Source: Patescibacteria group bacterium (GTDB taxonomy: Bacteria; Patescibacteriota; Patescibacteriia; Patescibacteriales; UBA12075). Taken from it: 64,000 bases of DNA. Where the stretch lies: contig JAHILH010000001.1 of the NCBI GenBank assembly GCA_018897195.1, positions 92,565-156,564 on the forward strand, read 5' to 3'. Position 1 is the first letter of the stretch. The number at the start of each line of letters is the position of its first letter. Made by a program: the position numbers and the translations under genes. The notes below the pieces were generated by a model. That model was not told where the DNA came from, did not search any database, and was given only the letters and a program-made list of their open reading frames with translations. Shown in pieces: positions 1 to 64,000 of this stretch.

Positions 1-1
1 G

Positions 2-598
2 GTTTTTGACAAAAGTTATAATTTTGAGAACTTCGTAAGAGTTGATGAGTTTGTCAATGGCGGGGTGATTCTTCTCGGCAATGAAAAAAAAGACAACAGA
101 TACATTTTTGTTAATGAGAATCTTTATTTATTGAGTGATGCTATAAAAAAAACTAATTATCCGAAGAGTATTGGTTATGAATCAGTGAATCAAGTTAAAA
201 AGTTGATTTATATAAAATCCGCAACACAGCCATTTTTTATCACCATGAATGAGGGTTATCATGCGCAATGGCAGATGGAGGCGAATGATAAGAATGTGCA
301 TGGTTTTTGGGGGCAGTGGTCGCCATTCGTTAGACCAAATAAGGTGGAAAATAAATATCATTATAAGTTAGACGGATTTTTAAATACATGGTATGTAGAT
401 GTGCCGAATTTTTGTCGCGACAACAGTGCTTGTGTTAAAAATAATAATGGTTCGTATGATATAAATATAGTTGTTGAATTTTGGCCACAGCGTTGGTTTT
501 ATTTTGGTTTGCTGATAAGTAGCTTGGTTGTGCTTGGCAGCGTTGTTTATTTAATTTACGATTTATTAAAAATAAAATGGAGAAGGACATTGAGATAA
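2..598 (+). CDS. C-terminal part of a larger envelope protein (5' end lies outside window), C-terminal TM anchor
   Basis: Reading frame is open from base 2 to TAA 596-598; track ORF 65..598 is only the portion after the first Met. Hydrophobic tail FYFGLLISSLVVLGSVVYLIY. Confidence 0.5.
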   Translation, partial: VFDKSYNFENFVRVDEFVNGGVILLGNEKKDNRYIFVNENLYLLSDAIKKTNYPKSIGYESVNQVKKLIYIKSATQPFFITMNEGYHAQWQMEANDKNVHGFWGQWSPFVRPNKVENKYHYKLDGFLNTWYVDVPNFCRDNSACVKNNNGSYDINIVVEFWPQRWFYFGLLISSLVVLGSVVYLIYDLLKIKWRRTLR

Positions 599-1005
599 TT
601 ATTAAAATACCAGATTTCCGGCATTTATTAAGAATGCTGTCTTTCTATTTTCGTAAAGCTTCCATGTTAATCGTGACAGATTTTATTAATAGGAAATGGC
701 GCGGTTTGTTTGTGTTGTTGATTTCGATTGTAATTTATTTTTTTGGTGGATTGTCAGTGGCTTTGATGTGGTTATTGTTTTTATTGTTTTTGGTTTATCA
801 GTGGGATAATCGAGCTATCGCTTTTGTGGCTATAATATTGCTGGCCGCTTGTCCGTTTTTAATTTATTTCAAAAAAAATGATTGGGCGGAGCTGGTAGCA
901 ATTTATGCTTATTATTTTTTGGTAATAATGGTTGTTTTGCAAATTGTGGAATATAAACTTGAACAAAGGCGCGCAAATATGTTAAAAAAAATTTGGTTTA
1001 AATAA
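577..1005 (+). CDS. small polytopic membrane protein, unknown function
   Basis: 142-aa ORF with 3-4 hydrophobic helices; tightly packed between neighbours (overlaps upstream gene by 22 nt). Confidence 0.45.
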   Translation: MEKDIEIIIKIPDFRHLLRMLSFYFRKASMLIVTDFINRKWRGLFVLLISIVIYFFGGLSVALMWLLFLLFLVYQWDNRAIAFVAIILLAACPFLIYFKKNDWAELVAIYAYYFLVIMVVLQIVEYKLEQRRANMLKKIWFK

Positions 1006-1006
1006 T

Positions 1007-2680
1007 ATGAAATTATTACAAAAAATCGATAAAAATATTTTCATTTTTCTAGGACTAGCAATCCTGATTTTATGGCAGATGCTTTTGCCTGGCTATATTT
1101 TAACTTTGGACATGATCTTTGCGCCGAAAATAAAATTGTTGATTACTGATGGGGCTTTTTATAATACTTATCCAGTGAGATATTTATTGCATCTTTTGAA
1201 TTTTGTTTTTACAGGCTGGATTATTCAAAAGATAATTTTACTAACTTTATTTTTCGTTATCGGCTACATATCCTTGTTATTTATTTCTGTTCCAAGGAAG
1301 CACTACGCCAATTATTGGGCAGCACTTTTTTACACGCTTAATCCTTTTGTCTATGAGCGCTTTTTGGCGGGGCATTGGACACATCTTTTTGCCTACGCCT
1401 TTTTGCCGCCACTAACTTTTTATCTTGTGCAATTTTACAATAATCCAGAATGGCGTTCTGGGGCTTGGTTGTTTGCTTGGTTGTTTGCAATCGGTTTATT
1501 CTCAACGCATTTTGTGATCATGGCTGGCTTGCTTGTTTGTGTTACAATCTTGATAAAATTAATCAGCTACTCACGGAGTAATAAAAATAAATTTATTAGT
1601 TTGTTAAAAATCTCAGCCATCTCCGGTGTGTCTTTTTTGATTGCGAGTGCTTATTGGCTGGTGCCTTATCTTTTGCACCGCGGGCAATCGGTTGTGAATA
1701 CTTTTTCCGGAGCCAATTGGGAGGCATTCAAGACGGCTGGTGATGTGTATCTAGGAACGAGCTTGAATGTTTTGGCGTTGTATGGTTTTTGGGGGGAGCG
1801 TGAGAATTGGGCGGGGTATTGGTTGTGGCCGAAAGATCATTTTCTTTTTTGGTTGACTGTGGCGATGGTGTTGGCAATCTTTTTGTTGATTGGCGTACGG
1901 GCGAGCTTGAAAAATAAAGAGGCGAGAGGGTTGGGGATTTTTTATTTGCTCTTGGCGCTGGTAGCTTTTATTTTTTCAGTCGGCATCGGTGATACGATTT
2001 TTAAAAATCTTAATCTCTGGCTTTTTGAGCATATTGGTTTTTGGCGCGGTTTTCGGGACACGCAAAAATTTAGCGCTTGGTTGGTTTTGGCTTATGCCTA
2101 TTTTGGTGGTTTTGCCTTAGTGGCGATTATGGATTATTGGCAGGAAAAGAAAAATAAATTCAGCGAACAAATCTTGTGGGCAATTTTCTTATTGCCAATT
2201 TTATATACCTATCCCATGGTTGGTGGTTTTGCGCGGCAATTGCAACCGGTTGACTATCCGCAAAGCTGGTATGAGGTGAATGAAATCTTGAATCAAGATA
2301 AGAGTGAGTTTAAAGTTTTGTATTTGCCTTGGCATCAATATTTATCCCTGGATTTCAATAATAATTTGATTACGGCCAATCCAGCCAGGGCTTTTTTTGA
2401 TAAAGAGGTGCTTCAGGGAGAGAATATGGAGATTGGTGGCATTTTCAGTCAGACTAATAATCTAGAAAATGCCGAGATTGAGAAAATATTACTAAACACT
2501 GAGATTAACCCCGATCAAGCAGTGCAACAATTATTTGACAGGGGGGTAAAATACCTGTTAATAAGCGATGAATTATTGGCTAATGATTATTTAGAATACA
2601 AAATCCTCGATTCGTCAAATTTTATAGTCATCTATAGACAAAACCACTTGACATTTTTAAAATTAGCGCCTAAGATTTAA
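1007..2680 (+). CDS. large polytopic membrane protein, GT-C-like glycosyltransferase candidate
   Basis: 557 aa, about 12 predicted TM helices then a soluble C-terminal domain; sits in an envelope glycosylation neighbourhood. Family not identified by motif. Confidence 0.4.
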   Translation: MKLLQKIDKNIFIFLGLAILILWQMLLPGYILTLDMIFAPKIKLLITDGAFYNTYPVRYLLHLLNFVFTGWIIQKIILLTLFFVIGYISLLFISVPRKHYANYWAALFYTLNPFVYERFLAGHWTHLFAYAFLPPLTFYLVQFYNNPEWRSGAWLFAWLFAIGLFSTHFVIMAGLLVCVTILIKLISYSRSNKNKFISLLKISAISGVSFLIASAYWLVPYLLHRGQSVVNTFSGANWEAFKTAGDVYLGTSLNVLALYGFWGERENWAGYWLWPKDHFLFWLTVAMVLAIFLLIGVRASLKNKEARGLGIFYLLLALVAFIFSVGIGDTIFKNLNLWLFEHIGFWRGFRDTQKFSAWLVLAYAYFGGFALVAIMDYWQEKKNKFSEQILWAIFLLPILYTYPMVGGFARQLQPVDYPQSWYEVNEILNQDKSEFKVLYLPWHQYLSLDFNNNLITANPARAFFDKEVLQGENMEIGGIFSQTNNLENAEIEKILLNTEINPDQAVQQLFDRGVKYLLISDELLANDYLEYKILDSSNFIVIYRQNHLTFLKLAPKI

Positions 2681-2751
2681 TGACTTCAAATAATACCTTA
2701 ATTTATCACTATTAAGATATTAATAATTTGTTTAATAATAAAGTAAAATAT

Positions 2752-3639
2752 ATGAAAAAGCAGACAATGCGATGGGCAATTTTTATTTCAGCGATCATTA
2801 TGATTTCCGGTTTTTTTGGCACCGGTAGATATTACGGCATCAAGATCGCTTTTGGTTATGGCGGTGGTGGTTATTTTGCACCAGCACCTACTCCATACAT
2901 TCCACCGGCAGTTTTGTCATTGTTGGGCATCAGTACTCCTGAGCAAGTTTTTACCCCTAGTGGCAATGCAATCATTTCCAATACTTTTGGTCATGGTGAA
3001 AAAGTTACCATTAATGCTCCTCAAAGTGTGGCAAATAACAATATTTCATTTAGATTACAAATGAGCACAGTAAGTGTCGGTAGAATTATCGGCGGTATCA
3101 ACGGTTCCTTTGTGCTTGGCAATAGTGTTTTCAATCTGACAGCTCGCGACGCTGACAACCGAATGGTTACCAATTTTGGAGACAATATCACGGTGACAAT
3201 TGCAATGCCGAATTTGCCAAACGATGTTTCCGGTTTAGGTGTATATTGGTTCAATGCCGCTAATCAACAATGGACATTGGTGCCAGGGGCAAAATTTGAC
3301 CCAGCAACTGATTCGGTTACTTTCCAAACTAATCATTTTACCACTTTTGCCATTATCAAAAACATGAACAATAAGGTAGCACCAGCCATTGCTAAGACGC
3401 AACCAGTGCCTGTGGTAAAAAATATTCCAAAAGTAACTACAAAAAAGACGGTTACTAAGGCTACAAAAGTTGTTGTTAAAAAGAAATACGAAGACGGCGC
3501 TTTGTTAAGTTTGGATAATAGAGAATTGTATATGGTGATGGGCGGAAAATTAGTTAAGGTTAATAACAACGAAAATCTAAGAGGGTACGTGTATGGTGAT
3601 ATCCTTAATGTAACCGCCAACGACTTGAAAGCATTTTAA
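2752..3639 (+). CDS. secreted protein with Gly/Pro-rich linker and Lys-rich region
   Basis: Track ORF starts at TTG 2728; ATG 2752 gives signal-like MKKQTMRWAIFISAIIMISGFFG. No recognised catalytic motif. Confidence 0.5.
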   Translation: MKKQTMRWAIFISAIIMISGFFGTGRYYGIKIAFGYGGGGYFAPAPTPYIPPAVLSLLGISTPEQVFTPSGNAIISNTFGHGEKVTINAPQSVANNNISFRLQMSTVSVGRIIGGINGSFVLGNSVFNLTARDADNRMVTNFGDNITVTIAMPNLPNDVSGLGVYWFNAANQQWTLVPGAKFDPATDSVTFQTNHFTTFAIIKNMNNKVAPAIAKTQPVPVVKNIPKVTTKKTVTKATKVVVKKKYEDGALLSLDNRELYMVMGGKLVKVNNNENLRGYVYGDILNVTANDLKAF

Positions 3640-3681
3640 AATAATTTATTAAAATATATAAATATTAAGCAAGCAAAAAAT

Positions 3682-4983
3682 ATGAAAAAGATAACAAAAT
3701 ACGCAATTTTATCAGCTTCAATATTTGTAATATCTGTTGTGTATATTGCATTTAGAGCTGAAGGGCAAATTAAACCTTATTATTCCGGCGACGCCGTTTA
3801 TGCTAATGGAAAAGTTATTTTCGGTTCTATGAACAATGATGGTGTATTGGAATTATTCTCATTTAGCAATAATGCTATTCAAAGAGGAGCAGTGATTAAA
3901 TCAAGTGCAGCTCTTTTGCCACGTTCAGCGACAAAGAGAATTTATGATTTCGCCTTAACTAATGAGGGCGGTAAAGCTTTTGTTTATACAGCTGAAGGAA
4001 AAAAGATGAGTAAATATGATATTTCTAATATCAATGTGCCGGTATTTGTTAAACAGGTGGTGGAGAATAATGGTGATTGGTATATTGGTATCAAGAAATA
4101 TGATGGCAGATTGATGACTGTTGGCACTAAAGAAACAAAGTTGTGGAATTATAACTTGCAAAACATTGATGGTTTCAAGGTTTTAAATACTCGTTCATAC
4201 AATGTGGGTATTAGCAATGAAGGTGATTATATTTTCAACATCGGTACTACCTCAGTAAGTATTTTTGATACCGTAGTTCGTAATTACGCTTCTAAATTAA
4301 ATTTAAAAATTACTGATAATCATTTTCGAAAATCATACTTTGATGATAAGTTAAATAAATTATTTGTGGCTGATGATGAAAAATTGGTTCAGGTTGCAAC
4401 TAACGGAACTGTAACTGATACCTACAAGCATATTTCTAACAGTGGTTACGATGTTGATGCTGTTCAAAACAGCGCCCATGTATACATGACTGACGGTTTA
4501 GGTGTAATCAAATTGAACAAATCAAATTTAGATCAAGTGAAATGGGCATACACAACGAATGCAAATGGCAAGAAAGGCGGTTGGGCAATGGGCTTGAACG
4601 TGGTAGCAACCGACAAAGGTGAAAAATTAGTTGTTTTCAATAATAGCAATATCATCGTCATGGATAGTAATTTAAAAGTTTTGGGCTCAGTTGACGCGAT
4701 TGAAGAATCTGATGTAGCCTTTATTGAGGAACCATTATTAATACGATTGGATAAAACTGATGCATTGGTAAATATGCCAGTATTGGTAAGCGGAACCGGC
4801 TTTGCTTATAATGAGGAGATTACGGTAACTATTTTGGGTAAATCTTTCTTAACTAATGCAGATAGCAATGGTCGTTTTAAGACCAATATCACCGTTCCGG
4901 GATCTTTGCCAAAAAGAGCTGATATTAAGGCAACTGGCAAGGCTTCAAAATTAACTTATAGCACCTCGATTAACATTCGATAA
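3682..4983 (+). CDS. secreted repeat (beta-propeller-like) protein with C-terminal Ig-like domain
   Basis: N-terminal signal/TM (KYAILSASIFVISVVYIAF) and a 433-aa beta-rich sequence; function unknown. Confidence 0.45.
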   Translation: MKKITKYAILSASIFVISVVYIAFRAEGQIKPYYSGDAVYANGKVIFGSMNNDGVLELFSFSNNAIQRGAVIKSSAALLPRSATKRIYDFALTNEGGKAFVYTAEGKKMSKYDISNINVPVFVKQVVENNGDWYIGIKKYDGRLMTVGTKETKLWNYNLQNIDGFKVLNTRSYNVGISNEGDYIFNIGTTSVSIFDTVVRNYASKLNLKITDNHFRKSYFDDKLNKLFVADDEKLVQVATNGTVTDTYKHISNSGYDVDAVQNSAHVYMTDGLGVIKLNKSNLDQVKWAYTTNANGKKGGWAMGLNVVATDKGEKLVVFNNSNIIVMDSNLKVLGSVDAIEESDVAFIEEPLLIRLDKTDALVNMPVLVSGTGFAYNEEITVTILGKSFLTNADSNGRFKTNITVPGSLPKRADIKATGKASKLTYSTSINIR

Positions 4984-5019
4984 TAACTCTTAACATATTT
5001 TTGTTAATAGGCCTAATAT

Positions 5020-6123
5020 ATGAGGATAATATTTATTGGTCAAAAAGGAATACCAGCTACCTATGGTGGCGTTGAAAAACATGTTGAAGATTTAGCAACA
5101 CGCTTGGTTCGCGACGGCCATGAGGTGACTGTCTATACTCGAAAAAAGTACACTTCAGATAAATTAAAAAGCTACAAAGGTGTAGAACTAATTAGCCTTC
5201 CAAGTATTGCGACTAAGCACTTGGATGCGATTAGCCACACCTTTTTGGCTTGTTTGGATGTTATTTTTCGTCAAAAGGCTGATGTTGTTCATTTTCATTC
5301 TATCGGACCATCTTTGCTGACTTGGATGATTAAAGTTTTTAAACCGCGCACTCGATTGGTGGCGACTTTCCATTCCCAATGTTATAATCATCAAAAATGG
5401 GGTTCCCTGGCTAAGTTTTTCTTACACATGGGCGAGTGGATGATTTGTACTGTGCCGGACAAGACCATAACAGTTTCAAGGAGTTTGACCAGCTATGCAG
5501 CAGAAAAATACGGTAAAACAACTACTTATATTCCTAACGGTGTAGAGGTAATGGCTCAGAAAGAGGCTGATCTGATTAAGAAATGGGGACTGGAAAGTGG
5601 TAATTATATCGTCACAATTTCCCGTTTGGTTCGACATAAGGGTATCCAATATTTAATAGATGCCTATAAACAAATTGATACAAAGAAGAAATTGGTAATT
5701 GTTGGTGATGGTGCTTTTACTGATGATTATGTTCATGAATTAAAGGACTTGGCAGGAAATAACCCGAATATTATTTTTACCGGTAATCAATCTGGTGAAA
5801 TTTTGCAGGAATTATTTTCTAATGCATTTCTTTTTGTGCAACCATCTGAGTCAGAAGGTTTATCAATTGCCTTGCTCGAGGCGATGTCATATGGACGACC
5901 GGTATTGGTTAGTGATATACTAGAGAATGTTGAGATTGTTAATAGTGTCGGATTTGTTTTTGCCAATAAAAAAGTTGATGATCTGACCTTGAAATTACGA
6001 GCCGTTTTATTGATGGATGAAGCTGTTTTGCAAGAAAATGCTTTGAAGTTAAAATCAATAGTGGCAAATAATTATAATTGGGGCAATATCGTAAGGGAGA
6101 TTGAAGTGTTATATAAAAAATAA
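5020..6123 (+). CDS. glycosyltransferase family 4 (GT-B, RfaB-like)
   Basis: N-terminal GGVEKHVEDL and C-terminal motif PSESEGLSIALLEAMSYGRPVLVSD, typical of GT4. Confidence 0.8.
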   Translation: MRIIFIGQKGIPATYGGVEKHVEDLATRLVRDGHEVTVYTRKKYTSDKLKSYKGVELISLPSIATKHLDAISHTFLACLDVIFRQKADVVHFHSIGPSLLTWMIKVFKPRTRLVATFHSQCYNHQKWGSLAKFFLHMGEWMICTVPDKTITVSRSLTSYAAEKYGKTTTYIPNGVEVMAQKEADLIKKWGLESGNYIVTISRLVRHKGIQYLIDAYKQIDTKKKLVIVGDGAFTDDYVHELKDLAGNNPNIIFTGNQSGEILQELFSNAFLFVQPSESEGLSIALLEAMSYGRPVLVSDILENVEIVNSVGFVFANKKVDDLTLKLRAVLLMDEAVLQENALKLKSIVANNYNWGNIVREIEVLYKK

Positions 6124-6126
6124 AAA

Positions 6127-6483
6127 ATGCATTTAATAATCAATACTGCTGAAAATAATAAAATCTCGCTTTCTCTCAAAGATGGCGAGATTTTTATTGA
6201 TAAAATGGCGGTTGAGTCTAAATTTACACAGGCGGAAAAATTATTGCCTTTAATTGATGAATTATTGCTTAAAAATCATAAGAAATTATCAGGTATTAAT
6301 AAAATAAGCGTGGCTAACAGGGGTGAGGGATTTACTTCTTTGCGCATCGGCGTGGTGACAGCAAATGCGCTTGGCTATGCCTTGGGCGTGCCAGTTTTTT
6401 CTATTAGTGATGAGAAGACAGAAACGAATAATGAATTTGATGTAATTAAGCCCGCCTATAGTCGGGAGCCAAATATAACCTAA
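6127..6483 (+). CDS. tsaB: truncated TsaB/YeaZ-like protein (t6A biosynthesis partner), N-terminal half only
   Basis: 118 aa; ...ISVANRGEGFTSLRIGVVTANALGYALGVPVF resembles the TsaB N-terminal ASKHA segment; full-length TsaB is about 230 aa. Confidence 0.5.
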   Translation: MHLIINTAENNKISLSLKDGEIFIDKMAVESKFTQAEKLLPLIDELLLKNHKKLSGINKISVANRGEGFTSLRIGVVTANALGYALGVPVFSISDEKTETNNEFDVIKPAYSREPNIT

Positions 6484-6540
6484 GTTTTAGGGTGTTGTGG
6501 ATTAAATGTTGATAACAGGGTATAACTATTTTTTGCTCAA

Positions 6541-6573
6541 AAGGCCAACTTGTTAACAGTTGGCCTTTTTTTA
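6541..6573 (+). terminator. intrinsic terminator after tsaB-like gene
   Basis: AAGGCCAACT / AGTTGGCCTT 10-bp stem, 7-nt loop, then a T-run. Confidence 0.8.
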
Positions 6574-6619
6574 TTTGTCTTTCGCTAGCTTTAAGTAAAT
6601 AATTAGTGGGGCATGATGA

Positions 6620-6648
6620 TTGACTTTTGGTGATTTGTGGTGTATACT
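6620..6648 (+). promoter_or_regulatory. sigma70-type promoter of the mraZ/dcw transcript
   Basis: TTGACT (6620-6625), 17-nt spacer, extended -10 TGtTATACT (6641-6648). Confidence 0.6.
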
Positions 6649-6684
6649 TAAATCATAAAGGTGAGAAGTGGTGAATTGAGGTGA
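6629..6684 (+). promoter_or_regulatory. phased GGTG(A/T) direct repeats, candidate MraZ operator
   Basis: GGTGA at 6629, GGTGT at 6639, GGTGA at 6660, 6670 and 6680; 10-bp periodicity overlapping and just downstream of the promoter. Confidence 0.5.
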
Positions 6685-6791
6685 ATGGTAAAAAAGGAAA
6701 AATAATCCGCTACGGCGGGTGAAGATAAATAAAGTCCCATCATTTTAAAACATGGGCCAAGTCGGTCAGGGCTTATAAAATAAACTGACTC

Positions 6792-6867
6792 AAAACAAAA
6801 GTTAAGGCGAAGAAGGGGACCAAGCTTACCGCCACACGGTAAGATTAGTCTTCTCCTGTGTCTAAAT
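6792..6867 (+). promoter_or_regulatory. structured leader RNA motif, copy 1
   Basis: 27-nt block AAAACAAAAGTTAAGGCGAAGAAGGGG, hairpin CTTACCG-CCACA-CGGTAAG, then CTTCTCCTGTGTCTAAAT. Same flanks as copy 2 with a different hairpin. Confidence 0.45.
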
Positions 6868-7034
6868 CTAGATCAGGGATTAAAATTACCATGCTTGTCG
6901 TGTGCGTAACTTTATAAAAAACAAAAAACAAAAATAAACATCAAAAAGTCCGCCTACACCAAGGAGATGGCGAACTATCGTAAAATAAAAACAAAAACAA
7001 AAATCAAATAGCTTAGATTCATAACCTAGGTTAA

Positions 7035-7101
7035 AAAACAAAAGTTAAGGCGAAGAAGGGGTTTGAAAAAAGACTTTTTCAAACTTCTCCTGGGTCTAAA
7101 T
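7035..7101 (+). promoter_or_regulatory. structured leader RNA motif, copy 2 (ends 20 nt before mraZ ATG)
   Basis: Identical 27-nt 5' block, hairpin TTTGAAAAA-AGAC-TTTTTCAAA, then CTTCTCCTGGGTCTAAAT. Confidence 0.45.
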
Positions 7102-7121
7102 GAGGAATTAATTTTACGCGA

Positions 7122-7553
7122 ATGTTTATTGGAGAATACAAACACAATTTGGATAGCAAGGGAAGAATGGCTATTCCGGCTAAATTTCGACAGATATTGG
7201 AAAGCGGAGCAGTTGTGACCAGGGGCCTGGACAATTGTCTTTTTTTGTATTCTAAGGATTCATGGGAAAAAATAGCGAAAAAGTTAGCTGATTTGCCAGT
7301 TAGTCAGGCCAAGGCTAGAGCTTTTTCTCGGCTAATGTTAGCTGGTGCAATGGATGTTGATTTTGATAATCAGGGACGAATTACTTTACCGGAATATTTA
7401 AGAAGTTTTGCTAATTTAGATAAAAAAACTATCATTGCCGGTCTTTATGACCGTTTGGAAATTTGGGATGAAGAGCAATGGAATAAATACAAAACTGGAG
7501 CTGAGTCTGAAAGTACGGAAATTGCTGAGGCAATGGGAGAATTAGGAGTCTAA
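7122..7553 (+). CDS. mraZ: transcriptional regulator MraZ
   Basis: MFIGEYKHNLDSKGRMAIPAKFR... and a second DxxGR repeat (DNQGRITLPEYLR); 143 aa; first gene of dcw cluster. Confidence 0.92.
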   Translation: MFIGEYKHNLDSKGRMAIPAKFRQILESGAVVTRGLDNCLFLYSKDSWEKIAKKLADLPVSQAKARAFSRLMLAGAMDVDFDNQGRITLPEYLRSFANLDKKTIIAGLYDRLEIWDEEQWNKYKTGAESESTEIAEAMGELGV

Positions 7554-7625
7554 AACTTAAAAACAAAAAATAAAAATAAAAATTACAAACATGATTCATT
7601 GATTTATGTTTGGATGACAAATTAA

Positions 7626-7763
7626 ATGACAATTAGAATTAAGTGCAACCCCCATGCTGCTAATTCTGAACAATTGAGAGTGCGCGTTATCAAAGCCCCA
7701 TTAGTAGATAACAAAGATCTACACATGGTTATCTTTGAAAGAGCTCGTGCCCTTGTATTGTAA
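7626..7763 (+). CDS. possible 45-aa small ORF (MTIRIKCNPHAANSEQLRVRVIKAPLVDNKDLHMVIFERARALVL)
   Basis: ATG 7626 to TAA 7761-7763, followed directly by an intrinsic terminator. Weak RBS and no homology recognised; could be a non-coding RNA instead. Confidence 0.2.
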   Translation: MTIRIKCNPHAANSEQLRVRVIKAPLVDNKDLHMVIFERARALVL

Positions 7764-7765
7764 TT

Positions 7766-7801
7766 AAAACGCATTGTATCTCAGATACTTTGCGTTTTTT
7801 T
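7766..7801 (+). terminator. intrinsic terminator between mraZ and rsmH
   Basis: ACGCA..GTATC-tca-GATAC..TGCGT interrupted stem followed by T7. Confidence 0.7.
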
Positions 7802-7845
7802 ACTTAGAACTTTGGATAATTTGTAAATATTGTTTAGTGGGAATG

Positions 7846-7889
7846 GCTACAACCTCACCCCGACCCTCTCCTGTCCAGGAGAGGGAGAG
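7846..7889 (+). repeat. GC-rich palindromic repeat, family 2, copy A
   Basis: GCTACAACCTCACCCCGACCCTCTCCTGTCCAGGAGAGGGAGAG; internal 10-bp hairpin CCCTCTCCTG/CAGGAGAGGG; inverted copy at 18144-18186. Confidence 0.8.
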
Positions 7890-7920
7890 TATAGAATTAT
7901 TTATTGTCTGTATTAATTGA

Positions 7921-8880
7921 ATGGAATATAAACACATACCAGTAATGCTTGAGGAGGCTATCGAGAATCTTAATATAAAATTAGGCGGTTTTTATGTGGA
8001 CTGCACCTTGGGCGGCGCCGGTTATACAACGAGAATTGCTTCATTGGTGGGCAGCAAGGGACGAGTGCTAGCAACTGATTTAGATAGTTTGGCTATTAAG
8101 AATGCTGAAGCTAGGCTAAAAAAGGAAAAATTAAAAAATGTTATTATCGTGAAAGATAATTTTAGAAATTTAGCAAAAATTTTGGATGAAAATACCGAAT
8201 TTAAAAACAAAAAAATTGATGGAATTGTATTCGATTTGGGTTTGTCTAGTGCTCAACTCGACGACCGGAATCGGGGAATTTCTTTCAAATATGATACGCC
8301 GCTAGATATGGCGTTTGAGACGACTGATGATGGCGAGATGAATAAACGGACGAGTCGGATTGTGAATAAATGGCGTATTGAACATATTGAAAAAATTTTA
8401 AAAGACTACGGTGAAGAGCCATTTGCAAGACGGATTGCGAAGTTGATAACAATGGCACGAAGAAAAAAACCAATTGAAACTACCGGACAATTAGTGGAGA
8501 TAATAAAAAAAGCGATTCCGCCAAAATTACAGAATGCCAAAATTCACTTTGCGACGCGAACATTTCAAGCTTTGCGGATTGCCACGAATGAAGAATTGGA
8601 AAGTTTGACCGAAGTTTTGCCGCAAGCGATTGAGGCCCTAGCTGAAGGTGGACGTTGCGTGGTGATTTCATACCACAGTTTAGAGGACCGAATTGTAAAG
8701 GACTATTTTAAGCAAGAAAGTCAGGATTGTATCTGTGATTCAAAGCAAATGATGTGCAGTTGTAATCATGAGAAAAAAATAAAAATTATCAACAAAAAAG
8801 TGATACCACCAACTGAGGCCGAGATTAAAAATAATCCGAGAGCTAGGAGTGCAAAAATGCGGGTCATTGAGAAAATATAA
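7921..8880 (+). CDS. rsmH: 16S rRNA m4C1402 methyltransferase RsmH
   Basis: HIPVMLEE, DCTLGGAGYT, DLGLSSAQLD, RGISF motifs; position after mraZ. Confidence 0.92.
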   Translation: MEYKHIPVMLEEAIENLNIKLGGFYVDCTLGGAGYTTRIASLVGSKGRVLATDLDSLAIKNAEARLKKEKLKNVIIVKDNFRNLAKILDENTEFKNKKIDGIVFDLGLSSAQLDDRNRGISFKYDTPLDMAFETTDDGEMNKRTSRIVNKWRIEHIEKILKDYGEEPFARRIAKLITMARRKKPIETTGQLVEIIKKAIPPKLQNAKIHFATRTFQALRIATNEELESLTEVLPQAIEALAEGGRCVVISYHSLEDRIVKDYFKQESQDCICDSKQMMCSCNHEKKIKIINKKVIPPTEAEIKNNPRARSAKMRVIEKI

Positions 8881-8908
8881 AAAAAATAAAAATTTAAAAA
8901 TAAAAAAA

Positions 8909-9286
8909 ATGACACAAACACAAAAACAAAACTATCAACTTACAAAAAATACTTTTCAAGAAGAATTTGAAGGTCGGCCACAAAATAAAAAGAGAGATTA
9001 TTTGGATTATGTGAAGCTCTTGAATAAAGTTATTATATTTTTTATAATATTTAATGCCGTCTATTTTGTGATGAATGTTAATGATTTATCAATCAAAGGC
9101 TTTGTTTTGAACAGTCAGAAGGCAAAGGTCTTTAAGTTGACAGAAGAAAATAAGAGCTTGGAATTGGAAATAACTAAATTAAGTGCCTTGAGCAATGTTG
9201 AAAAAAGAGCCCAAGAAATGAAATTGGTTAAAGTTGATAAGATTGATTATATTGAGGTTAATGATGGGGCAGTGGCTATGAAATAA
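8909..9286 (+). CDS. FtsL-like cell division protein (single TM plus coiled coil)
   Basis: Start moved to ATG 8909 (track start 8849 overlaps rsmH). TM VIIFFIIFNAVYFVM followed by coiled coil; canonical position between rsmH and ftsI. Confidence 0.5.
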   Translation: MTQTQKQNYQLTKNTFQEEFEGRPQNKKRDYLDYVKLLNKVIIFFIIFNAVYFVMNVNDLSIKGFVLNSQKAKVFKLTEENKSLELEITKLSALSNVEKRAQEMKLVKVDKIDYIEVNDGAVAMK

Positions 9287-9311
9287 ATATTTTTAAGTTT
9301 TTGTTGATGAT

Positions 9312-11318
9312 ATGTTGAATCGAAAGTCAGCCCGAGGCGGATCCGCCTTGAACGGGAAAAAAAAGAACACCGATTTTGTGAAAAAAGAGAATCGTCAGAA
9401 AATTGTTTTGGCGATTGTTTTTTTATTGGCGGCGGGGATTATTTATCGCTTGTTTGATTTGCAAGTAATAAAGCATGATTTGTATACAAAGATGGCCTCT
9501 GTGCAGCATCAAGTATATAATAAATTAATGCCGATGCGAGGACGGATTTTTTTGACCGATGAGAAAAATACTGATTTTGATGGTTTGTATCCATTGGCGA
9601 TTAATAAGGAGTTCGCAACAATTTTTGCCGTGCCGGCCGACATTGTTGATGATCCAGCTACGGTGGCTGGAAAATTGTATGACATTTTGGATAAGGAGGA
9701 TGTGGAAAAGGAGGTGGCGATTTTTCTAAGCAGTGATCCGCTTTTTGCTGAGGCTACTTCAACTATTGAATTTGTAATTGCATCATCGTCTAATTATATA
9801 AACCCTGACTTGGTGGCTAAATTGGCAGACGCGAAGTATTACAATCGATTGGCTGAATTCAAGCTAATTAAAAAAGAGCTGGAAATCGAATGGCGTCGTG
9901 ATGTAATTTTGAAAAAATATACGGAAAGATTGTCAAAGAAAAACGATCTTTATGAATTGATTAAGCGCAAAGTTGATGAAGATAATTTAAAATTAATTAC
10001 CGATCTGAATATTACTGGCATCGAACATGTTATGGAGAGTTATCGCTTTTATCCAAGTGGTAATATGAGTTCGCATATAACCGGTTATGTATCAAATACT
10101 GACGATGGTCAAGTGGGGCATTATGGCCTGGAAGGGTTTTTCAATGAAGAGTTAACTGGTATAGCTGGGTTTATGAGGGCGGAACGATCGGCTAATGGCA
10201 AGGTGGTAATTGTTGATGACCGCGAAGTGTTACAGGCTCAGAATGGTAGTGATATTATCTTAACGATTGATCGTTCAATCCAATATGAAGCTTGCACAAG
10301 AATTAAGGAGGGGGTAATCAAATATGGTGCGCGCACCGGAAGTGTGATTATCATGGAGCCGAAGACGGGGGCTATTTTGGCGATGTGTTCTTATCCTGAT
10401 TTTGATCCGAATAATTACAATGAAGCGCCGGACATGAATATTTTTAATAATCCGAGTATTTTCGGCGGATATGAGCCGGGATCAATTTTTAAAGCTTATA
10501 CTTTGGCGGCTGGCTTGGATCAAGAAAAGATTACGCCGAAGACAACTTATACTGATAAAGGTTTTGTGATGGTGCCGGGATGGAGTAAACCGATTAAAAA
10601 TTCTGATTTTTTGAAAAAAGGCGGACACGGCGTAGTGGATATGGATACGGTTTTGGAAAAATCTTTGAATACGGGTACGATTTTTGTGATGAATAAAATT
10701 GGTGCCGAAACCTTTATTGATTATGTGAAAAAATTTGGTTTTGGCGAAAAAACCGGTATTGAATTGGAGACGGAAAGCATAACCAATATTGTGAATTTAA
10801 ACCGAAAGACTTTGCGTCCGATTGAGGTGGCAACGGCAACTTTTGGACAAGGTATTACCGCGACACCATTGCAATTGACCGCAGCTTATGCAGCTATTGC
10901 TAATGGTGGTATTTTGATGAAGCCTTATTTGGTAAAAGAAATTAGAACTTCATCTGGTGAAAAAAGCGCCACGCAACCGACTGAGGTGCGCCGTGTGATT
11001 TCAGAACGAGCAGCGATGATGCTGTCTGGCATGTTGGTAAATGTAATTGATAAAGGTCATGCCAAGTTGGCAGCCGTGCCTGGTTATTACATTGCCGGTA
11101 AGACTGGTACAGCGCAGGTAGCTGGTCGCGGAGGTTATATCAATCGGACCATGCACAGCTTTGCTGGTTTTGCGCCGGTTGATGATCCAAAATTTGTTGC
11201 CTTGGTTATGTTGGATAACCCTGTTAATTCGCCTTGGGCTGATTCTTCAGCGGCACCGACATTCCAACAGGTTGCGTCATTTATTTTGAATTATTATCAA
11301 GTGGCGAAAGAGCGATAG
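9312..11318 (+). CDS. ftsI: class B penicillin-binding protein (FtsI-like transpeptidase)
   Basis: SxxK (GSIFKAYT), SxN (KSLNTG), KTG (GKTGTAQ); N-terminal TM; dcw position. Confidence 0.88.
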   Translation: MLNRKSARGGSALNGKKKNTDFVKKENRQKIVLAIVFLLAAGIIYRLFDLQVIKHDLYTKMASVQHQVYNKLMPMRGRIFLTDEKNTDFDGLYPLAINKEFATIFAVPADIVDDPATVAGKLYDILDKEDVEKEVAIFLSSDPLFAEATSTIEFVIASSSNYINPDLVAKLADAKYYNRLAEFKLIKKELEIEWRRDVILKKYTERLSKKNDLYELIKRKVDEDNLKLITDLNITGIEHVMESYRFYPSGNMSSHITGYVSNTDDGQVGHYGLEGFFNEELTGIAGFMRAERSANGKVVIVDDREVLQAQNGSDIILTIDRSIQYEACTRIKEGVIKYGARTGSVIIMEPKTGAILAMCSYPDFDPNNYNEAPDMNIFNNPSIFGGYEPGSIFKAYTLAAGLDQEKITPKTTYTDKGFVMVPGWSKPIKNSDFLKKGGHGVVDMDTVLEKSLNTGTIFVMNKIGAETFIDYVKKFGFGEKTGIELETESITNIVNLNRKTLRPIEVATATFGQGITATPLQLTAAYAAIANGGILMKPYLVKEIRTSSGEKSATQPTEVRRVISERAAMMLSGMLVNVIDKGHAKLAAVPGYYIAGKTGTAQVAGRGGYINRTMHSFAGFAPVDDPKFVALVMLDNPVNSPWADSSAAPTFQQVASFILNYYQVAKER

Positions 11319-11322
11319 CACA

Positions 11323-11491
11323 TCGTCATTCCCGCGAAGGCGGGAATCCAGGTGCCACAGATAATGGCTGCATAATTATAGAAAATGTTTTAATAAAAAT
11401 ATTAATAACAAGAGACTTCGTAAATTTAAATTTTCCCGATATTAAAAACGATATACGAGGTACCTGGATCCCCGCCTTCGCGGGGATGACG
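11323..11491 (+). repeat. MITE-like hairpin-terminated element E1 (169 bp)
   Basis: Termini CGTCATTCCCGCGAAGGCGGGAATCCAGG / CCTGGATCCCCGCCTTCGCGGGGATGACG; conserved core ATAATTATAGAAA ... ATATACGAGGTACCTGG; fills the ftsI-murF gap. Confidence 0.85.
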
Positions 11492-11501
11492 GAAGAAATA
11501 T

Positions 11502-12788
11502 ATGAAAAAACTATTACAATTAAAATTGAAAATATTATCTCAGTTAATTTTGAAAAAATATCAGCCGAAAGTGATCGGTATTACGGGGAGTGTGGGTAAA
11601 ACGACCACCAAGGAGGCTGTTTACGCTGTCTTGAAAGATAAATTCAAGGTGCGCCGCAATATCAAGAACTATAACAATGAGATTGGTTTGCCCTTGACTA
11701 TCATTGGCGTGGAGTCGCCCGGAAAAAATCTTTTTGGCTGGCTTGGAGTTTTTTGGAAGGCCGTGTTTATGATTTTGATTAAAGATAAAGATTATCCTGA
11801 GGTTTTGATTTTGGAAATGGGTATTGATCGTCCGGGCGATATGATGTATTTGAATGAGATTGCCAATCCAAGTATTGCGATTGTGACGGCGGTGGGCAAT
11901 GTGCACTTGGAATATTTTGGATCGCGGAAAAAATTACAAAAAGAAAAGGCGGATTTGGTGCGGGTGGTTCCCAAGGAAGGCTTGGTTGTTTTGAATTTTG
12001 ACAATGAACTGGTGCGAGAAATGAAAAAAGACAGTAGGGCCAAGGTGGTGACGTTTGGCATGGATCCGGGGGCGGATTTGAATTGCAGTGAATCGCGTTT
12101 TAGCTTTGAGGGCGGTGGTAGTTTGCAAGGCATTAGTTTTAAAATCAAATACAATGGATCGACAGTACCTTTTCTAATACCAGGCGTAATCGGTTTTAAT
12201 TCGATTTATGCGGCCATGGCGGCAATTGCAGTTGCCACAAATTTCGGAATGAATATGGTGGAGATTGCGAGCAGGCTGAAGGAATTTCGATCACCGCAGG
12301 GTCGAATGAATCTACTCAAGGGTATTAAAAACACTTCGATAATTGATGATACATACAATTCTGAACCAGTCTCTTGTGTGGCAGGCTTGGATGTTTTAGG
12401 AAAGTTTGCGGTTAATGTTGGTGCGAAGAAGTTTGCAGTTCTGGGAGATATGTTGGAGCTTGGCCAAGAGAGCGTGGAGCGACATAGGGAAATTGGCGAG
12501 AAGGTAAAAAGCGCAGGCGTAAATGTTTTAATTACGGTCGGTGAGCGCTCACGCGATATTGATCATGGAGCGATTGAGGCAGGCATGAAAACTGATAATG
12601 TTTTTCATTTTAATAATTCCGAGGAAGCTGGTCTTTTTGTGCAGGAAAAAATCAGACAAGGGGATTTAATTTTTGTGAAAGGGTCACAGGGTGTCCGCAT
12701 GGAAAAGGTAGTAAAAGAAATTATGGCTGAACCGTTACGTGCAGAGGAGTTGTTGGTGCGCCAGGATAAGGAGTGGGGTAATAAATAA
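11502..12788 (+). CDS. murF: UDP-MurNAc-tripeptide--D-Ala-D-Ala ligase MurF
   Basis: P-loop GITGSVGKTTTKE, DDTYNSEP, GDMLELG motifs typical of MurF. Confidence 0.85.
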   Translation: MKKLLQLKLKILSQLILKKYQPKVIGITGSVGKTTTKEAVYAVLKDKFKVRRNIKNYNNEIGLPLTIIGVESPGKNLFGWLGVFWKAVFMILIKDKDYPEVLILEMGIDRPGDMMYLNEIANPSIAIVTAVGNVHLEYFGSRKKLQKEKADLVRVVPKEGLVVLNFDNELVREMKKDSRAKVVTFGMDPGADLNCSESRFSFEGGGSLQGISFKIKYNGSTVPFLIPGVIGFNSIYAAMAAIAVATNFGMNMVEIASRLKEFRSPQGRMNLLKGIKNTSIIDDTYNSEPVSCVAGLDVLGKFAVNVGAKKFAVLGDMLELGQESVERHREIGEKVKSAGVNVLITVGERSRDIDHGAIEAGMKTDNVFHFNNSEEAGLFVQEKIRQGDLIFVKGSQGVRMEKVVKEIMAEPLRAEELLVRQDKEWGNK

Positions 12789-12852
12789 GACATTTGCGCT
12801 AATTTTAGAAGTGTGCTATTTTTTTAGCAAATAATAATTAACTATAAAAACT

Positions 12853-13551
12853 ATGATTAGTATCTTAATTCCAGTTTATAATCAAGCTGACAAGATAAAG
12901 GCTTGTTTGGAAACTATTAAAAATCAAACTATTCAAGATTTTGAGATTATCATTGTTAATGATGGCTCAAAGGATAATATTGAGGAGGTAATGGAGGACT
13001 GTAAAGGTATGTTCACACAAAAATTTTCTTTTATTAGTCAGGTTAATCAAGGAGCGCCAGCAGCACGAAATCGTGCTTGGAAAGAGGCGACCGGTGAATA
13101 TTTGTTATTCAGTGATGCTGATCTAAAAATGGAGCCGACAATGTTTGAGGAGATGTTGAAAGCGCTCAAAGAAAATCCTGAGGCTTCATATGCTTATTGT
13201 TCTCATATGTTTGGTGAAAAATTATTTAGATTTTGGCCGTTTGATGCTGATAAATTAAGAGAGATTCCTTACGTTCATTCAACTTCGCTAATCAGGGCTA
13301 AAGATTTTCCAGAGGCGGGTTGGGATATTACATTTAAAAAATTCCAAGATTGGGATATTTTCTTAACCATGCTAGATAATGGTAAAACCGGTGTTTGGAT
13401 TGATAAAGTTTTGTTCAAGATTGAGACAGGTGGAACGATGAGTGGTTGGTTGCCAGCCGTAGCTTATAGATTGTTTCCGTTTTTGCCTAAAGTAAAAAAA
13501 TATCAACAATGGATGGCCATTATTAAGAAGAAGCATAATATAAAATTCTAA
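12853..13551 (+). CDS. glycosyltransferase family 2
   Basis: ISILIPVYNQ...IIIVNDGSKDN and the DAD motif (FSDADL). Confidence 0.8.
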   Translation: MISILIPVYNQADKIKACLETIKNQTIQDFEIIIVNDGSKDNIEEVMEDCKGMFTQKFSFISQVNQGAPAARNRAWKEATGEYLLFSDADLKMEPTMFEEMLKALKENPEASYAYCSHMFGEKLFRFWPFDADKLREIPYVHSTSLIRAKDFPEAGWDITFKKFQDWDIFLTMLDNGKTGVWIDKVLFKIETGGTMSGWLPAVAYRLFPFLPKVKKYQQWMAIIKKKHNIKF

Positions 13552-14015
13552 TGCGTAAAATATTTTCATTGTTGGCTGTCTTGTTAATCGTTGGCGTAGC
13601 TTATTTGGAAATTAAAGAAAATACCAAAGACGGCCGCTCTTTAGAGTTTCCAAATGTTAAAATAAATGAGACTATTATTAAAGTGCTAGTGGCCGATGAC
13701 ATGCAGGAGCAAACGCAGGGCTTGAGCGATAGGCCGAAGTTGGAAAAAAGTGAGGGCATGCTTTTTGTTTTTGACACCAAGCAGGAACGTTCATTTTGGA
13801 TGAAACAGATGAATTTCCCGTTGGATATTATCTGGATTGAGGATGATAAAATTGTAAATATTCATAAAAATTTACCACCTGAAGGTGATAATCCGGAAAA
13901 TCACTATGCCTCGCAATTTAGAATAAATTATGTTTTGGAGGTAAATGCCGGATTTGTAGATGAGCAAAAAATAAAAATTGGTGACACTGTCCAATACAAA
14001 TTGATTAAAAATTAA
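13551..14015 (+). CDS. DUF192 family protein (signal-anchored)
   Basis: GLSDRPKLEKSEGMLFVF...FWMKQMNFPLDIIWI matches my recollection of the DUF192/COG1430 pattern. Confidence 0.65.
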   Translation: MRKIFSLLAVLLIVGVAYLEIKENTKDGRSLEFPNVKINETIIKVLVADDMQEQTQGLSDRPKLEKSEGMLFVFDTKQERSFWMKQMNFPLDIIWIEDDKIVNIHKNLPPEGDNPENHYASQFRINYVLEVNAGFVDEQKIKIGDTVQYKLIKN

Positions 14016-14025
14016 AAATAAAAAA

Positions 14026-15588
14026 ATGAATCTAGATAAAAGTTTTTTTACGGTCAAAAAATTCGTGGCGGCGATCCCGACCATGCAAAAAACCGATGGT
14101 TTTTTTAAAAAAGTCCTGCTTGCCTTTTTGGCCATTGAGACGCTTTCATTGATTGGTTTTATTTTTCCTGTTTGGGGAAAGATTATTTTTGTTCTTGTGG
14201 TCTTGGGGGTGGTATTTTTAACATTCAAAAATTTAGAGTATGGGTTATTTATTTTGTTGGCTGAGTTAATTACCGGTTCAAAGGGGTATTTACTTTTTTT
14301 TAATTTGCCACACTTTAATTTGTCTATTAGAATGGCTTTATTTATTGTGGTTATAATTGCCATGGTGGGACAAATTAGCCTACTTGCGATTAAGACTAAA
14401 ACTTGTCCGCTATTACATTTTTTGAAAAATAAAAACTTTAAATATTTCGTACCGATTATTTTTTTCATAGGCTGGGGGGTGATAAACGCTTTTTTGAGCC
14501 ACAATGATTTCTCTTATATCTACCAAGATGCCAATGGTTGGCTGTTTTTTGCTTTAATTTTTCCTGTTTATTTTATCTACGAAAATAAAGAGGAGGATGG
14601 TAAAAAAATATTTAAGGAAAAAATTATTACTCTATTATTGGCGGCTACTTTTTGGATGGCGATAAAAACCTTTGTATTACTTTTTGTCTTTTCTCATAAT
14701 TCAGCCTCTACTATGACAACTGTTTATAAGTGGGTTCGCGATACAGGGGTGGGGGAAATAACAAGAATGCCAACCGGTTTTATTCGCATATTTTTTCAAT
14801 CGCATATTTTTGCAATTGTGTCGTTCTTTATAGTTTTATTCTCAATCGTGGAAAGCAAGAAAGTGAAAATTTTTGATTTTTTGCTCTTGACTACTTATGC
14901 GGCAATTACGATTTTGTCTTATTCACGTAGTAATTGGGTTGGCTTTGCAGGTGGCTTAGCTGTGTACTTGTTAATTATTTTATTTTTAAAATCTTGGTCT
15001 AGGATCGGCAAGGTTTTTTTGGCAGGTATTGCCTCGATGATTGTGTCGTTTATTTTTATCAATATATTGATCACATTTCCACACCCAAAACCGACGTCAA
15101 ATTTTAACACGATGGATATCGCGGAAAGAGCAACACAAATTACAAATGAGGCTGGAGTGTCTTCGCGTTGGAAATTATTAACACCTCTTTGGTCTGAAAT
15201 TAAAAAGTATTTTGTTATGGGTCATGGCTATGGTTCGACTGTAACCTATTTTAGTGAGGACCCGAGAGTGTTGGAAACAAGTCCGACTGGAGAGCTTACT
15301 ACTTTTGCTTTTGAATGGGGCTGGTTGGAGATTTGGTTAAAACTAGGTTTAATAGGAATGGCGTATTATTTATTTTTGATTGGCAGATTTACGGTATTTA
15401 ATTTCCATCTTAAAACACTTAATGATTTTTTTACGAGTCCGGAAAATATCACTAAATTAGCGCTAATAATTGGCTTAATTACTATTTCCATAATTTCGTT
15501 TTTTAGTCCCTACATGAATCATCCGTTGGGCATAGGATATTTAATTTTAATGTCGATTTTTATTGACAAAAAGTCCTTAAATAGTTAG
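14026..15588 (+). CDS. O-antigen ligase-like (Wzy_C) polytopic membrane protein
   Basis: 520 aa, more than 10 TM helices; SYSRSNWVGFAGGLAVYL loop motif typical of O-antigen ligase/polymerase domains. Confidence 0.6.
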   Translation: MNLDKSFFTVKKFVAAIPTMQKTDGFFKKVLLAFLAIETLSLIGFIFPVWGKIIFVLVVLGVVFLTFKNLEYGLFILLAELITGSKGYLLFFNLPHFNLSIRMALFIVVIIAMVGQISLLAIKTKTCPLLHFLKNKNFKYFVPIIFFIGWGVINAFLSHNDFSYIYQDANGWLFFALIFPVYFIYENKEEDGKKIFKEKIITLLLAATFWMAIKTFVLLFVFSHNSASTMTTVYKWVRDTGVGEITRMPTGFIRIFFQSHIFAIVSFFIVLFSIVESKKVKIFDFLLLTTYAAITILSYSRSNWVGFAGGLAVYLLIILFLKSWSRIGKVFLAGIASMIVSFIFINILITFPHPKPTSNFNTMDIAERATQITNEAGVSSRWKLLTPLWSEIKKYFVMGHGYGSTVTYFSEDPRVLETSPTGELTTFAFEWGWLEIWLKLGLIGMAYYLFLIGRFTVFNFHLKTLNDFFTSPENITKLALIIGLITISIISFFSPYMNHPLGIGYLILMSIFIDKKSLNS

Positions 15589-15675
15589 GATTTGGGGCGC
15601 CTTGCAAAAAAACCACTTTTAATATATATTTATAAAATATTTATTAATATTATTTATTCAATTAAAAATTATACT

Positions 15676-16134
15676 ATGGAAGATCAAATTATTACACAAG
15701 AGGGTTATGATAAGCTGAAGGATGAGTTGGATCATTTAAAAAATTTTAAAAGAAGAGAAATTGCGGATAGAATTCAAAAGGCCAAGGATATGGGCGACTT
15801 GAGTGAAAATGCCGAGTATTCTGAGGCTAAAGACGCACAGGCCTTCAATGATGGCCGCATTGCAGAATTAATGGCGATGTTGAAGAATTTAACCGTAGTC
15901 GAGTCAACTGAACATCATGATTCTATTGGTATGGGCTCGAAAATTGTAGTTAAGTCAGATGGCAAGGAAAGAGAGTTCATGATTGTAAGTTTTAATGAGG
16001 CTGATCCGATTAATGGCAAGATTTCAAATGAATCACCGTTGGGTAAAGCGTTTATTGGTAAAAAGAAAGGCGCGGTTGTGATGGTGCAGACTCCGAAGGG
16101 GGCAAAGGAGTATAGGATTGAGAAGATTAAGTAG
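15676..16134 (+). CDS. greA: transcription elongation factor GreA
   Basis: Start moved to ATG 15676 (MEDQIITQEGYDKLKDELDHLK...); DLSENAEY motif; 152 aa. Confidence 0.9.
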   Translation: MEDQIITQEGYDKLKDELDHLKNFKRREIADRIQKAKDMGDLSENAEYSEAKDAQAFNDGRIAELMAMLKNLTVVESTEHHDSIGMGSKIVVKSDGKEREFMIVSFNEADPINGKISNESPLGKAFIGKKKGAVVMVQTPKGAKEYRIEKIK

Positions 16135-16149
16135 ATTATTACATTTTTT

Positions 16150-16179
16150 AAAAGCTCGAATTAGTTTCGAGCTTTTTTT
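16150..16179 (+). terminator. intrinsic terminator after greA
   Basis: AAAGCTCGAA-ttagt-TTCGAGCTTT followed by a T-run. Confidence 0.85.
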
Positions 16180-16380
16180 GTTTGATTTTTTCTTATTATT
16201 TTAAGCTACGCGCTCTCGCTTGTGTTACTTTTGGGGGCAAAAGTAACCAAAACCCTTGGGGGTGTTAAATGCGCTATCACTTGAAGGGTTTTATCTATTT
16301 TAATACTGGCGCTTAGTTCACACCCCCAAGCCCCCAGTGTTATTCTAATATTGGAGAAAATATGGGGTATTATTTAGGAT

Positions 16381-16408
16381 TTGACAAAAAATAACAATAT
16401 GATATATT
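16381..16408 (+). promoter_or_regulatory. promoter of the Rrf2/Fe-S operon
   Basis: TTGACA (16381-86), 16-nt spacer, extended -10 TGaTATATT (16400-08). Inverted repeat TACT-N5-AGTA at 16416-16428 is a possible Rrf2 operator. Confidence 0.55.
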
Positions 16409-16432
16409 TAATACATACTAATTCAGTAGGAT

Positions 16433-16831
16433 ATGAAATTTTCAACAAAAACAACTTACGGTTTGCGAGCAATGATTTTGTTGGCCCAAGAAAAGAATAA
16501 GAGTGTTCCGCTATCTATGGTGGCGGAGCGCGAAGATATTTCTTTGAAATATTTAGAAAGAATATTTGCCCAATTAAAAAAGGCAAATTTAATTACTTCG
16601 GAAATGGGATCAATGGGCGGTTATTGTTTAGCTGGTGAGGCCAAGGATATTACGGTCTATGATATTGTCAAAACTCTGGAGGGTGAAATTGCCCCTTTTT
16701 ACTGTGTGGCCAAAAGCGAGAAAGTTTTTTGCGGTCATAAATGTAATTGTGGCGTGACCGGAGTTTTGAAAAAAGTACAGGATTCATTAGTTGAGACTTT
16801 GAGAGGAATTAAATTGGTGGATTTAATTTAA
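16433..16831 (+). CDS. Rrf2-family transcriptional regulator (IscR-like, Cys cluster present)
   Basis: MKFSTKTTYGLRAMILLAQ wHTH, SLKYLERIFAQLKKANLI, C-terminal cysteines CVAKSEKVFCGHKCNC. Confidence 0.85.
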   Translation: MKFSTKTTYGLRAMILLAQEKNKSVPLSMVAEREDISLKYLERIFAQLKKANLITSEMGSMGGYCLAGEAKDITVYDIVKTLEGEIAPFYCVAKSEKVFCGHKCNCGVTGVLKKVQDSLVETLRGIKLVDLI

Positions 16832-16835
16832 TCCA

Positions 16836-16998
16836 CGTCATTCCCGCGAAGGCGGGAATCCAGACACCTCAGATATTGAATTAAATTTAAAGAAAATAAA
16901 TGTTGATTTGATATTATTGCAAAGCATTTATAAAAATAGTTTCTATAATTATTAATCCACTCATTGTGGAGCCTGGATTCCCGCCTTCGCGGGAATGA
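16836..16998 (-). repeat. MITE-like element E2 (163 bp, inverted relative to E1/E3/E4/E5)
   Basis: Same termini. Core motifs appear as reverse complements (TTTCTATAATTAT; CTCATTGTGGAGCCTGG). Sits 4 nt after the Rrf2 stop and 7 nt before the Ldt start. Confidence 0.85.
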
Positions 16999-17005
16999 CG
17001 CAATA

Positions 17006-17746
17006 ATGAAATATTCTATTTTCATTTTACTGTTTCTGTTTACATTTCCTGTTTTTGTGACGGCAAATAATATTATCGACGCTGACGGCGATGGCGTTTC
17101 TGACGCAGATGAGATAAATATTTATAAAACTGATCCCAATCTTGCGGATTCAGACAGTGATGGTTATAGTGATTGGCTTGAATTGAATAATGGATTTTCA
17201 CCACTGACAAAGGAGAATTTAAAATTAGAAGATGTTGATACCGACAAAGATGGCTTGAGTGATAGAATGGAGTTGAAATTTGGTACTGATTTAAAAAATC
17301 CCGATACTGATGGTGATGGCTATAAAGACGGCGAGGAAATAAAATTTTATTTTGACCCCTTGAATAAAGAGGCGGTAAAATTACCAAAGAGGTTAGAAGT
17401 GAGTCTTGGCGGGCAGATGGTCTATTATTTTTTGGATGGAGTAAGAATGGGTTCTTTTAAAATTTCCTCTGGCAAGGCAAGTATGCCGACACCCAAGGGA
17501 CATTTTAAAATAATCAATAAGGCCAAAAAGGTTTGGTCTGATTATGGCCTATGGATGCCATATTGGATGGGTATGGGTACTGGTAAGTTTGGTTTTCACG
17601 AATTGCCAATTTGGCCCAATGGTTATCGTGAAGGGGAAAATCATTTGGGTATTCCAGTTTCGCACGGTTGCGTACGCCTAGGTGTTGGATCGGCAAAATT
17701 TTTGTACGACTGGGCTGAAGTTAGCACGCCGGTGTTTATTTATTAA
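17006..17746 (+). CDS. L,D-transpeptidase (YkuD) with four thrombospondin-type-3-like Ca-binding repeats
   Basis: Start moved to ATG 17006 because the track N-terminus MWSLDSRLRGNDAI is translated repeat. DADGDGVSDADE-type repeats x4; catalytic HGCVRL. Confidence 0.85.
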   Translation: MKYSIFILLFLFTFPVFVTANNIIDADGDGVSDADEINIYKTDPNLADSDSDGYSDWLELNNGFSPLTKENLKLEDVDTDKDGLSDRMELKFGTDLKNPDTDGDGYKDGEEIKFYFDPLNKEAVKLPKRLEVSLGGQMVYYFLDGVRMGSFKISSGKASMPTPKGHFKIINKAKKVWSDYGLWMPYWMGMGTGKFGFHELPIWPNGYREGENHLGIPVSHGCVRLGVGSAKFLYDWAEVSTPVFIY

Positions 17747-17771
17747 AAAATTTATTATTAAGTTAAAACAT

Positions 17772-18134
17772 ATGTACACAGACAAAGTTTTGGAACATTT
17801 TCGCAATCCGCATAATCAAGGCGTGATTGAAGATGCCGATGCATTCGGGCAAGAAGGTAACGCTAGCTGCGGTGATATTATGAAAATATATCTAAAGGTC
17901 AAGGATGACAAGATTGATGAAATCAAATTTGAGACCTTGGGATGCGCAGCGGCGATTGCAGTGTCTTCGGCCTTGACGGATATGGCCAAAGGCAAGACCT
18001 TAAGTGATGCAGCGGCTATTACAAAAAATGATATAATTGAGGACTTAGGTGGTTTACCAAATCCCAAAATTCATTGTTCGATGTTGGGCGTTGACGCTTT
18101 GCGGACAGCGATTAAGCAATATCAAGATAAATAA
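17772..18134 (+). CDS. iscU: Fe-S cluster scaffold IscU/NifU N-terminal type
   Basis: Start moved to ATG 17772 (MYTDKVLEHFRNPHNQG); three conserved Cys contexts SCGD, LGCAAAI, IHCS. Confidence 0.85.
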   Translation: MYTDKVLEHFRNPHNQGVIEDADAFGQEGNASCGDIMKIYLKVKDDKIDEIKFETLGCAAAIAVSSALTDMAKGKTLSDAAAITKNDIIEDLGGLPNPKIHCSMLGVDALRTAIKQYQDK

Positions 18135-18143
18135 TACTATATA

Positions 18144-18186
18144 TCTCCATCTCCTGGTCAGGAGAGGGTCGGGGTGAGGTTGCAGT
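18144..18186 (-). repeat. GC-rich palindromic repeat, family 2, copy B (inverted)
   Basis: Reverse complement CTGCAACCTCACCCCGACCCTCTCCTGACCAGGAGATGGAGA shares 24 identical nt with copy A. Confidence 0.8.
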
Positions 18187-18226
18187 TTGATGCAATTACA
18201 CTTTTTAAATAACTAATCATAACTAT

Positions 18227-18463
18227 ATGTCGCAAGAAACAATCGAAAAAATTAAACAAGCGTTAGAAATCGTGAGACCGTCATTGCAAATGGATGGTGG
18301 TGACGTGCAATTTGTAAACTGGAATGAAAAAACCGGTATCCTTGAAGTTGCTTTGATGGGAATGTGTACTACTTGCCCAATGTCACAAATTACTTTGAAG
18401 CAAGGAATTGAAGTCGAGGTGCAAAAATTGGCGCCGGAAGTTTTGGAAGTGAAGGCGGTTTAA
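18227..18463 (+). CDS. NifU C-terminal domain / Nfu-type Fe-S carrier
   Basis: 78 aa, PSLQMDGGDVQFV and the CTTCPMS CxxC motif. Confidence 0.8.
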   Translation: MSQETIEKIKQALEIVRPSLQMDGGDVQFVNWNEKTGILEVALMGMCTTCPMSQITLKQGIEVEVQKLAPEVLEVKAV

Positions 18464-18489
18464 TCAGTAATTAAGTATCGTTTTTTTGG

Positions 18490-18524
18490 AAATAAAAGAG
18501 GCCTTGCTAATTTTTTGCAAGGCC
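18490..18524 (-). terminator. intrinsic terminator oriented for a minus-strand transcript
   Basis: GGCCTTGC / GCAAGGCC 8-bp stem. The U-run (UCUUUUAUUU) follows only on the minus strand. Confidence 0.6.
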
Positions 18525-18832
18525 AGGGATGAGAATGTTGATAGTTGACTGAGTGACAATTGTTTGTTGACACGGCCGGTGGGGGTGGCCTACATGATGT
18601 TTTCTTTGTCGTTGACCAAGGATTTTTCTCCGTTTTGAAGAGTTTTGGTTAGACGTCGGTGGGGTCGCTACACATGAATTTTTCCTCCTTGTTTTAAGGA
18701 TGAATCAATTGCTGCTGCCTTTTTCCGATGGACTTCCATCACCAATGGGTCTCACGTTTTCCCTCCTGTCAATTATACACATTTTTTCTCAATACTTTAA
18801 TTATAGCAAAAATTTAAAATTAATCAAATAAT

Positions 18833-20095
18833 ATGTCAAAAATATATCTAGATCACAGTGCCACAACGCCACTGGATAAACAAGTTTTAGACGCGATGTT
18901 GCCTTATTTTAGCGAAAAGTTTGGTAATGCGTCCTCAATCCACACTTTTGGACAAGAGGCGCTTTTGGGCGTGGACAAGGCGCGGGCGCAGGTAGCAAGT
19001 TTTTTAAACTGTGAGGCTGGGGAAATTATTTTTACATCTGGGGCAACTGAGGCAAATAATTTGGCCATCAAGGGCGTGATGAAAGCCTTGCGAAAACAAA
19101 ATAAAGATAAGAAGATGCACATCATCACTTCGCTAGTGGAGCATGATGCGATCTTGGAGCCAGTCGCGGAGATGCAATATGAGGGCGTGGAAGCATCGCA
19201 TGTTCCGGTCGGATCTAATGGTGTGATCAATTTGGAAAAATTTGAAAAAATGATCAAGGATAATACCGTCTTGGTTTCAATTATGATGGTGAACAGCGAA
19301 GTTGGTGCCATCCAACCGATTCGCGCGATTGGCAAGATTATTCGCAAACTCAATGAAAAGAGATTGAATGATTGGAATAAATTAGCACCAGCAGAACGAG
19401 GTGAAAAACCGCAACCGATTTATTTCCACACTGACGCAACCCAGGGAATTAATTTTTTGAACTGCGACGTTGAGTGGAATTATATTGATATGTTGTCCAT
19501 GTCCGCTCACAAAATTTACGGACCAAAGGGTGTTGGCGTTTTGTATAAACAAAAAGACGTTCCCATGTTAGCATTGCAACGTGGTGGTCATCACGAGGGC
19601 AATCTGCGCAGTGGCACTTTGAACGTGACTGGCATTGTCGGTTTGGGCGAAGCGATTGCCTTATTGGGTGAACGCAAAGAAAAGGGCGAATTAACTGACA
19701 AACAAATTGAAAACAATGCTTATCTGGCTAAATTGCGAAACAGATTAGTTGATGGAATTAAAAAGAATGTCGATGACATTGTTTTAAATACCGACTATGA
19801 AAATTGTACTCCATCTCACGCTCATTTCTCATTTATCGGCGTTGAAGGCGAGTCTGGCTTGATTTCCCTAGACATGGAAGGCATCGCGGTCTCAACTGGC
19901 TCAGCTTGCGCCTCTGGCAGTCTCAAAGCCTCTCACGTGCTAATGGCGATGGGCATTAAAAAAGAAATTTGCCACAATTCTATTCGTTTTACTTTGGGCA
20001 AAAATAACACTGAGGCGGAGATCGATTATGTGATTGAAAAATTGCCAGGACTTATTGAGAGATTGAGAAAAATGAACCCTATTTATAAAAAGTAA
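18833..20095 (+). CDS. iscS: cysteine desulfurase (NifS/IscS class)
   Basis: PLP-lysine context SMSAHKIYGPKG; catalytic Cys loop STGSACASGS; 420 aa. Confidence 0.9.
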   Translation: MSKIYLDHSATTPLDKQVLDAMLPYFSEKFGNASSIHTFGQEALLGVDKARAQVASFLNCEAGEIIFTSGATEANNLAIKGVMKALRKQNKDKKMHIITSLVEHDAILEPVAEMQYEGVEASHVPVGSNGVINLEKFEKMIKDNTVLVSIMMVNSEVGAIQPIRAIGKIIRKLNEKRLNDWNKLAPAERGEKPQPIYFHTDATQGINFLNCDVEWNYIDMLSMSAHKIYGPKGVGVLYKQKDVPMLALQRGGHHEGNLRSGTLNVTGIVGLGEAIALLGERKEKGELTDKQIENNAYLAKLRNRLVDGIKKNVDDIVLNTDYENCTPSHAHFSFIGVEGESGLISLDMEGIAVSTGSACASGSLKASHVLMAMGIKKEICHNSIRFTLGKNNTEAEIDYVIEKLPGLIERLRKMNPIYKK

Positions 20096-20108
20096 AAACA
20101 CTATCCCT

Positions 20109-20699
20109 ATGAAAGCAGTAATTTTTGATTTTGATGGAGTGATCCACGATACCTTTGATTTCCATCGCAAAAAACTCGAGGAGTATGCTGGTCTTACATT
20201 GTCTGAGCAGGATTTTCGGGATATTCATAATGGGAATTTTTTTAAAAGCACAGTTGCGGGGATTCAGAATATGAATTGGTTGGGGTATCGGGATTATATT
20301 AATCTGGATATAGCCGCCTTGAAAATAAAAGACAATATTAAAAAAGTTCTTTTGGAGTTGAATAATAGATATGAATTATTTATAGTCACCTCGGGTGGTA
20401 CGAAAAATATCTCCGATTATTTGAAGAATAATAACGTCCTGGACGTTTTTAAGGAAATTTTGGGGTTGGAGGCGAATAAAATGAAGGTTGATAAATTTAA
20501 TTTTATATTTAATCGGTATGCACTAGTGCCAGCTGATTGCATTTTTGTGACTGATACGTTGGGTGATATTTTGGAGGCCAATACTGTTAATTTGAAAACG
20601 ATTGCGATCGATTCTGGATTTCATAACCGGGAAACATTGGAGAGAGGTAATCCATTTAGAATGATTTCTAGTATGGAAGAATTGTCGGATAATATTTAA
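20109..20699 (+). CDS. HAD-superfamily hydrolase
   Basis: Motif I VIFDFDGVI, motif II VTSGG, motif IV TDTLGDI. Confidence 0.75.
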   Translation: MKAVIFDFDGVIHDTFDFHRKKLEEYAGLTLSEQDFRDIHNGNFFKSTVAGIQNMNWLGYRDYINLDIAALKIKDNIKKVLLELNNRYELFIVTSGGTKNISDYLKNNNVLDVFKEILGLEANKMKVDKFNFIFNRYALVPADCIFVTDTLGDILEANTVNLKTIAIDSGFHNRETLERGNPFRMISSMEELSDNI

Positions 20700-20721
20700 T
20701 AAAGTAATTAAATAAAATTTT

Positions 20722-21039
20722 ATGACGATACAACAATTAACGGAATTAATAATGTTGCAGGCCAAGGAGAAGGGTTTTGGTGTAAAGCCGGAGGATGTTA
20801 ATGTGGCGGAAAAAATCGCCTTGATTCATTCTGAAGTTTCTGAGGCATATGAAGCTTATCGGCATAAGAATATTGATGGCAAGGATGGTCTTAAGGAAGA
20901 GCTTGGTGATGCAGTACAACGAATATTGCATCTATGCGGTGTTTTAAATATTGATGTCACTGATTCAATTTTGAAAAAGATTGATTATAATAAGGATAGA
21001 AAATGGGATTGGAATGAGATGAATGAAAAGCACGCTTAG
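20722..21039 (+). CDS. MazG-like nucleotide pyrophosphohydrolase (single domain)
   Basis: 105 aa; EVSEAYEAYR ... ELGDAVQRILHL four-helix EExxE/D pattern. Confidence 0.6.
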   Translation: MTIQQLTELIMLQAKEKGFGVKPEDVNVAEKIALIHSEVSEAYEAYRHKNIDGKDGLKEELGDAVQRILHLCGVLNIDVTDSILKKIDYNKDRKWDWNEMNEKHA

Positions 21040-21106
21040 TTTAAAAAGGAAAAAGAAAAAAGGGATTTGATTGCCATTGAATTTAGCACTCTAATCCCTT
21101 TTGTGT

Positions 21107-21373
21107 TTAAAAAATTATATCCTTAATTGCTGTCGTTAAAATTGTTATTCCTAGGGTTCCAATAACAAAGAGGAGTACGCCGATTAGAGCTATTACCACT
21201 TCGCCGATAAGCATTATGACGTGATAGCGGACGAATCCAATTGTTTCTTCAACGATTGCAGCTTCCTCATCGGAGTCATTTGACATGCCGATTTGAACAA
21301 ACCAGACACCAAGAAAGATAAGAATAAAACTAAAGAGCAAAAAACAAATAATCTTGATAATATTTAAATCCAT
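21107..21373 (-). CDS. small 2-TM membrane protein
   Basis: 88 aa, two long hydrophobic helices separated by the acidic loop SNDSDEEAAIVEE. Confidence 0.4.
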   Translation of the reverse strand: MDLNIIKIICFLLFSFILIFLGVWFVQIGMSNDSDEEAAIVEETIGFVRYHVIMLIGEVVIALIGVLLFVIGTLGITILTTAIKDIIF

Positions 21374-21742
21374 TTCCTTACTCCGTGTATAAGTTGGAAG
21401 TTGTTGATATTTGATTATTTATGATAAATTAACAAATTCTTTATCATTTGTCAATAATCATCAATAATTCATCGAGGATAAACAAAAAACGAAGTCCAAG
21501 GATTTCGTTTTTTGTTTGATCTATTCTTTTAAAAAAGAGCGATTTTTCTAGATAATTCTTTGAAAAATTTAATAAAAAAATTTTGGGAAAGGTAATAGTC
21601 GGTATTTGTTTTTGGAAAAAAAGAGACTTCATTTTTTCTTAGATTTGATTGGATATTCATATGTTTAATCTTGATTATTTATTACATTTTTAAGTATACA
21701 TTGGCATGGTTAAGTAGATATTATTTATTTATTAAGCGTGGA

Positions 21743-22261
21743 TTAAATATTTTCTTTTCCAAAGATCATGACGGTGACTAACTGATCAACACCGTTTAAA
21801 TTGACATAGTCAAAGACGACGCCTACTTCGTCGAAATTTGGGTAAAGCATGTTGCGGCGGTGGGTGGGTGAATTTAGCCAGGCTTGGACAAGCTCATTGT
21901 TGTCGTTGTAATTTTTCGCCAGGTTTTCACCGGCGTATTGGTAATTGTAACTTATGTCATTAAGGAAGTTTTTTAAGGATTTATTGCTTGGACTGTAATG
22001 GTCGAAGTAGTGACTGGTCTGCATGTCAGCTATTTTAAATTTTGCTAGCCTTGTTAAGTCAGCACTAAATACTAATGGTTTAAGGCCAAGCTCTTTGCGG
22101 GCGGCATTGTTAATATTGATTATTTCCGCGGTGCTTAAATTTGATTTGATTTGATGAAAATTGTCCATGCCGACCGCCTCTACTAAAAATGGTCCCTGGC
22201 TAACGAAAAAGAAGATTATTAAGGCGATTATGGCTTTTTTATATAATTTAGTTCTTTTCAT
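21743..22261 (-). CDS. secreted CAP/SCP (YkwD-like) domain protein
   Basis: Signal-like MKRTKLYKKAIIALIIFFFV (alternative upstream ATG at 22291); YAGENLA and AWLNSPTHRRNML motifs. Confidence 0.8.
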   Translation of the reverse strand: MKRTKLYKKAIIALIIFFFVSQGPFLVEAVGMDNFHQIKSNLSTAEIININNAARKELGLKPLVFSADLTRLAKFKIADMQTSHYFDHYSPSNKSLKNFLNDISYNYQYAGENLAKNYNDNNELVQAWLNSPTHRRNMLYPNFDEVGVVFDYVNLNGVDQLVTVMIFGKENI

Positions 22262-22427
22262 ATGTTTTTGGTTACTTTTAATGTATCGCATCAAGATTAT
22301 TCTTTTATTATAAAATTATTACAAGTAGATTAGAGTATTTTTTATTGTGCCCAAATTACAATTATGTTATACTATGAAAAGTTAATTAAATAATTATTTT
22401 CTACTGCTATGCGCAGTTTTATTTTTT

Positions 22428-22778
22428 ATGTCAAAATTACAAGAAGTATTCGATCGAATACAAAAAACCAAAAAAGAGCAAAAAGAGCTTAAATCCATGT
22501 TTCGTGATTCCTTAGTGAATTCTAAGAGTTATCAAGAGGCGGTTGAAGATTTAAAGGTTTTGCGCGACAAGAAGAAGAAAATTGAGGATGCAATTAAGGA
22601 AGATTTTAATTCAGAATTGGCCAAATTAGATATTTTAAAGTCGGATATTGATAACGATTATATGCTTTTGAGTGATGCGGCCTTAACCAAAATTATGAAG
22701 GGAGAGATGATAGAGGTGGTTGATGAAAAAGATAATAAATATGAGCCTATCTTTAGTGTAAAATTTAAAAAATCTTAA
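22428..22778 (+). CDS. coiled-coil protein, unknown function
   Basis: 116 aa, highly charged heptad-like sequence. Confidence 0.35.
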   Translation: MSKLQEVFDRIQKTKKEQKELKSMFRDSLVNSKSYQEAVEDLKVLRDKKKKIEDAIKEDFNSELAKLDILKSDIDNDYMLLSDAALTKIMKGEMIEVVDEKDNKYEPIFSVKFKKS

Positions 22779-22896
22779 TTCCTTAATAGCTTGATTTTAT
22801 ATTTAAAAAATACTATAATATTAGTAGTATTTTGAATTTATTGATAATTTCGCTTTATTAATTAAAGCTGGATTTATTGGTTAATATTGTAATTCG

Positions 22897-23508
22897 ATGT
22901 CTAAGTGGCAAATTTTAATTTACGGCGTAGCACTATATTTTGTTTTGTCATTTATTGGCAAACGGATTTTTGATATTTTATTTAAGGGTTTTGCCCCTTT
23001 TGTTTCTTCACGTCCTTGGGTAATTAATCAGATGTTGAGTGAGATTAAGAAATTGGGCCTTAAGTGGAATTTTCAGGTTATCTCAATTGGTAGCGGTCGG
23101 TCCGGGTTGTTGTACGCTATAGAAAAAAATTTCCCGAAAGTTGATTGTATTGGTATTGACGATGCTATTTGGCCGATTTTCGTGTCGCGGGTGCAAGTTT
23201 TTTTTCACCGTAGCGCAATCAAAGTTCGGCGTCAAGAATTGCGTCGGATTGATGTTAGCAAGGTCGATTTGATTTACTTAAAGCTTGATTTGGTAAAATT
23301 GCGAGAATTTGAAAAAAAATTTAAATTTGAATGCAAACCTGGAACAGTTGTCATGAGCAATGGTTTTGTTATTCCGAATATGCCCGTCACGAGAGTAATT
23401 GATTTGGAAAGAAAAAAAGGACGTTTTTCTTTTTTTTCTGGTGATACGAAAAAATCAAAAGCAAAGAAAAACAAAGAAGAAAATAAAGTTTTTGTTTATG
23501 TTCTCTAA
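22897..23508 (+). CDS. membrane-anchored putative SAM-dependent methyltransferase
   Basis: N-terminal TM; VISIGSGRSGLLYAIEKNFPKVDCIGIDD resembles methyltransferase motifs I/II. Confidence 0.4.
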   Translation: MSKWQILIYGVALYFVLSFIGKRIFDILFKGFAPFVSSRPWVINQMLSEIKKLGLKWNFQVISIGSGRSGLLYAIEKNFPKVDCIGIDDAIWPIFVSRVQVFFHRSAIKVRRQELRRIDVSKVDLIYLKLDLVKLREFEKKFKFECKPGTVVMSNGFVIPNMPVTRVIDLERKKGRFSFFSGDTKKSKAKKNKEENKVFVYVL

Positions 23509-24115
23509 TTTGATAATTAGAATTTTTAAAAATAAGTTTTTTCTGGGATTATTATTTTTGTTATTTTTAACTACGGGATGTGGACAACAGGATAAGGATA
23601 TTTATCAAGATAGTTGGAAGGAAGACGTGTTGTTGTCGCAAGAGTGTGGTTTGAGTGGACTAACCTGCTGCTTTAATGAGGAAAGTAAATGCGAACAAGG
23701 CTTGGAGTGTTGTCTTGATCCCAGTGATCAGAGTAAGGGGTATTGCGGTGAAGGTTGTGGCTTCGGGCAGGTGAGTAAATATTGTCGCAAGGACGAGCCG
23801 AGATGTGACGGCACTGCGATCTGTGTAGATAATTACTGCGCTGAATGTGGAGTGACTGGTAATCCGTGCTGCGTTAACAATGGGTGCGCCGATCAAGACA
23901 AGAAAGACGACTCACGCGCTGAATGCCTTGGCAGTATCTGCTCTCTCTGTGGGGGCAGTGGTGAACCTTCATGTCCGAATGGTTTTAAATGTGAACCCGG
24001 CAATTTGGATAATGGTGGCTTTTGTAATAAGTGTGGCGGCCTAACGCAACCTTGTTGTAATAGTGAAAAGTCCTGTAATAAGGGTTTTAAATGTCAGTTA
24101 GGGTTTTGTAGTTAA
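23498..24115 (+). CDS. cysteine-rich repeat lipoprotein
   Basis: Start moved to ATG 23498 (MFSNLIIRIFKNKFFLGLLFLLFLTTGC, lipobox LTTGC). Five ~30-aa units of pattern CG-x(3-6)-CC-x(4-6)-C-x(5)-C-x(4-10)-C. Confidence 0.6.
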   Translation: MFSNLIIRIFKNKFFLGLLFLLFLTTGCGQQDKDIYQDSWKEDVLLSQECGLSGLTCCFNEESKCEQGLECCLDPSDQSKGYCGEGCGFGQVSKYCRKDEPRCDGTAICVDNYCAECGVTGNPCCVNNGCADQDKKDDSRAECLGSICSLCGGSGEPSCPNGFKCEPGNLDNGGFCNKCGGLTQPCCNSEKSCNKGFKCQLGFCS

Positions 24116-24131
24116 TTAATTATATAAATAT

Positions 24132-24359
24132 ATGGAAAATTTATTTAAAAAAATCAATCATAAAATTAATAGTTTGATTTGGTCTTTACTTAGTTCCGGC
24201 ATCCTTTTATTGCTGATGGCAATATTAATTGTCTGGACTGATTTTTTATTAAGGATTATTTTTAGTTTAATTACCTTAATTATTGCTTATATATTTTTAG
24301 TCAGCGCTTACAAGTTGTGGCATTTGAAAAAAGATATCACAAGTCATTTCAAATTTTAA
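24132..24359 (+). CDS. small 2-TM membrane protein
   Basis: 75-aa ORF with two hydrophobic helices. Confidence 0.4.
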   Translation: MENLFKKINHKINSLIWSLLSSGILLLLMAILIVWTDFLLRIIFSLITLIIAYIFLVSAYKLWHLKKDITSHFKF

Positions 24360-24364
24360 AAACA

Positions 24365-26029
24365 ATGTTCAATCCAACCTTATCAAAAAAAACTGACACG
24401 CCGCTAACTCCTAATGATGACTCAAAGAAGCTTTTTCAGGCTATCTATAAAAAGCAAAATAAAAAGGAATCTGGTAGTGACGACGTACAAAAAATTAATG
24501 TCTCCGACTTGGTTTCTAAGATGTCTTTTTACTATGAAAAAATTAGAAACTCAGTTGATTATAAGGAGGATAATTTATTGCGTAAAAACGCGATTGAGCG
24601 AATTTTGAAGCGACATATTGTGATTGAGAATGTGGTTTCACTCAAAGATGTTAATAGTCAAGACGTTTCTCGTCATTTACTTGTGGAATTGATTCGGGCT
24701 GGTTATATGCCCAATAATTCGATTCCAGAAAGCAAGATTGATGAATTCTCGGTGGTAATTGCTAAATATCTGCAATTAAAAAAATATTTCTTAGAATATT
24801 TCCGAGAGAAAAAGATACAAGAGCGTAATGAAATGAGCAATTGGGTTCTTTCTTTGTGTGCGACAGACTTGGAAGAGCGCATTGGTCGTTCTGACGTTGA
24901 TAATGTGTTGGTCGCTTATATGTATGACATTCTAACGGCTGGTGTGAAGTTTGAGAATGGATCTGAGTATGAAAAGGATCGTGATATTCAAATTTATATC
25001 GGTATTCACTCGACGATGATGAAGTATGATCATAGTATGGTCTCGTTCTTGTTGTTCAAATATTTTAATGCTGGCTGGGATAGTGCGACCGATGAGCAGG
25101 TAAAAGAGGTGGCAGTGAATATTTTTTCACTTAAGGCGGCTATTGATGGGCAAATTCATCATCCTATTACCGGACAATTGCGAAAAATAATTAGTCGCTA
25201 TACTGTTTATTTCACTATGCTTATGGATGTCATTGAGGACGATTGCGTTGGTATTTATAATTCTTTCAGTGCTGATCCCAAGGCTTTTCCGCATCATATT
25301 AAGCGCGTGTGCGAAGTTCGTTACAAGGGAACCAAGAAAAAATTATGGCGCGCGGCGATTCGTAGCTTGATCTATGTCTTTATTACCAAATCTATTTTAG
25401 CCTTTGTTCTTGAGGTGCCGGTGACAAAATGGCTAGGCGAGGAGTTGAACACAACATCCTTGATGATTAATATTGCTTTTCCAGTTGCATTGCTCTTTGT
25501 GGTGGTAGCTTTGACTAAGTTGCCGTCAAAGGAGAATTCTGAAAAGATTGTTAGTGGTATAGAGGAAATTGTCTTTATTGAAAAAAAGCGTACTGAGCCA
25601 ATCGTAATGCGTCAACCAATTAAACAAGGTGGTCTTATGAACGCAATTTTTGGCATTATTTATGCGGCAACTTTTTTAACGTCTTTTGGAGCCGTGGTCT
25701 GGGCTTTGCAAAAAATTAACTTTCATTTTGTCAGTATTACTATTTTCTTATTTTTCTTGGCTCTGATTAGTTTCTTTGGTATTAGAATTCGTCGCAATAC
25801 TAGAGAGTTAATCGTGATTCCGCCAAGAGAAAATATTTTGAATTTTATTTTGGACTTCTTCTATGTTCCAGTGATTGCGGTGGGCAAGTGGTTGAGTGAG
25901 AAGTTTTCCCAGGTAAACGTCTTCGTTTTTATTCTTGATTTTATTATTGAAGCTCCGTTTAAGATTTTTGTGGAAATTGCTGAAGAATGGACGAAATATG
26001 TGAAGAATCGAAAGGATGAGATATCTTAA
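24365..26029 (+). CDS. large membrane protein (soluble N-terminal ~340 aa plus 4-5 C-terminal TM helices), unknown function
   Basis: Start moved to ATG 24365 (MFNPTLSKK); no catalytic motif recognised. Confidence 0.5.
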   Translation: MFNPTLSKKTDTPLTPNDDSKKLFQAIYKKQNKKESGSDDVQKINVSDLVSKMSFYYEKIRNSVDYKEDNLLRKNAIERILKRHIVIENVVSLKDVNSQDVSRHLLVELIRAGYMPNNSIPESKIDEFSVVIAKYLQLKKYFLEYFREKKIQERNEMSNWVLSLCATDLEERIGRSDVDNVLVAYMYDILTAGVKFENGSEYEKDRDIQIYIGIHSTMMKYDHSMVSFLLFKYFNAGWDSATDEQVKEVAVNIFSLKAAIDGQIHHPITGQLRKIISRYTVYFTMLMDVIEDDCVGIYNSFSADPKAFPHHIKRVCEVRYKGTKKKLWRAAIRSLIYVFITKSILAFVLEVPVTKWLGEELNTTSLMINIAFPVALLFVVVALTKLPSKENSEKIVSGIEEIVFIEKKRTEPIVMRQPIKQGGLMNAIFGIIYAATFLTSFGAVVWALQKINFHFVSITIFLFFLALISFFGIRIRRNTRELIVIPPRENILNFILDFFYVPVIAVGKWLSEKFSQVNVFVFILDFIIEAPFKIFVEIAEEWTKYVKNRKDEIS

Positions 26030-26038
26030 TTTGTCTTC

Positions 26039-26208
26039 CGTCATCCCCGCGAAGGCGGGGATCCAGGCGCCACAAATTTTGGATATATAATTATAGAGAC
26101 TTTTTTTAAAAAAATATTAATAACAATAAATACTTCATATATTTTAACTCTCCTTAAATGGAAAACAATATACGAGGTACCTGGATTCCCGCCTTCGCGG
26201 GAATGACG
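26039..26208 (+). repeat. MITE-like element E3 (170 bp)
   Basis: CGTCATCCCCGCGAAGGCGGGGATCCAGG ... TATAATTATAGAGAC ... ATATACGAGGTACCTGGATTCCCGCCTTCGCGGGAATGACG; 9 nt after the upstream stop, 14 nt before the rsmI ATG. Confidence 0.85.
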
Positions 26209-26222
26209 AGGAAATAAATACA

Positions 26223-26984
26223 ATGAATACTTTATATATTGTCGGTACGCCGATAGGTAATTTAGAAGATATTAGTATGCGAGCTCTCCGTATTCTAGGA
26301 GAGGTTGATTTTGTGCTGTGCGAGGACACACGCGTGACTGGAGTTTTGTTGCATCGCTATGACATTAAGACGAAGATGATCTCTTATCATCAGCATTCGG
26401 ATGAGAATAAAAATAAGCAGATTTTAAAATTATTGGCTGACGGCAAAAATCTCGCTCTTGTTACTGATGCTGGGACACCTGGCATCTCTGATCCAGGTGG
26501 CCGCTTGGTCCAAGATGTAATTGAGAAATTTGGCAGCGATGATGGTGTGAAAATAGAATCTGTGCCTGGTCCATCAGCGGTAACGGCGGCCTTATCTATT
26601 TCAGGAATTGCCACCGACAAATTTATTTTTTTAGGTTTTTTACCACACAAAAAAGGTCGTCAAACTTTCTTGGATCGGATTCCCGAAACCCATGACCCGA
26701 TTGTGATTTATGAATCTAAGCATCGAATTATTAAACTACTTCAAGAATTAATTGAGGTTAATAAAAAAAGTGAAGAGTACAATCTTAAGTTGGAAGAAAT
26801 GGATCCCTATCAAAAGAAGAAACAGGGCCTAGAGAGAAAAAGGCAAGTGACTTCAGTAGTTGTTTGCCGTGAATTATCCAAGATGCACGAAACTGTTTAT
26901 CGTGGTGATTTGGAAACTATTATTAAGAGAATTGAAGAAAATAAAGACGATCAAAAAGGAGAATTTGTTGTTATTATCGCTTAA
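26223..26984 (+). CDS. rsmI: 16S rRNA 2'-O-methyltransferase RsmI
   Basis: LYIVGTPIGNLEDISMRALRILGEVDFVLCEDTR and TDAGTPGISDPG motifs. Confidence 0.88.
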   Translation: MNTLYIVGTPIGNLEDISMRALRILGEVDFVLCEDTRVTGVLLHRYDIKTKMISYHQHSDENKNKQILKLLADGKNLALVTDAGTPGISDPGGRLVQDVIEKFGSDDGVKIESVPGPSAVTAALSISGIATDKFIFLGFLPHKKGRQTFLDRIPETHDPIVIYESKHRIIKLLQELIEVNKKSEEYNLKLEEMDPYQKKKQGLERKRQVTSVVVCRELSKMHETVYRGDLETIIKRIEENKDDQKGEFVVIIA

Positions 26985-26989
26985 ATATT

Positions 26990-28408
26990 ATGAAAAATAA
27001 ATTTTATATTACAACCCCGATATATTACGTGAATGCCCAGCCACATATTGGACATACCTATACGACTGTGGCCGCAGACGTTTTAGCGCGTCATCATCGC
27101 TTAATTGGTGATGAGGTTTTCTTTTTGACTGGAACGGATGAACATGGAGCCAAGATTCAACAGAAGGCGGATGTCGCTGGTAAGGATCCTAAGTTTTTTG
27201 TCGATGAGATTGTGGCGTCTTACCACAAGGCCTGGAAAGAATTAAGTATTTCCAATGATAAGTTTATTCGCACTACTGATGAGAATCATAAATTAGCCGT
27301 ACAAAATGCTTTGCAAAAAATGTATGACAAGGGTGATATTTATTTGGATAAATATGAAGGCTTGTATTGTACTGGTTGTGAACAATTTAAGAATGAAAAA
27401 GATTTAGTAGGAGGACTTTGTCCGGATCATAATACTGAACCGGAAAAAATGTGTGAAGATACTTATGTTTTTAAAATGAGCAAGTATTCGGATAGGTTGT
27501 TGCAAAAAATAAAAAGCGATGAATATAAAATAATTCCAGTTGAGCGTAAGCATGAAATTGTAAATTTTTATGAAAAAGAGGGTCTTAATGACATTTCTTT
27601 TTCACGAAAAAATGTAAAATGGGGCATTCCCTTGCCCTGGGATACATCTCATACAGCTTACGTTTGGTCTGATGCTTTTTTGAATTATTTAACCGGATTG
27701 GGTTGGGATGGTGTCGACGGAGCCCCGGATATGTTCCCACCAGAAGTACAATTAATGAGTAAAGATATTTTACGCGTGCATACAACGATTTGGCCAGCAA
27801 TGCTTCTGTCGCTTGACATGCCTTTGCCAAAACAGCTTTTTGTACACGGCTTTTTCTTGGTAGATGGGCAAAAAATGAGTAAATCAATTGGGAATGTAAT
27901 TGGGCCATCTGAACTGATAGCAAAATATGGAGTTGATGCGTCACGATATTTGATAATGAGCTCAATAGCAATGGGGCGAGATGGTGATATTGGTTGGGAA
28001 AAATTTGATGATAAGTTTAATGCTGATTTAGCGAACGGTCTTGGCAATCTCGTGGCGCGGGTATCAAACATGTTGGAGAAGGGCGAGGTGGAAGTGGCGA
28101 TAGTGGCGAATTCTGATCAAGAACTAATTGATAAATTCAATGTTAATATTGATAATTTCTTGTTCAATGAAACTTTGTTACTCTTGTGGGATAAGGTGAG
28201 AGAGAGTGATGAATATATTAGCAAGACAACGCCGTGGAAGATAAAAGAAAAGGATGAGCTAAAGAAGGTTTTGGAACCTGTGGCGCAAAATATTTTGAAT
28301 ATTGCGGAATTATTACAGCCTTTTATGCCCGAGACGGCGAGTAAGATAATTGCTCAATTTAGCGAGAAGCAAATTAAGAAGGGTGAGGCATTATTTCCGC
28401 GACTTTAA
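26990..28408 (+). CDS. metG: methionyl-tRNA synthetase (short form)
   Basis: HIGH (PHIGHTYT), KMSKS (QKMSKSIGN), Zn knuckle CTGCEQF...CPDH. Confidence 0.92.
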   Translation: MKNKFYITTPIYYVNAQPHIGHTYTTVAADVLARHHRLIGDEVFFLTGTDEHGAKIQQKADVAGKDPKFFVDEIVASYHKAWKELSISNDKFIRTTDENHKLAVQNALQKMYDKGDIYLDKYEGLYCTGCEQFKNEKDLVGGLCPDHNTEPEKMCEDTYVFKMSKYSDRLLQKIKSDEYKIIPVERKHEIVNFYEKEGLNDISFSRKNVKWGIPLPWDTSHTAYVWSDAFLNYLTGLGWDGVDGAPDMFPPEVQLMSKDILRVHTTIWPAMLLSLDMPLPKQLFVHGFFLVDGQKMSKSIGNVIGPSELIAKYGVDASRYLIMSSIAMGRDGDIGWEKFDDKFNADLANGLGNLVARVSNMLEKGEVEVAIVANSDQELIDKFNVNIDNFLFNETLLLLWDKVRESDEYISKTTPWKIKEKDELKKVLEPVAQNILNIAELLQPFMPETASKIIAQFSEKQIKKGEALFPRL

Positions 28409-28426
28409 ATGTAAAATTTATCTTAA

Positions 28427-28452
28427 AAAGACAAGATTTTCTTGTCTTTTTT
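28427..28452 (+). terminator. intrinsic terminator after metG
   Basis: AAAGACAAG-atttt-CTTGTCTTT followed by a T-run. Confidence 0.8.
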
Positions 28453-28479
28453 GTTTTTTAGGATGTAATCTTAGCAAAG

Positions 28480-28508
28480 TTGACATATGACCGTAAATAT
28501 GCTAATAT
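28480..28508 (+). promoter_or_regulatory. promoter for ORF 28642
   Basis: TTGACA (28480-85), 17-nt spacer, extended -10 TGcTAATAT (28500-08). Confidence 0.55.
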
Positions 28509-28641
28509 TGGCTGTATTGTTGTATTGGATTTTTGTATTGTTAAATATATTTAAGTTTGAATCTGTTAGTTCTTTTTATTATTTTAGTGATATGGTGTCA
28601 TTAAAATTTATGTAGGTGTAAAACATTTTGGAGGGTTCAAT

Positions 28642-29307
28642 ATGGTGACGTGTGAAGGTGATATGGTCGCAGTTTCTCGCGAGATCTTTGCTGAGGCGGT
28701 TCAACTTGCCACTAATTTATTGTGTAATTACTGGAAGAGCAAAAAACGATTTGCCGAGGTTGTTATTCAAGTTCAGAATGAGATTGGTGATAAGTATGAA
28801 GACGTTCTGACAGTTGGGCAGATAGAAAATTTGGAAGAGGCGGTTATTTTCGCCAGACAAACGCATTGTGATTTTATCGCTGATCAAGTGAAAAAGTTGA
28901 AGTATGTCAAAAATGAAATCAGGCGCCTAACTCCCGGTTTGAAACTTCCTAGTTCAAAGGTTTTTTTGCCAGGATCAATCCATTTTGAAGATGGAGAAGT
29001 GGTCAACGAACAATTGTTGAGGCGAGCTCTGAAAGAAGTTTTGGAAGAGCGCGTTGAAATTTTTAATGATTTTCTGAACGACAAGAAAAGGTTTGAAAAT
29101 TTTGTCAGAAAAGAGGTCAGGATTGATTATCCTGGGGATACATTTCTTGATCCAAATTTCTCGAAAAAACAGCTCGTCTATCAAGGTAGGTGTGTGCCAA
29201 AGGGTCGCGTGACCTACATTGTTCAAAAGCTTATAAATGAACGGAAAAGGATGCGTAAGGGCAAGGAATTACTTTGTAGCGAGCGCGTTTTTGATCTTGC
29301 GTCATAA
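28642..29307 (+). CDS. hypothetical protein (221 aa)
   Basis: Strong SD GGAGGG 7 nt upstream of the ATG; own promoter and terminator; no family recognised. Confidence 0.55.
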   Translation: MVTCEGDMVAVSREIFAEAVQLATNLLCNYWKSKKRFAEVVIQVQNEIGDKYEDVLTVGQIENLEEAVIFARQTHCDFIADQVKKLKYVKNEIRRLTPGLKLPSSKVFLPGSIHFEDGEVVNEQLLRRALKEVLEERVEIFNDFLNDKKRFENFVRKEVRIDYPGDTFLDPNFSKKQLVYQGRCVPKGRVTYIVQKLINERKRMRKGKELLCSERVFDLAS

Positions 29308-29348
29308 GCCTTGATCGTTTATGAAAAACATCTGATAGTGTTATTGCC

Positions 29349-29386
29349 AATGGCGTTGTTCAAAATAGAACAGCGCCATTTTTTTG
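29349..29386 (+). terminator. intrinsic terminator after ORF 28642
   Basis: 13-bp stem AATGGCGTTGTTC / GAACAGCGCCATT followed by T7. Confidence 0.85.
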
Positions 29387-29392
29387 GTATAA

Positions 29393-29424
29393 TAAAAAAA
29401 ATAACGCTAAAATTAGCGTTATTT
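29393..29424 (-). terminator. intrinsic terminator downstream of tRNA-Gln
   Basis: ATAACGCT-aaaatt-AGCGTTAT, followed on the minus strand by T8. Confidence 0.7.
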
Positions 29425-29430
29425 TAATTG

Positions 29431-29501
29431 CTCGGGAATAGGGATTCGAACCCCAATTGACTGGACCAAAACCAGCTGTCTTGCCTTTGGACGATTCCCG
29501 A
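29431..29501 (-). tRNA. tRNA-Gln (anticodon UUG)
   Basis: Reverse complement folds as a cloverleaf. Acceptor TCGGGAA/TTCCCGA with the U1-A72 pair typical of bacterial tRNA-Gln; anticodon loop TTTTGGT (TTG); T-arm GGGGTTCGAATCCCT; no encoded CCA. Confidence 0.85.
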
Positions 29502-29634
29502 ATATTCGCTTGAAACAAACGAAAAATCACCACCTTGGTGATTACTTTATTATATTAATATAAAAGTAAAAAAAAGTAAAGAGTGTGTGCTGGGGCAATA
29601 TTTTGTAGCTTTGATTGTAAAATTGCCAGAATAA

Positions 29635-29701
29635 TTGACAATTGTTACTTAAATTACTAATGTTGCGATAATCCCTCCTGATATAAGGAGGGTTGTTTTT
29701 T
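29635..29701 (+). promoter_or_regulatory. promoter followed directly by an intrinsic-terminator-like hairpin (lysA leader)
   Basis: TTGACA (29635-40), 17 nt, TAATGT (29658-63). Then CCCTCCT-gatata-AGGAGGG (29673-92) plus TTGTTTTTT. A second extended -10, TGtTATAAT, lies at 29736-44. Confidence 0.45.
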
Positions 29702-29768
29702 GATAATTAAATAAGAAAAACATACTTGTTTTCAGTGTTATAATCTTAAACACCCAAGGAGGTGCATT

Positions 29769-31097
29769 ATGGTGATGTCGCAGATATTTAAAGATCGTTT
29801 GTTTCCGCTGATTCCTAAGATTGCGTATGATTTTCGTCCAATTATGGCTGGTAATAAAAATTATCCAGTTCCGTCATGGGCGCTTAGTCCTGGATTTCAC
29901 GTTTACGATGAGCAGGGTATTCGTGACACGATTACCTTGATGCAAAAGCTGTTTTTTACCGCTCATCTGGGAACCAATTTCTTTGCCGTCAAAGCTTGTC
30001 CCAATGTTCAGATTTTGAAGATTATGTTGGACGCTGGCTTTGGTCTGGATTGTGCCTCACCAACAGAGCTTTATCGAGCGCAGTTGGCTGGTGCCTTGCC
30101 GCATCAGGTGATGTATACCTCCAACAACACGCATCCCTCTCATTATGAGTACGCGATGAGTGTGGCCGGCATTCTTAATCTTGATGATATTTCTTTCATC
30201 GATAAGTTGCCGCGCGTGCCGGAGCGAATTTGTTTTCGCTATAACCCGGGCGAACGTCGAACCGAAGGTAGTAATTCGATTATTGGTAATCCTGTCAACC
30301 AGAAATATGGTTTGCAGTATGATCAAATTATTGATGCCTATAAAAAGGTGCAAGACAAAGGAGCGACTATTTTTGGAATCCATACGATGTATGCGTCCAA
30401 TTGTCGTGATGCCAAAATCTTGGCTGGTAATGCCAAGATGCAACTTGAGATGGCGGAACGAATACAAGACATGCTTGGGATTCAACTTGAATTCATTAAT
30501 ATTGGCGGGGGCCTGGGTGTTAATTATAACCCAGAAGATCAACCGCTTGATATTGTGGAAATGTCTGAATTGATCAATCATTATTTGGATGATTTCAAGA
30601 CTCGTCGTGGCTATTTGCCAGAGTTGTATATGGAATCAGGGCGTTTTGTCACCGGTCCGAATGGTGTGTTGGTGTCGCAGGTAATCAATAAGATGGATAA
30701 GTATAAACAATTCATCGGTGTTGATATTTGCGATGCCGCCGATATTTTGCGAGCGGGAATTTATCCTTCGCCTCACGAAGTTAGTATCTTGTGTTCGGAT
30801 GGAGAAGAGAAAATACTTGGTCCGAAAAGAACAGTTTCAATTGTTGGTCCGCTGTGTGAAAACATTCACATGATTTCTGATCGAAATTTGCCAATTATAT
30901 GTGAAGATGATTTTGTCGTCGTTCATGATACTGGCGCTCATGGTATTGCCATGGCGATGCGTTATAATGGATGGGGTGAATCGCAACAATTGTTGTTGCG
31001 ACCAGATAATTCAGTAGTGAGAATCAGTAATGCAGCTACCATTGCCGGTTTATTGGCGACGGAAACTTTGCTCAATGAAAAAACTGTGCAGTATTAA
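29769..31097 (+). CDS. lysA: fold-III PLP decarboxylase, diaminopimelate decarboxylase-like
   Basis: FAVKACPN (PLP Lys), GGGLGV, ESGR, GPLCEN motifs; SD AAGGAGG 6 nt upstream. Substrate assignment rests on the dapL/dapB neighbours. Confidence 0.7.
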   Translation: MVMSQIFKDRLFPLIPKIAYDFRPIMAGNKNYPVPSWALSPGFHVYDEQGIRDTITLMQKLFFTAHLGTNFFAVKACPNVQILKIMLDAGFGLDCASPTELYRAQLAGALPHQVMYTSNNTHPSHYEYAMSVAGILNLDDISFIDKLPRVPERICFRYNPGERRTEGSNSIIGNPVNQKYGLQYDQIIDAYKKVQDKGATIFGIHTMYASNCRDAKILAGNAKMQLEMAERIQDMLGIQLEFINIGGGLGVNYNPEDQPLDIVEMSELINHYLDDFKTRRGYLPELYMESGRFVTGPNGVLVSQVINKMDKYKQFIGVDICDAADILRAGIYPSPHEVSILCSDGEEKILGPKRTVSIVGPLCENIHMISDRNLPIICEDDFVVVHDTGAHGIAMAMRYNGWGESQQLLLRPDNSVVRISNAATIAGLLATETLLNEKTVQY

Positions 31098-31126
31098 TCC
31101 ATCAACCTATGATGAGGAGAATGAAC

Positions 31127-32329
31127 ATGCAAGAAAGCAAATTACCACCAGGTGGACAGAATTTGTTTCAAGAGATTAAGAAACGAGTGACAGCGGCTGA
31201 GGCGGCTGGTCAAAAGATTTGGCGATTGGGGATTGGACAACCAAGCGGGCCGGCACTCATTTCAGCAAGAATCGCCGCGTGCCAGGCTGTTATGAAAGAT
31301 GATGAGTCAATGCATGAATATCAAGATAACGGTTCGCCGGGTGTACCGGGATTTGCTCAAAAGTTTGTCAACCTTCATCAAGTAAGACTTTTGGATGAGG
31401 GGTTGGCTTATTTACCGATTCCGGGTATCAAACCGATGTTGGGGTTGATACCGATGGCGTGTGGCCATGTTGGTTTTAACGACAGGGGTCTTACGTATAA
31501 GGAGGTTAAAGTGGCGACTATGACCAGTCCTGGTTATCCAACGCCGGCCGTACAGTGTCAATACCAATGCGTTGAAAATTATGCGCTAAGAACAAATACA
31601 GATAACAATTTTTTGTTTTCTCCTAGGGATATTACGAAAGGGACAACATTGCTGATGCTGAATTATCCGCATAACCCCAGTGGCCAGGTGGCTACTGCTG
31701 ATTATTGGGAGGATATATGCGATTATTGTGATCAGAAAAACATCAGAATTTTCAATGACGCTGCCTATGCCATGTTGACCTACAACAAAGACGCGGCGAC
31801 CTTGGCCAGTGTTGCCCAGCATTTTCCAAATCTGTCCTGGTGCGAGGCGTATTCAGCCTCTAAGGTAATTGCGAATGGCACAGGTTGGCGTATTGGTGCC
31901 ATGGTCGGCTCGTCCGATTTTATTGGCGACATCGCAACGATTAAGGGTAATACCGACAGTGGTTTCTTTGCACCGGCGGCCTACGGCGTACTCAAGTGTA
32001 TGCAGGATGACATGGAGAGTGTTTTGAAAAATCGCGATATGTATCGCGATAGAAACTTTCTCTTGCATGATCTTCTTGAATTCAGAGGTATGAAGCTGAC
32101 AGTTGTTCCAGGTGCAGGTTTTTTCTCTCTGTGGCTTGCACCCAGTGAGGCCTTTGGTCAAAAAATCCAGAATGCTGAGCAGTTTAATTATTTGATGATT
32201 GAAAAAACCGGTGTGGTCGGCGTGCATTTCGGTCCGTATATCCGCTATTCGGTCACGTCGCCAATCGAACAACCAGAATGGCAAGAAGCCATCGCAAACG
32301 CCTTTGAGCAGGCGAATGTAAAGTATTAA
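31127..32329 (+). CDS. dapL: class I PLP aminotransferase, LL-diaminopimelate aminotransferase (DapL)-like by context
   Basis: Start moved to ATG 31127 (SD GAGGAG 7 nt upstream). NYPHNPSG and YSASKVIANGTGWRIG motifs. Aminotransferase fold is confident; the DapL assignment is contextual. Confidence 0.6.
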   Translation: MQESKLPPGGQNLFQEIKKRVTAAEAAGQKIWRLGIGQPSGPALISARIAACQAVMKDDESMHEYQDNGSPGVPGFAQKFVNLHQVRLLDEGLAYLPIPGIKPMLGLIPMACGHVGFNDRGLTYKEVKVATMTSPGYPTPAVQCQYQCVENYALRTNTDNNFLFSPRDITKGTTLLMLNYPHNPSGQVATADYWEDICDYCDQKNIRIFNDAAYAMLTYNKDAATLASVAQHFPNLSWCEAYSASKVIANGTGWRIGAMVGSSDFIGDIATIKGNTDSGFFAPAAYGVLKCMQDDMESVLKNRDMYRDRNFLLHDLLEFRGMKLTVVPGAGFFSLWLAPSEAFGQKIQNAEQFNYLMIEKTGVVGVHFGPYIRYSVTSPIEQPEWQEAIANAFEQANVKY

Positions 32330-32355
32330 CGTTCTTTCTTAAGTAGTTTTATTAC

Positions 32356-32391
32356 ACCCCCGCATTTTTATAATGTGGGGGTATTTTTTTT
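32356..32391 (+). terminator. intrinsic terminator after the aminotransferase gene
   Basis: ACCCCCGCAT / ATGTGGGGGT stem followed by T8. Confidence 0.8.
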
Positions 32392-32404
32392 ATATTTTAA
32401 TGAC

Positions 32405-32442
32405 AAGAAAAAAGGAGAACAATCGTTAGAAAGTTCTCCTTT
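32405..32442 (-). terminator. intrinsic terminator after dapB (minus strand)
   Basis: AAGGAGAAC / GTTCTCCTT 9-bp stem, followed on the minus strand by T6. Confidence 0.75.
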
Positions 32443-32463
32443 GTGTAGACGTGAGAGCGCAGG

Positions 32464-33303
32464 TTATCCGCGCATTACGTCTATCATGCTGAAACATTTG
32501 CCATTAACTCCTTTGGCAATTTTTTTTGCCAGGAAGTCTACGGCTTTGAGTGTGCCGTCGACATAGGTTTCGCGGCCACAGACATTGTGCTCGAAGCCGA
32601 GGCTGACATTGCCGTCTGGGGAGCCAAGATGATATCGATGAAAACCGTGTCCGGCGAATGCCGTTGGGGGAACGCCCATTAGCCCTTGTTCGAATGGGTC
32701 GCGTATGGCCCTGATATTGTCTTCGGTGAAATTGACGCCAAGTTTACAGAGCAGTTTGCCGATGGCAATAGCCGTACCGCTTTTGTCTTTTTTTGCGGCC
32801 TGATGACTTTCGATAACGAGGGCTTGCCAGTCGGATAATGCATTGGGATAGTTCTTGGCAGCGTATTCGATCATGTCCATCATCATTACGACGGGTATGG
32901 ACATGTTCGGCGCAATGACGGCGACGGTGAGAGACCGTTTCACGGTTGCGGCAAGTAAGGCACGATCTCCGCCGGTTGTGCCCATGACAAAGGGCAGTTT
33001 GTTTAAGCTGTAAAATTCACAATTATCATTTGCAGCATTTGGTTGAGTAAAATCAACTACAATACAATCCGGATATGCTGAAATAATCGTATCCAGGGCT
33101 TGTTGACGCTGAGATGGCTCAAGAAGAGTCATCTTGCTGGTATGACGTAGATCGAAATCAAGAAAATAATCTTCACGACCAAGCCCCGGTCCCGTAAATG
33201 CATATGGAACCAACATATATCGCTCATTTCTTGTAATGCGTTCTGCCAGCATGAGTGCCATATTCCCCGGTAATCCTGCCAATAAAACTGGAATTTTTTT
33301 CAT
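32464..33303 (-). CDS. dapB: 4-hydroxy-tetrahydrodipicolinate reductase, plant/chlamydial-type DapB
   Basis: FVMGTTGGDR, ESHQAAKKDKSGTA, GHGFHRYHL, HNVCGRETYVDGTLKAVDFLAKKI closely resemble my recollection of the plant-type DHDPR sequence. SD AGGGAG upstream. Confidence 0.75.
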   Translation of the reverse strand: MKKIPVLLAGLPGNMALMLAERITRNERYMLVPYAFTGPGLGREDYFLDFDLRHTSKMTLLEPSQRQQALDTIISAYPDCIVVDFTQPNAANDNCEFYSLNKLPFVMGTTGGDRALLAATVKRSLTVAVIAPNMSIPVVMMMDMIEYAAKNYPNALSDWQALVIESHQAAKKDKSGTAIAIGKLLCKLGVNFTEDNIRAIRDPFEQGLMGVPPTAFAGHGFHRYHLGSPDGNVSLGFEHNVCGRETYVDGTLKAVDFLAKKIAKGVNGKCFSMIDVMRG

Positions 33304-33540
33304 CGTTCATCTCCCTTGATTGTGGTTATAAAGTGCGTTAATTATTTCTTTGTGCATAATTACTGTCGTGATCTTAGCAGAAATATTGTGGTTTGTCAAC
33401 CAGTGACAATCTTAATTTTATCAGTATTCTTGACTTATTTATCAATTTATGCTAGTATAAGCCGATAAGTCAAAATGATTTATATAATTTGTTCGTTAAT
33501 GTGATTATAAAAAAATAATTATTCAAAGATGGAGGAAAGG

Positions 33541-33792
33541 ATGTTCAAAGGTAATAATGCAATGAACAATGAAGGTTCTGAAAAAAAGCCCAGACGAGTG
33601 CATGAGATATTTGCACCATTTCCAGCCCAGCTCGCCAAAGTACAAGATGAACTTCGGCTTGCAAGGCAGGCACTTGATTGTGTTAATTATACAACTGGCA
33701 AGGAGTGTCCGGAGCATAGGGCGACGATTACAGAATTGGAACTTCGCCTTCAGCCCTTGTATAAGGATATGGCGAACAATCTCAGTCAATGA
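33541..33792 (+). CDS. small hypothetical protein (83 aa)
   Basis: SD GGAGGA just upstream of ATG 33541; promoter TTGACT-17-TGcTAGTAT at 33430-58; terminator at 33821-57. Confidence 0.45.
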   Translation: MFKGNNAMNNEGSEKKPRRVHEIFAPFPAQLAKVQDELRLARQALDCVNYTTGKECPEHRATITELELRLQPLYKDMANNLSQ

Positions 33793-33820
33793 GGCTGTTT
33801 GTTAACATTAAACAACTACA

Positions 33821-33857
33821 AAGCGGTATCATTAATTTGAAACCGCTTCTTTTTTTG
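33821..33857 (+). terminator. intrinsic terminator after small ORF
   Basis: AAGCGGT ... ACCGCTT stem followed by CTTTTTTT. Confidence 0.7.
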
Positions 33858-33863
33858 CCAAAT

Positions 33864-33898
33864 AAAAAACTCCTCGGGTTTAATCGAGGAGTTTTTTT
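33864..33898. terminator. bidirectional terminator (serves csp on the minus strand)
   Basis: AACTCCTCG-ggtttaat-CGAGGAGTT flanked by A6 and T7. Confidence 0.8.
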
Positions 33899-33910
33899 AT
33901 ACGAGAAGTA

Positions 33911-34108
33911 TTAAGCAAGCTTAACATTTACTGCGTTCAAACCTTTTGGAGATTCTTCTGTTTCGAATGTCACGTTGTCGCCTTCTTGGATTTCGTTAAA
34001 AGTAACGCCAACCAATGAATTGCTGTGAAAGAATAAATCTTTGTCCAAACTTGAAGATGTGATGAAGCCGAAGCCTTTGTCCATCTTCTTTTTTACTGAT
34101 CCGTTCAT
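33911..34108 (-). CDS. cold-shock domain protein
   Basis: 65 aa; KGFGFI (RNP1-like) and FFHSNS (RNP2-like) motifs; no SD and AT-rich, unlike its neighbours. Confidence 0.85.
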   Translation of the reverse strand: MNGSVKKKMDKGFGFITSSSLDKDLFFHSNSLVGVTFNEIQEGDNVTFETEESPKGLNAVNVKLA

Positions 34109-34466
34109 AGTTTTGTGATAGATAGTTTATAAAATTTGCAAATTTTTTAAATATTTTTGTGAAAGTCGACTACTTTTCTAAAATAATTTTTTACTTCATA
34201 ATCTTAGCATATTGCCAGGAATTAGTCAAGCGATTTGTGGTTATTCGGAATAATATATTTCTTGGGTCTTGATTCTGGTAAAAATTGTTACAATTTTAGC
34301 CAATTTTATGAACTTTCCGACCGTGGCATGACTTGCATATAAACATTGACTTTTTTCATTTTTTCTGTAGTATAAAAATATATTTACCCTAATTTTGGGG
34401 TATTTTATTTTGTTCATTGATAACTGAATAATAGTTATTTACTAATCTAAAAGGGAGGAGGGGAGA

Positions 34467-37400
34467 ATGAGTTCAATCGCGCATCTTTTTTGTATGAATC
34501 CTGATGGGAGTGAGTATTGTTTTAACGTTGGGTTAGTGGAGCCGTTGACAGCAGATGAGTTTGAGAAAATGAAGAAAGCGTTGGCTGATGGTTTTATCAA
34601 AGAAAGCATGAAGGACGTTTCTTCTTTGGATGGTGATGTGATAGAGTTGGGGCCACGAATGAATTGTGAGACTCCTTGGTCTTCCAATATGGTTTCGATT
34701 TGCCAGTCGATCGGCCTGGGAAAGGTGAATCGGGTGGAGCGATCGAGGCGGTATGTGGTGCCGGAGGGCATTTCGCGTGACGAGTTTATTGCGGATAATC
34801 ATGATCGCATGACCGAGTGTGAGTACCCGGGAGCTTTGCAGACATTTTCAACGGGAATTGAGCCTCAAGCAGTATATGAGGTACCCATGATTGAAAAGGG
34901 GCCTGATGCCTTGAAGGATATACCGGGGATTTCGATGGATGACTGGGACCGGCGGTTTTATTATGATTACTTTGTAATGAAGAATAACCGCAATCCGACC
35001 ATTGTTGAGATTTTGGACTTGAATAATGCCAATAGCGAGCATTCGCGTCACGGCTATTTCAAGGGCAAGATGATTATTGATGGACAGGAAATGCCCTGGA
35101 CTTTATTTGAATTGGTGATGGAGACTTGGAATGCAAATCCAGGAAATAGTATTATTGCTTTCAGTGATAATTCCAGCGGTATTAAAGGTCGTTTTATTCA
35201 GACACTTGTGCCGGAACAGCCGGGTATGTATTCTCGATTGGTTCGCGATGAGCGGCTTTATCACATTATCTTTACGGCGGAGACGCACAACTTTCCGACT
35301 GGCGTGGCACCATTTCCTGGTGCGGAAACCGGATCGGGTGGTCGTATTCGTGACATTCAGGCAACTGGACGCGGCGGATTGATGGGAATTGGTACGGCAG
35401 GCTATTGCGTGTCCAATCTTCATATTGCAAATTACACCTTACCCTGGGAGCTTGAGTTTAAGCGTCCGGAAAATTTGGCAAGCGGTTTGCAGATTTTGAT
35501 TGAGGCCAGTAATGGTGGTTCGCGCTATGGCAACGAAATTGGCGAGGCATTGGTGCTTGGTTTTGCTCGATCATTTGATTTGCGTCCCTGGGGTGGTGCG
35601 CGTTGGAGCTTTATCAAGCCGATAATGTTTACTGCTGGGATGGGACAAATCGATCACCGGCATATCAGAAAAAACGACGCCGAAGAAGGAATGCTCATCG
35701 TACAGATTGGCGGACCTGCTTATCGCGTTGGTTTTGGTGGCGGTGCGGCTTCGAGCCTAATTCAGGGCGACCAAGATGCCGGGCTTGATTTCAATGCTGT
35801 GCAGCGTGGCAATGCAGAAATGGAACAAAAGATGAACCGTGTTGTCCGCACTTGTTCAGAAATGGGGGAAAATAATCCTCTTGATGTCATTCACGATCAG
35901 GGTGCTGGTGGACCAGCTAATGTCCTGAAAGAATTAGTGGAAAAATCTGGTGGACAGATTGAAATACGCAAGATAAAGGTCGGAGATCCGACCATGTCGG
36001 TGTTGGAAATCTATGTTGCAGAATATCAAGAGCGGAATGGCTTATTGATTCGCGAAGAACGGATTGAGGAGTTTAAGAAGATCTGCGAACGCGAAAAAGT
36101 AAATTGCGAAGTTCTTGGATCTGTGACAATGGATGGGAAATTTGTTGTCCATGATTCAAATGATGGCACAACGCCGGTCAATATTGACTTGCATGAACTC
36201 ATGGGAGGAATGCCTCAGAAGACTTTTGAGGTTAAGACGGTTGAGGATGACTTGAGGTCATTGGTATTGCCGGAAGGTTTGACAGTGGAGGACGCGCTTG
36301 CAAGAGTGTTGCGCTTGGTCTCCGTTGGTTCAAAAAGGTTTTTAACCAACAAGGGAGACAGGAGTGTAACTGGATTGGTAGCTCAGCAGCAATGTTGCGG
36401 CCCTCTCCAATTGCCTGTCAGTGATGTGGCGGTAATGGCGCAAAGTTTAGTGCCCAATGACAATGGTGTGCATTCCGGAATGGCAACCTCAATCGGTGAA
36501 CAGCCGATCAAGATGTTGGTTAATCCGGCGGCTGGTGCGCGCATGGCAGTTGGCGAAGCAATAACGAATCTAGCCGGAGCAAAAATCGACGGTCTTGATA
36601 GCGTGAAATGTTCTGCGAACTGGATGTGGGCACCGAAACTTGAAGGTGAGGGTGCGGCGATGTATTCGGCCGCAACGGCCTTGCGCGATTGTTTGATTGC
36701 GCTTGATGTTGCCATTGATGGCGGAAAGGATAGCTTGTCGATGGCGACCAGAGTTGGTGCCGAGACAGTCAAATCACCGCGGCAGTTGGTTATTTCGGCT
36801 TATGTTGGAATAGCGGATATTACCAAAGTGGTGACGCCGGACATCAAGAAGCCGGGCGAAAGTCAGTTGATTTTTATTGACTTGGCAAATGGAAAAAATC
36901 GTCTGGGTGGATCGGCTTTGGCGCATGTCCATGGTCAGATTGGCAATGAAAGTCCGGACATGGATGATCCTGAGTTGGTCAAGCGCGCGTTTAATTGCGT
37001 GCAGGATTTGATTGACAAGGATTTGATTTTGGCTTGCCATGATCGGAGCGACGGTGGTCTAATTACAACGTTGCTGGAAATGGCTTTTGCCGGTAATTGT
37101 GGACTGGAAATACAAATGGGCACAGTTGAAGGCGAAGTAATCCCAGTGTTGTTTTCTGAAGAATTGGGATTGGTTATTGAGTGTACTTATAATTATGCAA
37201 GCATAGTAATAAGGAGATTGCTGGACAACAATATCCCATACATACCCATTGGACGAACATTGAGTACAAATCAGTATATTACTTTGTATTTCGGCGCTGA
37301 GCTTGTTTTTAATGAATCAATGCCGGAATTACGGAATCTTTGGGAAGAGACCAGTTATCAGTTGGAAAAGCTACAGGCAAATCCAACGTGTGCTGATGCA

Positions 37401-38291
37401 GAAAGGGAGAACATCTTTGATCGCCCTGGCCCGCAGTACAAGCTCACGTTTGAACCAAAACCAACCGCCCCTGAAATTCTTCAGGCAGAGAACAAGCCAA
37501 AGGTTTGTATCTTGCGTGAAGAAGGGACGAATGGCGATCGGGAGATGGCGGCAGCTTTTGAAGCCGCCGGATTTGAACCCTGGGACGTGACGATGACCGA
37601 TTTACTTGCAGAACGTGTTTCTTTAACGATGTTTCGAGGCTTGGTGGCCGCCGGCGGATTTTCTTATGCTGATGTGCCACAAAGCGCCAAGGGTTGGGCG
37701 GCAACTATTTTGTTCAATGAAAAGTTGCGGGCTGAGTTTGATAAGTTTTACAAACGGCCTGATACTTTTTCTTTGGGCGTGTGTAATGGTTGTCAGTTGT
37801 TCGGCCTACTTGGTTGGGTTCCGTATACCGGAATCAAGCCAGAACACCAACCGCGGTTCGTTCATAATGACTCCGGTCGTTTCGAATCGCGATGGTCAAG
37901 CGTCAGGATTTCGGATAGTCCATCCATTTTGTTTAAGGATATGGCTGGCTCTATTCTCGGTGTTCATGTTGCACACGGTGAAGGTAGGCTTATTTTTCCG
38001 GATGAAACTGTTAGGGCAGTAACCGTCGGTAATAAACTGTGTGCAATGTCATATGTTGATGATAGCGGGAGGGATACAAATAAATATCCCTTCTGTCCGA
38101 ACGGCAGTTGGGAAGGTGTTACAGCTCTCACAACTACCGATGGTCGGCATACAGCCATGATGCCTCATCCCGAACGTGCCTTTCTTAAATGGCAATGGCA
38201 TCATATGCCGGAACAAATGAAAAAAGAGCTTGAGGCTTCGCCTTGGCTCAAAATGTTCCAAAATGCCTATGATTGGTGCATGAAAAATTAA
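34467..38291 (+). CDS. purL: phosphoribosylformylglycinamidine (FGAM) synthase, single-chain large PurL
   Basis: 1274 aa, collinear with my recollection of E. coli PurL: NSEHSRH, ETHNFPTGVAPFPGAETGSGGRIRD, glutaminase GVCNGCQL, HGEGR, MPHPER. Strong SD. Confidence 0.93.
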   Translation: MSSIAHLFCMNPDGSEYCFNVGLVEPLTADEFEKMKKALADGFIKESMKDVSSLDGDVIELGPRMNCETPWSSNMVSICQSIGLGKVNRVERSRRYVVPEGISRDEFIADNHDRMTECEYPGALQTFSTGIEPQAVYEVPMIEKGPDALKDIPGISMDDWDRRFYYDYFVMKNNRNPTIVEILDLNNANSEHSRHGYFKGKMIIDGQEMPWTLFELVMETWNANPGNSIIAFSDNSSGIKGRFIQTLVPEQPGMYSRLVRDERLYHIIFTAETHNFPTGVAPFPGAETGSGGRIRDIQATGRGGLMGIGTAGYCVSNLHIANYTLPWELEFKRPENLASGLQILIEASNGGSRYGNEIGEALVLGFARSFDLRPWGGARWSFIKPIMFTAGMGQIDHRHIRKNDAEEGMLIVQIGGPAYRVGFGGGAASSLIQGDQDAGLDFNAVQRGNAEMEQKMNRVVRTCSEMGENNPLDVIHDQGAGGPANVLKELVEKSGGQIEIRKIKVGDPTMSVLEIYVAEYQERNGLLIREERIEEFKKICEREKVNCEVLGSVTMDGKFVVHDSNDGTTPVNIDLHELMGGMPQKTFEVKTVEDDLRSLVLPEGLTVEDALARVLRLVSVGSKRFLTNKGDRSVTGLVAQQQCCGPLQLPVSDVAVMAQSLVPNDNGVHSGMATSIGEQPIKMLVNPAAGARMAVGEAITNLAGAKIDGLDSVKCSANWMWAPKLEGEGAAMYSAATALRDCLIALDVAIDGGKDSLSMATRVGAETVKSPRQLVISAYVGIADITKVVTPDIKKPGESQLIFIDLANGKNRLGGSALAHVHGQIGNESPDMDDPELVKRAFNCVQDLIDKDLILACHDRSDGGLITTLLEMAFAGNCGLEIQMGTVEGEVIPVLFSEELGLVIECTYNYASIVIRRLLDNNIPYIPIGRTLSTNQYITLYFGAELVFNESMPELRNLWEETSYQLEKLQANPTCADAERENIFDRPGPQYKLTFEPKPTAPEILQAENKPKVCILREEGTNGDREMAAAFEAAGFEPWDVTMTDLLAERVSLTMFRGLVAAGGFSYADVPQSAKGWAATILFNEKLRAEFDKFYKRPDTFSLGVCNGCQLFGLLGWVPYTGIKPEHQPRFVHNDSGRFESRWSSVRISDSPSILFKDMAGSILGVHVAHGEGRLIFPDETVRAVTVGNKLCAMSYVDDSGRDTNKYPFCPNGSWEGVTALTTTDGRHTAMMPHPERAFLKWQWHHMPEQMKKELEASPWLKMFQNAYDWCMKN

Positions 38292-38319
38292 CTATTATTC
38301 GATAAGGAGATAAAAAATC

Positions 38320-38355
38320 AAACCCCGTTGCTATTGCAGTAACGGGGTTTTCTAT
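38320..38355 (+). terminator. intrinsic terminator after purL
   Basis: AAACCCCGTT / AACGGGGTTT stem followed by a T-rich run. Confidence 0.8.
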
Positions 38356-38466
38356 TGACTATTTTCCTAAAATATCCTAATCTTAAATCAAATTAAGACA
38401 GGGGAGGGTTCTTTTTTTTGAATCGTTCTTTTTATTTTTATTAATATTTCGAGAAGGAGATTGGAT

Positions 38467-39696
38467 ATGTGGCACATGCAAGATTCAAATGATCAGCCTG
38501 CTGGACAAGGTGATGGTGGACAAGAAAGTCAGTATGCACAGCTTGGAGTAGATGCTCACAAAACAGGCGTGAAAAAAAGCTTTAAGCCAGTAATTGACAA
38601 CGACTATCCTTTGGCGTTTTGCAACATTGTGAAGGATCGTTTGAATCCTGGCTATGTATTGACGCAACACATGGATGGCGATGGTAGCAAAATGCTTCAG
38701 CGATTACTTCATTATCATGAAACTGGAGATGCCACCGTCTTTCGCGGCGCGGTTGATGATGCATGGTCGATGAATACCGGAGACATTGCGGCTAGCGGAT
38801 TTGTTGATGAGTTATTTTTGACTGATGTTATAAATATCAACGGAATATCTGCGCCAAAGGATGTAATAATGGAGCAGCTTGCTATCAGAATTGCCGAATT
38901 GAAACAGCTTTATATCGAGCATGGATTCGATGTAACGTTTTTCGGTGGCGAAACGGCGGACTTGCCTGATCAGGTTAAGACAGTTGTTTTTGATATCTGT
39001 GCCAGTTCCAGAGTACATGAGACTGGTCTGATTGAGGGTAATATTGAGCCCGGTGATGCGATTTTCGGAATGGCCAGCGATGGCCAAGTAGCCTGGGAAA
39101 AGGAAGGTAATTCCGGCATTATGTCGAATGGCTTAACCATGGCGCGCATCAAATTGATGCACGCGAACTATGTCAATAAACATCCGGAGCTTATGCGACA
39201 GGAAAAACCGTTCGAGGGTCGGTTCTCAATCCATGGAATGGATGAAAGACTTGGCACAATGTCAGTTTCAGAGGCAATCATGTCGCCGACACGTCAATGG
39301 GCGTTGGTTATCAAGAGGATTATCGACGGATTACGCAGTCATGACAGCCTTCATTTGCTTCATGGTGTCGTTATGAATACCGGCGGTGGCGCCACTAAGG
39401 TGTTGAATATCGGCCGGAATATTCATTATGTAAAAAAAATGCCGATACCACCACCGATTTTTCAGTTGATTAAGTTTGAATCTGGTGAAGAATGGGAAAA
39501 TATGTTTACCGCCTTTAATTGCGGGGTTGGCATTGATATTATAGGATCTGACAAGGGTGGTGTTTTGCAGGATGTCCTGAATTCGGTTTCAGAGTGGACC
39601 AGGGTGAAATTGTTTCGATTGGGTGATTGTCATCACTCGGAAAGTCCAGATAATCTCGTTACGCTCTATACGCCTTACGGTGAGTTTGCCTATTAA
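38467..39696 (+). CDS. purM: AIR synthase (PurM), long ~400-aa variant
   Basis: Start moved to ATG 38467 (SD AAGGAG 8 nt upstream). HMDGDGSK, GGETADLP and GIMSNGLT motifs of the PurM superfamily. Length and N-terminus resemble the long PurM form I recall from Bacteroidota. Confidence 0.7.
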   Translation: MWHMQDSNDQPAGQGDGGQESQYAQLGVDAHKTGVKKSFKPVIDNDYPLAFCNIVKDRLNPGYVLTQHMDGDGSKMLQRLLHYHETGDATVFRGAVDDAWSMNTGDIAASGFVDELFLTDVININGISAPKDVIMEQLAIRIAELKQLYIEHGFDVTFFGGETADLPDQVKTVVFDICASSRVHETGLIEGNIEPGDAIFGMASDGQVAWEKEGNSGIMSNGLTMARIKLMHANYVNKHPELMRQEKPFEGRFSIHGMDERLGTMSVSEAIMSPTRQWALVIKRIIDGLRSHDSLHLLHGVVMNTGGGATKVLNIGRNIHYVKKMPIPPPIFQLIKFESGEEWENMFTAFNCGVGIDIIGSDKGGVLQDVLNSVSEWTRVKLFRLGDCHHSESPDNLVTLYTPYGEFAY

Positions 39697-39720
39697 CCAG
39701 GCAGTAATAATATCTTTAAC

Positions 39721-39757
39721 AAGCCTTTGCGGGTAAATCTCGCAAAGGCTTTTTTAT
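39721..39757 (+). terminator. intrinsic terminator after purM
   Basis: AAGCCTTTGCG / CGCAAAGGCTT 11-bp stem followed by T6. Confidence 0.85.
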
Positions 39758-39845
39758 TTCCAAAAAATACCCAAACTTTATCCAGTTTTCATCTTAATAC
39801 AATAATATCCCTAAAATTGGCTATATTTACTTATAGCTATTTTTT

Positions 39846-39874
39846 TTGACATAAGTATTCCCACGGGTTATAAT
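39846..39874 (+). promoter_or_regulatory. perfect-consensus sigma70 promoter of mreB
   Basis: TTGACA (39846-51), exactly 17 nt, TATAAT (39869-74). Confidence 0.7.
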
Positions 39875-39953
39875 AACAGCATTGATTTGAAATAATTTCG
39901 GCTTCATGGTTTCATTTTTTCCACAATGTAGCAATGTAACGATAATATAAATA

Positions 39954-40997
39954 GTGTTTAATAAATTCTTAGGAAAATTTAGTAAAGATTTGGGCATCGA
40001 TCTCGGTACCAAAAATACTCTTGTGTATACTTCGGACAAGGGTATTGTTATTAATGAACCATCTGTGGTCGCTATCAATACACGGACGGATGAGATTTTG
40101 GCTGTGGGTGATGAGGCGCGCAAGATGGTGGGTAAGACTCCGGGGCATATTCAGGCGGTGCGACCGTTGGTTGACGGTGTGATTTCTGATTTTGAGGTGA
40201 CGGAAAAGATGTTGAAATATTTTATCGACAAGGTGCATAATGAGAGCTTTACTTTGATTCCGCGTCCGCGCGTGGTGATTGGTGTGCCTTTGGATATTAC
40301 CGAGGTGGAGCGCAAGGCGGTGGAGGATGCGGCGAAATCGGCCGGAGCGCGACAAGTATTTTTGATTGAAGAGTCAATGGCGGCGGCGATTGGGGCGCGT
40401 TTGCCCGTGGCCGATCCGACGGCGACGATGATTGTGGATATTGGTGGCGGGACAACGGAAATTTCCGTGATTTCGCTAGGCGGTGTGGTAGCGTGGAAGT
40501 CATTGCGCTTGGCTGGTAATGAATTGGATAATAATATCATTCAGTATATTCGGGAAGAATTTAATATTTTGATTGGTGAGCAATTGGCGGAATCGATTAA
40601 GATTAAAATTGGTTCAGCGACAGTTTTGAAAGAAAAAATCGAGATGGAAGCGCGTGGTCGTGATTTATTGAATGGTTTACCAAAGGCGATTACGATCAAT
40701 GATAGTCAGGTGCGTGAGGCGATTAGTCGGACGGTTTTACAGATTGTGGAAAATATTAAAACAACTTTGGAAATTACGCCACCAGAATTGGTATCAGATA
40801 TTTATGAGCACGGAATTGTATTGACCGGCGGCGGCGCTCTTTTGCGCGGATTAGATAAGGAAATTGCACAAGCAACCAAGATCCCTGTACGCGTGGCTGA
40901 TGATCCTCTGACCTGTGTGGTCCGCGGCACTGGTATTCTGCTCTCTGATCCGGAGCTATTGGCGAAGGTCATTACTCCTGGTCCGGATAAAATGTAG
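39954..40997 (+). CDS. mreB: rod-shape protein MreB
   Basis: GTG start; DLGIDLGTKNT, DIGGGTTEISV, VLTGGGALLRGLD actin-fold motifs. Confidence 0.93.
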   Translation: MFNKFLGKFSKDLGIDLGTKNTLVYTSDKGIVINEPSVVAINTRTDEILAVGDEARKMVGKTPGHIQAVRPLVDGVISDFEVTEKMLKYFIDKVHNESFTLIPRPRVVIGVPLDITEVERKAVEDAAKSAGARQVFLIEESMAAAIGARLPVADPTATMIVDIGGGTTEISVISLGGVVAWKSLRLAGNELDNNIIQYIREEFNILIGEQLAESIKIKIGSATVLKEKIEMEARGRDLLNGLPKAITINDSQVREAISRTVLQIVENIKTTLEITPPELVSDIYEHGIVLTGGGALLRGLDKEIAQATKIPVRVADDPLTCVVRGTGILLSDPELLAKVITPGPDKM

Positions 40998-41004
40998 AAT
41001 TCCG

Positions 41005-41160
41005 CGTCATTCCCGCGAAGGCGGGAATCCAGGCGCCACTGCGAGTGTTTAAAATTATAGAAACCTATTGAATTATAATTTAATATTTAGATGAAATAAA
41101 TTTACTATATCTAGTATCATTATACGAGGTACCTGGATTCCCGCCTTCGCGGGAATGACG
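41005..41160 (+). repeat. MITE-like element E4 (156 bp)
   Basis: Both termini of the TTCCCGC type; core AAAATTATAGAAAC ... TTATACGAGGTACCTGG; 7 nt after the mreB stop. Confidence 0.85.
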
Positions 41161-41235
41161 AAAGAATAGGGTATTTATTTATACAAGAATAACAAAAACA
41201 AAAAAATTTTGTCCGCCTTATTCTTGTATTTTTTT

Positions 41236-42045
41236 ATGAACAAAAACAACAAACAAAAATTCATCACCACCATGGCTGTGCTTTTGGTTTTTGTGGCTGG
41301 TCATTATATCGGCATCTTTCGGCCGATTGAAAATCTTTTTGTCAAAATCTTGAATCCGATTTTCGGCGGTTTTAATTCAGCTGGTTTGGGGATTAAGAAT
41401 ACTTACAATGATAGCGTGAACAAGGCGGATTTGTTGAAGAGCTTGGAGGAAATGAAAATTCAGGGCAACGCCTTGATTGAGGAGAATGCGAAATTGAAAA
41501 CCGTGCAGGAGGAGAATGAATTGTTGCGTGGGTATTTAAGCTTCTTCACCAAGACGAATTATAAGTATGTGATGAGTAATGTCGTTTCGCGTGGGAGTAT
41601 TTCGGATACCTTGAAAACAACTGAGACGATTACTATTGATCGTGGGAGTAAAAGTGGCGTAGTGGTTGGACAGGCAGTGGTTAATAACAAGGGTATTATT
41701 GTGGGCAAGGTGGCCGAGGCAAAGGATGATATTGCGAAAGTTTTTTTAGTGAATAGTAATCAATGTAAGTTGGCGGCGACAATGTTCAATAATGATAAGA
41801 CGGCGGGAATCGCAGAAGGTGAGTTGGGTTTGACGATTCGCATGAGTTTTATTCCGCAAACTCAAAAGTTAAATAAAAATGATTTAGTGGTGACTTCCGG
41901 ACTTGAGCCTTTGATTCCACGTGGTCTGGCAATCGGTAAAGTGACTCAAGTTGATGGTGGTAATAACGACTTGTGGCAGTCAGCCGTAATTGAACCTTTG
42001 GTTAATCCCGATGATTTAACTATTGTGTCGGTCTTATTAAAATAA
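41236..42045 (+). CDS. mreC: rod-shape protein MreC
   Basis: Start moved to ATG 41236; TM, coiled coil, then beta domains with VTSGLEPLIPRGLAIGKV. Confidence 0.8.
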   Translation: MNKNNKQKFITTMAVLLVFVAGHYIGIFRPIENLFVKILNPIFGGFNSAGLGIKNTYNDSVNKADLLKSLEEMKIQGNALIEENAKLKTVQEENELLRGYLSFFTKTNYKYVMSNVVSRGSISDTLKTTETITIDRGSKSGVVVGQAVVNNKGIIVGKVAEAKDDIAKVFLVNSNQCKLAATMFNNDKTAGIAEGELGLTIRMSFIPQTQKLNKNDLVVTSGLEPLIPRGLAIGKVTQVDGGNNDLWQSAVIEPLVNPDDLTIVSVLLK

Positions 42046-42049
42046 ATTT

Positions 42050-42580
42050 ATGTTTGGCAAAATCTTCTTAAATATATTTATGCTTTTAGCGATTGTCGCA
42101 TTGCAAAAGGGCTTGGTCACTTCGTTGCCGTATTTTATTAGTGGCACGAATTTGATATTAATTTCAATTATATTTATTTTGGGCGTATATGGTTTTTGGA
42201 CAGCGCTTTACTGGACGATTGGCACGGGCGTTCTTTTGGATATTTATTCTTTTGTATTTTTTGGTAATTATTTAGTCAGTTTTTTATTAATACTGTTTAT
42301 GGCGCATTTTTTGTTTGGTTTTTTGTTTACTAATAAATCGCTTTATTCATTCCTGACCATCGTCTTGCTCGGCTATGTATTCTTCGAAATATTTTTTACT
42401 TTTTTCTATTACCTTGAAGTCTTTTTTGAGAAAGGTAATTTTGATATTATTTTTGATGGAAATTTTTTCACAATTAAAGCCTTTGGCCTGTTGTCAAGTT
42501 TGGTTGCCTCAGTCATCGTTTTTAATTCATTAAATTTCTTAACTAATAAACTAAAACCAGTTTTCTTATTTAGAAGTTAG
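42050..42580 (+). CDS. mreD: rod-shape protein MreD (by position and topology)
   Basis: 176 aa, 5 TM helices, between mreC and PBP2. Confidence 0.55.
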   Translation: MFGKIFLNIFMLLAIVALQKGLVTSLPYFISGTNLILISIIFILGVYGFWTALYWTIGTGVLLDIYSFVFFGNYLVSFLLILFMAHFLFGFLFTNKSLYSFLTIVLLGYVFFEIFFTFFYYLEVFFEKGNFDIIFDGNFFTIKAFGLLSSLVASVIVFNSLNFLTNKLKPVFLFRS

Positions 42581-42581
42581 T

Positions 42582-44612
42582 ATGGGATTGAAAAGCTACC
42601 TAAAACCTAATAATAAGTACGAGAAAATTTCCAATCCTTTTTCCATTCAACAGAACGGTTTTAAAACGGATAAGCATAATTCTCTCTATCGGACGGAATG
42701 GTCTGAGGATGTTTTTATATCTGATAATAATGGCAGAGAAATCTTGGGCAAGAGCTTTGATTTTAAGAAACTGCCGATTATCTTGTTTTTTCTTTTTCTT
42801 TCCTTAACACTGCTGATTGGCAAGGTGGCCTGGTTGCAAGTGGTGAAGGGGGATTATTATTACAAAATCGCCGAGGGTAATCGTATTCGCGTACATCGCA
42901 TTGAACCGAAGCGCGGGATTGTGTATGACCGAAACAAAACACCGCTAGTGCGTAACGCGGCGAACTTTAAGTTATATTTTATTCCAATCGATTTGCCACC
43001 AAAGCGGGAAAAAGCCAAAGCGGGGGAATTGTGCCTTGAAGATATAGTTGGTGGTATTAGTGAGATATTAAAAGAGGTGGGTGAAAAAGATTTGTATGAA
43101 AAATTAGACACGGTGAAGATGGGGTCGTTGGAGTCGTATAGTCCGATATTCGTCTTGGATAATATTGACTATGAAAAGGCGATGAGTTTGTATTTGAAAT
43201 CGTCCCAATGGCCAGGGGTGATTCTGTCCAATAGCTCTCGTCGTGAATATCCAAATGCGACCAAAGTAGTAGTTGATGATAAAGAGATGATGGTTGGTTT
43301 GTCATTATCGCATATCTTGGGATACACGGGCAAGATTAATGATACTGAATTAAAAAAATATGGTGAAGAGTATCAGCCGATTGATTATATTGGCAAAATG
43401 GGTCTAGAATATTTTTGGGAAAATGAATTAAAAGGCGTGAATGGCAAGAAGCAGATTGAGGTTGATGCCTTGGGCAAGGAAAAGAAAATCATCGGACAGG
43501 TGGATGCAGCTGATGGTCATGGTTTGGTCTTGTCTTTGGATTTACCAATGCAAACAAAATTGGAAGAATTATTTTTGAAATATATGGGCGAGCGGAAATT
43601 GACCAAGGGTTCAGCAGTGGTGATGAATCCGAACAATGGTGAGGTTTTGGCCATGGTTAGTCTACCAGCTTTTGATAATAATCTGTTTGCGCATGGTATC
43701 AGCCAAGCTGATTATTCCGGCTATTTAACCGCTGAAGATCGCCCGCTTTTTAATCGCGCGATTGGTGGTGAGTTTCCGCCAGGGTCAACTTTTAAAATGG
43801 TGCTAGCTGCCGGCGCGCTCCAAGAGCGGATAATTTCCGAAGGTACAAAATTTTTGAGTAATGGCGGATTACGAATTAGTCAGTGGTTTTTTCCCGATTG
43901 GAAAGGTGGCGGACACGGCATTACTGATGTCAAGAAAGCGATTGCGGAATCAGTTAATACCTTCTTTTATTATATCGGTGGTGGCTACAATGACTTTGTT
44001 GGTCTCGGTGTTGATAAGATTGGAGAGTATGCCGATAAATTTGGTTTTGGCAAACAGACTGGAATAGATTTAAACGGTGAAGCTAGCGGATTTATACCAA
44101 CCAAGGAGTGGAAGGCGGAGGTAAAAAATGAGTCTTGGTATATTGGTGATACTTATCATCTTTCAATTGGACAAGGTGACATGCTAGTCACGCCTTTGCA
44201 AGTCGCCGCCTATACCAGTGTTTTTGCGAATGGCGGTAGCCTCTATCGTCCACATTTGGTGAATCAAATTATTAGTCATGAGAATGATGTGGTTAACGAA
44301 ATTCAACCAGAGGTAGTACGCAAAGATTTTATTGATTCTGTTAATATTAATGTAATCCGAGAAGGTATGCGTCAAACTGTCACAAATGGTAGTGCGCGCC
44401 GTCTCGGCACGCTCAAAAAAACCTCAGCGGCCAAGACCGGAACCGCCCAGTGGTCCACTAAAAAAGATCCACACGCTTGGGTAACCGGCTTTGCACCCTA
44501 TGAGAATCCAGAAATCGCGTTTGTGTTATTAGTGGAAGAAGGTAAGGAAGGCTCTGTGATTACAATGTCGATTGCACATGATTTTTTGGAGTGGTATTTT
44601 GAGAAGTATTAA
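42582..44612 (+). CDS. mrdA: penicillin-binding protein 2 (elongasome transpeptidase)
   Basis: SxxK (GSTFKMV), SxN (ESVNTF), KTG (AKTGTAQ); follows mreBCD. Confidence 0.88.
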   Translation: MGLKSYLKPNNKYEKISNPFSIQQNGFKTDKHNSLYRTEWSEDVFISDNNGREILGKSFDFKKLPIILFFLFLSLTLLIGKVAWLQVVKGDYYYKIAEGNRIRVHRIEPKRGIVYDRNKTPLVRNAANFKLYFIPIDLPPKREKAKAGELCLEDIVGGISEILKEVGEKDLYEKLDTVKMGSLESYSPIFVLDNIDYEKAMSLYLKSSQWPGVILSNSSRREYPNATKVVVDDKEMMVGLSLSHILGYTGKINDTELKKYGEEYQPIDYIGKMGLEYFWENELKGVNGKKQIEVDALGKEKKIIGQVDAADGHGLVLSLDLPMQTKLEELFLKYMGERKLTKGSAVVMNPNNGEVLAMVSLPAFDNNLFAHGISQADYSGYLTAEDRPLFNRAIGGEFPPGSTFKMVLAAGALQERIISEGTKFLSNGGLRISQWFFPDWKGGGHGITDVKKAIAESVNTFFYYIGGGYNDFVGLGVDKIGEYADKFGFGKQTGIDLNGEASGFIPTKEWKAEVKNESWYIGDTYHLSIGQGDMLVTPLQVAAYTSVFANGGSLYRPHLVNQIISHENDVVNEIQPEVVRKDFIDSVNINVIREGMRQTVTNGSARRLGTLKKTSAAKTGTAQWSTKKDPHAWVTGFAPYENPEIAFVLLVEEGKEGSVITMSIAHDFLEWYFEKY

Positions 44613-44624
44613 TATTTAAAACAA

Positions 44625-45305
44625 ATGAATCAATTTGAACAATATCTAGAAAATCTGGGCAAACATGAAGATGAAAAGAGTAAATCCCTTTTAGATTCGA
44701 GGGGTTTGATTTTGGTTAATGCGGGTATTCATTTAAATAGAATTGGTGACTATATAGCTAATCCAAAAATTAAGTATAAAAAAATAAGAATACCAATGGA
44801 GAAGATTTTGTTTACTGGCACAGAGCCAGATTGGAATAAAATTTTGATTGAAAAATGTCATAGACGGGTCGATGAATTTAAAACATTAGTGGCCAAGGAC
44901 GATAGAATACGGAAGAAGATGGAATCAGAGGCTTCTTTTGGGAATGAGACAATTCTATTACGAGAATCTAACGAGGCGGGCTATTATTTAGTTTTTGATG
45001 GCATGCATAGATTTGTTGGTGCAGTTCTTAAAAATAAAAAAAATATTTTGGCATACGTGCCGATTAACGAAAAAAAGCATCTTCCAATCTGTGAGGCGCA
45101 TGTTGTCTACGATTTAATTCGCAGCTTTCAGCGTGTTAAAAAAGATAAGATTAGTAAACAGGAATTGTATTGCGCATTAAGGTTGTTAGCCAGAACGTAT
45201 GAGAATGTAATTGGATTATTAGAAAAAAGATTTGATTTTAAAAACCTTCCAGATGAGGATGTTCAGGAAATAATCAAGAAGGTCGTTGAAAGTGTTAAAA
45301 AATAA
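44625..45305 (+). CDS. ParB/sulfiredoxin-like domain protein
   Basis: YYLVFDGMHRFVGAV matches the DGxHR core of ParB-like nuclease domains; remainder unknown. Confidence 0.4.
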   Translation: MNQFEQYLENLGKHEDEKSKSLLDSRGLILVNAGIHLNRIGDYIANPKIKYKKIRIPMEKILFTGTEPDWNKILIEKCHRRVDEFKTLVAKDDRIRKKMESEASFGNETILLRESNEAGYYLVFDGMHRFVGAVLKNKKNILAYVPINEKKHLPICEAHVVYDLIRSFQRVKKDKISKQELYCALRLLARTYENVIGLLEKRFDFKNLPDEDVQEIIKKVVESVKK

Positions 45306-45316
45306 TATAAAAAAAT

Positions 45317-45721
45317 ATGAAGCAAGTCCATCCAGCTGTTAAGGCGATAATACAACGAGGTGATAAATTTCTTGTGATTAAGCAAGAATTTAACGATAAG
45401 GCCGTCTGGGATTTGCCAGGTGGTAGGGTTGAATTTGGCGAATCTCCGTATGACACGTTGGTGCGCGAGATTGACGAAGAGGTTCATCTTTCTATTAATA
45501 TCATTAAACCACTTGGATTTTTCTGGTTTTTTAGACATGATGGCGATCAAGTTGTTTGCACGACGTTTTTGTGTACTGCTGATGACTATGAGATTGATTT
45601 GACGAAAAACCCTGCTGATGAAAATATTACTGAATATAAGTGGGTGACAAAAGATGAATTTCTTGGCGATGAGTATGTGGTTATGCATGAGAGCATGAAG
45701 AAGCTTGTAACTTTGCTATAG
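45317..45721 (+). CDS. NUDIX hydrolase
   Basis: Nudix box GGRVEFGESPYDTLVREIDEEVHL. Confidence 0.88.
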   Translation: MKQVHPAVKAIIQRGDKFLVIKQEFNDKAVWDLPGGRVEFGESPYDTLVREIDEEVHLSINIIKPLGFFWFFRHDGDQVVCTTFLCTADDYEIDLTKNPADENITEYKWVTKDEFLGDEYVVMHESMKKLVTLL

Positions 45722-45754
45722 CGGAGAGACTCTGACGGAATCAAAGGCAAACTA

Positions 45755-45783
45755 TTGACAAAATAAGCATATTGATGTATGAT
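45755..45783 (+). promoter_or_regulatory. promoter for ORF 45853
   Basis: TTGACA (45755-60), 17 nt, TATGAT (45778-83) preceded by TG. Confidence 0.55.
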
Positions 45784-45852
45784 AATATGATTAAATTTAA
45801 TAAATAAATTTATTTAGTTCTTTCGGATTTTAAAATATGAGGAGGTGTGTTA

Positions 45853-46149
45853 ATGCAAAATTTGCTTGATTCCGTGGAGGGGAACTTAGTTCCGTATTCG
45901 GGAGTATTGGGAAAATTGATGTTAATCTTTGGTTTGGGTTTAAGTAGTATCGGTTTTCCATATCAGGTTTATAGAAATTACATAGACCACGTCTGCGGTA
46001 TTAGTATTATTGTTATTGTCTTGGCTATAATGCTCCTTCTAATAAGGATTCCTTATAGCCTGAGCAAGAGAGCATGGCACATGATACCATCTGACTTAGT
46101 TGGTTTAATTGCAACAATTGCTCTGATGTGGCAATGGTTTGTTTATTAA
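45853..46149 (+). CDS. small 3-TM membrane protein, possible PQ-loop/SemiSWEET-like
   Basis: Start moved to ATG 45853 (SD GGAGG 7 nt upstream). FPYQVYRNY...GIS loosely resembles the PQ motif. Confidence 0.35.
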   Translation: MQNLLDSVEGNLVPYSGVLGKLMLIFGLGLSSIGFPYQVYRNYIDHVCGISIIVIVLAIMLLLIRIPYSLSKRAWHMIPSDLVGLIATIALMWQWFVY

Positions 46150-46182
46150 TAATTAGTGAATAAAAGCTAAACAGCTTTCAAT

Positions 46183-46210
46183 GGGAGAACATTTACGTTC
46201 TCCTTTTTTA
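46183..46210 (+). terminator. intrinsic terminator after ORF 45853
   Basis: GGAGAAC-atttac-GTTCTCC followed by T6. Confidence 0.8.
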
Positions 46211-46343
46211 TTGTTTAATTTTGGTGAAAGATGTTGTTAACGTGTGTGCATTGGTTTTTAAAAATAGATATTTGCCGGAAGAATATTTGTTTAAAAATGT
46301 TGTTAAAAAGTGGTTGGATCGAAAGCTTAAGGATTTGAAGAAA

Positions 46344-46376
46344 TAAAAAATAAGGCAATCGATTTTGATTGCCTTA
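46344..46376 (-). terminator. intrinsic terminator of the minus-strand two-gene operon
   Basis: AAGGCAATC / GATTGCCTT stem, followed by a T-run on the minus strand. Confidence 0.75.
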
Positions 46377-46389
46377 TTGTGAGATGACG

Positions 46390-46704
46390 CTACAGTCTTT
46401 TCGCAAAATATGCAGTTGCCAATTTCATGGCGAGAATATCTTGGTTGACTTCTCCCGTGTCTTGATCGGTCGCATCTTGAAGGGCGGCCGCTTCCCGACA
46501 GGCGAGAGGAGTGGAGTTTGCAAGGTATACCGCTCGTTCTGGCGTTATTCCTTCTTCAACCACTCTTTGATGACTTTTAATGTCGTCGGTGTACCATTGG
46601 TCGAAATATTTCTTGGAGGGAAAACTCGTCCATGTGATGACACCTTCGTATCCTCCTGCTTCTTTGGTGAATGCAAAAGCTACATTATAATTATTTTTCT
46701 TCAT
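46390..46704 (-). CDS. hypothetical protein (104 aa)
   Basis: SD GGAGGAG 6 nt upstream of the ATG; coding-like composition; no family recognised. Confidence 0.5.
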   Translation of the reverse strand: MKKNNYNVAFAFTKEAGGYEGVITWTSFPSKKYFDQWYTDDIKSHQRVVEEGITPERAVYLANSTPLACREAAALQDATDQDTGEVNQDILAMKLATAYFAKRL

Positions 46705-46761
46705 ACCGTGCTCCTCCTCTTTATTCGCGATTGTTGATGTGTGCTTTATTATTTATTCTCA

Positions 46762-47019
46762 TCATGACCTAAGAATTGAACCGCCAGAACCATCGGTTAA
46801 AAGAGGGTCTCCCGTGCTTGTTAGCTCGTTGATCAGTTGACCCATTGATTTTACTGTTCCAAGTTTTCCCGTACTGCTCAGGGTCATCACGCAGGCCAGT
46901 GTTGCTGAGGGCTTTGTGGATAATACATACATGTCAGCTTGCAGTAATCGACAAAATAGAAGGCCAAGAATACGAAGGTCTTCAGCATTTTCTTCTACGA
47001 ATTTTGCAGTATTATTCAT
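46762..47019 (-). CDS. hypothetical protein (85 aa)
   Basis: SD GGGAGG 8 nt upstream of the ATG; co-oriented with ORF 46390-46704. Confidence 0.45.
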   Translation of the reverse strand: MNNTAKFVEENAEDLRILGLLFCRLLQADMYVLSTKPSATLACVMTLSSTGKLGTVKSMGQLINELTSTGDPLLTDGSGGSILRS

Positions 47020-47201
47020 GGTTATAGCCTCCCTTGGTATTATTGTGTAGTAAATTTTGTGATATCTAATATTTTAATGAACTGTGTTTGTTGAAATAAT
47101 ATATATCAACAATTAGGCTAACTTAGCATTATTTTTAGTAAAAGTCAATATTTGCTTAATTTTTCCGCAATAACGAAAATTAGATAATATTTCTCAATAA
47201 A

Positions 47202-47228
47202 TTAGCACTCTTGACACACGAGTGCTAA
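47202..47228 (+). promoter_or_regulatory. CIRCE operator (HrcA binding site)
   Basis: Perfect TTAGCACTC-N9-GAGTGCTAA inverted repeat. Confidence 0.92.
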
Positions 47229-47240
47229 TTTTGATATAAT
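47211..47240 (+). promoter_or_regulatory. hrcA operon promoter embedded in CIRCE
   Basis: TTGACA (47211-16) lies in the CIRCE spacer; 18 nt; extended -10 TGaTATAAT (47232-40). ATG at 47247 implies a leaderless or near-leaderless mRNA. Confidence 0.65.
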
Positions 47241-47246
47241 GGTTTT

Positions 47247-47960
47247 ATGGATCAGAGAAAAGAGAAAATTTTGCTAACTATCATCAAGGAACACATCAAA
47301 ACTGGGGTGCCGGTTGGTTCGACTGGGCTTGTGGAAAAGTACGACCTGGGGGTGTCTTCGGCGACGATTCGGAATGAGATGGCTGACCTTGAAGAGGATG
47401 GTTATATCATGCAACCACATACTTCAGCAGGGCGAATTCCCACTGAGAAGGCTTATGATTTCTTTTTGGAGGATTTGAAGCCGAAGAAGGTGAGTGATAA
47501 TATCGTATCTTTATTGAAGGAGTTGTTGCGCGAAAAGGAAGAGGCGGATTTTAAGAAAGTGGCAAAGGCTTTGTCGGAGATGACGAACTCGGCTGTGTTC
47601 TGGGCTTTTCATAAACACAATCTGTATTACACGGGAATTTCTAATCTTTTTAAACAACCGGAATTTTTGTCGATTAACTCCAAGATGCCGACGGATCGTA
47701 ATTATGAATTAATTTACGATATTTCTTCAGTAATTGACCGAATGGAAGATATTATTGATGATATTTTTGAAAAGATAAATGAGGGGGAAAATATTTGGTT
47801 GGGCTCGAAAAATCCGTTTGGTAATTTTTGCGGTTCAATTGTTATTAAATATAAGCTAAAAGATAGGGTGGGCGTATTTGGACTTCTCGGGCCGATGCGA
47901 ATGGATTATGAAAAAAACATTGCCATTATGCGACACATCGAAAAACTAATTAATAGTTAA
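47247..47960 (+). CDS. hrcA: heat-inducible repressor HrcA (short 237-aa form)
   Basis: wHTH ...VGSTGLVEKYDLGVSSATIRNEMADLEEDGYIMQPHTSAGRIPT; precedes grpE. Confidence 0.82.
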   Translation: MDQRKEKILLTIIKEHIKTGVPVGSTGLVEKYDLGVSSATIRNEMADLEEDGYIMQPHTSAGRIPTEKAYDFFLEDLKPKKVSDNIVSLLKELLREKEEADFKKVAKALSEMTNSAVFWAFHKHNLYYTGISNLFKQPEFLSINSKMPTDRNYELIYDISSVIDRMEDIIDDIFEKINEGENIWLGSKNPFGNFCGSIVIKYKLKDRVGVFGLLGPMRMDYEKNIAIMRHIEKLINS

Positions 47961-48005
47961 TTAGTCATTAATTAAATCTTAATTAAAATATTATAATATA
48001 TAAGT

Positions 48006-48533
48006 ATGAAGAAAGAAGAAAAAAAAGACCATAACAAAGAGGAAGAAATTGAAAATGAAGAGGTGAAAGGTGCTACTGATGCGCAAGAAGAAGCCACTCC
48101 AACCGAAGAGGTAAAGAGTAGATGTGAAAATTGCGATGAGTCGGACAATAAATATAAAAGAGCTTTAGCGGATTATCAGAATTTATTAAAAAGAACCGCA
48201 AAAGAAAAAGAAGATTTTTTCAAATATTCTAACGAACAGTTGATTGTTGAAATGATTCCAGTCTATGACAACCTAAAAACATCTCTTGAACACACTGATG
48301 AACAGATTGAAAAGAGCGCCTGGTTAGAGGGTGTGAAATATGTTTTAAAGCAATTCAAAGGTATTTTAGAAGGTGTGGGTGTAGAGGAAATAAAAACTGT
48401 TGGTGAAAAATTTGATCATAATACCATGGATGCGATTGACGGTACTGGGGACAAGGTGATCAAAGAAGGGAAGCCGGGATATAAGTTAAATGGAAAAGTG
48501 ATAATTCCAGCACGGGTGATATTGGGAGAATAA
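48006..48533 (+). CDS. grpE: nucleotide exchange factor GrpE
   Basis: YKRALADYQNLLKR ... FDHNTMDAI pattern; position between hrcA and dnaK. Confidence 0.88.
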   Translation: MKKEEKKDHNKEEEIENEEVKGATDAQEEATPTEEVKSRCENCDESDNKYKRALADYQNLLKRTAKEKEDFFKYSNEQLIVEMIPVYDNLKTSLEHTDEQIEKSAWLEGVKYVLKQFKGILEGVGVEEIKTVGEKFDHNTMDAIDGTGDKVIKEGKPGYKLNGKVIIPARVILGE

Positions 48534-48619
48534 TATATAATAAATATTTAATTAATAATCTGATGATGTTTATTAAACAAATGCTGATTTGTTTGTGAGA
48601 CGTCAAAGGACAAAATCGT

Positions 48620-49048
48620 ATGGCTTTGATCAAATGGACCCCATTTCTTGAACCATTCGAAGAAATGGATAAGATGTTGTCGGATTTTGCTCCGACTATT
48701 CATCGACAAGGTGGCTATGTGCCGGCAGTTGATATGTATGAAGACAAGGACAACGTAATTGTGGAGACGCAGTTAGCGGGTATCGATCCTGACGGGGTAA
48801 GCATCTCGATTGAAAATGATGTTTTGACGATTAAGGGTGAAAGTGAGAAGAAGAGTGAAGTGGAAGAGAAGAACTATTACAAAAAAGAAATCAGACGCGG
48901 TAGTTTTTATCGCAGCATTCAATTGCCAACTCATGTAAGCGGTGATGCGGCGAAGGCGATTGCCGAGGATGGAGTTTTGAAAATCACAATTCCAAAATCT
49001 GAAGGTGCAAAACCTAGAACTATCAAGATTGAAACCAAGAAAAAATAA
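48620..49048 (+). CDS. small heat-shock protein (Hsp20/alpha-crystallin)
   Basis: PAVDMYEDKDNVIVETQLAGI ... GVLKITIPK alpha-crystallin domain. Confidence 0.9.
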   Translation: MALIKWTPFLEPFEEMDKMLSDFAPTIHRQGGYVPAVDMYEDKDNVIVETQLAGIDPDGVSISIENDVLTIKGESEKKSEVEEKNYYKKEIRRGSFYRSIQLPTHVSGDAAKAIAEDGVLKITIPKSEGAKPRTIKIETKKK

Positions 49049-49173
49049 TTGTTTTTTCATTATGTTGCTTCATTTAATTAATGAAGCAATGAGATGATAA
49101 AGTAATATTTACAATTTATTTAATCAGGTAAGGTATGAGATTATGTATTTCATGCTTTTGCCTAAATGTTATT

Positions 49174-50067
49174 ATGAGTCAAACAAATGAAGACCTTAAA
49201 GTTAGTGTTACCAACGAGGGTGGTGAGAAGCGCGGACGTAAACCTAAAAAAAGGATTGAGGCAGAGAGAATGGATCAAATTGAAAGACCGAAGGCGAGAG
49301 TGCCAAAAGAAGGTATGAAAATGACAGTGATTTCCGTTGTGATTACGGCGATTGTTGTGGGCGGCGGCCTGTATGCTTGGCAAAGAGAAAAAATTAATAG
49401 CACTGTGAATAGCATTACAGAAGAAGCAAGAAATACTAGAGTTGATTTAGAAAAGAAATTAACCAATATTAAAGACAAGGCACAGGGGCTACAGACAGAG
49501 GTGGAGGAATTGAAAAGTAAAAATGAAAAATTGTCAGAAGCTGAGGCTTTATTGGCTAATGCCAAGATTGAATTTAACAATACTGAGCTAGGAATCAAAT
49601 TCGAATATCCAGCTAGTCTGGGCGAAGCTAAGATAACGATTGAGAATGGTGAGGGTGGCAAAACCATCAAGGGCACATTTAGTAAAAATGATAAATTGGT
49701 ATTTGGTGGTGTGAGTAAGAATTATCAAAAACAAGGATCTTCAACTGTTACTGAGCTCTTAGATTTTCAGGGCTATAAAGATGTGAAGAAAACGGTTTAC
49801 TTCTTGGCACCTAGCTCCAATGTTGATGGTTATGAAATGACTACAGCGGGAGAAGTGGTGACCGGCAAGGGCAAGGCCTTCTTATTGAATGATAAGAGTT
49901 TTGCAATGAAAGCATCAAGTACAGAAGCTGTGGTAAATATTGGTCAGAATTTGGCGGCTGTGGTGAACATTACCAATCCTGATTTTGGTGGCATTATTTT
50001 CGTAAATTCTGATTTTGGAATGATGAGCGTTGATAACTTTAAGAAGTTGATTGGTTCAATAAAATAA
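49174..50067 (+). CDS. membrane-anchored coiled-coil protein, unknown function
   Basis: Start moved to ATG 49174; TM MTVISVVITAIVVGGGLYAW then coiled coil; inserted between hsp20 and dnaK. Confidence 0.4.
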   Translation: MSQTNEDLKVSVTNEGGEKRGRKPKKRIEAERMDQIERPKARVPKEGMKMTVISVVITAIVVGGGLYAWQREKINSTVNSITEEARNTRVDLEKKLTNIKDKAQGLQTEVEELKSKNEKLSEAEALLANAKIEFNNTELGIKFEYPASLGEAKITIENGEGGKTIKGTFSKNDKLVFGGVSKNYQKQGSSTVTELLDFQGYKDVKKTVYFLAPSSNVDGYEMTTAGEVVTGKGKAFLLNDKSFAMKASSTEAVVNIGQNLAAVVNITNPDFGGIIFVNSDFGMMSVDNFKKLIGSIK

Positions 50068-50145
50068 GATTGAAAAATTATTAATTTAATTACATAATAG
50101 TGCCTTGTTTAGGACATTGTGCTTTATGCGATATATAAAATATTT

Positions 50146-52038
50146 ATGAGTAAGATACTTGGTATCGACCTTGGTACAACTAATTGTGCGATGTCGATCA
50201 TGGAGGGTGGACAGCCGAAAATTTTAGAGAATGCTGAGGGTAATAGAACAACACCATCAGTGGTAGCTATTTCAAAAAATGGCGAAAGACTAGTTGGTCA
50301 AACTGCAAAAAGACAATCTGTAACTAATCCAGAAAACACTGTTTATGCAGTAAAACGTTTGATTGGTCGTCATTTTAATGACAATGAAGTGCAAAGAGAT
50401 ATTAACACTGTGCCTTACAAGATTGTAAAGAGTGGCGAGGGTGTGGCCGTACACATGGGCGACAAAGATTATTCTCCGCAAGAAGTTTCAGCGATGATTT
50501 TGTCAAAATTGAAAGCTGATGCAGAAGCAAGAATTGGTGAAAAAATTACTGAAGCGGTTATTACCGTGCCGGCATATTTTAATGATTCACAAAGACAAGC
50601 AACTAAGGATGCGGGTAAAATTGCCGGTCTAGATGTAAAGCGTATTATCAACGAACCGACAGCAGCAGCTTTGGCCTATGGCTTTGACAAGAAAAAAGGC
50701 CAGAAGATTGCGGTATATGATCTTGGTGGTGGTACTTTTGATATTTCTGTTTTGGAAATCAGTGAAGATACGGTTGAGGTAAAATCAACCAACGGTGATA
50801 CTCATCTTGGTGGTGAAGATTTTGACCAAGTTTTGATTAAGTGGATTATTGAAGATTTCAAAAAAGAAAATGGCATTGACTTATCAAAAGACAATTTGCC
50901 GTTGCAAAGAATTAAGGAGGCTGCTGAGAAAGCGAAGATTGAGTTATCAACGATGATGGAAACCGAAATCAACCAACCGTTTATTACGACGGGCGAAAAC
51001 GGTCCATTGCATTTGGTTAAGAAAATTACTCGGGCAAAATTTGAAGAGTTGGTTGGCGACTTGGTTGAAAAGACTTTGGAACCAGTGCGAGCCGCTTTGA
51101 AAGATTCTGGCTTGACTGTAAACGATATTGAAGAAGTGGTGATGGTGGGTGGTATGACTAGAATGCCTTTGGTATTAGCGAAGGTGAAAGAATTTTTTGG
51201 CAAAGAACCGCATTTGGGTGTAAATCCTGACGAGGTGGTAGCGGCTGGTGCGGCGGTGCAAGCTGGTGTATTACAAGGTGATGTAAAAGATTTATTACTT
51301 TTGGATGTAACACCTTTAACATTGGGTATTGAAACAATGGGTGGTGTATCCACTGCCTTGATTGATAGAAACACAACTATCCCAGCTTCAAAATCTCAAA
51401 TTTTCTCCACTGCGGCTGACAATCAACCGGGTGTAGAGATTCACATTTTACAAGGTGAGCGCTCAATGGCGGCTGATAACAAGACTTTGGGTAGATTTAT
51501 GTTGGATGGTATTCCACCAGCTCCACGTGGTGTGCCCCAAGTTGAAGTAACTTTTGATATTGATGCGAATGGTATTTTGCACGTGAAAGCACAAGATAAG
51601 GCAACTGGTAAAGAGCAAAAGATTACCATTACTTCATCATCAGGACTTGATGAAAAAGAAATTGAGAAGATGAAAAAAGATGCGGAGATGCATGCCGAAG
51701 AAGATAAGAAAAAGAAAGATAGCGTGGAGGCAAAAAATCACGCTGAGTCTGTAATTTTCTCTACGGAAAAATTAATCAAAGAATCTGGCGATAAAATGAG
51801 CGAGGCGGACAAAAAAGAGTTGGAAGAGAAATTGGAAGAATTAAAGAAAGTAAAAGATTCAACTGATTCTGAAGATATTAAGAAAAAGATGGAGGATGTA
51901 AATGTAATTGCGCAAAAAATTGGCACAGCAATGTACCAAAACGCGCAAAGCGAGCAAACAGCTCAACCGGGTGCGGAAGGTGAAGAAAAGAAAGACGGCG
52001 ACAATGTCGTTGAAGGTGAGGTTGAAGAGAAGAAGTAA
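50146..52038 (+). CDS. dnaK: chaperone DnaK (Hsp70)
   Basis: Start moved to ATG 50146 ([13 protein letters not shown]); [19 protein letters not shown]-terminal EEKK tail. Confidence 0.95.
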
Positions 52039-52061
52039 ATAACTTTCTAAGTAGCTTCATA

Positions 52062-52089
52062 GACTGCCTATTGTGTTCAATAGGCAGTC
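52062..52089 (+). terminator. hairpin after dnaK (weak terminator or stabiliser)
   Basis: GACTGCCTATT-gtgttc-AATAGGCAGTC 11-bp stem; only a weak T-run follows. Confidence 0.45.
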
Positions 52090-52110
52090 GGTTGAATTTA
52101 TTTATTCCTT

Positions 52111-52303
52111 CGTCATTCCCGTCCCCAGTCAAGCTGAGGATAAACCTCCGGCGGGAATCCAGGCGCTACAGATTTTGAATATATAATTATAGAGACTAAT
52201 TTAAATAAAAAAATTGATAATAAAAAACTTTGTATATTTTAATTTTCCTTATACAGAAAACATTATACGAGGTGCCTGGATCCCCGCCTTCGCGGGGATG
52301 ACG
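52111..52303 (+). repeat. MITE-like element E5 (193 bp, variant left terminus)
   Basis: In the left hairpin the GCGAAG apex (distal G-C pair plus the GAAG loop) is replaced by TCCCCAGTCAAGCTGAGGATAAACCTCC. Core is nearly identical to E3 (TATAATTATAGAGAC). Right terminus is the TCCCCGC type. Confidence 0.85.
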
Positions 52304-52320
52304 GAATAAGAAAAAAAACA

Positions 52321-53394
52321 ATGTCAAAAGATTACTATAAAGTATTAGGTGTTGATAAGAATTCTAGCCAGGAAGATATTAAGAAAGCGTTTCGAAAAAA
52401 AGCGCACGAGTATCATCCTGATAAAAAGACTGGCGACGAAGCGAAGTTTAAGGAAATAAACGAGGCTTATCAGACGCTGGGCGATGAAAAGAAAAAATCA
52501 CAATATGACCAATTCGGTTCCGGTTATGAAAACATGCGCGGCGGACAAGGTGGCGGATTTGGCGGTTTTTCAGGTGGCGGATTTGGCGGTGTAGACATGG
52601 ATGACCTCGGCGATATGTTTGGTGGTTTTGGTGATATGTTTGGTTTTGGTGGTGGCGGTCGTCGACAACAAAGTCGTGGGGCAGATTTGCAGATGAATAT
52701 GACAATTGATTTTGCTGAAGCGGTTTTTGGGATTGATAAAGAAGTGCGGGTAAACAAAAAAGTGACCTGCAATCATTGTCATGGCAACATGGCCGAGCCT
52801 GGCAGTAAGGTAAACACCTGCTCAACTTGTCATGGTAGCGGTCGAGTGATGCGTGTGCAAAGAACTATTTTGGGTAATATTCAGATGCAAGCCACTTGTG
52901 ACCATTGTGGTGGCACAGGCAAAACTTATGAAAAAAAATGCACCAAATGCCATGGCGTGGGCGTTGTTAATGATAATGTAAATTTAAAGGTGCGTATTCC
53001 AGCTGGAATTAATGATGGCGAAACGATTAAATTATCAGGCCAAGGTGCGGCAGGAGAAGGTGGTACACCGAGTGGTGATTTATACTTGAATATTACCGTA
53101 AAAAGAGATAATCGTTTTCAAAGAGATGGCTATGATATTCATACAAAAATAGATATTAGCTTTACACAAGCAGCGCTAGGTGGTAAAATAGAGATAGAGA
53201 CAGTTCATGGCGTGGAGAGATTAAAAGTGCCAGCAGGAACGCAGTCGGACACGATTTTTAAGCTTAGAGGCAAGGGTGTGACGAAATTACGAGGTTCTGG
53301 GGTGGGTGATCATTTTGTGAAAGTGCACGTGAAGACTCCGACTAGTTTGTCACGAAAACAGAAAAGTCTTTTGGAGGAATTAGATAATGGTTAA
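52321..53394 (+). CDS. dnaJ: co-chaperone DnaJ
   Basis: J domain with HPD (EYHPDK), G/F region, four CxxCxGxG zinc motifs. Confidence 0.95.
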   Translation: MSKDYYKVLGVDKNSSQEDIKKAFRKKAHEYHPDKKTGDEAKFKEINEAYQTLGDEKKKSQYDQFGSGYENMRGGQGGGFGGFSGGGFGGVDMDDLGDMFGGFGDMFGFGGGGRRQQSRGADLQMNMTIDFAEAVFGIDKEVRVNKKVTCNHCHGNMAEPGSKVNTCSTCHGSGRVMRVQRTILGNIQMQATCDHCGGTGKTYEKKCTKCHGVGVVNDNVNLKVRIPAGINDGETIKLSGQGAAGEGGTPSGDLYLNITVKRDNRFQRDGYDIHTKIDISFTQAALGGKIEIETVHGVERLKVPAGTQSDTIFKLRGKGVTKLRGSGVGDHFVKVHVKTPTSLSRKQKSLLEELDNG

Positions 53395-53416
53395 ATATTG
53401 TAATTAAATTTAATTT

Positions 53417-53710
53417 ATGCCAATTTTTAGACAGGAAAATATTACCCCCGAAATGTTTAATAACGCCGTTGATAACATGAGCGAAGATGAGAAAATCGTT
53501 CCCGTTAATGATGGTGCTAGTAATTTAGTTGAAGATGATGATAATTCAGAAAAACAGTTGCGAGAAAAAATGATTACCGATGCTCGGGAGCTAGAAAGAG
53601 AGAATCTTATTATGTCTGGAGAAATAGCACCAGATTATCATCCAAATAGTAAAGATAATTGCTCTCATCGATATGGATGTGGAGAACAGTATAAGCCAAA
53701 AAATAGATAA
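53417..53710 (+). CDS. acidic hypothetical protein (97 aa)
   Basis: ORF followed by a terminator; no motif recognised. Confidence 0.35.
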   Translation: MPIFRQENITPEMFNNAVDNMSEDEKIVPVNDGASNLVEDDDNSEKQLREKMITDARELERENLIMSGEIAPDYHPNSKDNCSHRYGCGEQYKPKNR

Positions 53711-53739
53711 ACAAGTTAAAATATAGTTATTTTACGACA

Positions 53740-53770
53740 AAAATCATTGTTTAGACAGTGATTTTTTTTA
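53740..53770 (+). terminator. intrinsic terminator
   Basis: AATCATTG / CAGTGATT stem followed by T8. Confidence 0.75.
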
Positions 53771-53923
53771 TTATTTTTACGTATTAAGGAGTGTAGATTA
53801 TTTGTGATTGTCATGAATAAGTTATCCACAATAAAAACTTGTATATTTTTCGTAAATTATTATAATCAATATTAGTTATTGATAATTTATTATTTAATAA
53901 TTATTAAATAAATAAGTAAAACT

Positions 53924-54853
53924 ATGATCGAAATAAAGAACTTGTCAAAAAACTTTGGAAGCACAAAAGTCCTAGACGACATCAGCTTCTCAGTAAAAAA
54001 GGGGGAAATCCTAGGTTTTCTTGGTCCGAATGGAGCAGGAAAATCAACAACAATGAAAATCATCACTAGTTTTTGGTCACCGACCAAGGGCAGTGTGGAA
54101 ATTGACGGTGTGAAAACGGAAGATGATTCCATGTTAACACGGTCGAAAATTGGCTATTTGCCTGAAACAGTACCGTTGTATGACGACATGCGTGTTTTTG
54201 AGTATTTGAAATTTGTGGCTGAGGTGCGTGGTCTTGAAAAAGACAAAATTCAATCTCGAATTAAAGAGGTAATTGAGGCGTGTAATTTGCAAACAGTAAT
54301 TAGAAAACCGATCGAAGAATTATCAAAAGGTTTCCGCCAAAGAGTTGGTCTGGCGCAGGCAATTATGCATGAGCCTGATATTTTGATTTTGGATGAACCA
54401 ACAACTGGTCTTGACCCAAATCAGATTGTGGAAATACGCGAATTGATCAAAAAAATTGGTAAAGAAAAAACAGTTATTTTTTCAACCCATATTTTGAGCG
54501 AAGTTAGCGCAACTTGTGATCGGGCGATTATTATTAATAATGGTAAGATTATTGCTGAAGGCACACCGGCTGAATTGGTTCATAAGATGGGTGGTGCAGA
54601 AATTATCTATGTAAAAATTAAAGGCAAGAAAGAGGATGTGCTATACAAGTTAAAATCGATGGACAATGTAATAAAGGTAGAAGAGAAAGATAAGGAATCG
54701 GATGAAATTCATGGTTATGAATTGACTCCGGTTGAGGGCGTAGACTTACGTGAACAGCTTTCAATGTTGGTAATGAATGCCGGTTGGAGCATTTTGGAAT
54801 TTAATAAAAAGAGCATTTCATTGGAAGATGTGTTTATAAAATTAACAAAGTAA
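53924..54853 (+). CDS. ABC transporter ATP-binding protein (GldA/ABC-2 type)
   Basis: Walker A GPNGAGKST, signature LSKGFRQR, Walker B ILILDEP. Confidence 0.9.
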   Translation: MIEIKNLSKNFGSTKVLDDISFSVKKGEILGFLGPNGAGKSTTMKIITSFWSPTKGSVEIDGVKTEDDSMLTRSKIGYLPETVPLYDDMRVFEYLKFVAEVRGLEKDKIQSRIKEVIEACNLQTVIRKPIEELSKGFRQRVGLAQAIMHEPDILILDEPTTGLDPNQIVEIRELIKKIGKEKTVIFSTHILSEVSATCDRAIIINNGKIIAEGTPAELVHKMGGAEIIYVKIKGKKEDVLYKLKSMDNVIKVEEKDKESDEIHGYELTPVEGVDLREQLSMLVMNAGWSILEFNKKSISLEDVFIKLTK

Positions 54854-54860
54854 TAACGAT

Positions 54861-55592
54861 ATGAGTAAAAAATACATGAGAACAATTTGGACATTGTTTA
54901 AAAAGGAATTAATGTCCTACTTCAATTCGCCGATTGCTTATATTTTTATCGGTGTTTTCTTGGTGGTGGGTAATTGGCTTTTTTTCAAGAGCTTTTTTTT
55001 GATTCAAGAAGCTAGTATGCGCGGTTTTTTTGATTTATTGCCGTGGATGTTTTTGTTCCTCGCACCAGCACTAACAATGCGTTTGTGGGCGGAGGAAAAA
55101 AAGCAGGGTACGATTGAATTTTTATTGACTTTGCCGGTGACCGACTGGCAAGTGGTGTTGGCTAAATTTTTCGGCGCCTTGTCGTTTTTGTTGATAACCC
55201 TACTTTTAACTTTAACTTTGCCGATTACGATTGCATCTTTAGGTAATGTTGATTTCGGCCCGGTTATCGGTGGTTATATTGGGGCGATTTTCTTGGGAGG
55301 TGCTTATTTGGCATTGGGGTTATTTATATCTTCTTTAACCAAGAATCAGATCATTGCTTTTATTCTGGGTTTAGTGGCAAGCTTTGTCGCTTTTATGGTT
55401 GGAGCTGATTTTATCTTAATTGGTGCACCAAAATTTTTAGTGCCAGTGATGAGCTTTCTTGGACTAGGTAATCATTTTTACAATATTTCCAAGGGTGTAA
55501 TTGATTCCAAGGATATTATTTATTACGGTTCTTTTATTTTCTTCTTTCTTTGGATGAATACGAAAATAATCGAAGCGCGTGGTTGGAAATAA
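54861..55592 (+). CDS. ABC-2 type permease (GldF-like)
   Basis: 243 aa, 6 TM helices, follows the ATPase. Confidence 0.7.
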   Translation: MSKKYMRTIWTLFKKELMSYFNSPIAYIFIGVFLVVGNWLFFKSFFLIQEASMRGFFDLLPWMFLFLAPALTMRLWAEEKKQGTIEFLLTLPVTDWQVVLAKFFGALSFLLITLLLTLTLPITIASLGNVDFGPVIGGYIGAIFLGGAYLALGLFISSLTKNQIIAFILGLVASFVAFMVGADFILIGAPKFLVPVMSFLGLGNHFYNISKGVIDSKDIIYYGSFIFFFLWMNTKIIEARGWK

Positions 55593-55626
55593 TTTAACTA
55601 ATGATAATATAATTATTGATAAATAT

Positions 55627-57162
55627 ATGAATGAAAAAAATACTAAAAAAATAAAGAAGACCGATTTGTCCATTACAGTTTTGCTTGTTTTGGGAATTAT
55701 TTTGGTTGTTAATTTCTTTTCTTATCAACTTTTTACGAGATTTGATTTGACGCAGAATAAAAATTTTTCTATTTCTCCAGTTAGCAAAAAGACTGTTAAA
55801 GAGTTGGCTGACGTAGTGAATGTAAAAGTTTATTTTAGTGATAATTTACCAAGCCAAGTTTTGGGGTTGAAGCAAGAAGTTAAAGACATGCTTGGCGAGT
55901 ATGCGGCTTTTTCTAATGGCAAGATAAATGTAGAATATATTAATCCAGCGAGTGATGAAAAAACACAGCAGGAATTATACATGATCGGCATTCCACAGGT
56001 TACTTTTCAGGTATATGAAAAAGATAAGGCGCAGACCGTTAATGCTTATTTTGGTATTGCGATTAGTTATGGTGATAAGACTGAGGCCATTCCAACAATC
56101 CAAAAAGAAGCTTCCGGACTTGAGTATCAGTTAACTACGGCAATCAAAAAAGTAATTAGTGAGCGCATTGCGACTGTTGGTATTGTGACTAGTCATGAGA
56201 CAGTTGGCTTGGAAGATGCCATGAGCTCAGCTTATAAAGCTTTACAAGAGTTATATACAGTGCAAAAAGTTGAAGTGAAGGATGATGTTGATATTTCTAG
56301 TGATATCAATACCTTGGTTATTGTGGGCGCAAAAGATAAATTTACTGACAAGCAAATTGCGAAGATTGAAAAATTTGTTAATGCTGGCGGTTCACTTTTG
56401 GTGTTTCAGGATGGTGTGATGGTTGAGCAGGGTTTAAAAACAAACAAGTCTGATCTTAGCTTGAATAAATTATTTGCGAAATATGGCTTAAAGGTTAATC
56501 AAGACTTGGTGGCTGATAATCGTAGCGGCATGGCATCGTTTACACAAGGATTTTTGTCATTTTCTGTGCCGTATCCGTTCTGGCCAAAAATTACCAAAGA
56601 TGGCTTCAATCAAAATGAGACCGCGGTTAGTAGTTTAACCTCAGTTCTTTTGCCTTGGGTTAGCTCAGTTGAAGTGATCAAGGCGCAAGACAACAAGTCT
56701 TATTCCAAATTAGCCTATACTACGCCAAAGGCCTGGAATGTTACTGATAATTTTAACGTTACACCTAATAACTTGGCCGCACCGACAGCACAAAAAGAAT
56801 ATGCTATGGCGATGTCAGTGTCCGGTAAAGCTGATTTTGATAGCGAAAATCAGAAAGATCAGTTTTTGGGCAAATTAATTGTGGTGGGCGATAGTGATTT
56901 TGTTCAGGAGAATTTCCTTCGACAAAGTCCTGATAATTTAACATTCTTCCAAAATTTAGTTGATAGTGTTAGTTTGGACAACGCCTTGATTGAAATTCGC
57001 TCAAAGGTGGTTTCTTCTCGACCAATTAAAGAAGGTTTGACAGATTCGACCATTGCCATGATTCGATATTTTAATGTTTTTGGTGTGACGGTTATTGTAG
57101 TTGCCTTTGGCGTGATTCGTTATTTTTCGAGAAGAAAAAACAAATTTGTAGATGAGTTATAA
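55627..57162 (+). CDS. GldG-like ABC-system auxiliary protein
   Basis: Start moved to ATG 55627; N- and C-terminal TM anchors; FDLTQNKNFSISPVSKKTVKEL is typical of the GldG family. Confidence 0.72.
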   Translation: MNEKNTKKIKKTDLSITVLLVLGIILVVNFFSYQLFTRFDLTQNKNFSISPVSKKTVKELADVVNVKVYFSDNLPSQVLGLKQEVKDMLGEYAAFSNGKINVEYINPASDEKTQQELYMIGIPQVTFQVYEKDKAQTVNAYFGIAISYGDKTEAIPTIQKEASGLEYQLTTAIKKVISERIATVGIVTSHETVGLEDAMSSAYKALQELYTVQKVEVKDDVDISSDINTLVIVGAKDKFTDKQIAKIEKFVNAGGSLLVFQDGVMVEQGLKTNKSDLSLNKLFAKYGLKVNQDLVADNRSGMASFTQGFLSFSVPYPFWPKITKDGFNQNETAVSSLTSVLLPWVSSVEVIKAQDNKSYSKLAYTTPKAWNVTDNFNVTPNNLAAPTAQKEYAMAMSVSGKADFDSENQKDQFLGKLIVVGDSDFVQENFLRQSPDNLTFFQNLVDSVSLDNALIEIRSKVVSSRPIKEGLTDSTIAMIRYFNVFGVTVIVVAFGVIRYFSRRKNKFVDEL

Positions 57163-57178
57163 TTATTAATATATTTTC

Positions 57179-57445
57179 ATGAAAATTTTAAAGTTTGGCG
57201 CCATTTGGTGCTCGGAGTGTATTGTTATGAAATCAATCTGGGATGAGATTGAGGAAGAAATTTTTGATTTTGATACAGAATCTTTTGATGCCGACGAGCA
57301 TTATGATGATTTCAAAAAATATGATATCGAAAAAATTCCGGTATATATTTTTATGGATGACAACGGCAGTGAGGTGGCCAGACTCGAAGGTCCTCAAAAC
57401 AAAGAGGATATTATTGAATTATTAGATGAACATATTAACAAATAA
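57179..57445 (+). CDS. thioredoxin-fold protein
   Basis: 88 aa with the WCSEC CxxC motif. Confidence 0.6.
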   Translation: MKILKFGAIWCSECIVMKSIWDEIEEEIFDFDTESFDADEHYDDFKKYDIEKIPVYIFMDDNGSEVARLEGPQNKEDIIELLDEHINK

Positions 57446-57488
57446 ATACACCCACCGTTACTAAGACTGCGGCGCGGTAGTGAAAAAT

Positions 57489-58427
57489 ATGACAAAAAAG
57501 AATTTAATTTTAGGAGGCGTATTAGCTGTTTTGGTTTTGTCAGCGTATATTTTTAATGGTCCTTTTGCGGACTGGAAAAAAAATTTAAACCGACCGAAAA
57601 ATTTTGTGTCCGGATTTCAAGCGGGCGATATTGATAAGATTGATATTGAGAAAGATGGTAAAAAAATTAATATTGAAAAGGTTGATGTGGCCGTTGGAAG
57701 CTCTACTGAGCAAAAATGGAAAATTTCCGGCACTAAGGATTTTTATTTAACCAAGGATGCGGCTGATAAAATCACAACCTCAATTAGAGAGTTGTTGGCG
57801 GCAAAATTGGATTTGATCAGTGAAAATAAGGATAAGAAAAAGGATTTCGAGGTTGATGATAATGGCATAAAAGTGTCTTTGAAAAAAGGGGACAATGTGG
57901 TAACTGATTTTGTTATTGGTAAAATGACAAGTGATTATGCTGGCGTCTTTCTCTCAAAGAACGACCTTGATAGGATTTATTCTGTAAAAATTATGGCTTT
58001 AAATTTTGCTTTTTCCGAGGATAATATTTATGATAAGGCTATCTTTAAGATTGCGGCCGACAAGGTTAGTAAAATTAGGTTTCAATATCCAGGCCAAGAA
58101 TTTATTATTGAGAAGAAGAGTGACCAGTGGACTATCACTAAGCCAAAGCCATCCGCAATTAATAGAGCTAAGGTGGACAGTGTAGTTAATTTATTAGCTG
58201 ATTTAACAGCAGCTGAAATTCCAGCTCAAACTTTTGAAGGAACCGGATTGGAAAAACATGAAATCATTGTGCAAGTAACAGGTGATGGTATTGATGATAC
58301 GATTATCGTGGGTGGTAAAAATGATAAAGGTCTGTATTATGCCAAGACGGGTAATTCAGACAATATCTATTTAATTAGCAAGGAGAATAGGGATGCGTTA
58401 AATAAAAAAATGCAAGATTTAAAATAG
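57489..58427 (+). CDS. DUF4340-like protein (usual partner of GldG systems)
   Basis: N-terminal TM; position directly after the GldG module. Family call is from context and my recollection of the sequence style. Confidence 0.5.
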   Translation: MTKKNLILGGVLAVLVLSAYIFNGPFADWKKNLNRPKNFVSGFQAGDIDKIDIEKDGKKINIEKVDVAVGSSTEQKWKISGTKDFYLTKDAADKITTSIRELLAAKLDLISENKDKKKDFEVDDNGIKVSLKKGDNVVTDFVIGKMTSDYAGVFLSKNDLDRIYSVKIMALNFAFSEDNIYDKAIFKIAADKVSKIRFQYPGQEFIIEKKSDQWTITKPKPSAINRAKVDSVVNLLADLTAAEIPAQTFEGTGLEKHEIIVQVTGDGIDDTIIVGGKNDKGLYYAKTGNSDNIYLISKENRDALNKKMQDLK

Positions 58428-58441
58428 TTATGTTTTTTTAA

Positions 58442-58473
58442 AAAGACGCTCGCTGGAATGAGCGTCTTTTTTA
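58442..58473 (+). terminator. intrinsic terminator
   Basis: AAGACGCTC / GAGCGTCTT stem followed by T6. Confidence 0.85.
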
Positions 58474-58495
58474 ATTGTAGTGATAATTTATCAAT

Positions 58496-58525
58496 TTGAC
58501 TTACTGCTCCAATGTGTGCTAATAT
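58496..58525 (+). promoter_or_regulatory. glyQS promoter
   Basis: TTGACT (58496-501), 18 nt, extended -10 TGcTAATAT (58517-25). Confidence 0.6.
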
Positions 58526-58545
58526 ACTTATATATTGATAAAATA

Positions 58546-58699
58546 ACCAAAAGAGATCGGCACTTTTGGTAAAATTGAATAAAAAGGTGCTCCGACCTTA
58601 AGTTGGAGAAACTAGATGGAACCGCGGGGTTAATTAAATGCTTCGTTCTAGTATTCTGAGAATTTTTATGATTTTTGAATATTGGAACGAGGTTTTTTT
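58546..58699 (+). promoter_or_regulatory. glycine T-box riboswitch leader (compact form)
   Basis: Hairpin ACCAAAAG-AGATCGGCA-CTTTTGGT with GGC-A in the loop. Stem III CTCCGAC/GTTGGAG. T-box AACTAGA-TGGAACC-GCGGGG, with ACTAGA pairing to TCTAGT (58647-52). Competing terminator 58641-58692 plus T7. Confidence 0.78.
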
Positions 58700-58734
58700 G
58701 TATGAAAAAAATAATTATTTTAAATAAAAAAGAT

Positions 58735-60138
58735 ATGACAGAAAAAAAAGAAAATAGTATAGATAAAATTGTTTCACTGGCAAAACGGCGCGGTTTTGTG
58801 TTTCCGAGCTCGGAAATCTATGGTGGTTTTGCCGCGATTTATGACTATGGTCATTATGGTGCTTTGTTGAAAAACAATATTCGTGATGCGTGGTGGAAAG
58901 CAATGGTGCAGTATCGTGATGATGTGGTTGGATTGGATAGTGCTATTTTTATGCATCCGATGACCTGGAAAGCGTCGGGCCACGTTGATAGTTTTGATGA
59001 TCCTCAAGTTGATTGTCGCAAGTGCAAGAACCGAATGCGCGCTGATCATTTGTTGGAGGAATTTGGCATTAATGCAGATAAACAAACTTTAGATTTTTTA
59101 AACACAGAACTTGATAAATTACGTGCTGATAAAAAGTTGAAATGTGTTTCTTGTGGTTCAGTTGATCTAACCCCGGCAAAACAATTTTCTTTGATTGTAA
59201 AATCAAATCTTGGTTCACCTACGAATGAATTGTCGGAAGAGAATGTTGTTTATTTACGACCAGAAACTTGTGGTGGTATTTATTTGGAATATAAAAATAC
59301 GGTAGATTCAACACGTGTGAAATTACCATTTGGCATTGCGCAAGTCGGTAAAGCCTTTCGAAACGAAATCGTGGCGCGACAATTTATTTTTCGCACACGC
59401 GAATTTGAACAAATGGAAATGCAATACTTTTTACACCCCGATCAAATGGAGGAAAAATTTGAAATGTGGAAGCAGATTCGTTGGGATTGGTATATGGATT
59501 ACGGCATGGATATGGATGAAATTCGTTGGTATAAGCACGAAAAATTGGCGCACTACGCTTCGGATGCTTATGATGTTGAATATAATTTTAAATCATTGGG
59601 AGGATTTAAGGAAATTGAAGGTATTCATGCGCGTGGTAATTGGGATTTGTCACAACATAGTAAATTTTCCGGAGCTGATTTGTCTTATTTCGACGACAAG
59701 ACGAACGAACGATTTATTCCGCACATCATGGAAACATCAGTTGGTTTAAATCGTTTATTTTTGATGTTTTTGGACAAGGCATACACGGAAGAAAAAATTG
59801 GCGAAGATATTCGAACTGTATTAAAATTTGATTATCGATTAGCGCCTGTAAAAATTGCAATATTTCCTTTAATGAAAAATAAGCCAGACTTAGTGGCAAA
59901 GGCGAAAGAGGTTTATAGTCAATTAAAAATGAAGTGGCAATGCGAGTTTGACGATAATGGCAATGTAGGCAAACGCTATCGTCGTCAAGATGAAATAGGA
60001 ACGCCATTTTGCGTGACAATTGACTTCGACACGGTTGAAAAGGATAATACTGTAACAGTACGCGATCGTGACACGATGGTACAAGTGAGGGTTGCAGTGG
60101 ATGAATTGGTTAATTATTTTAATGCAAAATTCAATTAA
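58735..60138 (+). CDS. glyQS: glycyl-tRNA synthetase (alpha2 type GlyQS)
   Basis: Start moved to ATG 58735 (MTEKKENSIDKIVSLAKRRGFVFPSSEIYGG); class II motifs FRNEI..R..FIFRTREFEQME; C-terminal anticodon-binding domain. Confidence 0.92.
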   Translation: MTEKKENSIDKIVSLAKRRGFVFPSSEIYGGFAAIYDYGHYGALLKNNIRDAWWKAMVQYRDDVVGLDSAIFMHPMTWKASGHVDSFDDPQVDCRKCKNRMRADHLLEEFGINADKQTLDFLNTELDKLRADKKLKCVSCGSVDLTPAKQFSLIVKSNLGSPTNELSEENVVYLRPETCGGIYLEYKNTVDSTRVKLPFGIAQVGKAFRNEIVARQFIFRTREFEQMEMQYFLHPDQMEEKFEMWKQIRWDWYMDYGMDMDEIRWYKHEKLAHYASDAYDVEYNFKSLGGFKEIEGIHARGNWDLSQHSKFSGADLSYFDDKTNERFIPHIMETSVGLNRLFLMFLDKAYTEEKIGEDIRTVLKFDYRLAPVKIAIFPLMKNKPDLVAKAKEVYSQLKMKWQCEFDDNGNVGKRYRRQDEIGTPFCVTIDFDTVEKDNTVTVRDRDTMVQVRVAVDELVNYFNAKFN

Positions 60139-60200
60139 TTAATTATTCAAAATTGTTTAAAATTCGCACCGGGCGAAGAAAATTCGAAAATTAAAAAAAT

Positions 60201-61541
60201 ATGTATATAAATAATTATAAAGATTTAGCCACAAATGAATTGCGGGACACAGTTTTGGAGATGATTGAGGCCGGCTTGCGCAGAGTGGAGCCACATAATA
60301 TGATTCGCGATGCTGTTCAGTATAATGATGATTTTAACTCCGTCATAGTTCATCATAGTCCACATGATATGTTGAGAGGACGAATTTTTATTATCGGTGG
60401 TGGCAAGGCGGTTGGGAATATGGCTGAAGAGTTGGAAAAAATAATTGGTGTTGAGCATATAACCGCTGGCGTGGTTAATTGTAAAACTGGTGGCTATAAT
60501 TTAAAAAAAATAAAATTAAATGAAGCGGGACATCCTTTGCCCGATAAACGAGGCGTAAAAGGTGTTGAGGAAATATTAAAATTGAAAACTGATTACGAAA
60601 TTGGTGCGAAGGACTTGGTGATTAATTTATTATCGGGCGGCGGATCAGCTTTGTTGCCCGCCCCGGTTGATGGCGTTAGTCTAAATGATAAACAGAATAT
60701 CACAAGAGCCTTGCTTGATAGTGGTGCTGATATTCGCGATGTGAATATCGTGCGAAAGCACTTGTCAAAAGTGAAAGGTGGACAACTAGGCGCCTATTTT
60801 CATCCTGCCAAAGTTGTGACTTTGATAATCTCTGATGTGGCTAGAAATAATTTGGCTTCAGTGGCTTCTGGTCCGGCGATTCCAGATAATTCCACATTTG
60901 AACAGGCGCGCAATATATTGAAATATGGTCTTTGGGATACGGCACCAGCTGGCGTGCGAAATTATATTGACAGAGGAGTGGCTGGTCAGGAAAAAGAAAC
61001 GCCAAAAGTTTTGGAAAATTGTTTTAACTATTTAATTGGCTCAACAGCGGTTATTCTAGAGGCGATTGCGATTGCAGCTAGAGAGTTTGGTTATAATCCA
61101 ATAATTATTTCTGACGAGGTGTCTGGGAACTCGGTTGAGGTTGCCAAGGATATTGCGAAGACAATTGTTAGTGAGCAATATGCTGATTATAACGTTTTAC
61201 TCTTTGGAGGTGAGACAAGCTATCAATCCGTTGGTGATAAGTCAGTCGGTAGAAATCAACAATTTGTAGCACAGATGATTTTGGAATTAAAAAATGCACC
61301 AGGAGAGTGGGTAGTTGCTAGCTTTGACTCCGATGGTATTGATTATTTATCAAAAACAGCCGGAGCGATTGCTGATAATCAAACACTGGAAAGAATAAAT
61401 AAAACGGGAGTTAATATGATGGAAATAATTAGTAATAATGACACGGAAAAAGTTTTTGAAAAATTAAAAAATGTTTTGATACTTACAGGTGATACTAAGA
61501 CAAATGTAGGAGACGTAATGATTTTTTTGAGAAAGAAGTAA
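60201..61541 (+). CDS. glycerate 2-kinase / hydroxypyruvate reductase-like (DUF4147-MOFRL family)
   Basis: IIGGGKAVGNMA, LLSGGGSALL, RKHLSKVKGGQLG motifs as recalled for the MOFRL family. Confidence 0.72.
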   Translation: MYINNYKDLATNELRDTVLEMIEAGLRRVEPHNMIRDAVQYNDDFNSVIVHHSPHDMLRGRIFIIGGGKAVGNMAEELEKIIGVEHITAGVVNCKTGGYNLKKIKLNEAGHPLPDKRGVKGVEEILKLKTDYEIGAKDLVINLLSGGGSALLPAPVDGVSLNDKQNITRALLDSGADIRDVNIVRKHLSKVKGGQLGAYFHPAKVVTLIISDVARNNLASVASGPAIPDNSTFEQARNILKYGLWDTAPAGVRNYIDRGVAGQEKETPKVLENCFNYLIGSTAVILEAIAIAAREFGYNPIIISDEVSGNSVEVAKDIAKTIVSEQYADYNVLLFGGETSYQSVGDKSVGRNQQFVAQMILELKNAPGEWVVASFDSDGIDYLSKTAGAIADNQTLERINKTGVNMMEIISNNDTEKVFEKLKNVLILTGDTKTNVGDVMIFLRKK

Positions 61542-61632
61542 TATTATCGTGATACCTCTCCTGCGCTAAGGCTACGGCGTAGCGAAGCAAGATAAATGTC
61601 GGAGATGTGATGGTATTTTTGAGGAAGAAAAA

Positions 61633-62055
61633 TTAATACAAACCTGTCGCATTGGCGACAGTGCCTATAAAAAACTTGGCAATGCCAAAAGAGGCCATAA
61701 TTAAAAATGTGCCAACAATTGTGCCCCACATCATTTTTTTGGCCTGACTAATTGTGTCCTCATTGCCACTGGACAGTAATATTTTGAAGCCGGCTAACAT
61801 GAACATGACAACAGTTGTAATGCCAATAAAGCCCATGGCGATATTTATCATGTTGGTAACCACAGTGACAGGACTAAAATCTCCTAAGCCGGTACTGTTA
61901 GAAAATTCTTGTTGCTGCCCATTCCAAAATATTTCATTCAACTTAGGGCTTTCCCTCCATACATCTTGATCTATTTGAGCCTGAACGCTAATTCCGATTA
62001 GGAGAGAGAGCAATAGGCAAGTGGTGATTATTATTCCTTTTTTGCGTATATTCAT
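61633..62055 (-). CDS. secreted 2-TM protein, TrbC/VirB2 pilin-like
   Basis: Signal peptide then two helices separated by the SSGNEDTISQAKKMMWG loop; resembles VirB2-like small proteins common in CPR genomes (from memory). Confidence 0.4.
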   Translation of the reverse strand: MNIRKKGIIITTCLLLSLLIGISVQAQIDQDVWRESPKLNEIFWNGQQQEFSNSTGLGDFSPVTVVTNMINIAMGFIGITTVVMFMLAGFKILLSSGNEDTISQAKKMMWGTIVGTFLIMASFGIAKFFIGTVANATGLY

Positions 62056-62139
62056 GCTTTAATTTTATTATATATATAGCAGTTGTCAATGTGGACAAGT
62101 CTGATAAAAAGTGGCTAACTGTAGTGAATATAATCATCT

Positions 62140-62997
62140 ATGCCCGGTAAATTATATAAAATATTAATACCGCTCGGATTGATGACTATTGGCCTGTTTA
62201 TATCTTTATATTGGCTAAGTTCGCATGAAGCCAAACAGCTTAAAGTCTCTTTTTTAGACGTGGGGCAAGGGGATTCAGTGTTAATTCAAACGCCCTATGG
62301 GCAGAATATTTTAATCGATGGCGGACCAGATGACTCGGTGACCTATGGCTTGTCAAAAAATTTACCTTGGTGGGATCGCACGATAGACTTGATGATTTTG
62401 ACTCATCCTCATGACGACCATGTGAGTGGTTTGCTTGATGTTATTAAAAGATATAATGTCAAAAAAATTGCCTATACGGGTGTTGCGCATGGTTCACCAA
62501 ATTATCTCGCCTGGATAAAGCTGGTGCGGAACAAAAAGATTCCAATTGTTATTATTGACCAACCGCGTAAAATAGTCTTGGGTGATGAATGTTATTTGGA
62601 CGTGCTTTATCCGATGGATAGTTTGTTGAACAATGAAGTGGACAATATTAATAATAGCTCAATTGTTGCAAAATTAGTTTACAAAAATATTAAATTTTTA
62701 TTAACTGGTGATATTGAAAAAGCGGTAGAGGTAAAATTGCTAGCCAACAACACTGATATCTCTGCGCATATTTTAAAACTAGCCCATCATGGCTCAGACA
62801 CATCTAGTGCGGAAGATTTTTTAACAAAAGTAAATCCAGACATTGCCGTAATTTCAGTCGGCAAAAATAACACATTCGGCCATCCAGGCGGACGGATTAT
62901 TAATCGAATAGAGAGAATAGGGAAGAGAATTTTTCGGACGGACTTGGATGGGGAGGTGGATTTTGTGAGTGATGGGGTGAGAGTTTATAAGGAGTGA
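62140..62997 (+). CDS. ComEC/Rec2-related metallo-beta-lactamase domain protein (MBL domain only)
   Basis: N-terminal TM; VGQGDSVLI, HPHDDHVSGL, LAHHGS motifs. Confidence 0.8.
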   Translation: MPGKLYKILIPLGLMTIGLFISLYWLSSHEAKQLKVSFLDVGQGDSVLIQTPYGQNILIDGGPDDSVTYGLSKNLPWWDRTIDLMILTHPHDDHVSGLLDVIKRYNVKKIAYTGVAHGSPNYLAWIKLVRNKKIPIVIIDQPRKIVLGDECYLDVLYPMDSLLNNEVDNINNSSIVAKLVYKNIKFLLTGDIEKAVEVKLLANNTDISAHILKLAHHGSDTSSAEDFLTKVNPDIAVISVGKNNTFGHPGGRIINRIERIGKRIFRTDLDGEVDFVSDGVRVYKE

Positions 62998-63015
62998 AGA
63001 AAATAATCTGAAAAT

Positions 63016-63050
63016 GAAAAAGCCTCGATGCGTGACGCTCGAGGCTTTGT
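63016..63050. terminator. bidirectional terminator between convergent genes
   Basis: AGCCTCGA / TCGAGGCT stem flanked by an A-run and a T-rich run. Confidence 0.7.
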
Positions 63051-63061
63051 TTGATGATTTT

Positions 63062-63436
63062 TTAAATATCGGAGATCTCGAATAACTCTATTTCGAGAGG
63101 TACAGATTTTTTAAAACAAGTGAGAAATACTTCTTGATGTTTTTTGCGACTGCGGGCGGGGACAGAGATGGTTCCAATGGTATCATTCTGACTGAATTTC
63201 AGTTCAAATCCACCGTCGGAGTGTTGCAAGGTTTTAGTTTCGCACACTTGCAATTCTTTTTTTTCATTTCCCTTAAGGAGTAAGTATGTCCCGTTGTTGC
63301 CAAATAGAAAAAAGATTTCGTTGTCGTTGGGGTTTTTTGCTAAAAACTTGGGCAACAAATCAGTTTTTGGTTGCCCGGAAACAACGTAAATTCCTTTATC
63401 AATTTTTACTCCGTATTTTTTTCCATAATTTTTCAT
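63062..63436 (-). CDS. hypothetical protein (124 aa)
   Basis: SD AAGGAG 7 nt upstream of the ATG; no family recognised. Confidence 0.45.
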   Translation of the reverse strand: MKNYGKKYGVKIDKGIYVVSGQPKTDLLPKFLAKNPNDNEIFFLFGNNGTYLLLKGNEKKELQVCETKTLQHSDGGFELKFSQNDTIGTISVPARSRKKHQEVFLTCFKKSVPLEIELFEISDI

Positions 63437-63536
63437 CTTCTTCTCCTTTTATTGTTGGTTTGGCGCAATGTTTGTATATAAGAACAATATTGCATAATAG
63501 TATATAAAATTGTATTTGTCAAGTGTTGAATTTCTA

Positions 63537-63575
63537 TAAAAAAACACACCTCCGCTCTTTTTTGAGTGGAGGTGT
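63537..63575 (-). terminator. intrinsic terminator (minus strand)
   Basis: 12-bp stem ACACCTCCGCTC / GAGTGGAGGTGT, followed by a T-run on the minus strand. Confidence 0.75.
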
Positions 63576-63584
63576 TTCGTGTTA

Positions 63585-63986
63585 TTATTTTTTTAATTTC
63601 TTGTTGAAATTAGTGCGGAAGCCGTCGCGCACGGAGGCATATTGATCAACCGACATTGACTCAAACTCTCGATAGGCTCTTTTCTGTGTAGGATCATTAA
63701 TTGCTTCAATCGTAGCAATAATAATATTTGCAGGAAAACCTATGTATGTTTGTGGATTGAGAAATGTATCCGCAATCGCGCCAACCGTATTTCTGAGATT
63801 TGTCGGCCCGAAGATTGGCCAGGTAATAGCTGGCCCTTCGGGTATTCCATTTTTAGCCAAACCCTGTGACACGTTTTCATCGTCGAATTTGTCATCTGGG
63901 GTATAAATATCTACCGTACACAAAGTGACCAAGTTAAATATTGACCAGAAATCAACGATAGCCTTTTCCACCTTCAATTGCATCAA
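63585..63986 (-). CDS. hypothetical protein, possibly 5'-truncated by the window edge
   Basis: TTG 63986 / ATG 63983 are possible starts, but the frame stays open to base 64000. Confidence 0.4.
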   Translation of the reverse strand: MMQLKVEKAIVDFWSIFNLVTLCTVDIYTPDDKFDDENVSQGLAKNGIPEGPAITWPIFGPTNLRNTVGAIADTFLNPQTYIGFPANIIIATIEAINDPTQKRAYREFESMSVDQYASVRDGFRTNFNKKLKK

Positions 63987-64000
63987 GTCACCAACAACGC

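Follow-up and report, generated by a model that had tools for sequence, protein, structure and literature searches.

Five short elements in the genome of a candidate-phyla-radiation (CPR) bacterium are probably ORF-deleted, non-autonomous derivatives of NTS-ssnA-NTS units, in which a nuclease gene lies between two hairpin-forming motifs. The DNA derives from a Patescibacteria (Falkowbacteria-like) MAG and the stretch analysed, referred to as the window, comprises 64,000 nt. The elements measure 156–193 bp (n = 5), consist of a core of 98–111 bp between inverted 29-nt hairpins and are located in operon spacers as isolated single units, 5–15 kb apart (Table 1). A preliminary description of the window had listed the same five copies at essentially these coordinates, apart from the start of E1 (11324) and the end of E2 (17000, originally placed 2 nt early). 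E2 is the most divergent copy, with a core identity of 60–67% to the other copies and a core inverted relative to the flanking genes. E4 represents a divergent subfamily and its two termini are mutually complementary without a mismatch. The hairpin ends themselves were already described in 2025 and are found here in a CPR bacterium.

Table 1. Elements of the window (E1–E5), an adjacent hairpin and ssnA units on related metagenome contigs.
Feature	Location	Strand	Size	Organisation	Left terminus	Right terminus	Neighbours
E1	11324-11491	+	168 bp	NTS-core-NTS	NTS 11324-11352, T/A type	NTS 11463-11491, - strand, C/G type	ftsI-like PBP (9312-11318); murF (11502-12788)
E2	16836-17000	-	165 bp		NTS 16836-16864	NTS 16972-17000	rrf2 regulator (16433-16831); secreted protein (17006-17746)
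E3	26039-26208	+	170 bp		NTS 26039-26067, C/G type	NTS 26180-26208, T/A type	570-aa unknown ORF (24317-26029); rsmI (26223-26984)
E4	41005-41160	+	156 bp		NTS 41005-41033	NTS 41132-41160	mreB (39954-40997); mreC (41209-42045)
Terminator-like hairpin	52062-52089						after dnaK, before E5
E5	52111-52303	+	193 bp		loop-extended NTS 52111-52163, 28 nt replacing CGAA	NTS 52275-52303	dnaK (50119-52038); dnaJ (52321-53394)
ssnA unit	L210 5365-5785			shared subterminal motifs	NTS	NTS	
ssnA unit	L215 1532-1976 (also L216/L219)			shared subterminal motifs	NTS	NTS	
ssnA unit	L220 1565-1987			shared subterminal motifs	NTS	NTS	

Judged by sequence, the termini of the window belong to the NTS/SRM motif. 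NTS (CGTCATTCCCGCGMAVGCGGGAATCYRG) is an oriented, extended form of the Neisseria repeat dRS3 and is also named SRM, for Ssn-related motif (Chenal et al. 2025, Nat Commun 16:2388, PMC11893778). As ssDNA it folds into an 8-bp hairpin, which is bound in one orientation only by SsnA, a 94-aa GIY-YIG nuclease that nicks the strand just upstream, a few nt 5' of the motif (PMC11893778). The terminus had been called functionally uncharacterised, which does not hold: its sequence is that of the motif described as the ssDNA hairpin substrate of SsnA (PMC11893778), and it contains dRS3 (PMC1797815). Five window termini fit the NTS consensus at 28/28 positions and dRS3 exactly, four are the compensated C/G variant (T>C / A>G; ATCCCC/GGGGAT) and the left end of E5 carries a loop insertion. 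Literature searches with the raw DNA and peptide strings of the terminus found nothing.

The terminal inverted repeats proposed earlier are real. With at most 3 mismatches, the 20-nt core ATTCCCGCGAAGGCGGGAAT was found at 9 sites in the window against 0.00 expected (100 shuffles), the tenth terminus being the loop-extended one. The wider pattern GTCATYCC-N10-GGRATC returned exactly the same 9 sites (0.83 expected), and the window is therefore without solo termini. In viral contigs, the core 20-mer was flanked by GTC in 116/119 and by CCA in 103/119 unique contexts, at a flank GC of 28–65%; these conserved, oriented flanks of the hairpin are not palindromic. The subterminal motifs also exist, though conservation was looser than claimed, with exact matches to YGCCACA in 2/5 copies and to ATAATTATAGARA and AWTATACGAGGTRCCTGG in 4/5 each. 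The translations VIPAKAGIQ and LDSRLRGND, as noted before, follow directly from the terminus sequence.

A single terminus as ssDNA was predicted to fold at −8.9 kcal/mol (z −3.5). The T/C and A/G alternatives always co-vary, as ATTCCC..GGGAAT or ATCCCC..GGGGAT. For the local hairpins 304/304 cells were paired, with 14 changed on both sides, which was reached in 0/500 shuffles; a long inter-terminal stem showed no covariation. Of the two foldings proposed before, covariation thus supports each terminus's own hairpin and not one long stem of 29 bp. Left and right terminus types assort independently. The "split" left end of E5 is the same hairpin with an extended loop, and this loop-extended NTS is itself multi-copy, occurring on ssnA units and on the ORF-less elements, at either end. 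It may still serve as an Ssn substrate. Scans of viral contigs gave no loop-extended terminus; the first search pattern represented the E5 subtype only. At Rfam gathering thresholds only a tRNA was matched in the window, and sub-threshold matches to plant miRNAs were set aside as generic long-hairpin matches. Type I-E CRISPR repeats were considered for their resemblance to the hairpin and dropped, the window being without arrays or spacers; a tRNA or T-arm origin, for which there was no similarity, was dropped as well.

The probable parents of the elements are NTS-ssnA-NTS units on related metagenome contigs, which have the same ends and subterminal sequence. Their product is a 98-aa single-domain GIY-YIG protein (Pfam PF01541); the domain of the Ssn family is cd10448 (PMC11893778). 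NCBIfam gave only a weak sub-threshold match, to a group I intron endonuclease, and no PDB homolog was found by sequence. NTS-flanked ssnA homologs were also located in five viral loci (L030, L058, L092, L016 and L075). The CPR Ssn shares 50% identity with an NTS-flanked homolog from one GC-rich viral contig, and close relatives of the CPR protein were not found in viral contigs. The window elements align to both ends of the ssnA units, with one gap of ~265 nt spanning the ORF. In most comparisons the subterminal similarity exceeded that of shuffles (z mostly 2–5.6), the weaker ones being the left end of E4 against L210 and L215 (z 1.1–1.8). An ORF-bearing partner is thus collinear with the elements and shares their terminal inverted repeats and subterminal sequence, and its product is a nuclease; this collinearity, interrupted only by the ORF deletion, argues for MITE-like, non-autonomous derivatives. 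As the preliminary description had stated, the window holds no transposase gene, and neither a transposase nor a GIY-YIG gene turned up when the search took in the flanking 10 kb at each end (84 kb in total). The contig bearing the RsmI of the window measures 565 kb, and the contigs of the best 120 Ssn homologs are all shorter.

The family is multi-copy, with subfamilies: at least 20 copies are present at different loci in related contigs, and a sixth copy lies 8 kb upstream of the window. Occupancy was compared among species-level relatives (78–83% nucleotide identity), in which the junction nucleotides have diverged. L225 has the element at the site orthologous to E3; in L224 (17-nt spacer) and L226 that site is empty, and in L221–L223 it is taken up by unrelated filler. 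The E2 site is empty in L221/L222 (49-nt spacer). At one further site the occupants in L202 and L211 belong to different subfamilies. Insertion polymorphism was thus seen, among species-level relatives only, and at this distance gain and loss cannot be told apart. Such subfamily swaps are explicable by recombination between NTS copies without any transposition. No abutting direct repeat was present in 19/21 copies, and those of the other two (1–2 nt) are due to chance; nor was a target-site duplication (TSD) visible in the alignment of filled and empty E3 sites.

It had been argued that junctions filled in all relatives, at host-level divergence, would indicate an ancient fixed sequence and not a mobile element. 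E4 and E5, present at orthologous junctions with divergence at host level, answer to this description; E2 and E3, with their variable sites, do not. The E4 ortholog in L212 has a core identity of 94% and the E5 ortholog at dnaK|dnaJ in L209, with an intact left NTS, one of 86%, against 63–67% at third codon positions. Both copies are old; relatives have them too, diverged no more than the hosts themselves, so that nothing points to recent activity in the present genome. Their conservation is not exceptional, because identity in other intergenic stretches of the genomes compared is 71–90%. At the dnaK loci of relatives (79/80 examined), lone NTS-like hairpins were present in only six. The nearest Falkowbacteria were rejected as clean empty E5 sites, since the spacer between their dnaK and dnaJ is occupied by other SRM types or by a small additional gene.

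The elements may have been mobilised by Ssn. Because the ends are inverted, each strand would expose a cleavable NTS at its own 5' end of the element, the + strand at low and the − strand at high coordinates, and could be nicked immediately outside that boundary. An Ssn acting in trans could then have mobilised or copied the units with the help of host repair or replication. Most window copies would now be old, fixed passengers co-transcribed with essential operons, and their RNA could form a long stem. GIY-YIG enzymes are hydrolytic and are not known to carry out strand transfer, which speaks against this reading at the integration step. The absence of ssnA from the window and from 10 kb on each side, like the absence of TSDs, also speaks against a mobile origin by Ssn.

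A wider claim, that NTS-ssnA-NTS is a genuine, previously unclassified prokaryotic transposable element, mobilised by the 98-aa GIY-YIG nuclease and completed by host replication or repair, is put forward tentatively, being rather less probable than its opposite. An IS-like nature of the Ssn unit has been raised as a hypothesis only (PMC11893778). If the wider claim is true, the CPR elements are the first recognised MITEs of this kind, and the sequence required in cis comes down to ~100 nt of the left end and ~60 nt of the right end. The nick outside the 5' end of each strand would then predict that the whole element acts as a giant staggered cut copied by fill-in synthesis, which would account for both the absent TSDs and the tandem NIME arrays of Neisseria.

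The placement of the copies bears on a reading in which they now serve the host as fixed intergenic hairpin modules tuning operon expression, their mobile origin being incidental. Of 20 copies, 19 are co-oriented with the flanking operon genes and fit tightly between the stop of one gene and the start of the following one, 3–26 nt from these codons. Transcripts reading through an element are predicted to fold into a long and very stable hairpin (−73.6 kcal/mol, z −9.5). These features, like the retention of orthologous copies at mreB|mreC and dnaK|dnaJ, would suit a role in mRNA processing or stabilisation, as with REP/BIME in E. coli, or in differential dnaK>dnaJ and mreB>mreC output. The copies could also be DNA marks for Ssn restriction of incoming ssDNA, in line with the limitation of transformation by SsnA and NTS in Neisseria (PMC11893778). 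We nevertheless regard a host-serving role as unlikely: intergenic conservation is similar elsewhere in these genomes, the E2 and E3 sites are empty in relatives, and the covariation fits local hairpins of the DNA type and not a long RNA stem. Moreover, a sigma-70 promoter and terminator scan of the core gave no consistent signal. An outward promoter as the cause of the orientation bias is unsupported by the same scan.

Less probable still is spread by recombination, with NTS hairpins as recombination or integration hot spots and cores as cassettes swapped between NTS sites. Such hot spots have been proposed for dRS3/NIME arrays and, likewise in Neisseria, for phages that integrate by an IS110-type enzyme (PivNM). 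The swapped subfamilies in L202 and L211 and the independent assortment of terminus types would follow from such exchange, as would the orthologous pairs E3/L225 and E5/L209, which differ only in terminus type (intact or loop-extended). The recombination hypothesis for NIMEs has been published (PMC1797815). Yet the window offers no solo NTS as acceptor, and the empty E3 and E2 sites are without NTS, so that new sites arise without a pre-existing hairpin. No IS110-type gene was seen beside any copy in an unsystematic look at the flanking ORFs for transposase families. Very improbable are REPINs, in which a RAYT, a Y1 HUH transposase of the IS200/IS605 superfamily, mobilises REP doublets. Two inverted hairpin repeats around a short spacer, intergenic copies, missing TSDs and the single-strand DNA logic that a hairpin implies would suit this reading. 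However, at four independent CPR sites and on five GC-rich viral contigs a GIY-YIG nuclease, and not a Y1 transposase, is the sole gene found between the termini, the GTAG-type REP head is absent, and the same 27-nt sequence occurs in very different hosts, whereas REP/RAYT pairs are lineage-specific.

Derivation from ssnA units, as preferred here, matters beyond this genome. Few short sequences are shared as widely among bacteria and phages as the NTS/dRS3 hairpin, for which an enzyme partner has been known only since 2025. This CPR lineage is a compact natural experiment, combining ORF-bearing units, deletion derivatives, loop-extended ends and filled and empty sister sites, and it turns the IS-like Ssn hypothesis into testable predictions on cut position, minimal cis sequences and mobilisation in trans. 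NTS termini also explain the recurrent spurious ORFs VIPAKAGIQ, SFPRRRES, LDSRLRGND and WIPAFAGMT, and NTS elements account for assembly breaks in CPR MAGs.

Among known systems the closest is NTS/Ssn (PMC11893778), with which the window elements and their relatives share the fit to the motif, the oriented hairpin with non-palindromic flanks and the ssnA units with a single-domain GIY-YIG protein; SsnA tolerates loop extensions in vitro, which agrees with the loop-extended variants. The differences are the Patescibacteria/CPR host, of which that paper makes no mention, and the ORF-less state of elements that show subfamilies and presence/absence polymorphism, with no ssnA within 84 kb. The Neisseria NIMEs (dRS3-RS-dRS3; PMC1797815) have the same inverted 20-bp ATTCCC-N8-GGGAAT around an AT-richer repeat of 50–150 bp and the same composition wave of GC-rich ends and AT-rich core. 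NIMEs form arrays of alternating dRS3 and RS, in contrast to the isolated units found here, which have one core family with an identifiable ORF-bearing parent, are tightly set in essential operons and almost always co-oriented with transcription, and carry the ATCCCC..GGGGAT variant at 4/10 termini.

Two Rfam families have comparable ends: the long-hairpin consensus of RF02625 WsnRNA46 (Wolbachia sRNA 46) has GUCAUCC...GAUCCAG / CUGGAU...GAUGAC ends equal to an SRM pair, and the consensus of RF02748 FtrB (Francisella) contains guCauuCcCGCGuAGGCGgGaauC. Elements of this kind thus seem to overlap with at least two Rfam "sRNAs". The window elements belong to neither family; their stem sequences differ, and scores stayed below the gathering score for WsnRNA46 (36.2 bits for E3 and 42.2 bits for E2, against 65.3) and for FtrB (26 bits against 66).

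REP/BIME, REPIN-RAYT and IS200/IS605 systems likewise have hairpin-forming extragenic repeats, which flank the gene of their own single-strand DNA enzyme, doublets as the replicating unit and no TSD. These systems rely on a HUH Y1 transposase with a covalent intermediate instead of a GIY-YIG hydrolase, and their repeats are lineage-specific, unlike the present one, which is common to different phyla. Classical bacterial MITEs such as Correia elements are also small, ORF-less, multi-copy, intergenic and co-transcribed, have terminal inverted repeats and arise from a longer element by internal deletion. The earlier label "MITE-like" therefore stands for a multi-copy, ORF-less inverted-repeat family with an ORF-bearing partner and variable occupancy, but not in the sense of a classical cut-and-paste MITE, since there is no TSD and the partner encodes a nuclease and no recognised transposase.

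The five copies (E1 to E5) proposed in the preliminary description were confirmed with a repeat finder and MAFFT, E2 being inverted, at a mean column identity of 74%; the limits of E3, E4 and E5 stood and those of E1 and E2 were corrected to those in the table. All share a 29-nt end, CGTCAT(T/C)CCCGCGAAGGCGGG(A/G)ATCCAGG, an AT-rich core of ~100 nt and a reverse-complemented second end. The 64 kb contain nine sites matching the 20-nt core of this end, against none in 100 shuffles, and the window contains no solo ends, since a looser oriented pattern recovered exactly the same nine sites (0.83 expected). The tenth end, on the left of E5 (52111-52163), is the same hairpin with the CGAA loop swapped for 28 nt. 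Throughout the window GC skew is positive, and the + strand carries almost every long ORF. The spacers holding the elements are short, each element starting 4-72 nt past the upstream stop and ending 5-48 nt ahead of the downstream start.

Positions of the elements, of related units on the comparison contigs (L numbers) and of accompanying features
Feature	Position	Context
E1	window 11324-11491	spacer ftsI-like PBP / murF, co-directional genes
E2	window 16836-17000	spacer rrf2 / secreted protein, co-directional genes
E3	window 26039-26208	spacer unknown 570-aa protein / rsmI, co-directional genes
E4	window 41005-41160	spacer mreB / mreC, co-directional genes
E5	window 52111-52303	spacer dnaK / dnaJ, co-directional genes
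Sixth copy of the element	L227 902-1093	upstream extension of the window
ssnA unit	L215/L216/L219	between metallophosphatase and AMMECR1; same NTS ends
ssnA unit	L220	inside ATP synthase operon; same NTS ends
ssnA-homolog unit	L217/L218	different SRM, GTCATCCTCGGGCTTGACCCGGGGATCCAGG
GTCATTCTGAG...GAATGAC repeats	L122 7950-8560	flank small conserved gene
GTCATTCTGAG...GAATGAC repeats	L132 8200-8795	flank GIY-YIG gene
Toxin-antitoxin-like pairs	L211 4633-5157; L221 10845-11393; L225 3256-3534	
Half-sites upstream of NTS	L003, L004, L007, L040, L051, L114, L116	viral loci
NTS upstream of RBS/ATG, examples	L074 3661/4056/7762, L082, L102, L105	phage contigs
Second palindromic repeat, CTACAACCTCACCCCGACCCTCTCCTGTCCAGGAGAGGGAGA	window 7847-7888 and 18144-18185	unrelated to E1-E5; inverted copies

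By its sequence, the oriented 27-28-nt terminus is the motif named "NTS" by Chenal et al. 2025 (CGTCATTCCCGCGMAVGCGGGAATCYRG; PMC11893778), which extends the Neisseria dRS3 repeat (ATTCCC-N8-GGGAAT) and gives it an orientation (PMC1797815, PMC11893778). SsnA is a GIY-YIG protein of 94 aa with a single domain; it binds the NTS solely in ssDNA and in a single orientation, and its cut falls a few nucleotides upstream of the motif (PMC11893778). Such motifs lie near 71% of ssnA homologs and on both sides of 42%; the NTS-ssnA-NTS layout was termed "identical to" an insertion sequence, with mobility put forward as a hypothesis, and neither Patescibacteria nor MITEs are mentioned (PMC11893778). A search for literature following up Chenal et al. 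2025 found none among the papers covered. Sequence, structure and gene association all place the window termini in the NTS/SRM family. The earlier statement that the terminus is widespread was thus right, at least 120 IMG/VR stretches among the matches listed carrying the 20-mer, while its description as functionally uncharacterised is out of date.

The IMG/VR matches listed represent 119 unique contexts; GTC stands directly before the core in 116 of them and CCA directly after it in 103. The rest of the flanking sequence was unrelated, with a GC content of 28-65%. GC-rich viral contigs often carry one or two tandem half-sites (GTCATTCCCGC plus 9-13 variable nt) upstream of a full NTS, found in 11 of these 119 listed contexts, and this looks like repeated partial duplication of the NTS 5' arm. 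On phage contigs a single NTS hairpin, oriented CGTCAT to CCAGG, often stands directly ahead of an RBS and ATG (26 of the 119 listed contexts against 16 on the other side, a weak excess).

The window is derived from a metagenomic contig. Its DnaK is 80% identical to that of Candidatus Falkowbacteria and Parcubacteria MAGs, which places the host in the Patescibacteria (CPR), and a protein identical to its RsmI is present in an NCBI entry of Candidatus Parcubacteria bacterium. In an independent assembly of the same organism, one contig (L227) ends at window 7125 and another (L228) starts at window 52280, inside the right NTS of E5; these repeats therefore break short-read assemblies of the MAG.

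Scanning metagenomes for the right subterminal sequence joined to the terminus yielded 13 contigs, most of them from a single sample, with ~15 further copies of the element family. The preliminary description had suggested looking for an autonomous partner encoding a transposase; an ORF-bearing unit was found at L210 5365-5785, where window-type ends and subterminal motifs surround a 98-aa ORF encoding a GIY-YIG nuclease of a single domain (PF01541, E 5e-18). When this protein was compared with all fetched loci by phmmer, inverted NTS copies were found to bracket GIY-YIG genes in five GC-rich viral contigs (L030, L058, L092, L016 and L075), one of these homologs being 50% identical to the CPR protein. 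Close homologs (72-95% identity) were located on further contigs, and the ssnA units on L210 and L215-L220 are all co-oriented with the host operon. Neither the window nor the 10 kb flanking it at each end contains an ssnA. Other hairpin repeats, starting with GTCATTCTGAG and ending in GAATGAC, occupy the dnaK-dnaJ spacer of Falkowbacteria-like relatives, a spacer in which Ssn-type units appear to have landed repeatedly.

Three ssnA units and six ORF-less copies (MITEs) were aligned. They are collinear over ~100 nt on the left, comprising the NTS and the ssnA 5' leader as far as the start codon, and over ~60 nt on the right, comprising the last ssnA codons, the 3' leader and the NTS, with one gap of ~265 nt in the MITEs that spans the ssnA ORF. 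The window elements are hence internal-deletion derivatives of an ssnA unit. Subterminal sequences (60 nt inward of the left NTS and 40 nt inward of the right one) aligned better than composition-matched shuffles in most comparisons, with z mostly 2-5.6 and, as a rule, 0-2 of 300 shuffles scoring equally well; the left end of E4 was weaker against L210 and L215 (z 1.1-1.8). A nested 18-nt mini-palindrome, ATCCCGAG(YR)CTCGGGAT, is inserted in the AT-rich MITE core on L203 (~1000-1020) and L214 (~430-450).

Two foldings had been proposed, local hairpins at each terminus or one long stem, and only the first was borne out in an alignment of 19 copies. The 8-bp hairpin of each terminus was paired in 304 of 304 cells, with 14 cells changed on both sides (reached by 0 of 500 shuffles), whereas covariation between left and right ends did not exceed shuffles. 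The conserved structure is therefore the local hairpin and not the long stem, as would be expected of a protein site on ssDNA. T/A-type (ATTCCC..GGGAAT) and C/G-type (ATCCCC..GGGGAT) ends combine freely within one element. In a read-through RNA transcript the long stem is predicted to be thermodynamically favoured (-73.6 kcal/mol, z -9.5).

The altered left end of E5 is not unique to that copy. A loop-extended NTS of the same form also occurs in L204 (two copies), L206, L207, L211, L213 and L227, on the ssnA units of L215/216/219, and at the right end in L225 and L227. Its outer NTS stem is predicted to remain closed, and SsnA tolerates loop removal or extension in vitro (PMC11893778). The 28-nt insertion itself holds a small hairpin (CCCCAG-TCAAG-CTGAGG) resembling the L217-type SRM core. 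Orthologous copies differing only in an intact versus a loop-extended end (E5 and its L209 counterpart, E3 and that of L225) point to an exchange of ends between different copies.

E4 and E5 are found at the orthologous junctions of L212 and L209 respectively, in relatives ~82-86% identical at the nucleotide level, and these insertions are therefore old. Their cores are 94% (E4) and 86% (E5) identical, compared with 63-67% for third codon positions and 71-90% for intergenic DNA elsewhere in the same relatives. The window and L225 carry an element at the E3 site; the site is empty in L224 (a 17-nt spacer) and L226, and L221-223 hold an unrelated filler of 168 nt there. At the E2 site, L221/L222 have a spacer of 49 nt without NTS. 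The syntenic contigs L202 and L211 (~84% identity) differ likewise, L211 carrying a copy beside a toxin-antitoxin pair where L202 has only a 50-nt spacer. At a second shared site the L202 element is 94% identical to that L211 copy, L211 has a loop-extended subfamily member (71% identical), and the junction nucleotides differ between the genomes. A lone NTS-like hairpin was present in only 6 of 79 other CPR dnaK loci. These comparisons show turnover of elements among species-level relatives; they do not show recent activity in the window genome. Of the signs of mobility first proposed, empty sites were thus found for E2 and E3, but a target-site duplication (TSD) at none of 21 copies, and the comparison of copy with host divergence gave old, shared insertions for E4 and E5. 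At either end of the elements, pyrimidines predominate in the 3-4 nt bordering CGTCAT on the outside, and 19 of 20 copies are co-oriented with the flanking genes, inverted E2 being the sole exception. Small toxin-antitoxin-like pairs (Phd/RelB-type antitoxin and RelE-like toxin) are variably present in spacers holding or adjoining elements, and are lacking from the same operon spacers in the window and L224.

With inverted ends, each strand would have a cleavable NTS at its own 5' boundary. Ssn could nick transiently single-stranded DNA just outside each 5' boundary, after which host synthesis or recombination would copy or relocate the nicked unit. The filled and empty E3 sites, whose alignment is ambiguous, suggest that the inserted segment may reach ~5-7 nt past CGTCAT on each side, an extent compatible with the published cut upstream of the NTS. 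Because GIY-YIG enzymes are hydrolytic, Ssn nicking would not by itself account for integration. Recombination between NTS copies is a live alternative as the route of spread.

Other repeats were observed in the window. The two intergenic CTACAACCTCACCCCGACCCTCTCCTGTCCAGGAGAGGGAGA copies, 10 kb apart and 93% identical, each contain a 10-bp CCCTCTCCTG/CAGGAGAGGG hairpin. The intergenic 135 nt upstream of rrf2 (16226-16349) is 76% identical to L204 3648-3781, also intergenic, on an unrelated contig of a sister population, and has no Rfam match. In the long spacer ahead of a cysteine desulfurase gene (18833), two similar GC-rich segments, CGGTGGGGGTGGCCTACATGATG... and CGGTGGGGTCGCTACACATGAAT..., were seen by eye at 18570-18700, where Rfam gave no match at E<=0.01.

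The consensus of RF02625 (WsnRNA46, Wolbachia) holds an SRM pair and that of RF02748 (FtrB, Francisella) an NTS unit; the two families matched at window 26013-26229 and 16817-17016. Both sRNAs may be transcripts of Ssn-associated repeats. The window elements resemble the SRM-pair hairpin underlying WsnRNA46; membership of that family was rejected (36-42 bits against a gathering score of 65.3). As a composite, the element resembles one NIME unit (PMC1797815). It behaves like a MITE but has no TSD, and like a REPIN but has no RAYT. It is best filed under the known NTS/Ssn kind, represented here by a deletion derivative from a phylum new to it, and has moderate value both for supporting and for testing the idea that Ssn units are mobile elements.

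What the first reader, a model, noticed from the sequence alone, without database searches (positions are those of the whole stretch)
29769..33303. Partial DapL-type diaminopimelate/lysine module: plant-type DapB, DapL-like aminotransferase and LysA, without dapA or dapF in view
The reductase matches my recollection of the plant/chlamydial DapB form (FVMGTTGGDR, ESHQAxKxDxSGTA, HNVCGR). The adjacent class I aminotransferase and fold-III decarboxylase fit DapL and LysA. That is the aminotransferase shortcut pathway known from Chlamydiae, cyanobacteria, plants and some other bacteria. Here lysA and dapL are co-directional and dapB converges on them. No dapA, dapF, asd or lysC is in the window. 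The window also encodes MurF, two class B PBPs and an L,D-transpeptidase. The module could therefore serve peptidoglycan (DAP/Lys) supply from a scavenged intermediate rather than general lysine biosynthesis.
Basis: partly seen in the sequence, partly recalled or inferred. Interest (0 to 1): 0.55.

Follow-up and report, generated by a model that had tools for sequence, protein, structure and literature searches.

The report
Orphan lysine-pathway cassette in CPR bacterium
A tiny groundwater (CPR/Patescibacteria) bacterium keeps three intact, selected genes for the last steps of lysine synthesis, although its genome lacks the enzymes that should feed them and the epimerase that should link them. 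The cassette is real and recurrent, but how it gets its substrate is unexplained.

Summary
They encode:
- a diaminopimelate (DAP) decarboxylase, LysA, of a clade shared with Desulfobacterota;
- a class I aminotransferase (here AT1);
- a plant/Desulfobacterota-type DapB.

The genome (1.17 Mb, 6 contigs, 95.6% complete) has no dapA, asd, dapF, DapF2-type racemase, dapD or ddh. Its aspartokinase is split by a frameshift.

AT1 is not a member of either described DapL family. It forms its own long-branch clade. Five Dehalococcoidia genomes that carry it hold a TIGR03540-type DapL as well (over the cut-off in four, a truncated fragment in the fifth). Even so, AT1 lies next to lysA in 38 of 58 loci across CPR classes and DPANN archaea. 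It is joined to dapB in two different arrangements. In one genus it sits beside genuine dapA and dapB, with asd and lysC elsewhere in the genome. A DapL-like role is therefore the best reading.

DapF was found in 0 of 121 genomes of the same order and 5 of 401 of the phylum.

All three genes show purifying selection (dN/dS 0.06-0.15), so the cassette is not a relic.

MurE lacks the DAP-binding Arg and lies next to a FemAB gene, so lysine rather than DAP is the likely product needed.

This scan found the same cassette before in other CPR genomes. I rate it a new variant of a known pathway, of moderate interest.

The parts
29430..29501 (-). tRNA-Gln (UUG) just upstream of the cassette; marks a variable slot
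   Evidence: ARAGORN; Rfam tRNA 50.3 bits
29673..29692 (+). Hairpin CCCTCC...GGAGGG followed by a T-run in the lysA leader; possible attenuator, no Rfam family
   Evidence: no lysine riboswitch found
29769..31097 (+). lysA: diaminopimelate decarboxylase of the 'HTM.AS / GAHG' clade shared with Desulfobacterota
   Evidence: TIGR01048 219 bits, under the cut-off of 297.9. Best solved relatives are all DAP decarboxylases. 46-47% identical to Desulfobacterota LysA, which sits at the cut-off. K75, E289/R292, R328/Y332 and C363/E364 are invariant. dN/dS 0.059.
31109..32329 (+). AT1: class I (fold type I) PLP aminotransferase of an uncharacterised clade; probable tetrahydrodipicolinate aminotransferase
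   Evidence: PF00155. The five best NCBIfam hits are all DapL models but far below their cut-offs. Own long-branch clade. Adjacent to lysA in 38 of 58 loci. dN/dS 0.075.
32356..32382 (.). GC-rich hairpin with T-runs between the convergent AT1 and dapB genes; likely a two-way terminator
32464..33303 (-). dapB, plant/Desulfobacterota type (4-hydroxy-tetrahydrodipicolinate reductase)
   Evidence: TIGR02130 256 bits (cut-off 294.55) against TIGR00036 76 bits. DapB_N and DapB_C domains. Catalytic and binding motifs conserved. dN/dS 0.148.
33371..33399 (-). Promoter-like site (TTGACA-17-TAAGAT with TG) upstream of dapB
   Evidence: a consensus match only

Best explanation
The three genes form a portable, GC-richer cassette for the end of an aminotransferase-type diaminopimelate (DAP)/lysine route. 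DapB reduces (hydroxy)dihydrodipicolinate to tetrahydrodipicolinate (THDP). AT1, a CPR-centred aminotransferase clade only distantly like DapL, aminates THDP to DAP. LysA decarboxylates DAP to L-lysine. Lysine is needed for proteins and probably for a lysine-type, cross-bridged peptidoglycan. The genome cannot make DapB's substrate (no Asd, no DapA, frameshifted aspartokinase) and has no DAP epimerase. The cassette must therefore be fed by a host-derived intermediate or by unrecognised enzymes. The LL-to-meso step must be bypassed, either by a stereo-tolerant LysA or by another racemase. Shown here: gene identities, conserved linkage, purifying selection, and the absence of the other genes. 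Inferred: the substrates, the direction of flow and the source of the precursor.
For: - Identities.
- Linkage in the order sample: lysA and AT1 are adjacent in all 10 AT1-bearing genomes.
- Linkage across species genomes: they are adjacent in 38 of 58 AT1 loci, and no other neighbour is conserved.
- Link to dapB: it joins the pair in two arrangements. It is convergent here and in a 77-88% identical relative that lies in a different neighbourhood. It is divergent in L046, L078 and L094.
- Full context in one genus: in genus g31 the pair sits beside dapA (375 bits) and classical dapB (302 bits). Those genomes also have asd and lysC but no Ddh or DapD. A class I aminotransferase must therefore make DAP there.
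- Selection: dN/dS is 0.059, 0.075 and 0.148.
- Missing genes in this genome: dapA, asd, dapF and an Alr/DapF2-type racemase.
- DapF is rare: a single 24.9-bit match, far under the cut-off, among 121 order genomes, and 5 of 401 phylum genomes, while a LysA-like gene is in 67 of 401.
- Precedents: a LysA that makes L-lysine from LL-DAP (bioRxiv 10.1101/2020.10.01.322594), and E. coli dapF mutants that still grow (bioRxiv 10.1101/2024.10.14.618325).
- Lysine-type wall: MurE has EDPY, and a FemAB gene is next to murE (PMC3829189).
Against: - AT1 fails every DapL family cut-off.
- Its 56-57% identical relatives in Dehalococcoidia co-exist with a TIGR03540-type DapL (601-614 bits in four genomes, a truncated 340-bit fragment in the fifth). 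AT1 may therefore do something else there.
- This genome and the g31 genomes also hold a second, generic AspAT-like aminotransferase that could do the DapL step.
- Six of the ten genomes with the pair lack dapA and asd, so the pair often works without any visible source of THDP.
- Plant-type dapB also occurs alone, without lysA or AT1, in some relatives.
- No transporter or source for the unstable DapB substrate is known.
Confidence: 0.5

Rival explanations
1. DAP salvage. The working core is LysA alone, turning meso-DAP scavenged from host or dead-cell peptidoglycan into lysine. AT1 and DapB are accessories with other or reverse roles and do not feed LysA.
For: A LysA-like gene occurs in 67 of 401 phylum genomes and 30 of 121 order genomes, mostly without AT1, dapA or dapF. 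The genome has no alanine racemase but has an M19 dipeptidase plus racemase pair, which points to scavenging of wall amino acids (note e1-2036872). Bacterivorous ciliates acquired lysA alone by gene transfer; its authors read it as amino-acid metabolism and lysine synthesis, and the DAP-salvage reading is my own (PMC13198582).
Against: It does not explain why AT1 is welded to lysA in 38 of 58 loci. It does not explain why dapB joins them twice independently, or why AT1 and dapB are under strong purifying selection. DPANN archaea, whose archaeal hosts have no DAP walls, carry the pair too.
Confidence: 0.2
2. Reaction order follows gene order. LysA makes lysine from DAP. AT1 removes lysine's alpha-amino group to give dehydropipecolate, as the plant DapL paralogue ALD1 does. 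The DapB-like reductase then reduces it to pipecolate, as a solute or an electron sink.
For: This is chemically coherent and needs no DapA, Asd or DapF. The gene order lysA-AT1-dapB fits it. DapL-like enzymes acting on lysine are known in plants (ALD1/SARD4; my own knowledge, not tested here).
Against: Most loci have the pair without any reductase. In g31 the pair sits with genuine dapA and dapB of a biosynthetic pathway. DapB keeps all the DapB-specific motifs. AT1 is remote from the DapL1/ALD1 family.
Confidence: 0.07
3. A decaying remnant of a once complete pathway, no longer functional.
For: The aspartokinase is frameshifted. dapA and asd are gone. Relatives show broken dapB and dapA fragments.
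Against: All three ORFs are intact with conserved catalytic residues. dN/dS is 0.06-0.15 against a relative at dS of about 1-1.7. The cassette has been moved as a unit to a new neighbourhood.
Confidence: 0.08
4. The missing genes (dapA, asd, dapF) exist but lie in unassembled gaps.
For: The assembly has 6 contigs and is 95.6% complete.
Against: Three unlinked genes would all have to fall in gaps. None of 11 same-family genomes has dapA and none has dapF. Only one of the 11 has a weak match to the Asd N-terminal domain (32.7 bits). Five other pair-bearing genomes show the same pattern.
Confidence: 0.05

Closest known systems
DapL (LL-diaminopimelate aminotransferase) variant of the DAP/lysine pathway (Chlamydia, plants, cyanobacteria, Desulfobacterota, methanogens; PMC4176475, PMC3390587)
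   Same: Plant-type DapB, a class I aminotransferase and LysA, with no DapD/DapC/DapE or Ddh. DapB and LysA are 44-47% identical to Desulfobacterota proteins.
   Different: The aminotransferase belongs to neither DapL1 (TIGR03542) nor DapL2 (TIGR03540). DapA, Asd and DapF are missing from the genome, and DapF is missing from nearly the whole phylum.
DapL2 / TIGR03540 'DapC_direct' aminotransferases
   Same: Closest curated models to AT1 (NF004937, TIGR03540, NF006756 are its top hits). Same fold and same PLP residues.
   Different: Scores are 134-153 bits against cut-offs of 507-593. AT1 is separated by a stem of about 2.6 changes per site from genuine DapL2 and from AspAT-like paralogues. It co-exists with DapL2 in Dehalococcoidia.
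Diaminopimelate decarboxylase LysA (TIGR01048; solved: 1KNW, 2YXX, 1TWI)
   Same: The PLP lysine, the EPGR-type Arg, the RxxxY motif and the CE motif for the distal end of DAP are all kept (PMC8277567).
   Different: The His that stacks on PLP is Met, and the phosphate-binding Tyr is His. Both changes are clade-wide and shared with Desulfobacterota LysA. The CPR forms have an extra stretch of about 20 residues at the N-terminus and score under the cut-off.
Stereo-promiscuous LysA of Phaeodactylum (bioRxiv 10.1101/2020.10.01.322594) and the alternative epimerase DapF2 (bioRxiv 10.1101/2024.10.14.618325)
   Same: Both are precedents for lysine synthesis without classical DapF.
   Different: No DapF2-type (Ala-racemase fold) gene is present here. 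Promiscuity of the CPR LysA is untested.
The same lysA-aminotransferase cassette noted earlier by this scan in other CPR genomes (e1-1005822, e1-1580217, e1-739172, e1-1288407)
   Same: A GC-richer lysA plus DapL-like pair, sometimes with dapB, in variable slots.
   Different: New in this report: genome-wide absence of the feeding steps, phylum-wide rarity of DapF, co-existence of AT1 with a TIGR03540-type DapL elsewhere, and selection estimates.

Membership tests
Plant-type DapB (TIGR02130) | Score over the curated cut-off (294.55 bits) | tested here: not met
   256.4 bits. It is still by far the best model (classical dapB scores 76). Desulfobacterota relatives at 45% identity pass with 334.8 bits.
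Plant-type DapB (TIGR02130) | DapB N- and C-domains, with the nucleotide-binding glycine motif and the E-S-H-Q..K.D.SGTA and HN..GR substrate motifs | tested here: met
   PF01113 and PF05173. The motifs are invariant in an alignment with plant-type and classical DapB.
Diaminopimelate decarboxylase LysA (TIGR01048) | Score over the curated cut-off (297.9 bits) | tested here: not met
   219.1 bits. None of the 30 LysA-like genes in the order passes. The nearest non-CPR clade scores 291-303 bits.
Diaminopimelate decarboxylase LysA (TIGR01048) | PLP lysine plus the residues that bind the distal carboxylate and amine of DAP (TmDAPDC K46, R249, R285, E315) | tested here: met
   K75, R292, R328 (with Y332) and E364 are invariant in 13 sequences. 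Their roles are taken from PMC8277567.
Diaminopimelate decarboxylase LysA (TIGR01048) | Specificity for the D-centre of meso-DAP | not testable with these tools
   This needs an enzyme assay with the LL, meso and DD isomers.
LL-diaminopimelate aminotransferase DapL (TIGR03542 DapL1; TIGR03540 DapL2) | Score over the family cut-off | tested here: not met
   TIGR03540 scores 133.9 against 593.25, and NF004937 scores 152.9 against 585. TIGR03542 is not among the 25 best of 45 matching models. No DapL structure matches at E<=1e-10.
LL-diaminopimelate aminotransferase DapL (TIGR03542 DapL1; TIGR03540 DapL2) | Gene linked with the other DAP/lysine genes | tested here: met
   Adjacent to lysA in 38 of 58 loci. 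Adjacent to dapB in five loci (plus one dapB fragment) and to dapA in two. Full dapB-dapA/lysA-AT1 cluster in g31.
LL-diaminopimelate aminotransferase DapL (TIGR03542 DapL1; TIGR03540 DapL2) | Only route from THDP to DAP in genomes with an otherwise complete pathway | tested here: inconclusive
   The g31 genomes have no Ddh or DapD but do hold a second, generic aminotransferase. In Dehalococcoidia AT1 co-exists with a TIGR03540-type DapL.
Complete DapL-type lysine pathway | LysC, Asd, DapA and DapF present | tested here: not met
   No Asd, DapA or DapF. LysC is split by a frameshift.

The most novel reading that the evidence does not exclude
CPR bacteria, and some DPANN archaea, use a lysine route that needs no DAP epimerase. 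The AT1-LysA pair would turn tetrahydrodipicolinate into L-lysine directly. Either this LysA clade decarboxylates LL-DAP, or AT1 has unusual stereochemistry. AT1 would then be a third, undescribed type of DAP-forming aminotransferase. In genomes such as this one the pair, with DapB, would run on an intermediate taken from the host.
Probability: 0.25. Interest if true: 0.65.

Novelty: new variant of a known kind. Interest (0 to 1): 0.4.

Why it matters
CPR bacteria are thought to make almost no amino acids, yet they need lysine or DAP for their walls.

A conserved, mobile and selected cassette that covers only the end of the lysine pathway says something concrete about what these cells take from their hosts. 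It lacks both the epimerase and the feeding steps. That points either to an imported pathway intermediate or to enzymes that annotation misses: a third DapL type, and an epimerase-free last step.

Both ideas can be tested directly with three small soluble enzymes and standard E. coli auxotrophs.

Tried and rejected
- Lysine riboswitch or other RNA element upstream of lysA: no Rfam match. Only the tRNA and sub-threshold noise appeared.
- Remnant of dapA in the 1.16-kb gap upstream of dapB: none. The gap holds an 87-aa ORF and a cold-shock gene. An hmmsearch of all six-frame ORFs with a CPR DapA profile gave a best E of 1.6.
- Asd analogue next to the aspartokinase: the 373-aa neighbour is an M29 aminopeptidase. 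There is no aldehyde-dehydrogenase (ProA-like) gene either.
- A third conserved gene, such as a hidden epimerase, next to the pair: none in 58 loci.
- Carboxynorspermidine or other polyamine decarboxylase reading of the lysA gene: rejected, because no such family appears among the hits.
- AlphaFold model of AT1 from a 14-sequence alignment: mean pLDDT 67.7, with the active-site region below 50. It was too poor for a fold comparison and was not used.
- ESM Atlas look-up of AT1: only generic aminotransferase clusters.
- Expression: no RNA holder listed. Only groundwater metagenome DNA runs hold the stretch.
- H. pylori DAP decarboxylase structure paper: not held in the library.
Full report
**What is there**

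The window is G000:C5:92565-156564 of a 1.17-Mb, 6-contig assembly rated 95.6% complete. Close homologues of all three proteins come from Patescibacteria/CPR metagenome bins. The stretch itself is held by groundwater metagenomes.

- lysA: 29769-31097 (+).
- A class I aminotransferase, here AT1: 31109-32329 (+), only 11 nt downstream of lysA.
- dapB: 32464-33303 (-), converging on the other two.

The surrounding anatomy is simple.
- A GC-rich hairpin with T-runs at 32356-32382 separates the convergent genes.
- A tRNA-Gln gene lies just upstream at 29430-29501.
- A promoter-like site lies upstream of dapB.

The three genes have 0.43-0.47 G+C in a 0.379 genome. Only 4.5% of 1.3-kb windows in the genome reach 0.44.

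**Identity of each gene**

DapB:
- It scores 256 bits on the plant-type model TIGR02130 (cut-off 294.55) and only 76 bits on classical dapB.
- It keeps every motif shared by plant-type and classical DapB.
- It is 44-46% identical to Desulfobacterota proteins, and one of these passes the plant-type model with 335 bits.

LysA:
- It scores 219 bits on TIGR01048 (cut-off 297.9).
- Its best solved relatives are all DAP decarboxylases.
- It belongs to a clade that includes Desulfobacterota LysA (46-47% identity), which scores 291-303 bits, right at the cut-off.
- The residues that bind the distal carboxylate and amine of DAP in the Thermotoga enzyme (R249, R285, E315; PMC8277567) are invariant here (R292, R328, E364).
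- Two odd features near PLP, His to Met and Tyr to His, are shared by the whole clade including the Desulfobacterota enzymes. They do not mark a new function in this genome.
- No polyamine decarboxylase family appears among the hits.

AT1 is the uncertain gene:
- Its five best NCBIfam hits are all LL-DAP aminotransferase models, at 88-153 bits against cut-offs of 486-593.
- No DapL structure matches it at E<=1e-10.
- In a tree with genuine DapL2 proteins and AspAT-like paralogues, AT1 sequences form their own clade on a stem of about 2.6 changes per site.
- Dehalococcoidia sequences nest inside the CPR diversity of that clade.
- The usual class I PLP residues are invariant in the family alignment: the SxSK lysine, Asn, Asp, Tyr and two Arg. 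Their roles are assigned from general knowledge of this fold.

**What the rest of the genome lacks**

Not found in G000:
- dapA (TIGR00674). My own hmmsearch of every six-frame ORF of at least 40 aa with a CPR DapA profile gave a best E of 1.6.
- asd.
- dapF (TIGR00652 and PF01678).
- An alanine-racemase-fold protein, which excludes the recently confirmed alternative epimerase DapF2 (bioRxiv 10.1101/2024.10.14.618325).
- Ddh and DapD.
- A ProA-like aldehyde dehydrogenase.

Present elsewhere in G000:
- An aspartokinase on contig C2. It is cut into a kinase ORF and an ACT-domain ORF by a one-base frameshift in a TGTGTG run.
- Two Asp/Glu-type racemases.
- A second, generic AspAT-like aminotransferase (AT2), whose best models are aspartate or general aminotransferases rather than DapL.

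**Comparative picture**

In a sample of 121 genomes of the same order:

| Gene | Genomes with a match |
|---|---|
| Plant-type DapB | 12 |
| dapA | 17 (12 over the cut-off) |
| LysA-like | 30 (none over the cut-off) |
| True AT1 | 10 |
| dapF | 0 (one 24.9-bit match, far under the cut-off) |

- In all ten AT1 genomes, AT1 lies directly beside lysA.
- Only four of the ten have dapA, and three have asd.
- The three genomes of genus g31 show the fullest form. Classical dapB (302 bits) and dapA (375 bits) lie divergently beside lysA-AT1, between lepA and murJ.
- Those g31 genomes also have asd and lysC elsewhere, but no Ddh, DapD or DapF. A class I aminotransferase must therefore make DAP there, and AT1 is the one in the operon.

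Across species-level genomes, 58 AT1 loci were found in many CPR classes, in Dehalococcoidia and in DPANN Nanoarchaeia.
- 38 have lysA adjacent.
- Five have dapB adjacent (three plant-type, two classical), and a sixth locus carries a short dapB fragment.
- Two have dapA adjacent.
- No other neighbour recurs.

In a phylum-wide sample of 401 genomes:
- a LysA-like gene is in 67;
- AT1 is in 2;
- DapF is in 5.

The cassette is therefore sporadic but phylogenetically broad. LysA without DapF is the normal state in this phylum.

**Is the cassette alive?**

A metagenome contig from a relative (77-88% protein identity) carries the same three genes in the same convergent arrangement. There they lie in a wholly different neighbourhood, among glycolysis genes.

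Against that relative, dN/dS is 0.059 for lysA, 0.075 for AT1 and 0.148 for dapB, with dS of about 1.0-1.7. dS is near saturation, so these ratios are approximate. All three genes, including the apparently substrate-less dapB, are under purifying selection, and they move as a unit.

**What argues against simply calling AT1 'DapL'**

Five Dehalococcoidia genomes that carry a 56-57% identical AT1 were searched with TIGR03540. Four also carry a full DapL2 (601-614 bits, over the cut-off of 593). The fifth has a truncated 230-aa fragment at 340 bits. Four of the five also show a further AspAT-like paralogue of about 295 bits. In those organisms AT1 is either redundant or does something else.

In addition, six of the ten pair-bearing CPR genomes have no visible way of making tetrahydrodipicolinate.

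**Likely product**

The MurE of this genome has EDPY where meso-DAP-adding enzymes have DNPR and the S. aureus lysine-adding enzyme has DNPA. The Arg that binds the free carboxylate of DAP is missing (PMC3829189).

A FemAB-family gene (158 bits) lies immediately upstream of murE. Such enzymes typically build cross-bridges on lysine-type walls. Nelson and Stegen reported such a gene in most Parcubacteria (PMC4508563).

The pair also occurs in wall-less DPANN archaea. Lysine itself, rather than wall DAP, is therefore the probable end product. This step is an inference.

**Mechanism and its gaps**

The best reading is DapB, then AT1, then LysA, acting as the tail of an aminotransferase-type lysine pathway. 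Two gaps remain.

1. The missing epimerase.
   - A preprint shows that a diatom LysA forms L-lysine from LL-DAP, although slowly (bioRxiv 10.1101/2020.10.01.322594).
   - E. coli dapF mutants still grow (bioRxiv 10.1101/2024.10.14.618325).
   - A tolerant LysA or a moonlighting racemase is therefore plausible.
2. The source of DapB's substrate in this genome. It is unexplained. It could be host supply, unrecognised enzymes, or a different substrate.

The rivals are LysA-centred DAP salvage, a lysine-to-pipecolate reading that follows gene order, a dead relic, and assembly gaps. Each is weighed in its own section of this report. The relic reading is contradicted by the selection data. The gap reading is contradicted by the same pattern in relatives.

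**Verdict**

This scan has met the same cassette before in other CPR genomes (e1-1005822, e1-1580217, e1-739172, e1-1288407) and judged it fairly ordinary gene borrowing.

This analysis adds four points:
- the feeding steps are absent genome-wide;
- DapF is nearly absent from the phylum;
- AT1 is a distinct clade that can co-exist with a TIGR03540-type DapL;
- all three genes are under selection.

It is a new variant of a known pathway, of moderate interest, with a testable and more novel possibility: an epimerase-free route that uses a third type of DAP-forming aminotransferase.

Noticed in passing
G000:C2:144487-145750 (outside the window; locus L042 10467-11733, minus strand): An aspartokinase gene is split into a 241-aa kinase ORF and a 187-aa ACT-domain ORF by a one-base frameshift in a TGTGTG run. 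It could be a young pseudogene, an assembly error or a real two-piece enzyme. An M29 aminopeptidase and an ABC exporter flank it.
   Followed up: partly
window 34467-39696: A large single-chain PurL (1544 bits on TIGR01735) is followed by a 411-aa protein with only a weak PurM-like match (62 bits, no Pfam hit). Both have 0.45-0.47 G+C and strong ribosome-binding sites, like the lysine cassette. Whether the rest of purine synthesis exists in this genome was not checked.
   Followed up: no
G000:C1:15414-17192 (locus L111 1415-3193): The genome's second class I aminotransferase (AspAT-like) continues as a 592-aa ORF. Its C-terminal 150 residues weakly resemble a Mur-ligase middle domain. It could be a fusion or a read-through.
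   Followed up: no
G000 whole genome; G000:C3:97740-98360 and G000:C2:128292-128882: No alanine-racemase-fold gene was found, so the source of D-alanine is unclear. Two Asp/Glu-type racemases are present.
   Followed up: partly
G000:C5:10276-13095 (locus L001 37-2856; before the window): A FemAB-family gene lies directly upstream of a murE whose DAP-recognition motif reads EDPY instead of DNPR.
   Followed up: partly
loci L050, L053, L057, L058, L059, L097: The Dehalococcoidia copies of AT1 nest inside the CPR diversity in the tree. In the five of these genomes that were searched (all but L059's) they co-exist with a TIGR03540-type DapL. This suggests transfer between CPR and Dehalococcoidia, and a role there that is not simply DapL.
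   Followed up: partly
loci L074 and L101: Contigs labelled Candidatus Nanoarchaeia (DPANN archaea) carry AT1. In L074 lysA lies directly upstream. Several contigs labelled 'Gammaproteobacteria' (L052, L056, L061, L080 and others) carry the same CPR-type pair and may be mislabelled bins.
   Followed up: no
window 29673-29692: A hairpin CCCTCC...GGAGGG followed by a T-run lies in the lysA leader, about 80 nt before the start codon. It may be a regulatory attenuator. It matches no Rfam family.
   Followed up: partly
window 33529-33792 and about 33913-34110: The gap upstream of dapB holds an 87-aa ORF with no family and, read by eye on the minus strand, a cold-shock-protein-like gene. No trace of dapA is present.
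   Followed up: partly

What the first reader, a model, noticed from the sequence alone, without database searches (positions are those of the whole stretch)
58496..58734. Very compact glycine T-box with the GGC specifier in a terminal hairpin loop (no distal Stem I)
The downstream half is textbook. Stem III is present, and the T-box AACUAGA-UGGAACC-GCGGGG forms an antiterminator (ACUAGA/UCUAGU, 7-nt UGGAACC bulge). The bulge A is complementary to the U73 discriminator of tRNA-Gly. A mutually exclusive terminator (58641-58692) plus U7 follows. Only about 50 nt precede Stem III, however. The only structure there is an 8-bp hairpin whose 9-nt loop AGAUCGGCA presents GGC followed by the usual purine. 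There is no room for the K-turn, AG bulge or distal-loop platform that normally docks the tRNA elbow. This recalls the ultrashort Stem I described for actinobacterial ileS T-boxes. Unlike those, it occurs in a glyQS leader that also lacks Stem II.
Basis: partly seen in the sequence, partly recalled or inferred. Interest (0 to 1): 0.6.

Follow-up and report, generated by a model that had tools for sequence, protein, structure and literature searches.

The report
Minimal glycine T-box riboswitch in Parcubacteria
Upstream of the glycyl-tRNA synthetase gene of an uncultured Parcubacteria (CPR) bacterium sits a real but stripped-down T-box riboswitch, in which a short hairpin carrying the glycine codon GGC in its end loop replaces the whole tRNA-docking arm. 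This matters because transcription-terminating T-boxes are currently thought to need that arm.

Summary

**What is there.** Window 58540-58699 is a conserved leader of about 160 nt:
- an 8-bp hairpin with the loop AGAUCGGCA (GGC plus A);
- an A/U-rich linker;
- Stem III with its flanking purines;
- a textbook antiterminator with a UGGAACC bulge;
- a mutually exclusive terminator followed by U7.

A promoter-like site and the upstream gene's terminator leave no room for a long Stem I.

**Scores.** Rfam's T-box model scores it 33 bits against a cut-off of 93, and its alignment deletes Stem I. A covariance model built only from seven other leaders finds it at 71.8 bits (E about 5e-15), the only hit in 64 kb.

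**Relatives.** I found 13 further leaders of the same design in Patescibacteria genomes and metagenomes; 10 demonstrably precede glyS. Both the hairpin and Stem III covary, and the loop keeps (A)GAUUGGCA.

**Same genome, second example.** The threonyl-tRNA synthetase gene has a similar leader with ACC in an apical loop, so the loop triplet tracks the amino acid.

**Best explanation.** This is a tRNA-Gly-sensing transcription attenuator that uses only anticodon and 3'-end contacts. It has no elbow platform, no Stem II and no recognisable K-turn.

**Novelty.** A new architectural variant of a known kind. I found no description of it in the literature I could search. Function is untested.

The parts
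58445..58472 (+). Intrinsic terminator of the upstream DUF4340 gene (GACGCUC...GAGCGUC plus U6). It bounds the leader on its 5' side.
   Evidence: Sequence. The hairpin plus U-run is picked up as the terminator part of several sRNA models. The upstream gene carries a DUF4340 domain.
58496..58525 (+). Promoter-like site: -35 TTGACT (58496-58501), 18-nt spacer, TG-extended -10 TAATAT (58520-58525). The inferred transcription start is near 58532.
   Evidence: Consensus scan. Equivalent sites end 3-30 nt before the hairpin in 10 of 11 related leaders. The start site is inferred, not measured.
58546..58570 (+). Specifier hairpin (P1, a minimal Stem I): 8-bp stem ACCAAAAG/CUUUUGGU and 9-nt apical loop AGAUCGGCA.
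   Evidence: Present in both the minimum-energy and centroid folds. In the 11-leader alignment, 5 of 5 modelled pairs show changes on both sides. Pairing is 100% within sequences and 77% across sequences.
58559..58562 (+). Specifier GGC (glycine codon, complementary to anticodon GCC) plus the following purine A.
   Evidence: GGC-A (or GGA) sits at the same loop position in 14 of 14 leaders. ThrRS leaders have ACC-A in the equivalent loop.
58571..58589 (+). Single-stranded A/U-rich linker (58571-58584) ending in the purine string AGGUG (58585-58589), which matches the RRRxG motif 5' of Stem III.
   Evidence: Sequence. RRRxG-like strings occur in all 11 leaders. The motif is defined in PMC7583486. 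No Stem II, S-turn or pseudoknot was found in the linker.
58590..58610 (+). Stem III (CUCCGAC / CUUAA / GUUGGAG) followed by the conserved AA.
   Evidence: Folds. Six of 6 pairs covary and 98.5% of cells are paired. The closest relative differs here by compensatory changes.
58611..58652 (+). Antiterminator (T-box proper): A1 ACUAGA/UCUAGU, 7-nt bulge UGGAACC (58617-58623), A2 GCGGGG/CUUCGU with a G-U at its base.
   Evidence: Rfam T-box alignment. The only exact TGGNACCGCG in the window. R1 alignment. This fold evaluates to -25.4 kcal/mol.
58641..58699 (+). Intrinsic terminator: hairpin 58641-58692 plus U7 at 58693-58699. Its 5' arm is the 3' half of the antiterminator, so the two folds exclude each other.
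   Evidence: Minimum-energy folds. Hairpin -23.3 kcal/mol; whole leader in the terminator form -48.1 kcal/mol.
58735..60138 (+). Regulated gene: glyS, alpha2-type glycyl-tRNA synthetase (467 aa).
   Evidence: Translation. Pfam tRNA-synt_2b plus HGTP_anticodon. Homologues are named glycine--tRNA ligase. The ATG at 58735 is conserved in L228 and the ATG at 58702 is not.

Best explanation
This is a working, naturally minimised T-box riboswitch that controls glyS by transcription attenuation.

**Default state.** Transcription starts near 58532. By default the terminator (58641-58692 plus U7) forms and stops RNA polymerase before glyS.

**Sensing.**
- Uncharged tRNA-Gly(GCC) pairs its anticodon with GGC in the apical loop of the short hairpin (58546-58570).
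- Its free NCCA end (U73-C-C-A) pairs with UGGA of the T-box bulge.
- The Stem III purine string clamps that duplex. This stabilises the antiterminator (58611-58652) and allows read-through.
- Glycyl-tRNA is rejected sterically at the discriminator, as in all T-boxes.

**What differs from known T-boxes.** Everything above the specifier is missing: no S-turn internal loop, no AG bulge and no distal-loop platform for the tRNA elbow. There is also no Stem II or pseudoknot and no recognisable K-turn. A flexible linker of 18-34 nt joins the two tRNA contacts.

**Inference only.**
- The strong G-C codon-anticodon helix could be extended to U-GGC-A pairing with U33-GCC-A37.
- The conserved loop purines (AGA) may also help.
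- Together these could make the elbow contact dispensable.

**Status of the steps.** Shown here: anatomy, conservation, covariation, gene linkage, and loop triplets that match the downstream gene. Inferred: tRNA binding, the regulatory outcome and the start site.
For: **T-box core**
- Stem III, flanking purines, the UGGAACC bulge and A1/A2 align to RF00230.
- The terminator and antiterminator folds are mutually exclusive, at -48.1 and -25.4 kcal/mol.

**Independent family test**
- Model R1, built from seven other leaders, hits the window at 71.8 bits, E 4.6e-15, over its full length. It is the only hit in 64 kb.

**Family of 14 leaders**
- All show the same design.
- Ten of the 13 relatives demonstrably precede glyS. 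Contigs L096 and L098 end first. L184 matches only the GlyRS N-terminus before its contig ends.
- All 14 have a terminator plus U5-8.

**Covariation**
- 95.2% of cells are paired, against 78.4% in shuffles (0 of 500 shuffles reach the observed value) and at most 58% when partners are slid.
- Pairs with changes on both sides: hairpin 5 of 5, Stem III 6 of 6.

**Loop**
- Conserved as (A)GAUUGGCA while the stem changes: AAAG/CUUU, GGG/CCC, AGAG/CUCU, GGGG/CCCC.

**Leader boundary**
- Identity with the 89%-identical relative begins 6 nt before the hairpin.
- In L230 the -10 element ends 7 nt before the hairpin, and a terminator lies just upstream.

**Loop triplet tracks the gene**
- The ThrRS leader in the same genome (L225 15904-16120) and in L157 have ACC-A in a 7-nt apical loop.

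**Literature rationale**
- Glycine T-boxes already lack Stem II. The GGC:GCC duplex is thought strong enough alone (PMC7583486).
Against: - There is no experiment of any kind: no binding, read-through or start-site data.
- No tRNA-Gly gene lies in the window or in any fetched locus. The GCC anticodon and U73 are assumed from general bacterial knowledge.
- Disabling the elbow-binding platform in model glyQS T-boxes compromises function. The review calls it essential for transcriptional T-boxes, and short Stem I's barely bind tRNA without Stem II (PMC7583486).
- Distribution is patchy. Only 3 of 24 Patescibacteria species-representative glyS loci and 3 of 5 close homologues have the leader.
- Six of the 14 leaders came from a pattern that required GGCA upstream of the T-box. 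For those six, the presence of GGCA is by construction, although its position in the loop is not.
- One member (L014) has GGA-U rather than GGC-A.
Confidence: 0.77

Rival explanations
1. It is a T-box that has kept only 3'-end sensing. The discriminator (Stem III plus antiterminator) still reads the charging state of tRNAs with a UCCA end. The upstream hairpin no longer reads the anticodon and is a stabiliser, a pause element or a protein site.
For: The discriminator is by far the best conserved part. Published data say a short Stem I alone binds tRNA very weakly (PMC7583486). The same UGGA bulge serves both the Gly and the Thr leader of this genome.
Against: The loop is conserved while its stem covaries. 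The loop triplet is GGC or GGA before glyS and ACC before thrS in the same genome. That pattern is what a specifier predicts and a generic stabiliser does not. Identical UGGA bulges in the two leaders would give no amino-acid specificity without an anticodon contact.
Confidence: 0.1
2. It is a minimal RNA that needs a helper. A protein or another RNA supplies the missing elbow or anticodon-stabilising contact. The RNA alone would then be insufficient, and the element is a ribonucleoprotein variant of the T-box.
For: Loss of both the elbow platform and Stem II is hard to reconcile with published requirements. K-turn-binding proteins are already suspected helpers in Firmicutes. Three leaders (L019, L112, L231) have a small ORF between the T-box and glyS.
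Against: No conserved partner gene accompanies the leaders. Neighbours differ between loci, and the window itself has no such ORF. Glycine T-boxes work in purified systems without proteins (PMC11404447).
Confidence: 0.08
3. It is a canonical T-box whose long Stem I lies further upstream. On this reading the promoter call is wrong.
For: The promoter is only a consensus match (9 of 12). In the closest relative, L228, no clear promoter lies next to the hairpin.
Against: The upstream gene's terminator is at 58445-58472, leaving about 70 nt that include the promoter. Rfam finds no Stem I. Similarity to L228 stops 6 nt before the hairpin. Promoter-like sites abut the hairpin in 10 of 11 leaders.
Confidence: 0.02
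4. It is a decaying relic: a T-box that lost Stem I and is now just a constitutive partial terminator in a shrinking genome.
For: The host is a reduced-genome lineage. Distribution among Patescibacteria is patchy.
Against: The same reduced design persists across lineages whose GlyRS is only 51-60% identical. Compensatory changes maintain both the hairpin and Stem III. A second leader of the same design sits before thrS.
Confidence: 0.03

Closest known systems
Canonical glycine T-box (glyQS/glyQ leaders of Bacillus subtilis, Geobacillus kaustophilus, Oceanobacillus iheyensis; Rfam RF00230)
   Same: - Same regulated function (glycyl-tRNA synthetase) and the same GGC-A specifier.
- No Stem II or IIA/B pseudoknot.
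- Stem III with RRRxG...AA flanks, and a UGGA bulge for a U73 discriminator.
- A2 starts with a G-U pair.
- A terminator/antiterminator switch.
- The helix resumes directly after GGC-A, and an AGA(G/U) string follows the helix on the 5' side, as in the canonical specifier loop.
   Different: - The whole of Stem I above the specifier is absent: the S-turn internal loop, the AG bulge and the distal loop that together dock the tRNA elbow.
- The specifier is therefore in an apical loop rather than an internal loop.
- There is no recognisable K-turn.
- It scores 33 bits against Rfam's 93-bit cut-off.
- The host is Patescibacteria, not Firmicutes.
Actinobacterial ileS T-boxes with ultrashort Stem I (Mycobacterium, Nocardia; Sherwood et al. 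2015, as described in PMC7583486)
   Same: Short Stem I with the specifier mounted in the apical loop. No elbow-binding platform.
   Different: - Those act on translation through Shine-Dalgarno sequestration. This one has a terminator plus U7.
- They depend on a K-turn, a Stem II S-turn and the IIA/B pseudoknot to hold the A/U-rich AUC codon-anticodon helix. None of these is present here.
- They respond to a different amino acid and occur in a different phylum.
Streptococcal and staphylococcal glycyl T-boxes with lineage-specific oddities (PMC11404447; PMC4574755)
   Same: They show that glycine T-boxes tolerate loss of the K-turn and insertions in the antiterminator. One relative found here (L096) has a 43-nt A2-loop sequence containing a G/C-rich hairpin, reminiscent of stem Sa.
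   Different: All of those keep a full-length Stem I with the distal platform.
Complexes between two tRNAs with complementary anticodons (loop-loop pairing; recalled from classical tRNA biophysics, not tested here)
   Same: A triplet presented in a hairpin loop pairs with an anticodon loop. The Thr leaders (CCACCAA, CUACCAA) and the Bacilli-type Gly leaders (CUGGCAA) even have anticodon-loop-like 7-nt loops of the form C-Y-NNN-A-A.
   Different: The window's loop is 9 nt, with three extra 5' purines. The analogy concerns how it might work. It is not a family membership.

Membership tests
T-box riboswitch (RF00230, class I transcriptional) | Conserved T-box sequence forming an antiterminator with a 7-nt UGGNACC bulge between helices A1 and A2 | tested here: met
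   AACUAGA-UGGAACC-GCGGGG...CUUCGU-UCUAGU at 58609-58652, aligned to the model with high posterior probability. It contains the only exact TGGNACCGCG in the window.
T-box riboswitch (RF00230, class I transcriptional) | Mutually exclusive intrinsic terminator followed by a U-run | tested here: met
   Hairpin 58641-58692 plus U7. It shares 58641-58652 with the antiterminator.
T-box riboswitch (RF00230, class I transcriptional) | Stem III flanked by RRRxG and AA (the discriminator domain) | tested here: met
   AGGUG, stem 58590-58608, then AA. Six of 6 pairs covary.
T-box riboswitch (RF00230, class I transcriptional) | Specifier codon that matches the amino acid of the regulated gene and is followed by a purine | tested here: met
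   GGC-A at 58559-58562 before glyS. It is conserved in relatives, and ACC-A precedes thrS in the same genome.
T-box riboswitch (RF00230, class I transcriptional) | Long Stem I with K-turn, internal specifier loop with S-turn, AG bulge and distal loop (tRNA elbow platform) | tested here: not met
   Rfam's alignment deletes 86 Stem I positions. Only about 14 nt lie between the inferred start and the hairpin. The conservation boundary is at 58540. No consistent GA/K-turn motif appears across the 11 leaders.
T-box riboswitch (RF00230, class I transcriptional) | Score at or above Rfam's gathering threshold | tested here: not met
   33.3 bits against 93. All compact relatives listed by that search score 31-43 bits.
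T-box riboswitch (RF00230, class I transcriptional) | The bulge N matches the discriminator base of the cognate tRNA (A with U73), and the anticodon matches the specifier | not testable with these tools
   There is no tRNA-Gly gene in the window or in any fetched locus. U73 and GCC are assumed from general knowledge of bacterial tRNA-Gly.
T-box riboswitch (RF00230, class I transcriptional) | Antitermination that depends on uncharged tRNA | not testable with these tools
   This needs in vitro transcription or a reporter assay.
Ultrashort-Stem-I translational T-box (actinobacterial ileS, class II) | Specifier in the apical loop of a short Stem I that lacks the elbow platform | tested here: met
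   8-bp hairpin with a 9-nt loop carrying GGC-A.
Ultrashort-Stem-I translational T-box (actinobacterial ileS, class II) | Stem II with S-turn plus the IIA/B pseudoknot between Stem I and Stem III | tested here: not met
   The 14-nt linker AAAAUUGAAUAAAA has no helix. Linkers in relatives are variable and unconserved. Rfam could only force the specifier hairpin itself onto the Stem II columns.
Ultrashort-Stem-I translational T-box (actinobacterial ileS, class II) | Sequestrator/antisequestrator that controls the Shine-Dalgarno sequence (translational control) | tested here: not met
   The alternative fold is a terminator with U7, which ends 35 nt before the start codon. All 14 leaders have U5-8.
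Compact Patescibacteria glycine T-box (family defined here, model R1) | Full-length match to a covariance model built from other members: P1 hairpin with a GGC loop, Stem III and antiterminator | tested here: met
   71.8 bits, E 4.6e-15, model positions 1-105 of 105. The window was not in the seed.

The most novel reading that the evidence does not exclude
Patescibacteria carry a natural two-contact T-box. On this reading it works co-transcriptionally with nothing but an apical-loop codon and the 3'-end discriminator. An uncultured reduced-genome Bacilli lineage would have arrived at the same design independently.

That would show that elbow docking, Stem II and the K-turn are all dispensable for a terminator-type T-box.

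The conserved loop context (A-G-A-U-U before GGC, A after it) would then do the stabilising job in cis. One route is extending the codon-anticodon helix to U33 and A37. Another is lining its minor groove with the loop purines.

At about 105 nt from hairpin to antiterminator, it would be the smallest known natural tRNA-sensing switch.
Probability: 0.5. Interest if true: 0.75.

Novelty: new variant of a known kind. Interest (0 to 1): 0.65.

Why it matters
**It challenges two generalisations about T-boxes** (review PMC7583486):
- transcription-terminating T-boxes need the distal Stem I platform that grips the tRNA elbow, because it speeds tRNA capture before the polymerase reaches the terminator;
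- a truncated Stem I is viable only when Stem II and its pseudoknot stabilise the codon-anticodon helix.

A conserved, covarying family with neither feature, yet with clear terminators, is a natural counter-example. It can be tested directly in vitro.

**It exposes an annotation blind spot.** These leaders score 31-43 bits against Rfam's 93-bit cut-off. TBDB (PMC7778990) built its collection with the Rfam model, and applied its short-Stem-I model only to Actinobacteria and to hits of the Rfam model. I found no report of T-boxes in the Candidate Phyla Radiation.

**It offers a very small natural tRNA sensor.** That is useful for engineering, and for thinking about how the T-box mechanism was built up or pared down in reduced genomes.

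Tried and rejected
1. **Rfam at gathering thresholds** over the whole window found only a tRNA-Gln. The T-box appears only in a local E-value search.
2. **Simple terminator scan** found nothing, because its loop limit of 3-8 nt misses this long hairpin. Folding shows the terminator.
3. **Viral-contig pattern scan.** It returned 24 hits, all chance matches in coding sequence.
4. **Metagenome scan.** Most of the 120 hits were also chance matches in GC-rich genes. Only about 20 were real leaders.
5. **tRNA-Gly search.** None was found in the window or in 40 related loci.
6. **K-turn or conserved lower helix under the hairpin.**
   - Several leaders have some flanking helix (L003, L098, L112, L172, L184, L014).
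   - Position, asymmetry and sequence differ between them.
   - No C-stem/3-nt bulge/GA-AG arrangement recurs.
   - I treat the K-turn as absent or unrecognisable.
7. **Other reading frames of the loop.** AUC or AUU (Ile) and GAU (Asp) were rejected. Variants with the loop AGUGGCAY lack them, the gene is glyS, and the UGGA bulge would not fit the A73 discriminator I recall for tRNA-Ile.
8. **Hairpin as Stem II**, as Rfam's forced alignment places it. Rejected: there is no S-turn (GAA...AGUA), and nothing upstream could serve as Stem I.
9. **Sherwood et al. 2015** (PMC4313828) is not in the held library. Its content is cited only through the review.
10. **MAFFT alone** misaligned Stem III and the 8-nt-loop variants. 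I used manual segmentation and the model-based alignment instead.
Full report
**1. What is in the sequence**

The upstream gene (57480-58427, DUF4340) ends with its own terminator: stem 58445-58466 plus U6. A sigma-70-like site follows at 58496-58525, TTGACT-18-TAATAT with a TG extension. That puts the transcription start near 58532.

The transcript then contains these elements, with coordinates verified:

| Element | Coordinates | Sequence |
|---|---|---|
| Hairpin P1, 5' strand | 58546-58553 | ACCAAAAG |
| P1 loop | 58554-58562 | AGAUCGGCA |
| P1, 3' strand | 58563-58570 | CUUUUGGU |
| Linker | 58571-58584 | 14 nt, A/U-rich |
| Purine string | 58585-58589 | AGGUG |
| Stem III, then AA | 58590-58610 | CUCCGAC / CUUAA / GUUGGAG, AA |
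| Helix A1 | 58611-58616 with 58647-58652 | ACUAGA / UCUAGU |
| T-box bulge | 58617-58623 | UGGAACC |
| Helix A2 | 58624-58629 with 58641-58646 | GCGGGG / CUUCGU |
| Terminator hairpin | 58641-58692 | shares 58641-58652 with the antiterminator |
| U-run | 58693-58699 | U7 |

- The minimum-energy fold contains P1, Stem III and the terminator. It is 5.4 sd more stable than shuffled sequence.
- The terminator form of the leader is -48.1 kcal/mol and the antiterminator form is -25.4 kcal/mol. The default state is therefore OFF, as in other T-boxes.
- The gene that follows is an alpha2-type glycyl-tRNA synthetase. It is glyS rather than glyQS.
- Its start is ATG 58735. ATG 58702, used in NCBI's 478-aa protein, is not conserved in the closest relative.

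**2. Relation to the curated T-box family**

- At Rfam's gathering thresholds the window yields only a tRNA-Gln.
- In a local search RF00230 is the best hit, at only 33.3 bits against a cut-off of 93.
- Its alignment matches Stem III and the antiterminator well, replaces 86 Stem I positions with 2 nt, and forces the specifier hairpin onto the Stem II columns.
- The T-box core is therefore present, and the canonical Stem I is demonstrably not.

**3. Organism**

The GlyRS matches Patescibacteria (CPR) genomes best, at 58-74% identity. The identical protein is recorded by NCBI as from 'Candidatus Parcubacteria bacterium', assembly GCA_018895855.1.

**4. Related leaders**

Sources of related leaders:
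- *Species-representative genomes.* Three of the 24 Patescibacteria glyS loci carry a T-box sequence just upstream: L003, L014 and L019.
- *Metagenome pattern scan.* This added L096, L098, L106, L112, L172, L184 and L197, among many chance matches.
- *Closest GlyRS homologues.* Look-ups added L228/L229 (89% identical), L230 (86%) and L231/L232 (81%). Two others (L233, L234) have no leader.

That makes 14 distinct leaders of the same design. The common parts are a short hairpin, a single-stranded linker, an RRRxG string, Stem III, AA, an antiterminator with UGGAACC, and a terminator with U5-8.
- Ten of the 13 relatives demonstrably precede glyS.
- Contigs L096 and L098 end too soon to tell. L184 matches only the GlyRS N-terminus before its contig ends.
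- The compact leaders listed by Rfam's T-box model score 31-43 bits. Standard annotation cannot see them.

**5. Is the hairpin real, and is GGC the specifier?**

*Loop conservation with stem covariation.*
- AGAUUGGCA in five leaders; AGAUCGGCA in the window and L228.
- AGAGUGGCA in L230; AGUUUGGCA in L096; GAUUGGCAG in L231.
- AGUGGCAY in two; CCUGGCAA in one; GAUUGGAU in one.
- Meanwhile the stem changes by compensatory substitutions: AAAG/CUUU, GGG/CCC, AGAG/CUCU, GGGG/CCCC, CAGGU/AUCUG.

*Pair counts on the model-based alignment of 11 leaders.*
- 95.2% of cells are standard pairs, against 78.4% in column shuffles. None of 500 shuffles reaches the observed value.
- At most 58% are paired when partners are slid by 1-3 columns.
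- Pairs with changes on both sides: 5 of 5 in the hairpin and 6 of 6 in Stem III.
- This alignment was fitted to the model and so leans towards it. My manual segmentation gives the same picture. Hairpin and Stem III are each 100% paired within sequences. Across sequences the figures are 77% and 59%.

*Ascertainment.*
- The metagenome pattern required GGCA 45-75 nt before the T-box. For those leaders the presence of GGCA is by construction, although its position in the loop is not.
- The six leaders found through the protein carried no constraint on the RNA. Five of them have GGC-A in the loop, and L014 has GGA-U.

*An independent test from the same genome.* Just past the window's end, thrS has a leader at L225 15904-16120, which corresponds to about 64640 in window coordinates.
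- It has a TTGACA-17-TATAAT promoter.
- Its apical hairpin is UAUGG-CCACCAA-CCAUA, carrying ACC-A.
- Stem III, a UGGAACC bulge and a terminator follow.
- L157 has CUACCAA and also precedes thrS. L088 has CCACCAA.

The loop triplet therefore follows the amino acid of the downstream synthetase. That is the classical argument for a specifier.

**6. Is anything upstream part of the element?**

- The window and L228 are nearly identical from 58540, 6 nt before the hairpin, to the U-run. Apart from a few single-base changes in the terminator arm, the differences lie in the A2 loop and in compensatory changes in Stem III. Upstream of 58540 they are unrelated.
- In L230 a terminator and a TTGACA-17-TATGAT promoter end 7 nt before the hairpin.
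- Promoter-like sites end 3-30 nt before the hairpin in 10 of 11 leaders.
- No room or conservation exists for a K-turn plus long Stem I.
- Some leaders have an extra flanking helix, but no arrangement recurs, so I call the K-turn unrecognisable.
- The linkers (18-34 nt including the purine string) are variable and unstructured, so there is no Stem II or pseudoknot.
- The Thr leaders do keep an extra hairpin and a conserved CUAAGU between the specifier hairpin and Stem III. This parallels the known rule that only glycine T-boxes do without Stem II.

**7. Membership test without circularity**

Covariance model R1 was built from seven leaders that excluded the window. It finds window 58549-58652 over its full length at 71.8 bits, E 4.6e-15, with no other hit in 64 kb. 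It finds no further compact Gly leader in the other 21 Patescibacteria glyS loci.

**8. How it most likely works**

The discriminator half is canonical, so 3'-end sensing and the terminator/antiterminator switch should work as in solved T-boxes (PMC7583486).

The novelty is at the 5' end:
- The element looks like a glyQS leader with everything above the specifier removed.
- The helix resumes directly after GGC-A. An AGA(G/U) string follows the helix on the 5' side, as in the canonical specifier loop.
- tRNA would then be held by only two contacts, joined by a flexible linker.

*Inference only.*
- U-GGC-A is complementary to U33-G34-C35-C36-A37 of tRNA-Gly(GCC), so up to five pairs are conceivable.
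- The Thr leaders and the Bacilli-type leaders have anticodon-loop-like 7-nt loops (C-Y-NNN-A-A).
- Together these suggest a loop-loop complex like those between tRNAs with complementary anticodons.

*Against.*
- The literature states that disabling the elbow platform cripples transcriptional T-boxes.
- It also states that short Stem I's barely bind tRNA without Stem II.
- A helper factor or weak regulation therefore cannot be excluded.

**9. Comparison with what is known, and novelty**

- The closest families are the canonical glycine T-box and the actinobacterial ileS T-box with ultrashort Stem I.
- It shares the core and the lack of Stem II with the first. It shares the apical specifier with the second.
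- It fails a defining feature of each: the long Stem I of the first, and the Stem II/pseudoknot and translational control of the second.
- Searches of the held literature found no paper that links T-boxes with the CPR, and no description of a glycine T-box lacking the distal Stem I.
- A 2024 survey of unusual glycyl T-boxes reports K-turn loss and a Stem II gain, but no loss of the distal Stem I (PMC11404447).
- TBDB relies on RF00230. It applied its short-Stem-I model only to Actinobacteria and to RF00230 hits (PMC7778990).
- Absence from this library is not proof of novelty.

I rate it a new variant of a known kind, with interest 0.65.

**10. Verdict**

- Function is inferred from strong comparative evidence and is untested experimentally.

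Noticed in passing
L225 15904-16120 (same genome; about 640-860 nt beyond the window's right end, roughly window 64640-64850): A second compact T-box lies upstream of thrS. It has a TTGACA-17-TATAAT promoter and an apical hairpin UAUGG-CCACCAA-CCAUA carrying the Thr codon ACC plus A. An extra hairpin (UUCC-AUUC-GGAA) with a conserved CUAAGU follows, all enclosed by a helix CUGCUU/GAGCAG. Stem III, a UGGAACC bulge and a terminator complete it. Rfam T-box score: 35.9 bits. L157 (before thrS) and L088 share the CNACCAA loop, a GAUUG motif 5' of the hairpin, and CUAAGU.
   Followed up: partly
L093, L164, L165, L193 (metagenome contigs): A different compact glycine T-box occurs in uncultured 'Bacilli bacterium' genomes (GC about 28-32% around the leader, gene order dgkA-cdd-era-recO-leader-glyS). 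A lower stem AUGAU/GUCAU carries a 3-5 bp hairpin with the apical loop CUUGGAAA (GGA specifier) or CUGGCAA. Stem III and the antiterminator follow directly. There is no distal Stem I and no Stem II. Rfam scores are 39-42 bits. It appears to be a parallel reduction in another small-genome lineage.
   Followed up: partly
L096 4465-4550: This compact Gly leader has 43 nt in the A2 loop of the antiterminator, containing a G/C-rich hairpin (CCCCCUCCC...GGGGGAGGG). It is reminiscent of the staphylococcal stem Sa insertion. L014 and L197 have 41- and 24-nt A2 loops at the same place.
   Followed up: no
L019 2596-2966; L112 (about 670 nt between the T-box and glyS); L231 604-1143: In three relatives a small ORF lies between the compact T-box and glyS. 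It is a PDDEXK_3 protein in L231 and an uncharacterised protein of about 120 aa in L019. The leader there controls a two-gene operon.
   Followed up: no
window 58702 versus 58735: NCBI's protein for this gene (478 aa) starts at ATG 58702, 2 nt after the terminator's U-run. That ATG is absent in the 89%-identical relative, whereas ATG 58735 is conserved. The gene is probably annotated 11 codons too long. No Shine-Dalgarno sequence precedes either ATG.
   Followed up: partly
window 26990-28408: A methionyl-tRNA synthetase gene follows the preceding ORF after 5 nt, with no leader and no T-box. T-box control in this genome is therefore confined to some synthetases: Gly and Thr were seen, Met was not.
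   Followed up: partly
window 1-64000: Nearly all long ORFs are on the + strand. GC skew is positive throughout (0.15-0.29 in every 4-kb bin), so the window lies on one replichore with strong gene-strand bias. A lone tRNA-Gln(UUG) is on the minus strand at 29430-29501.
   Followed up: no
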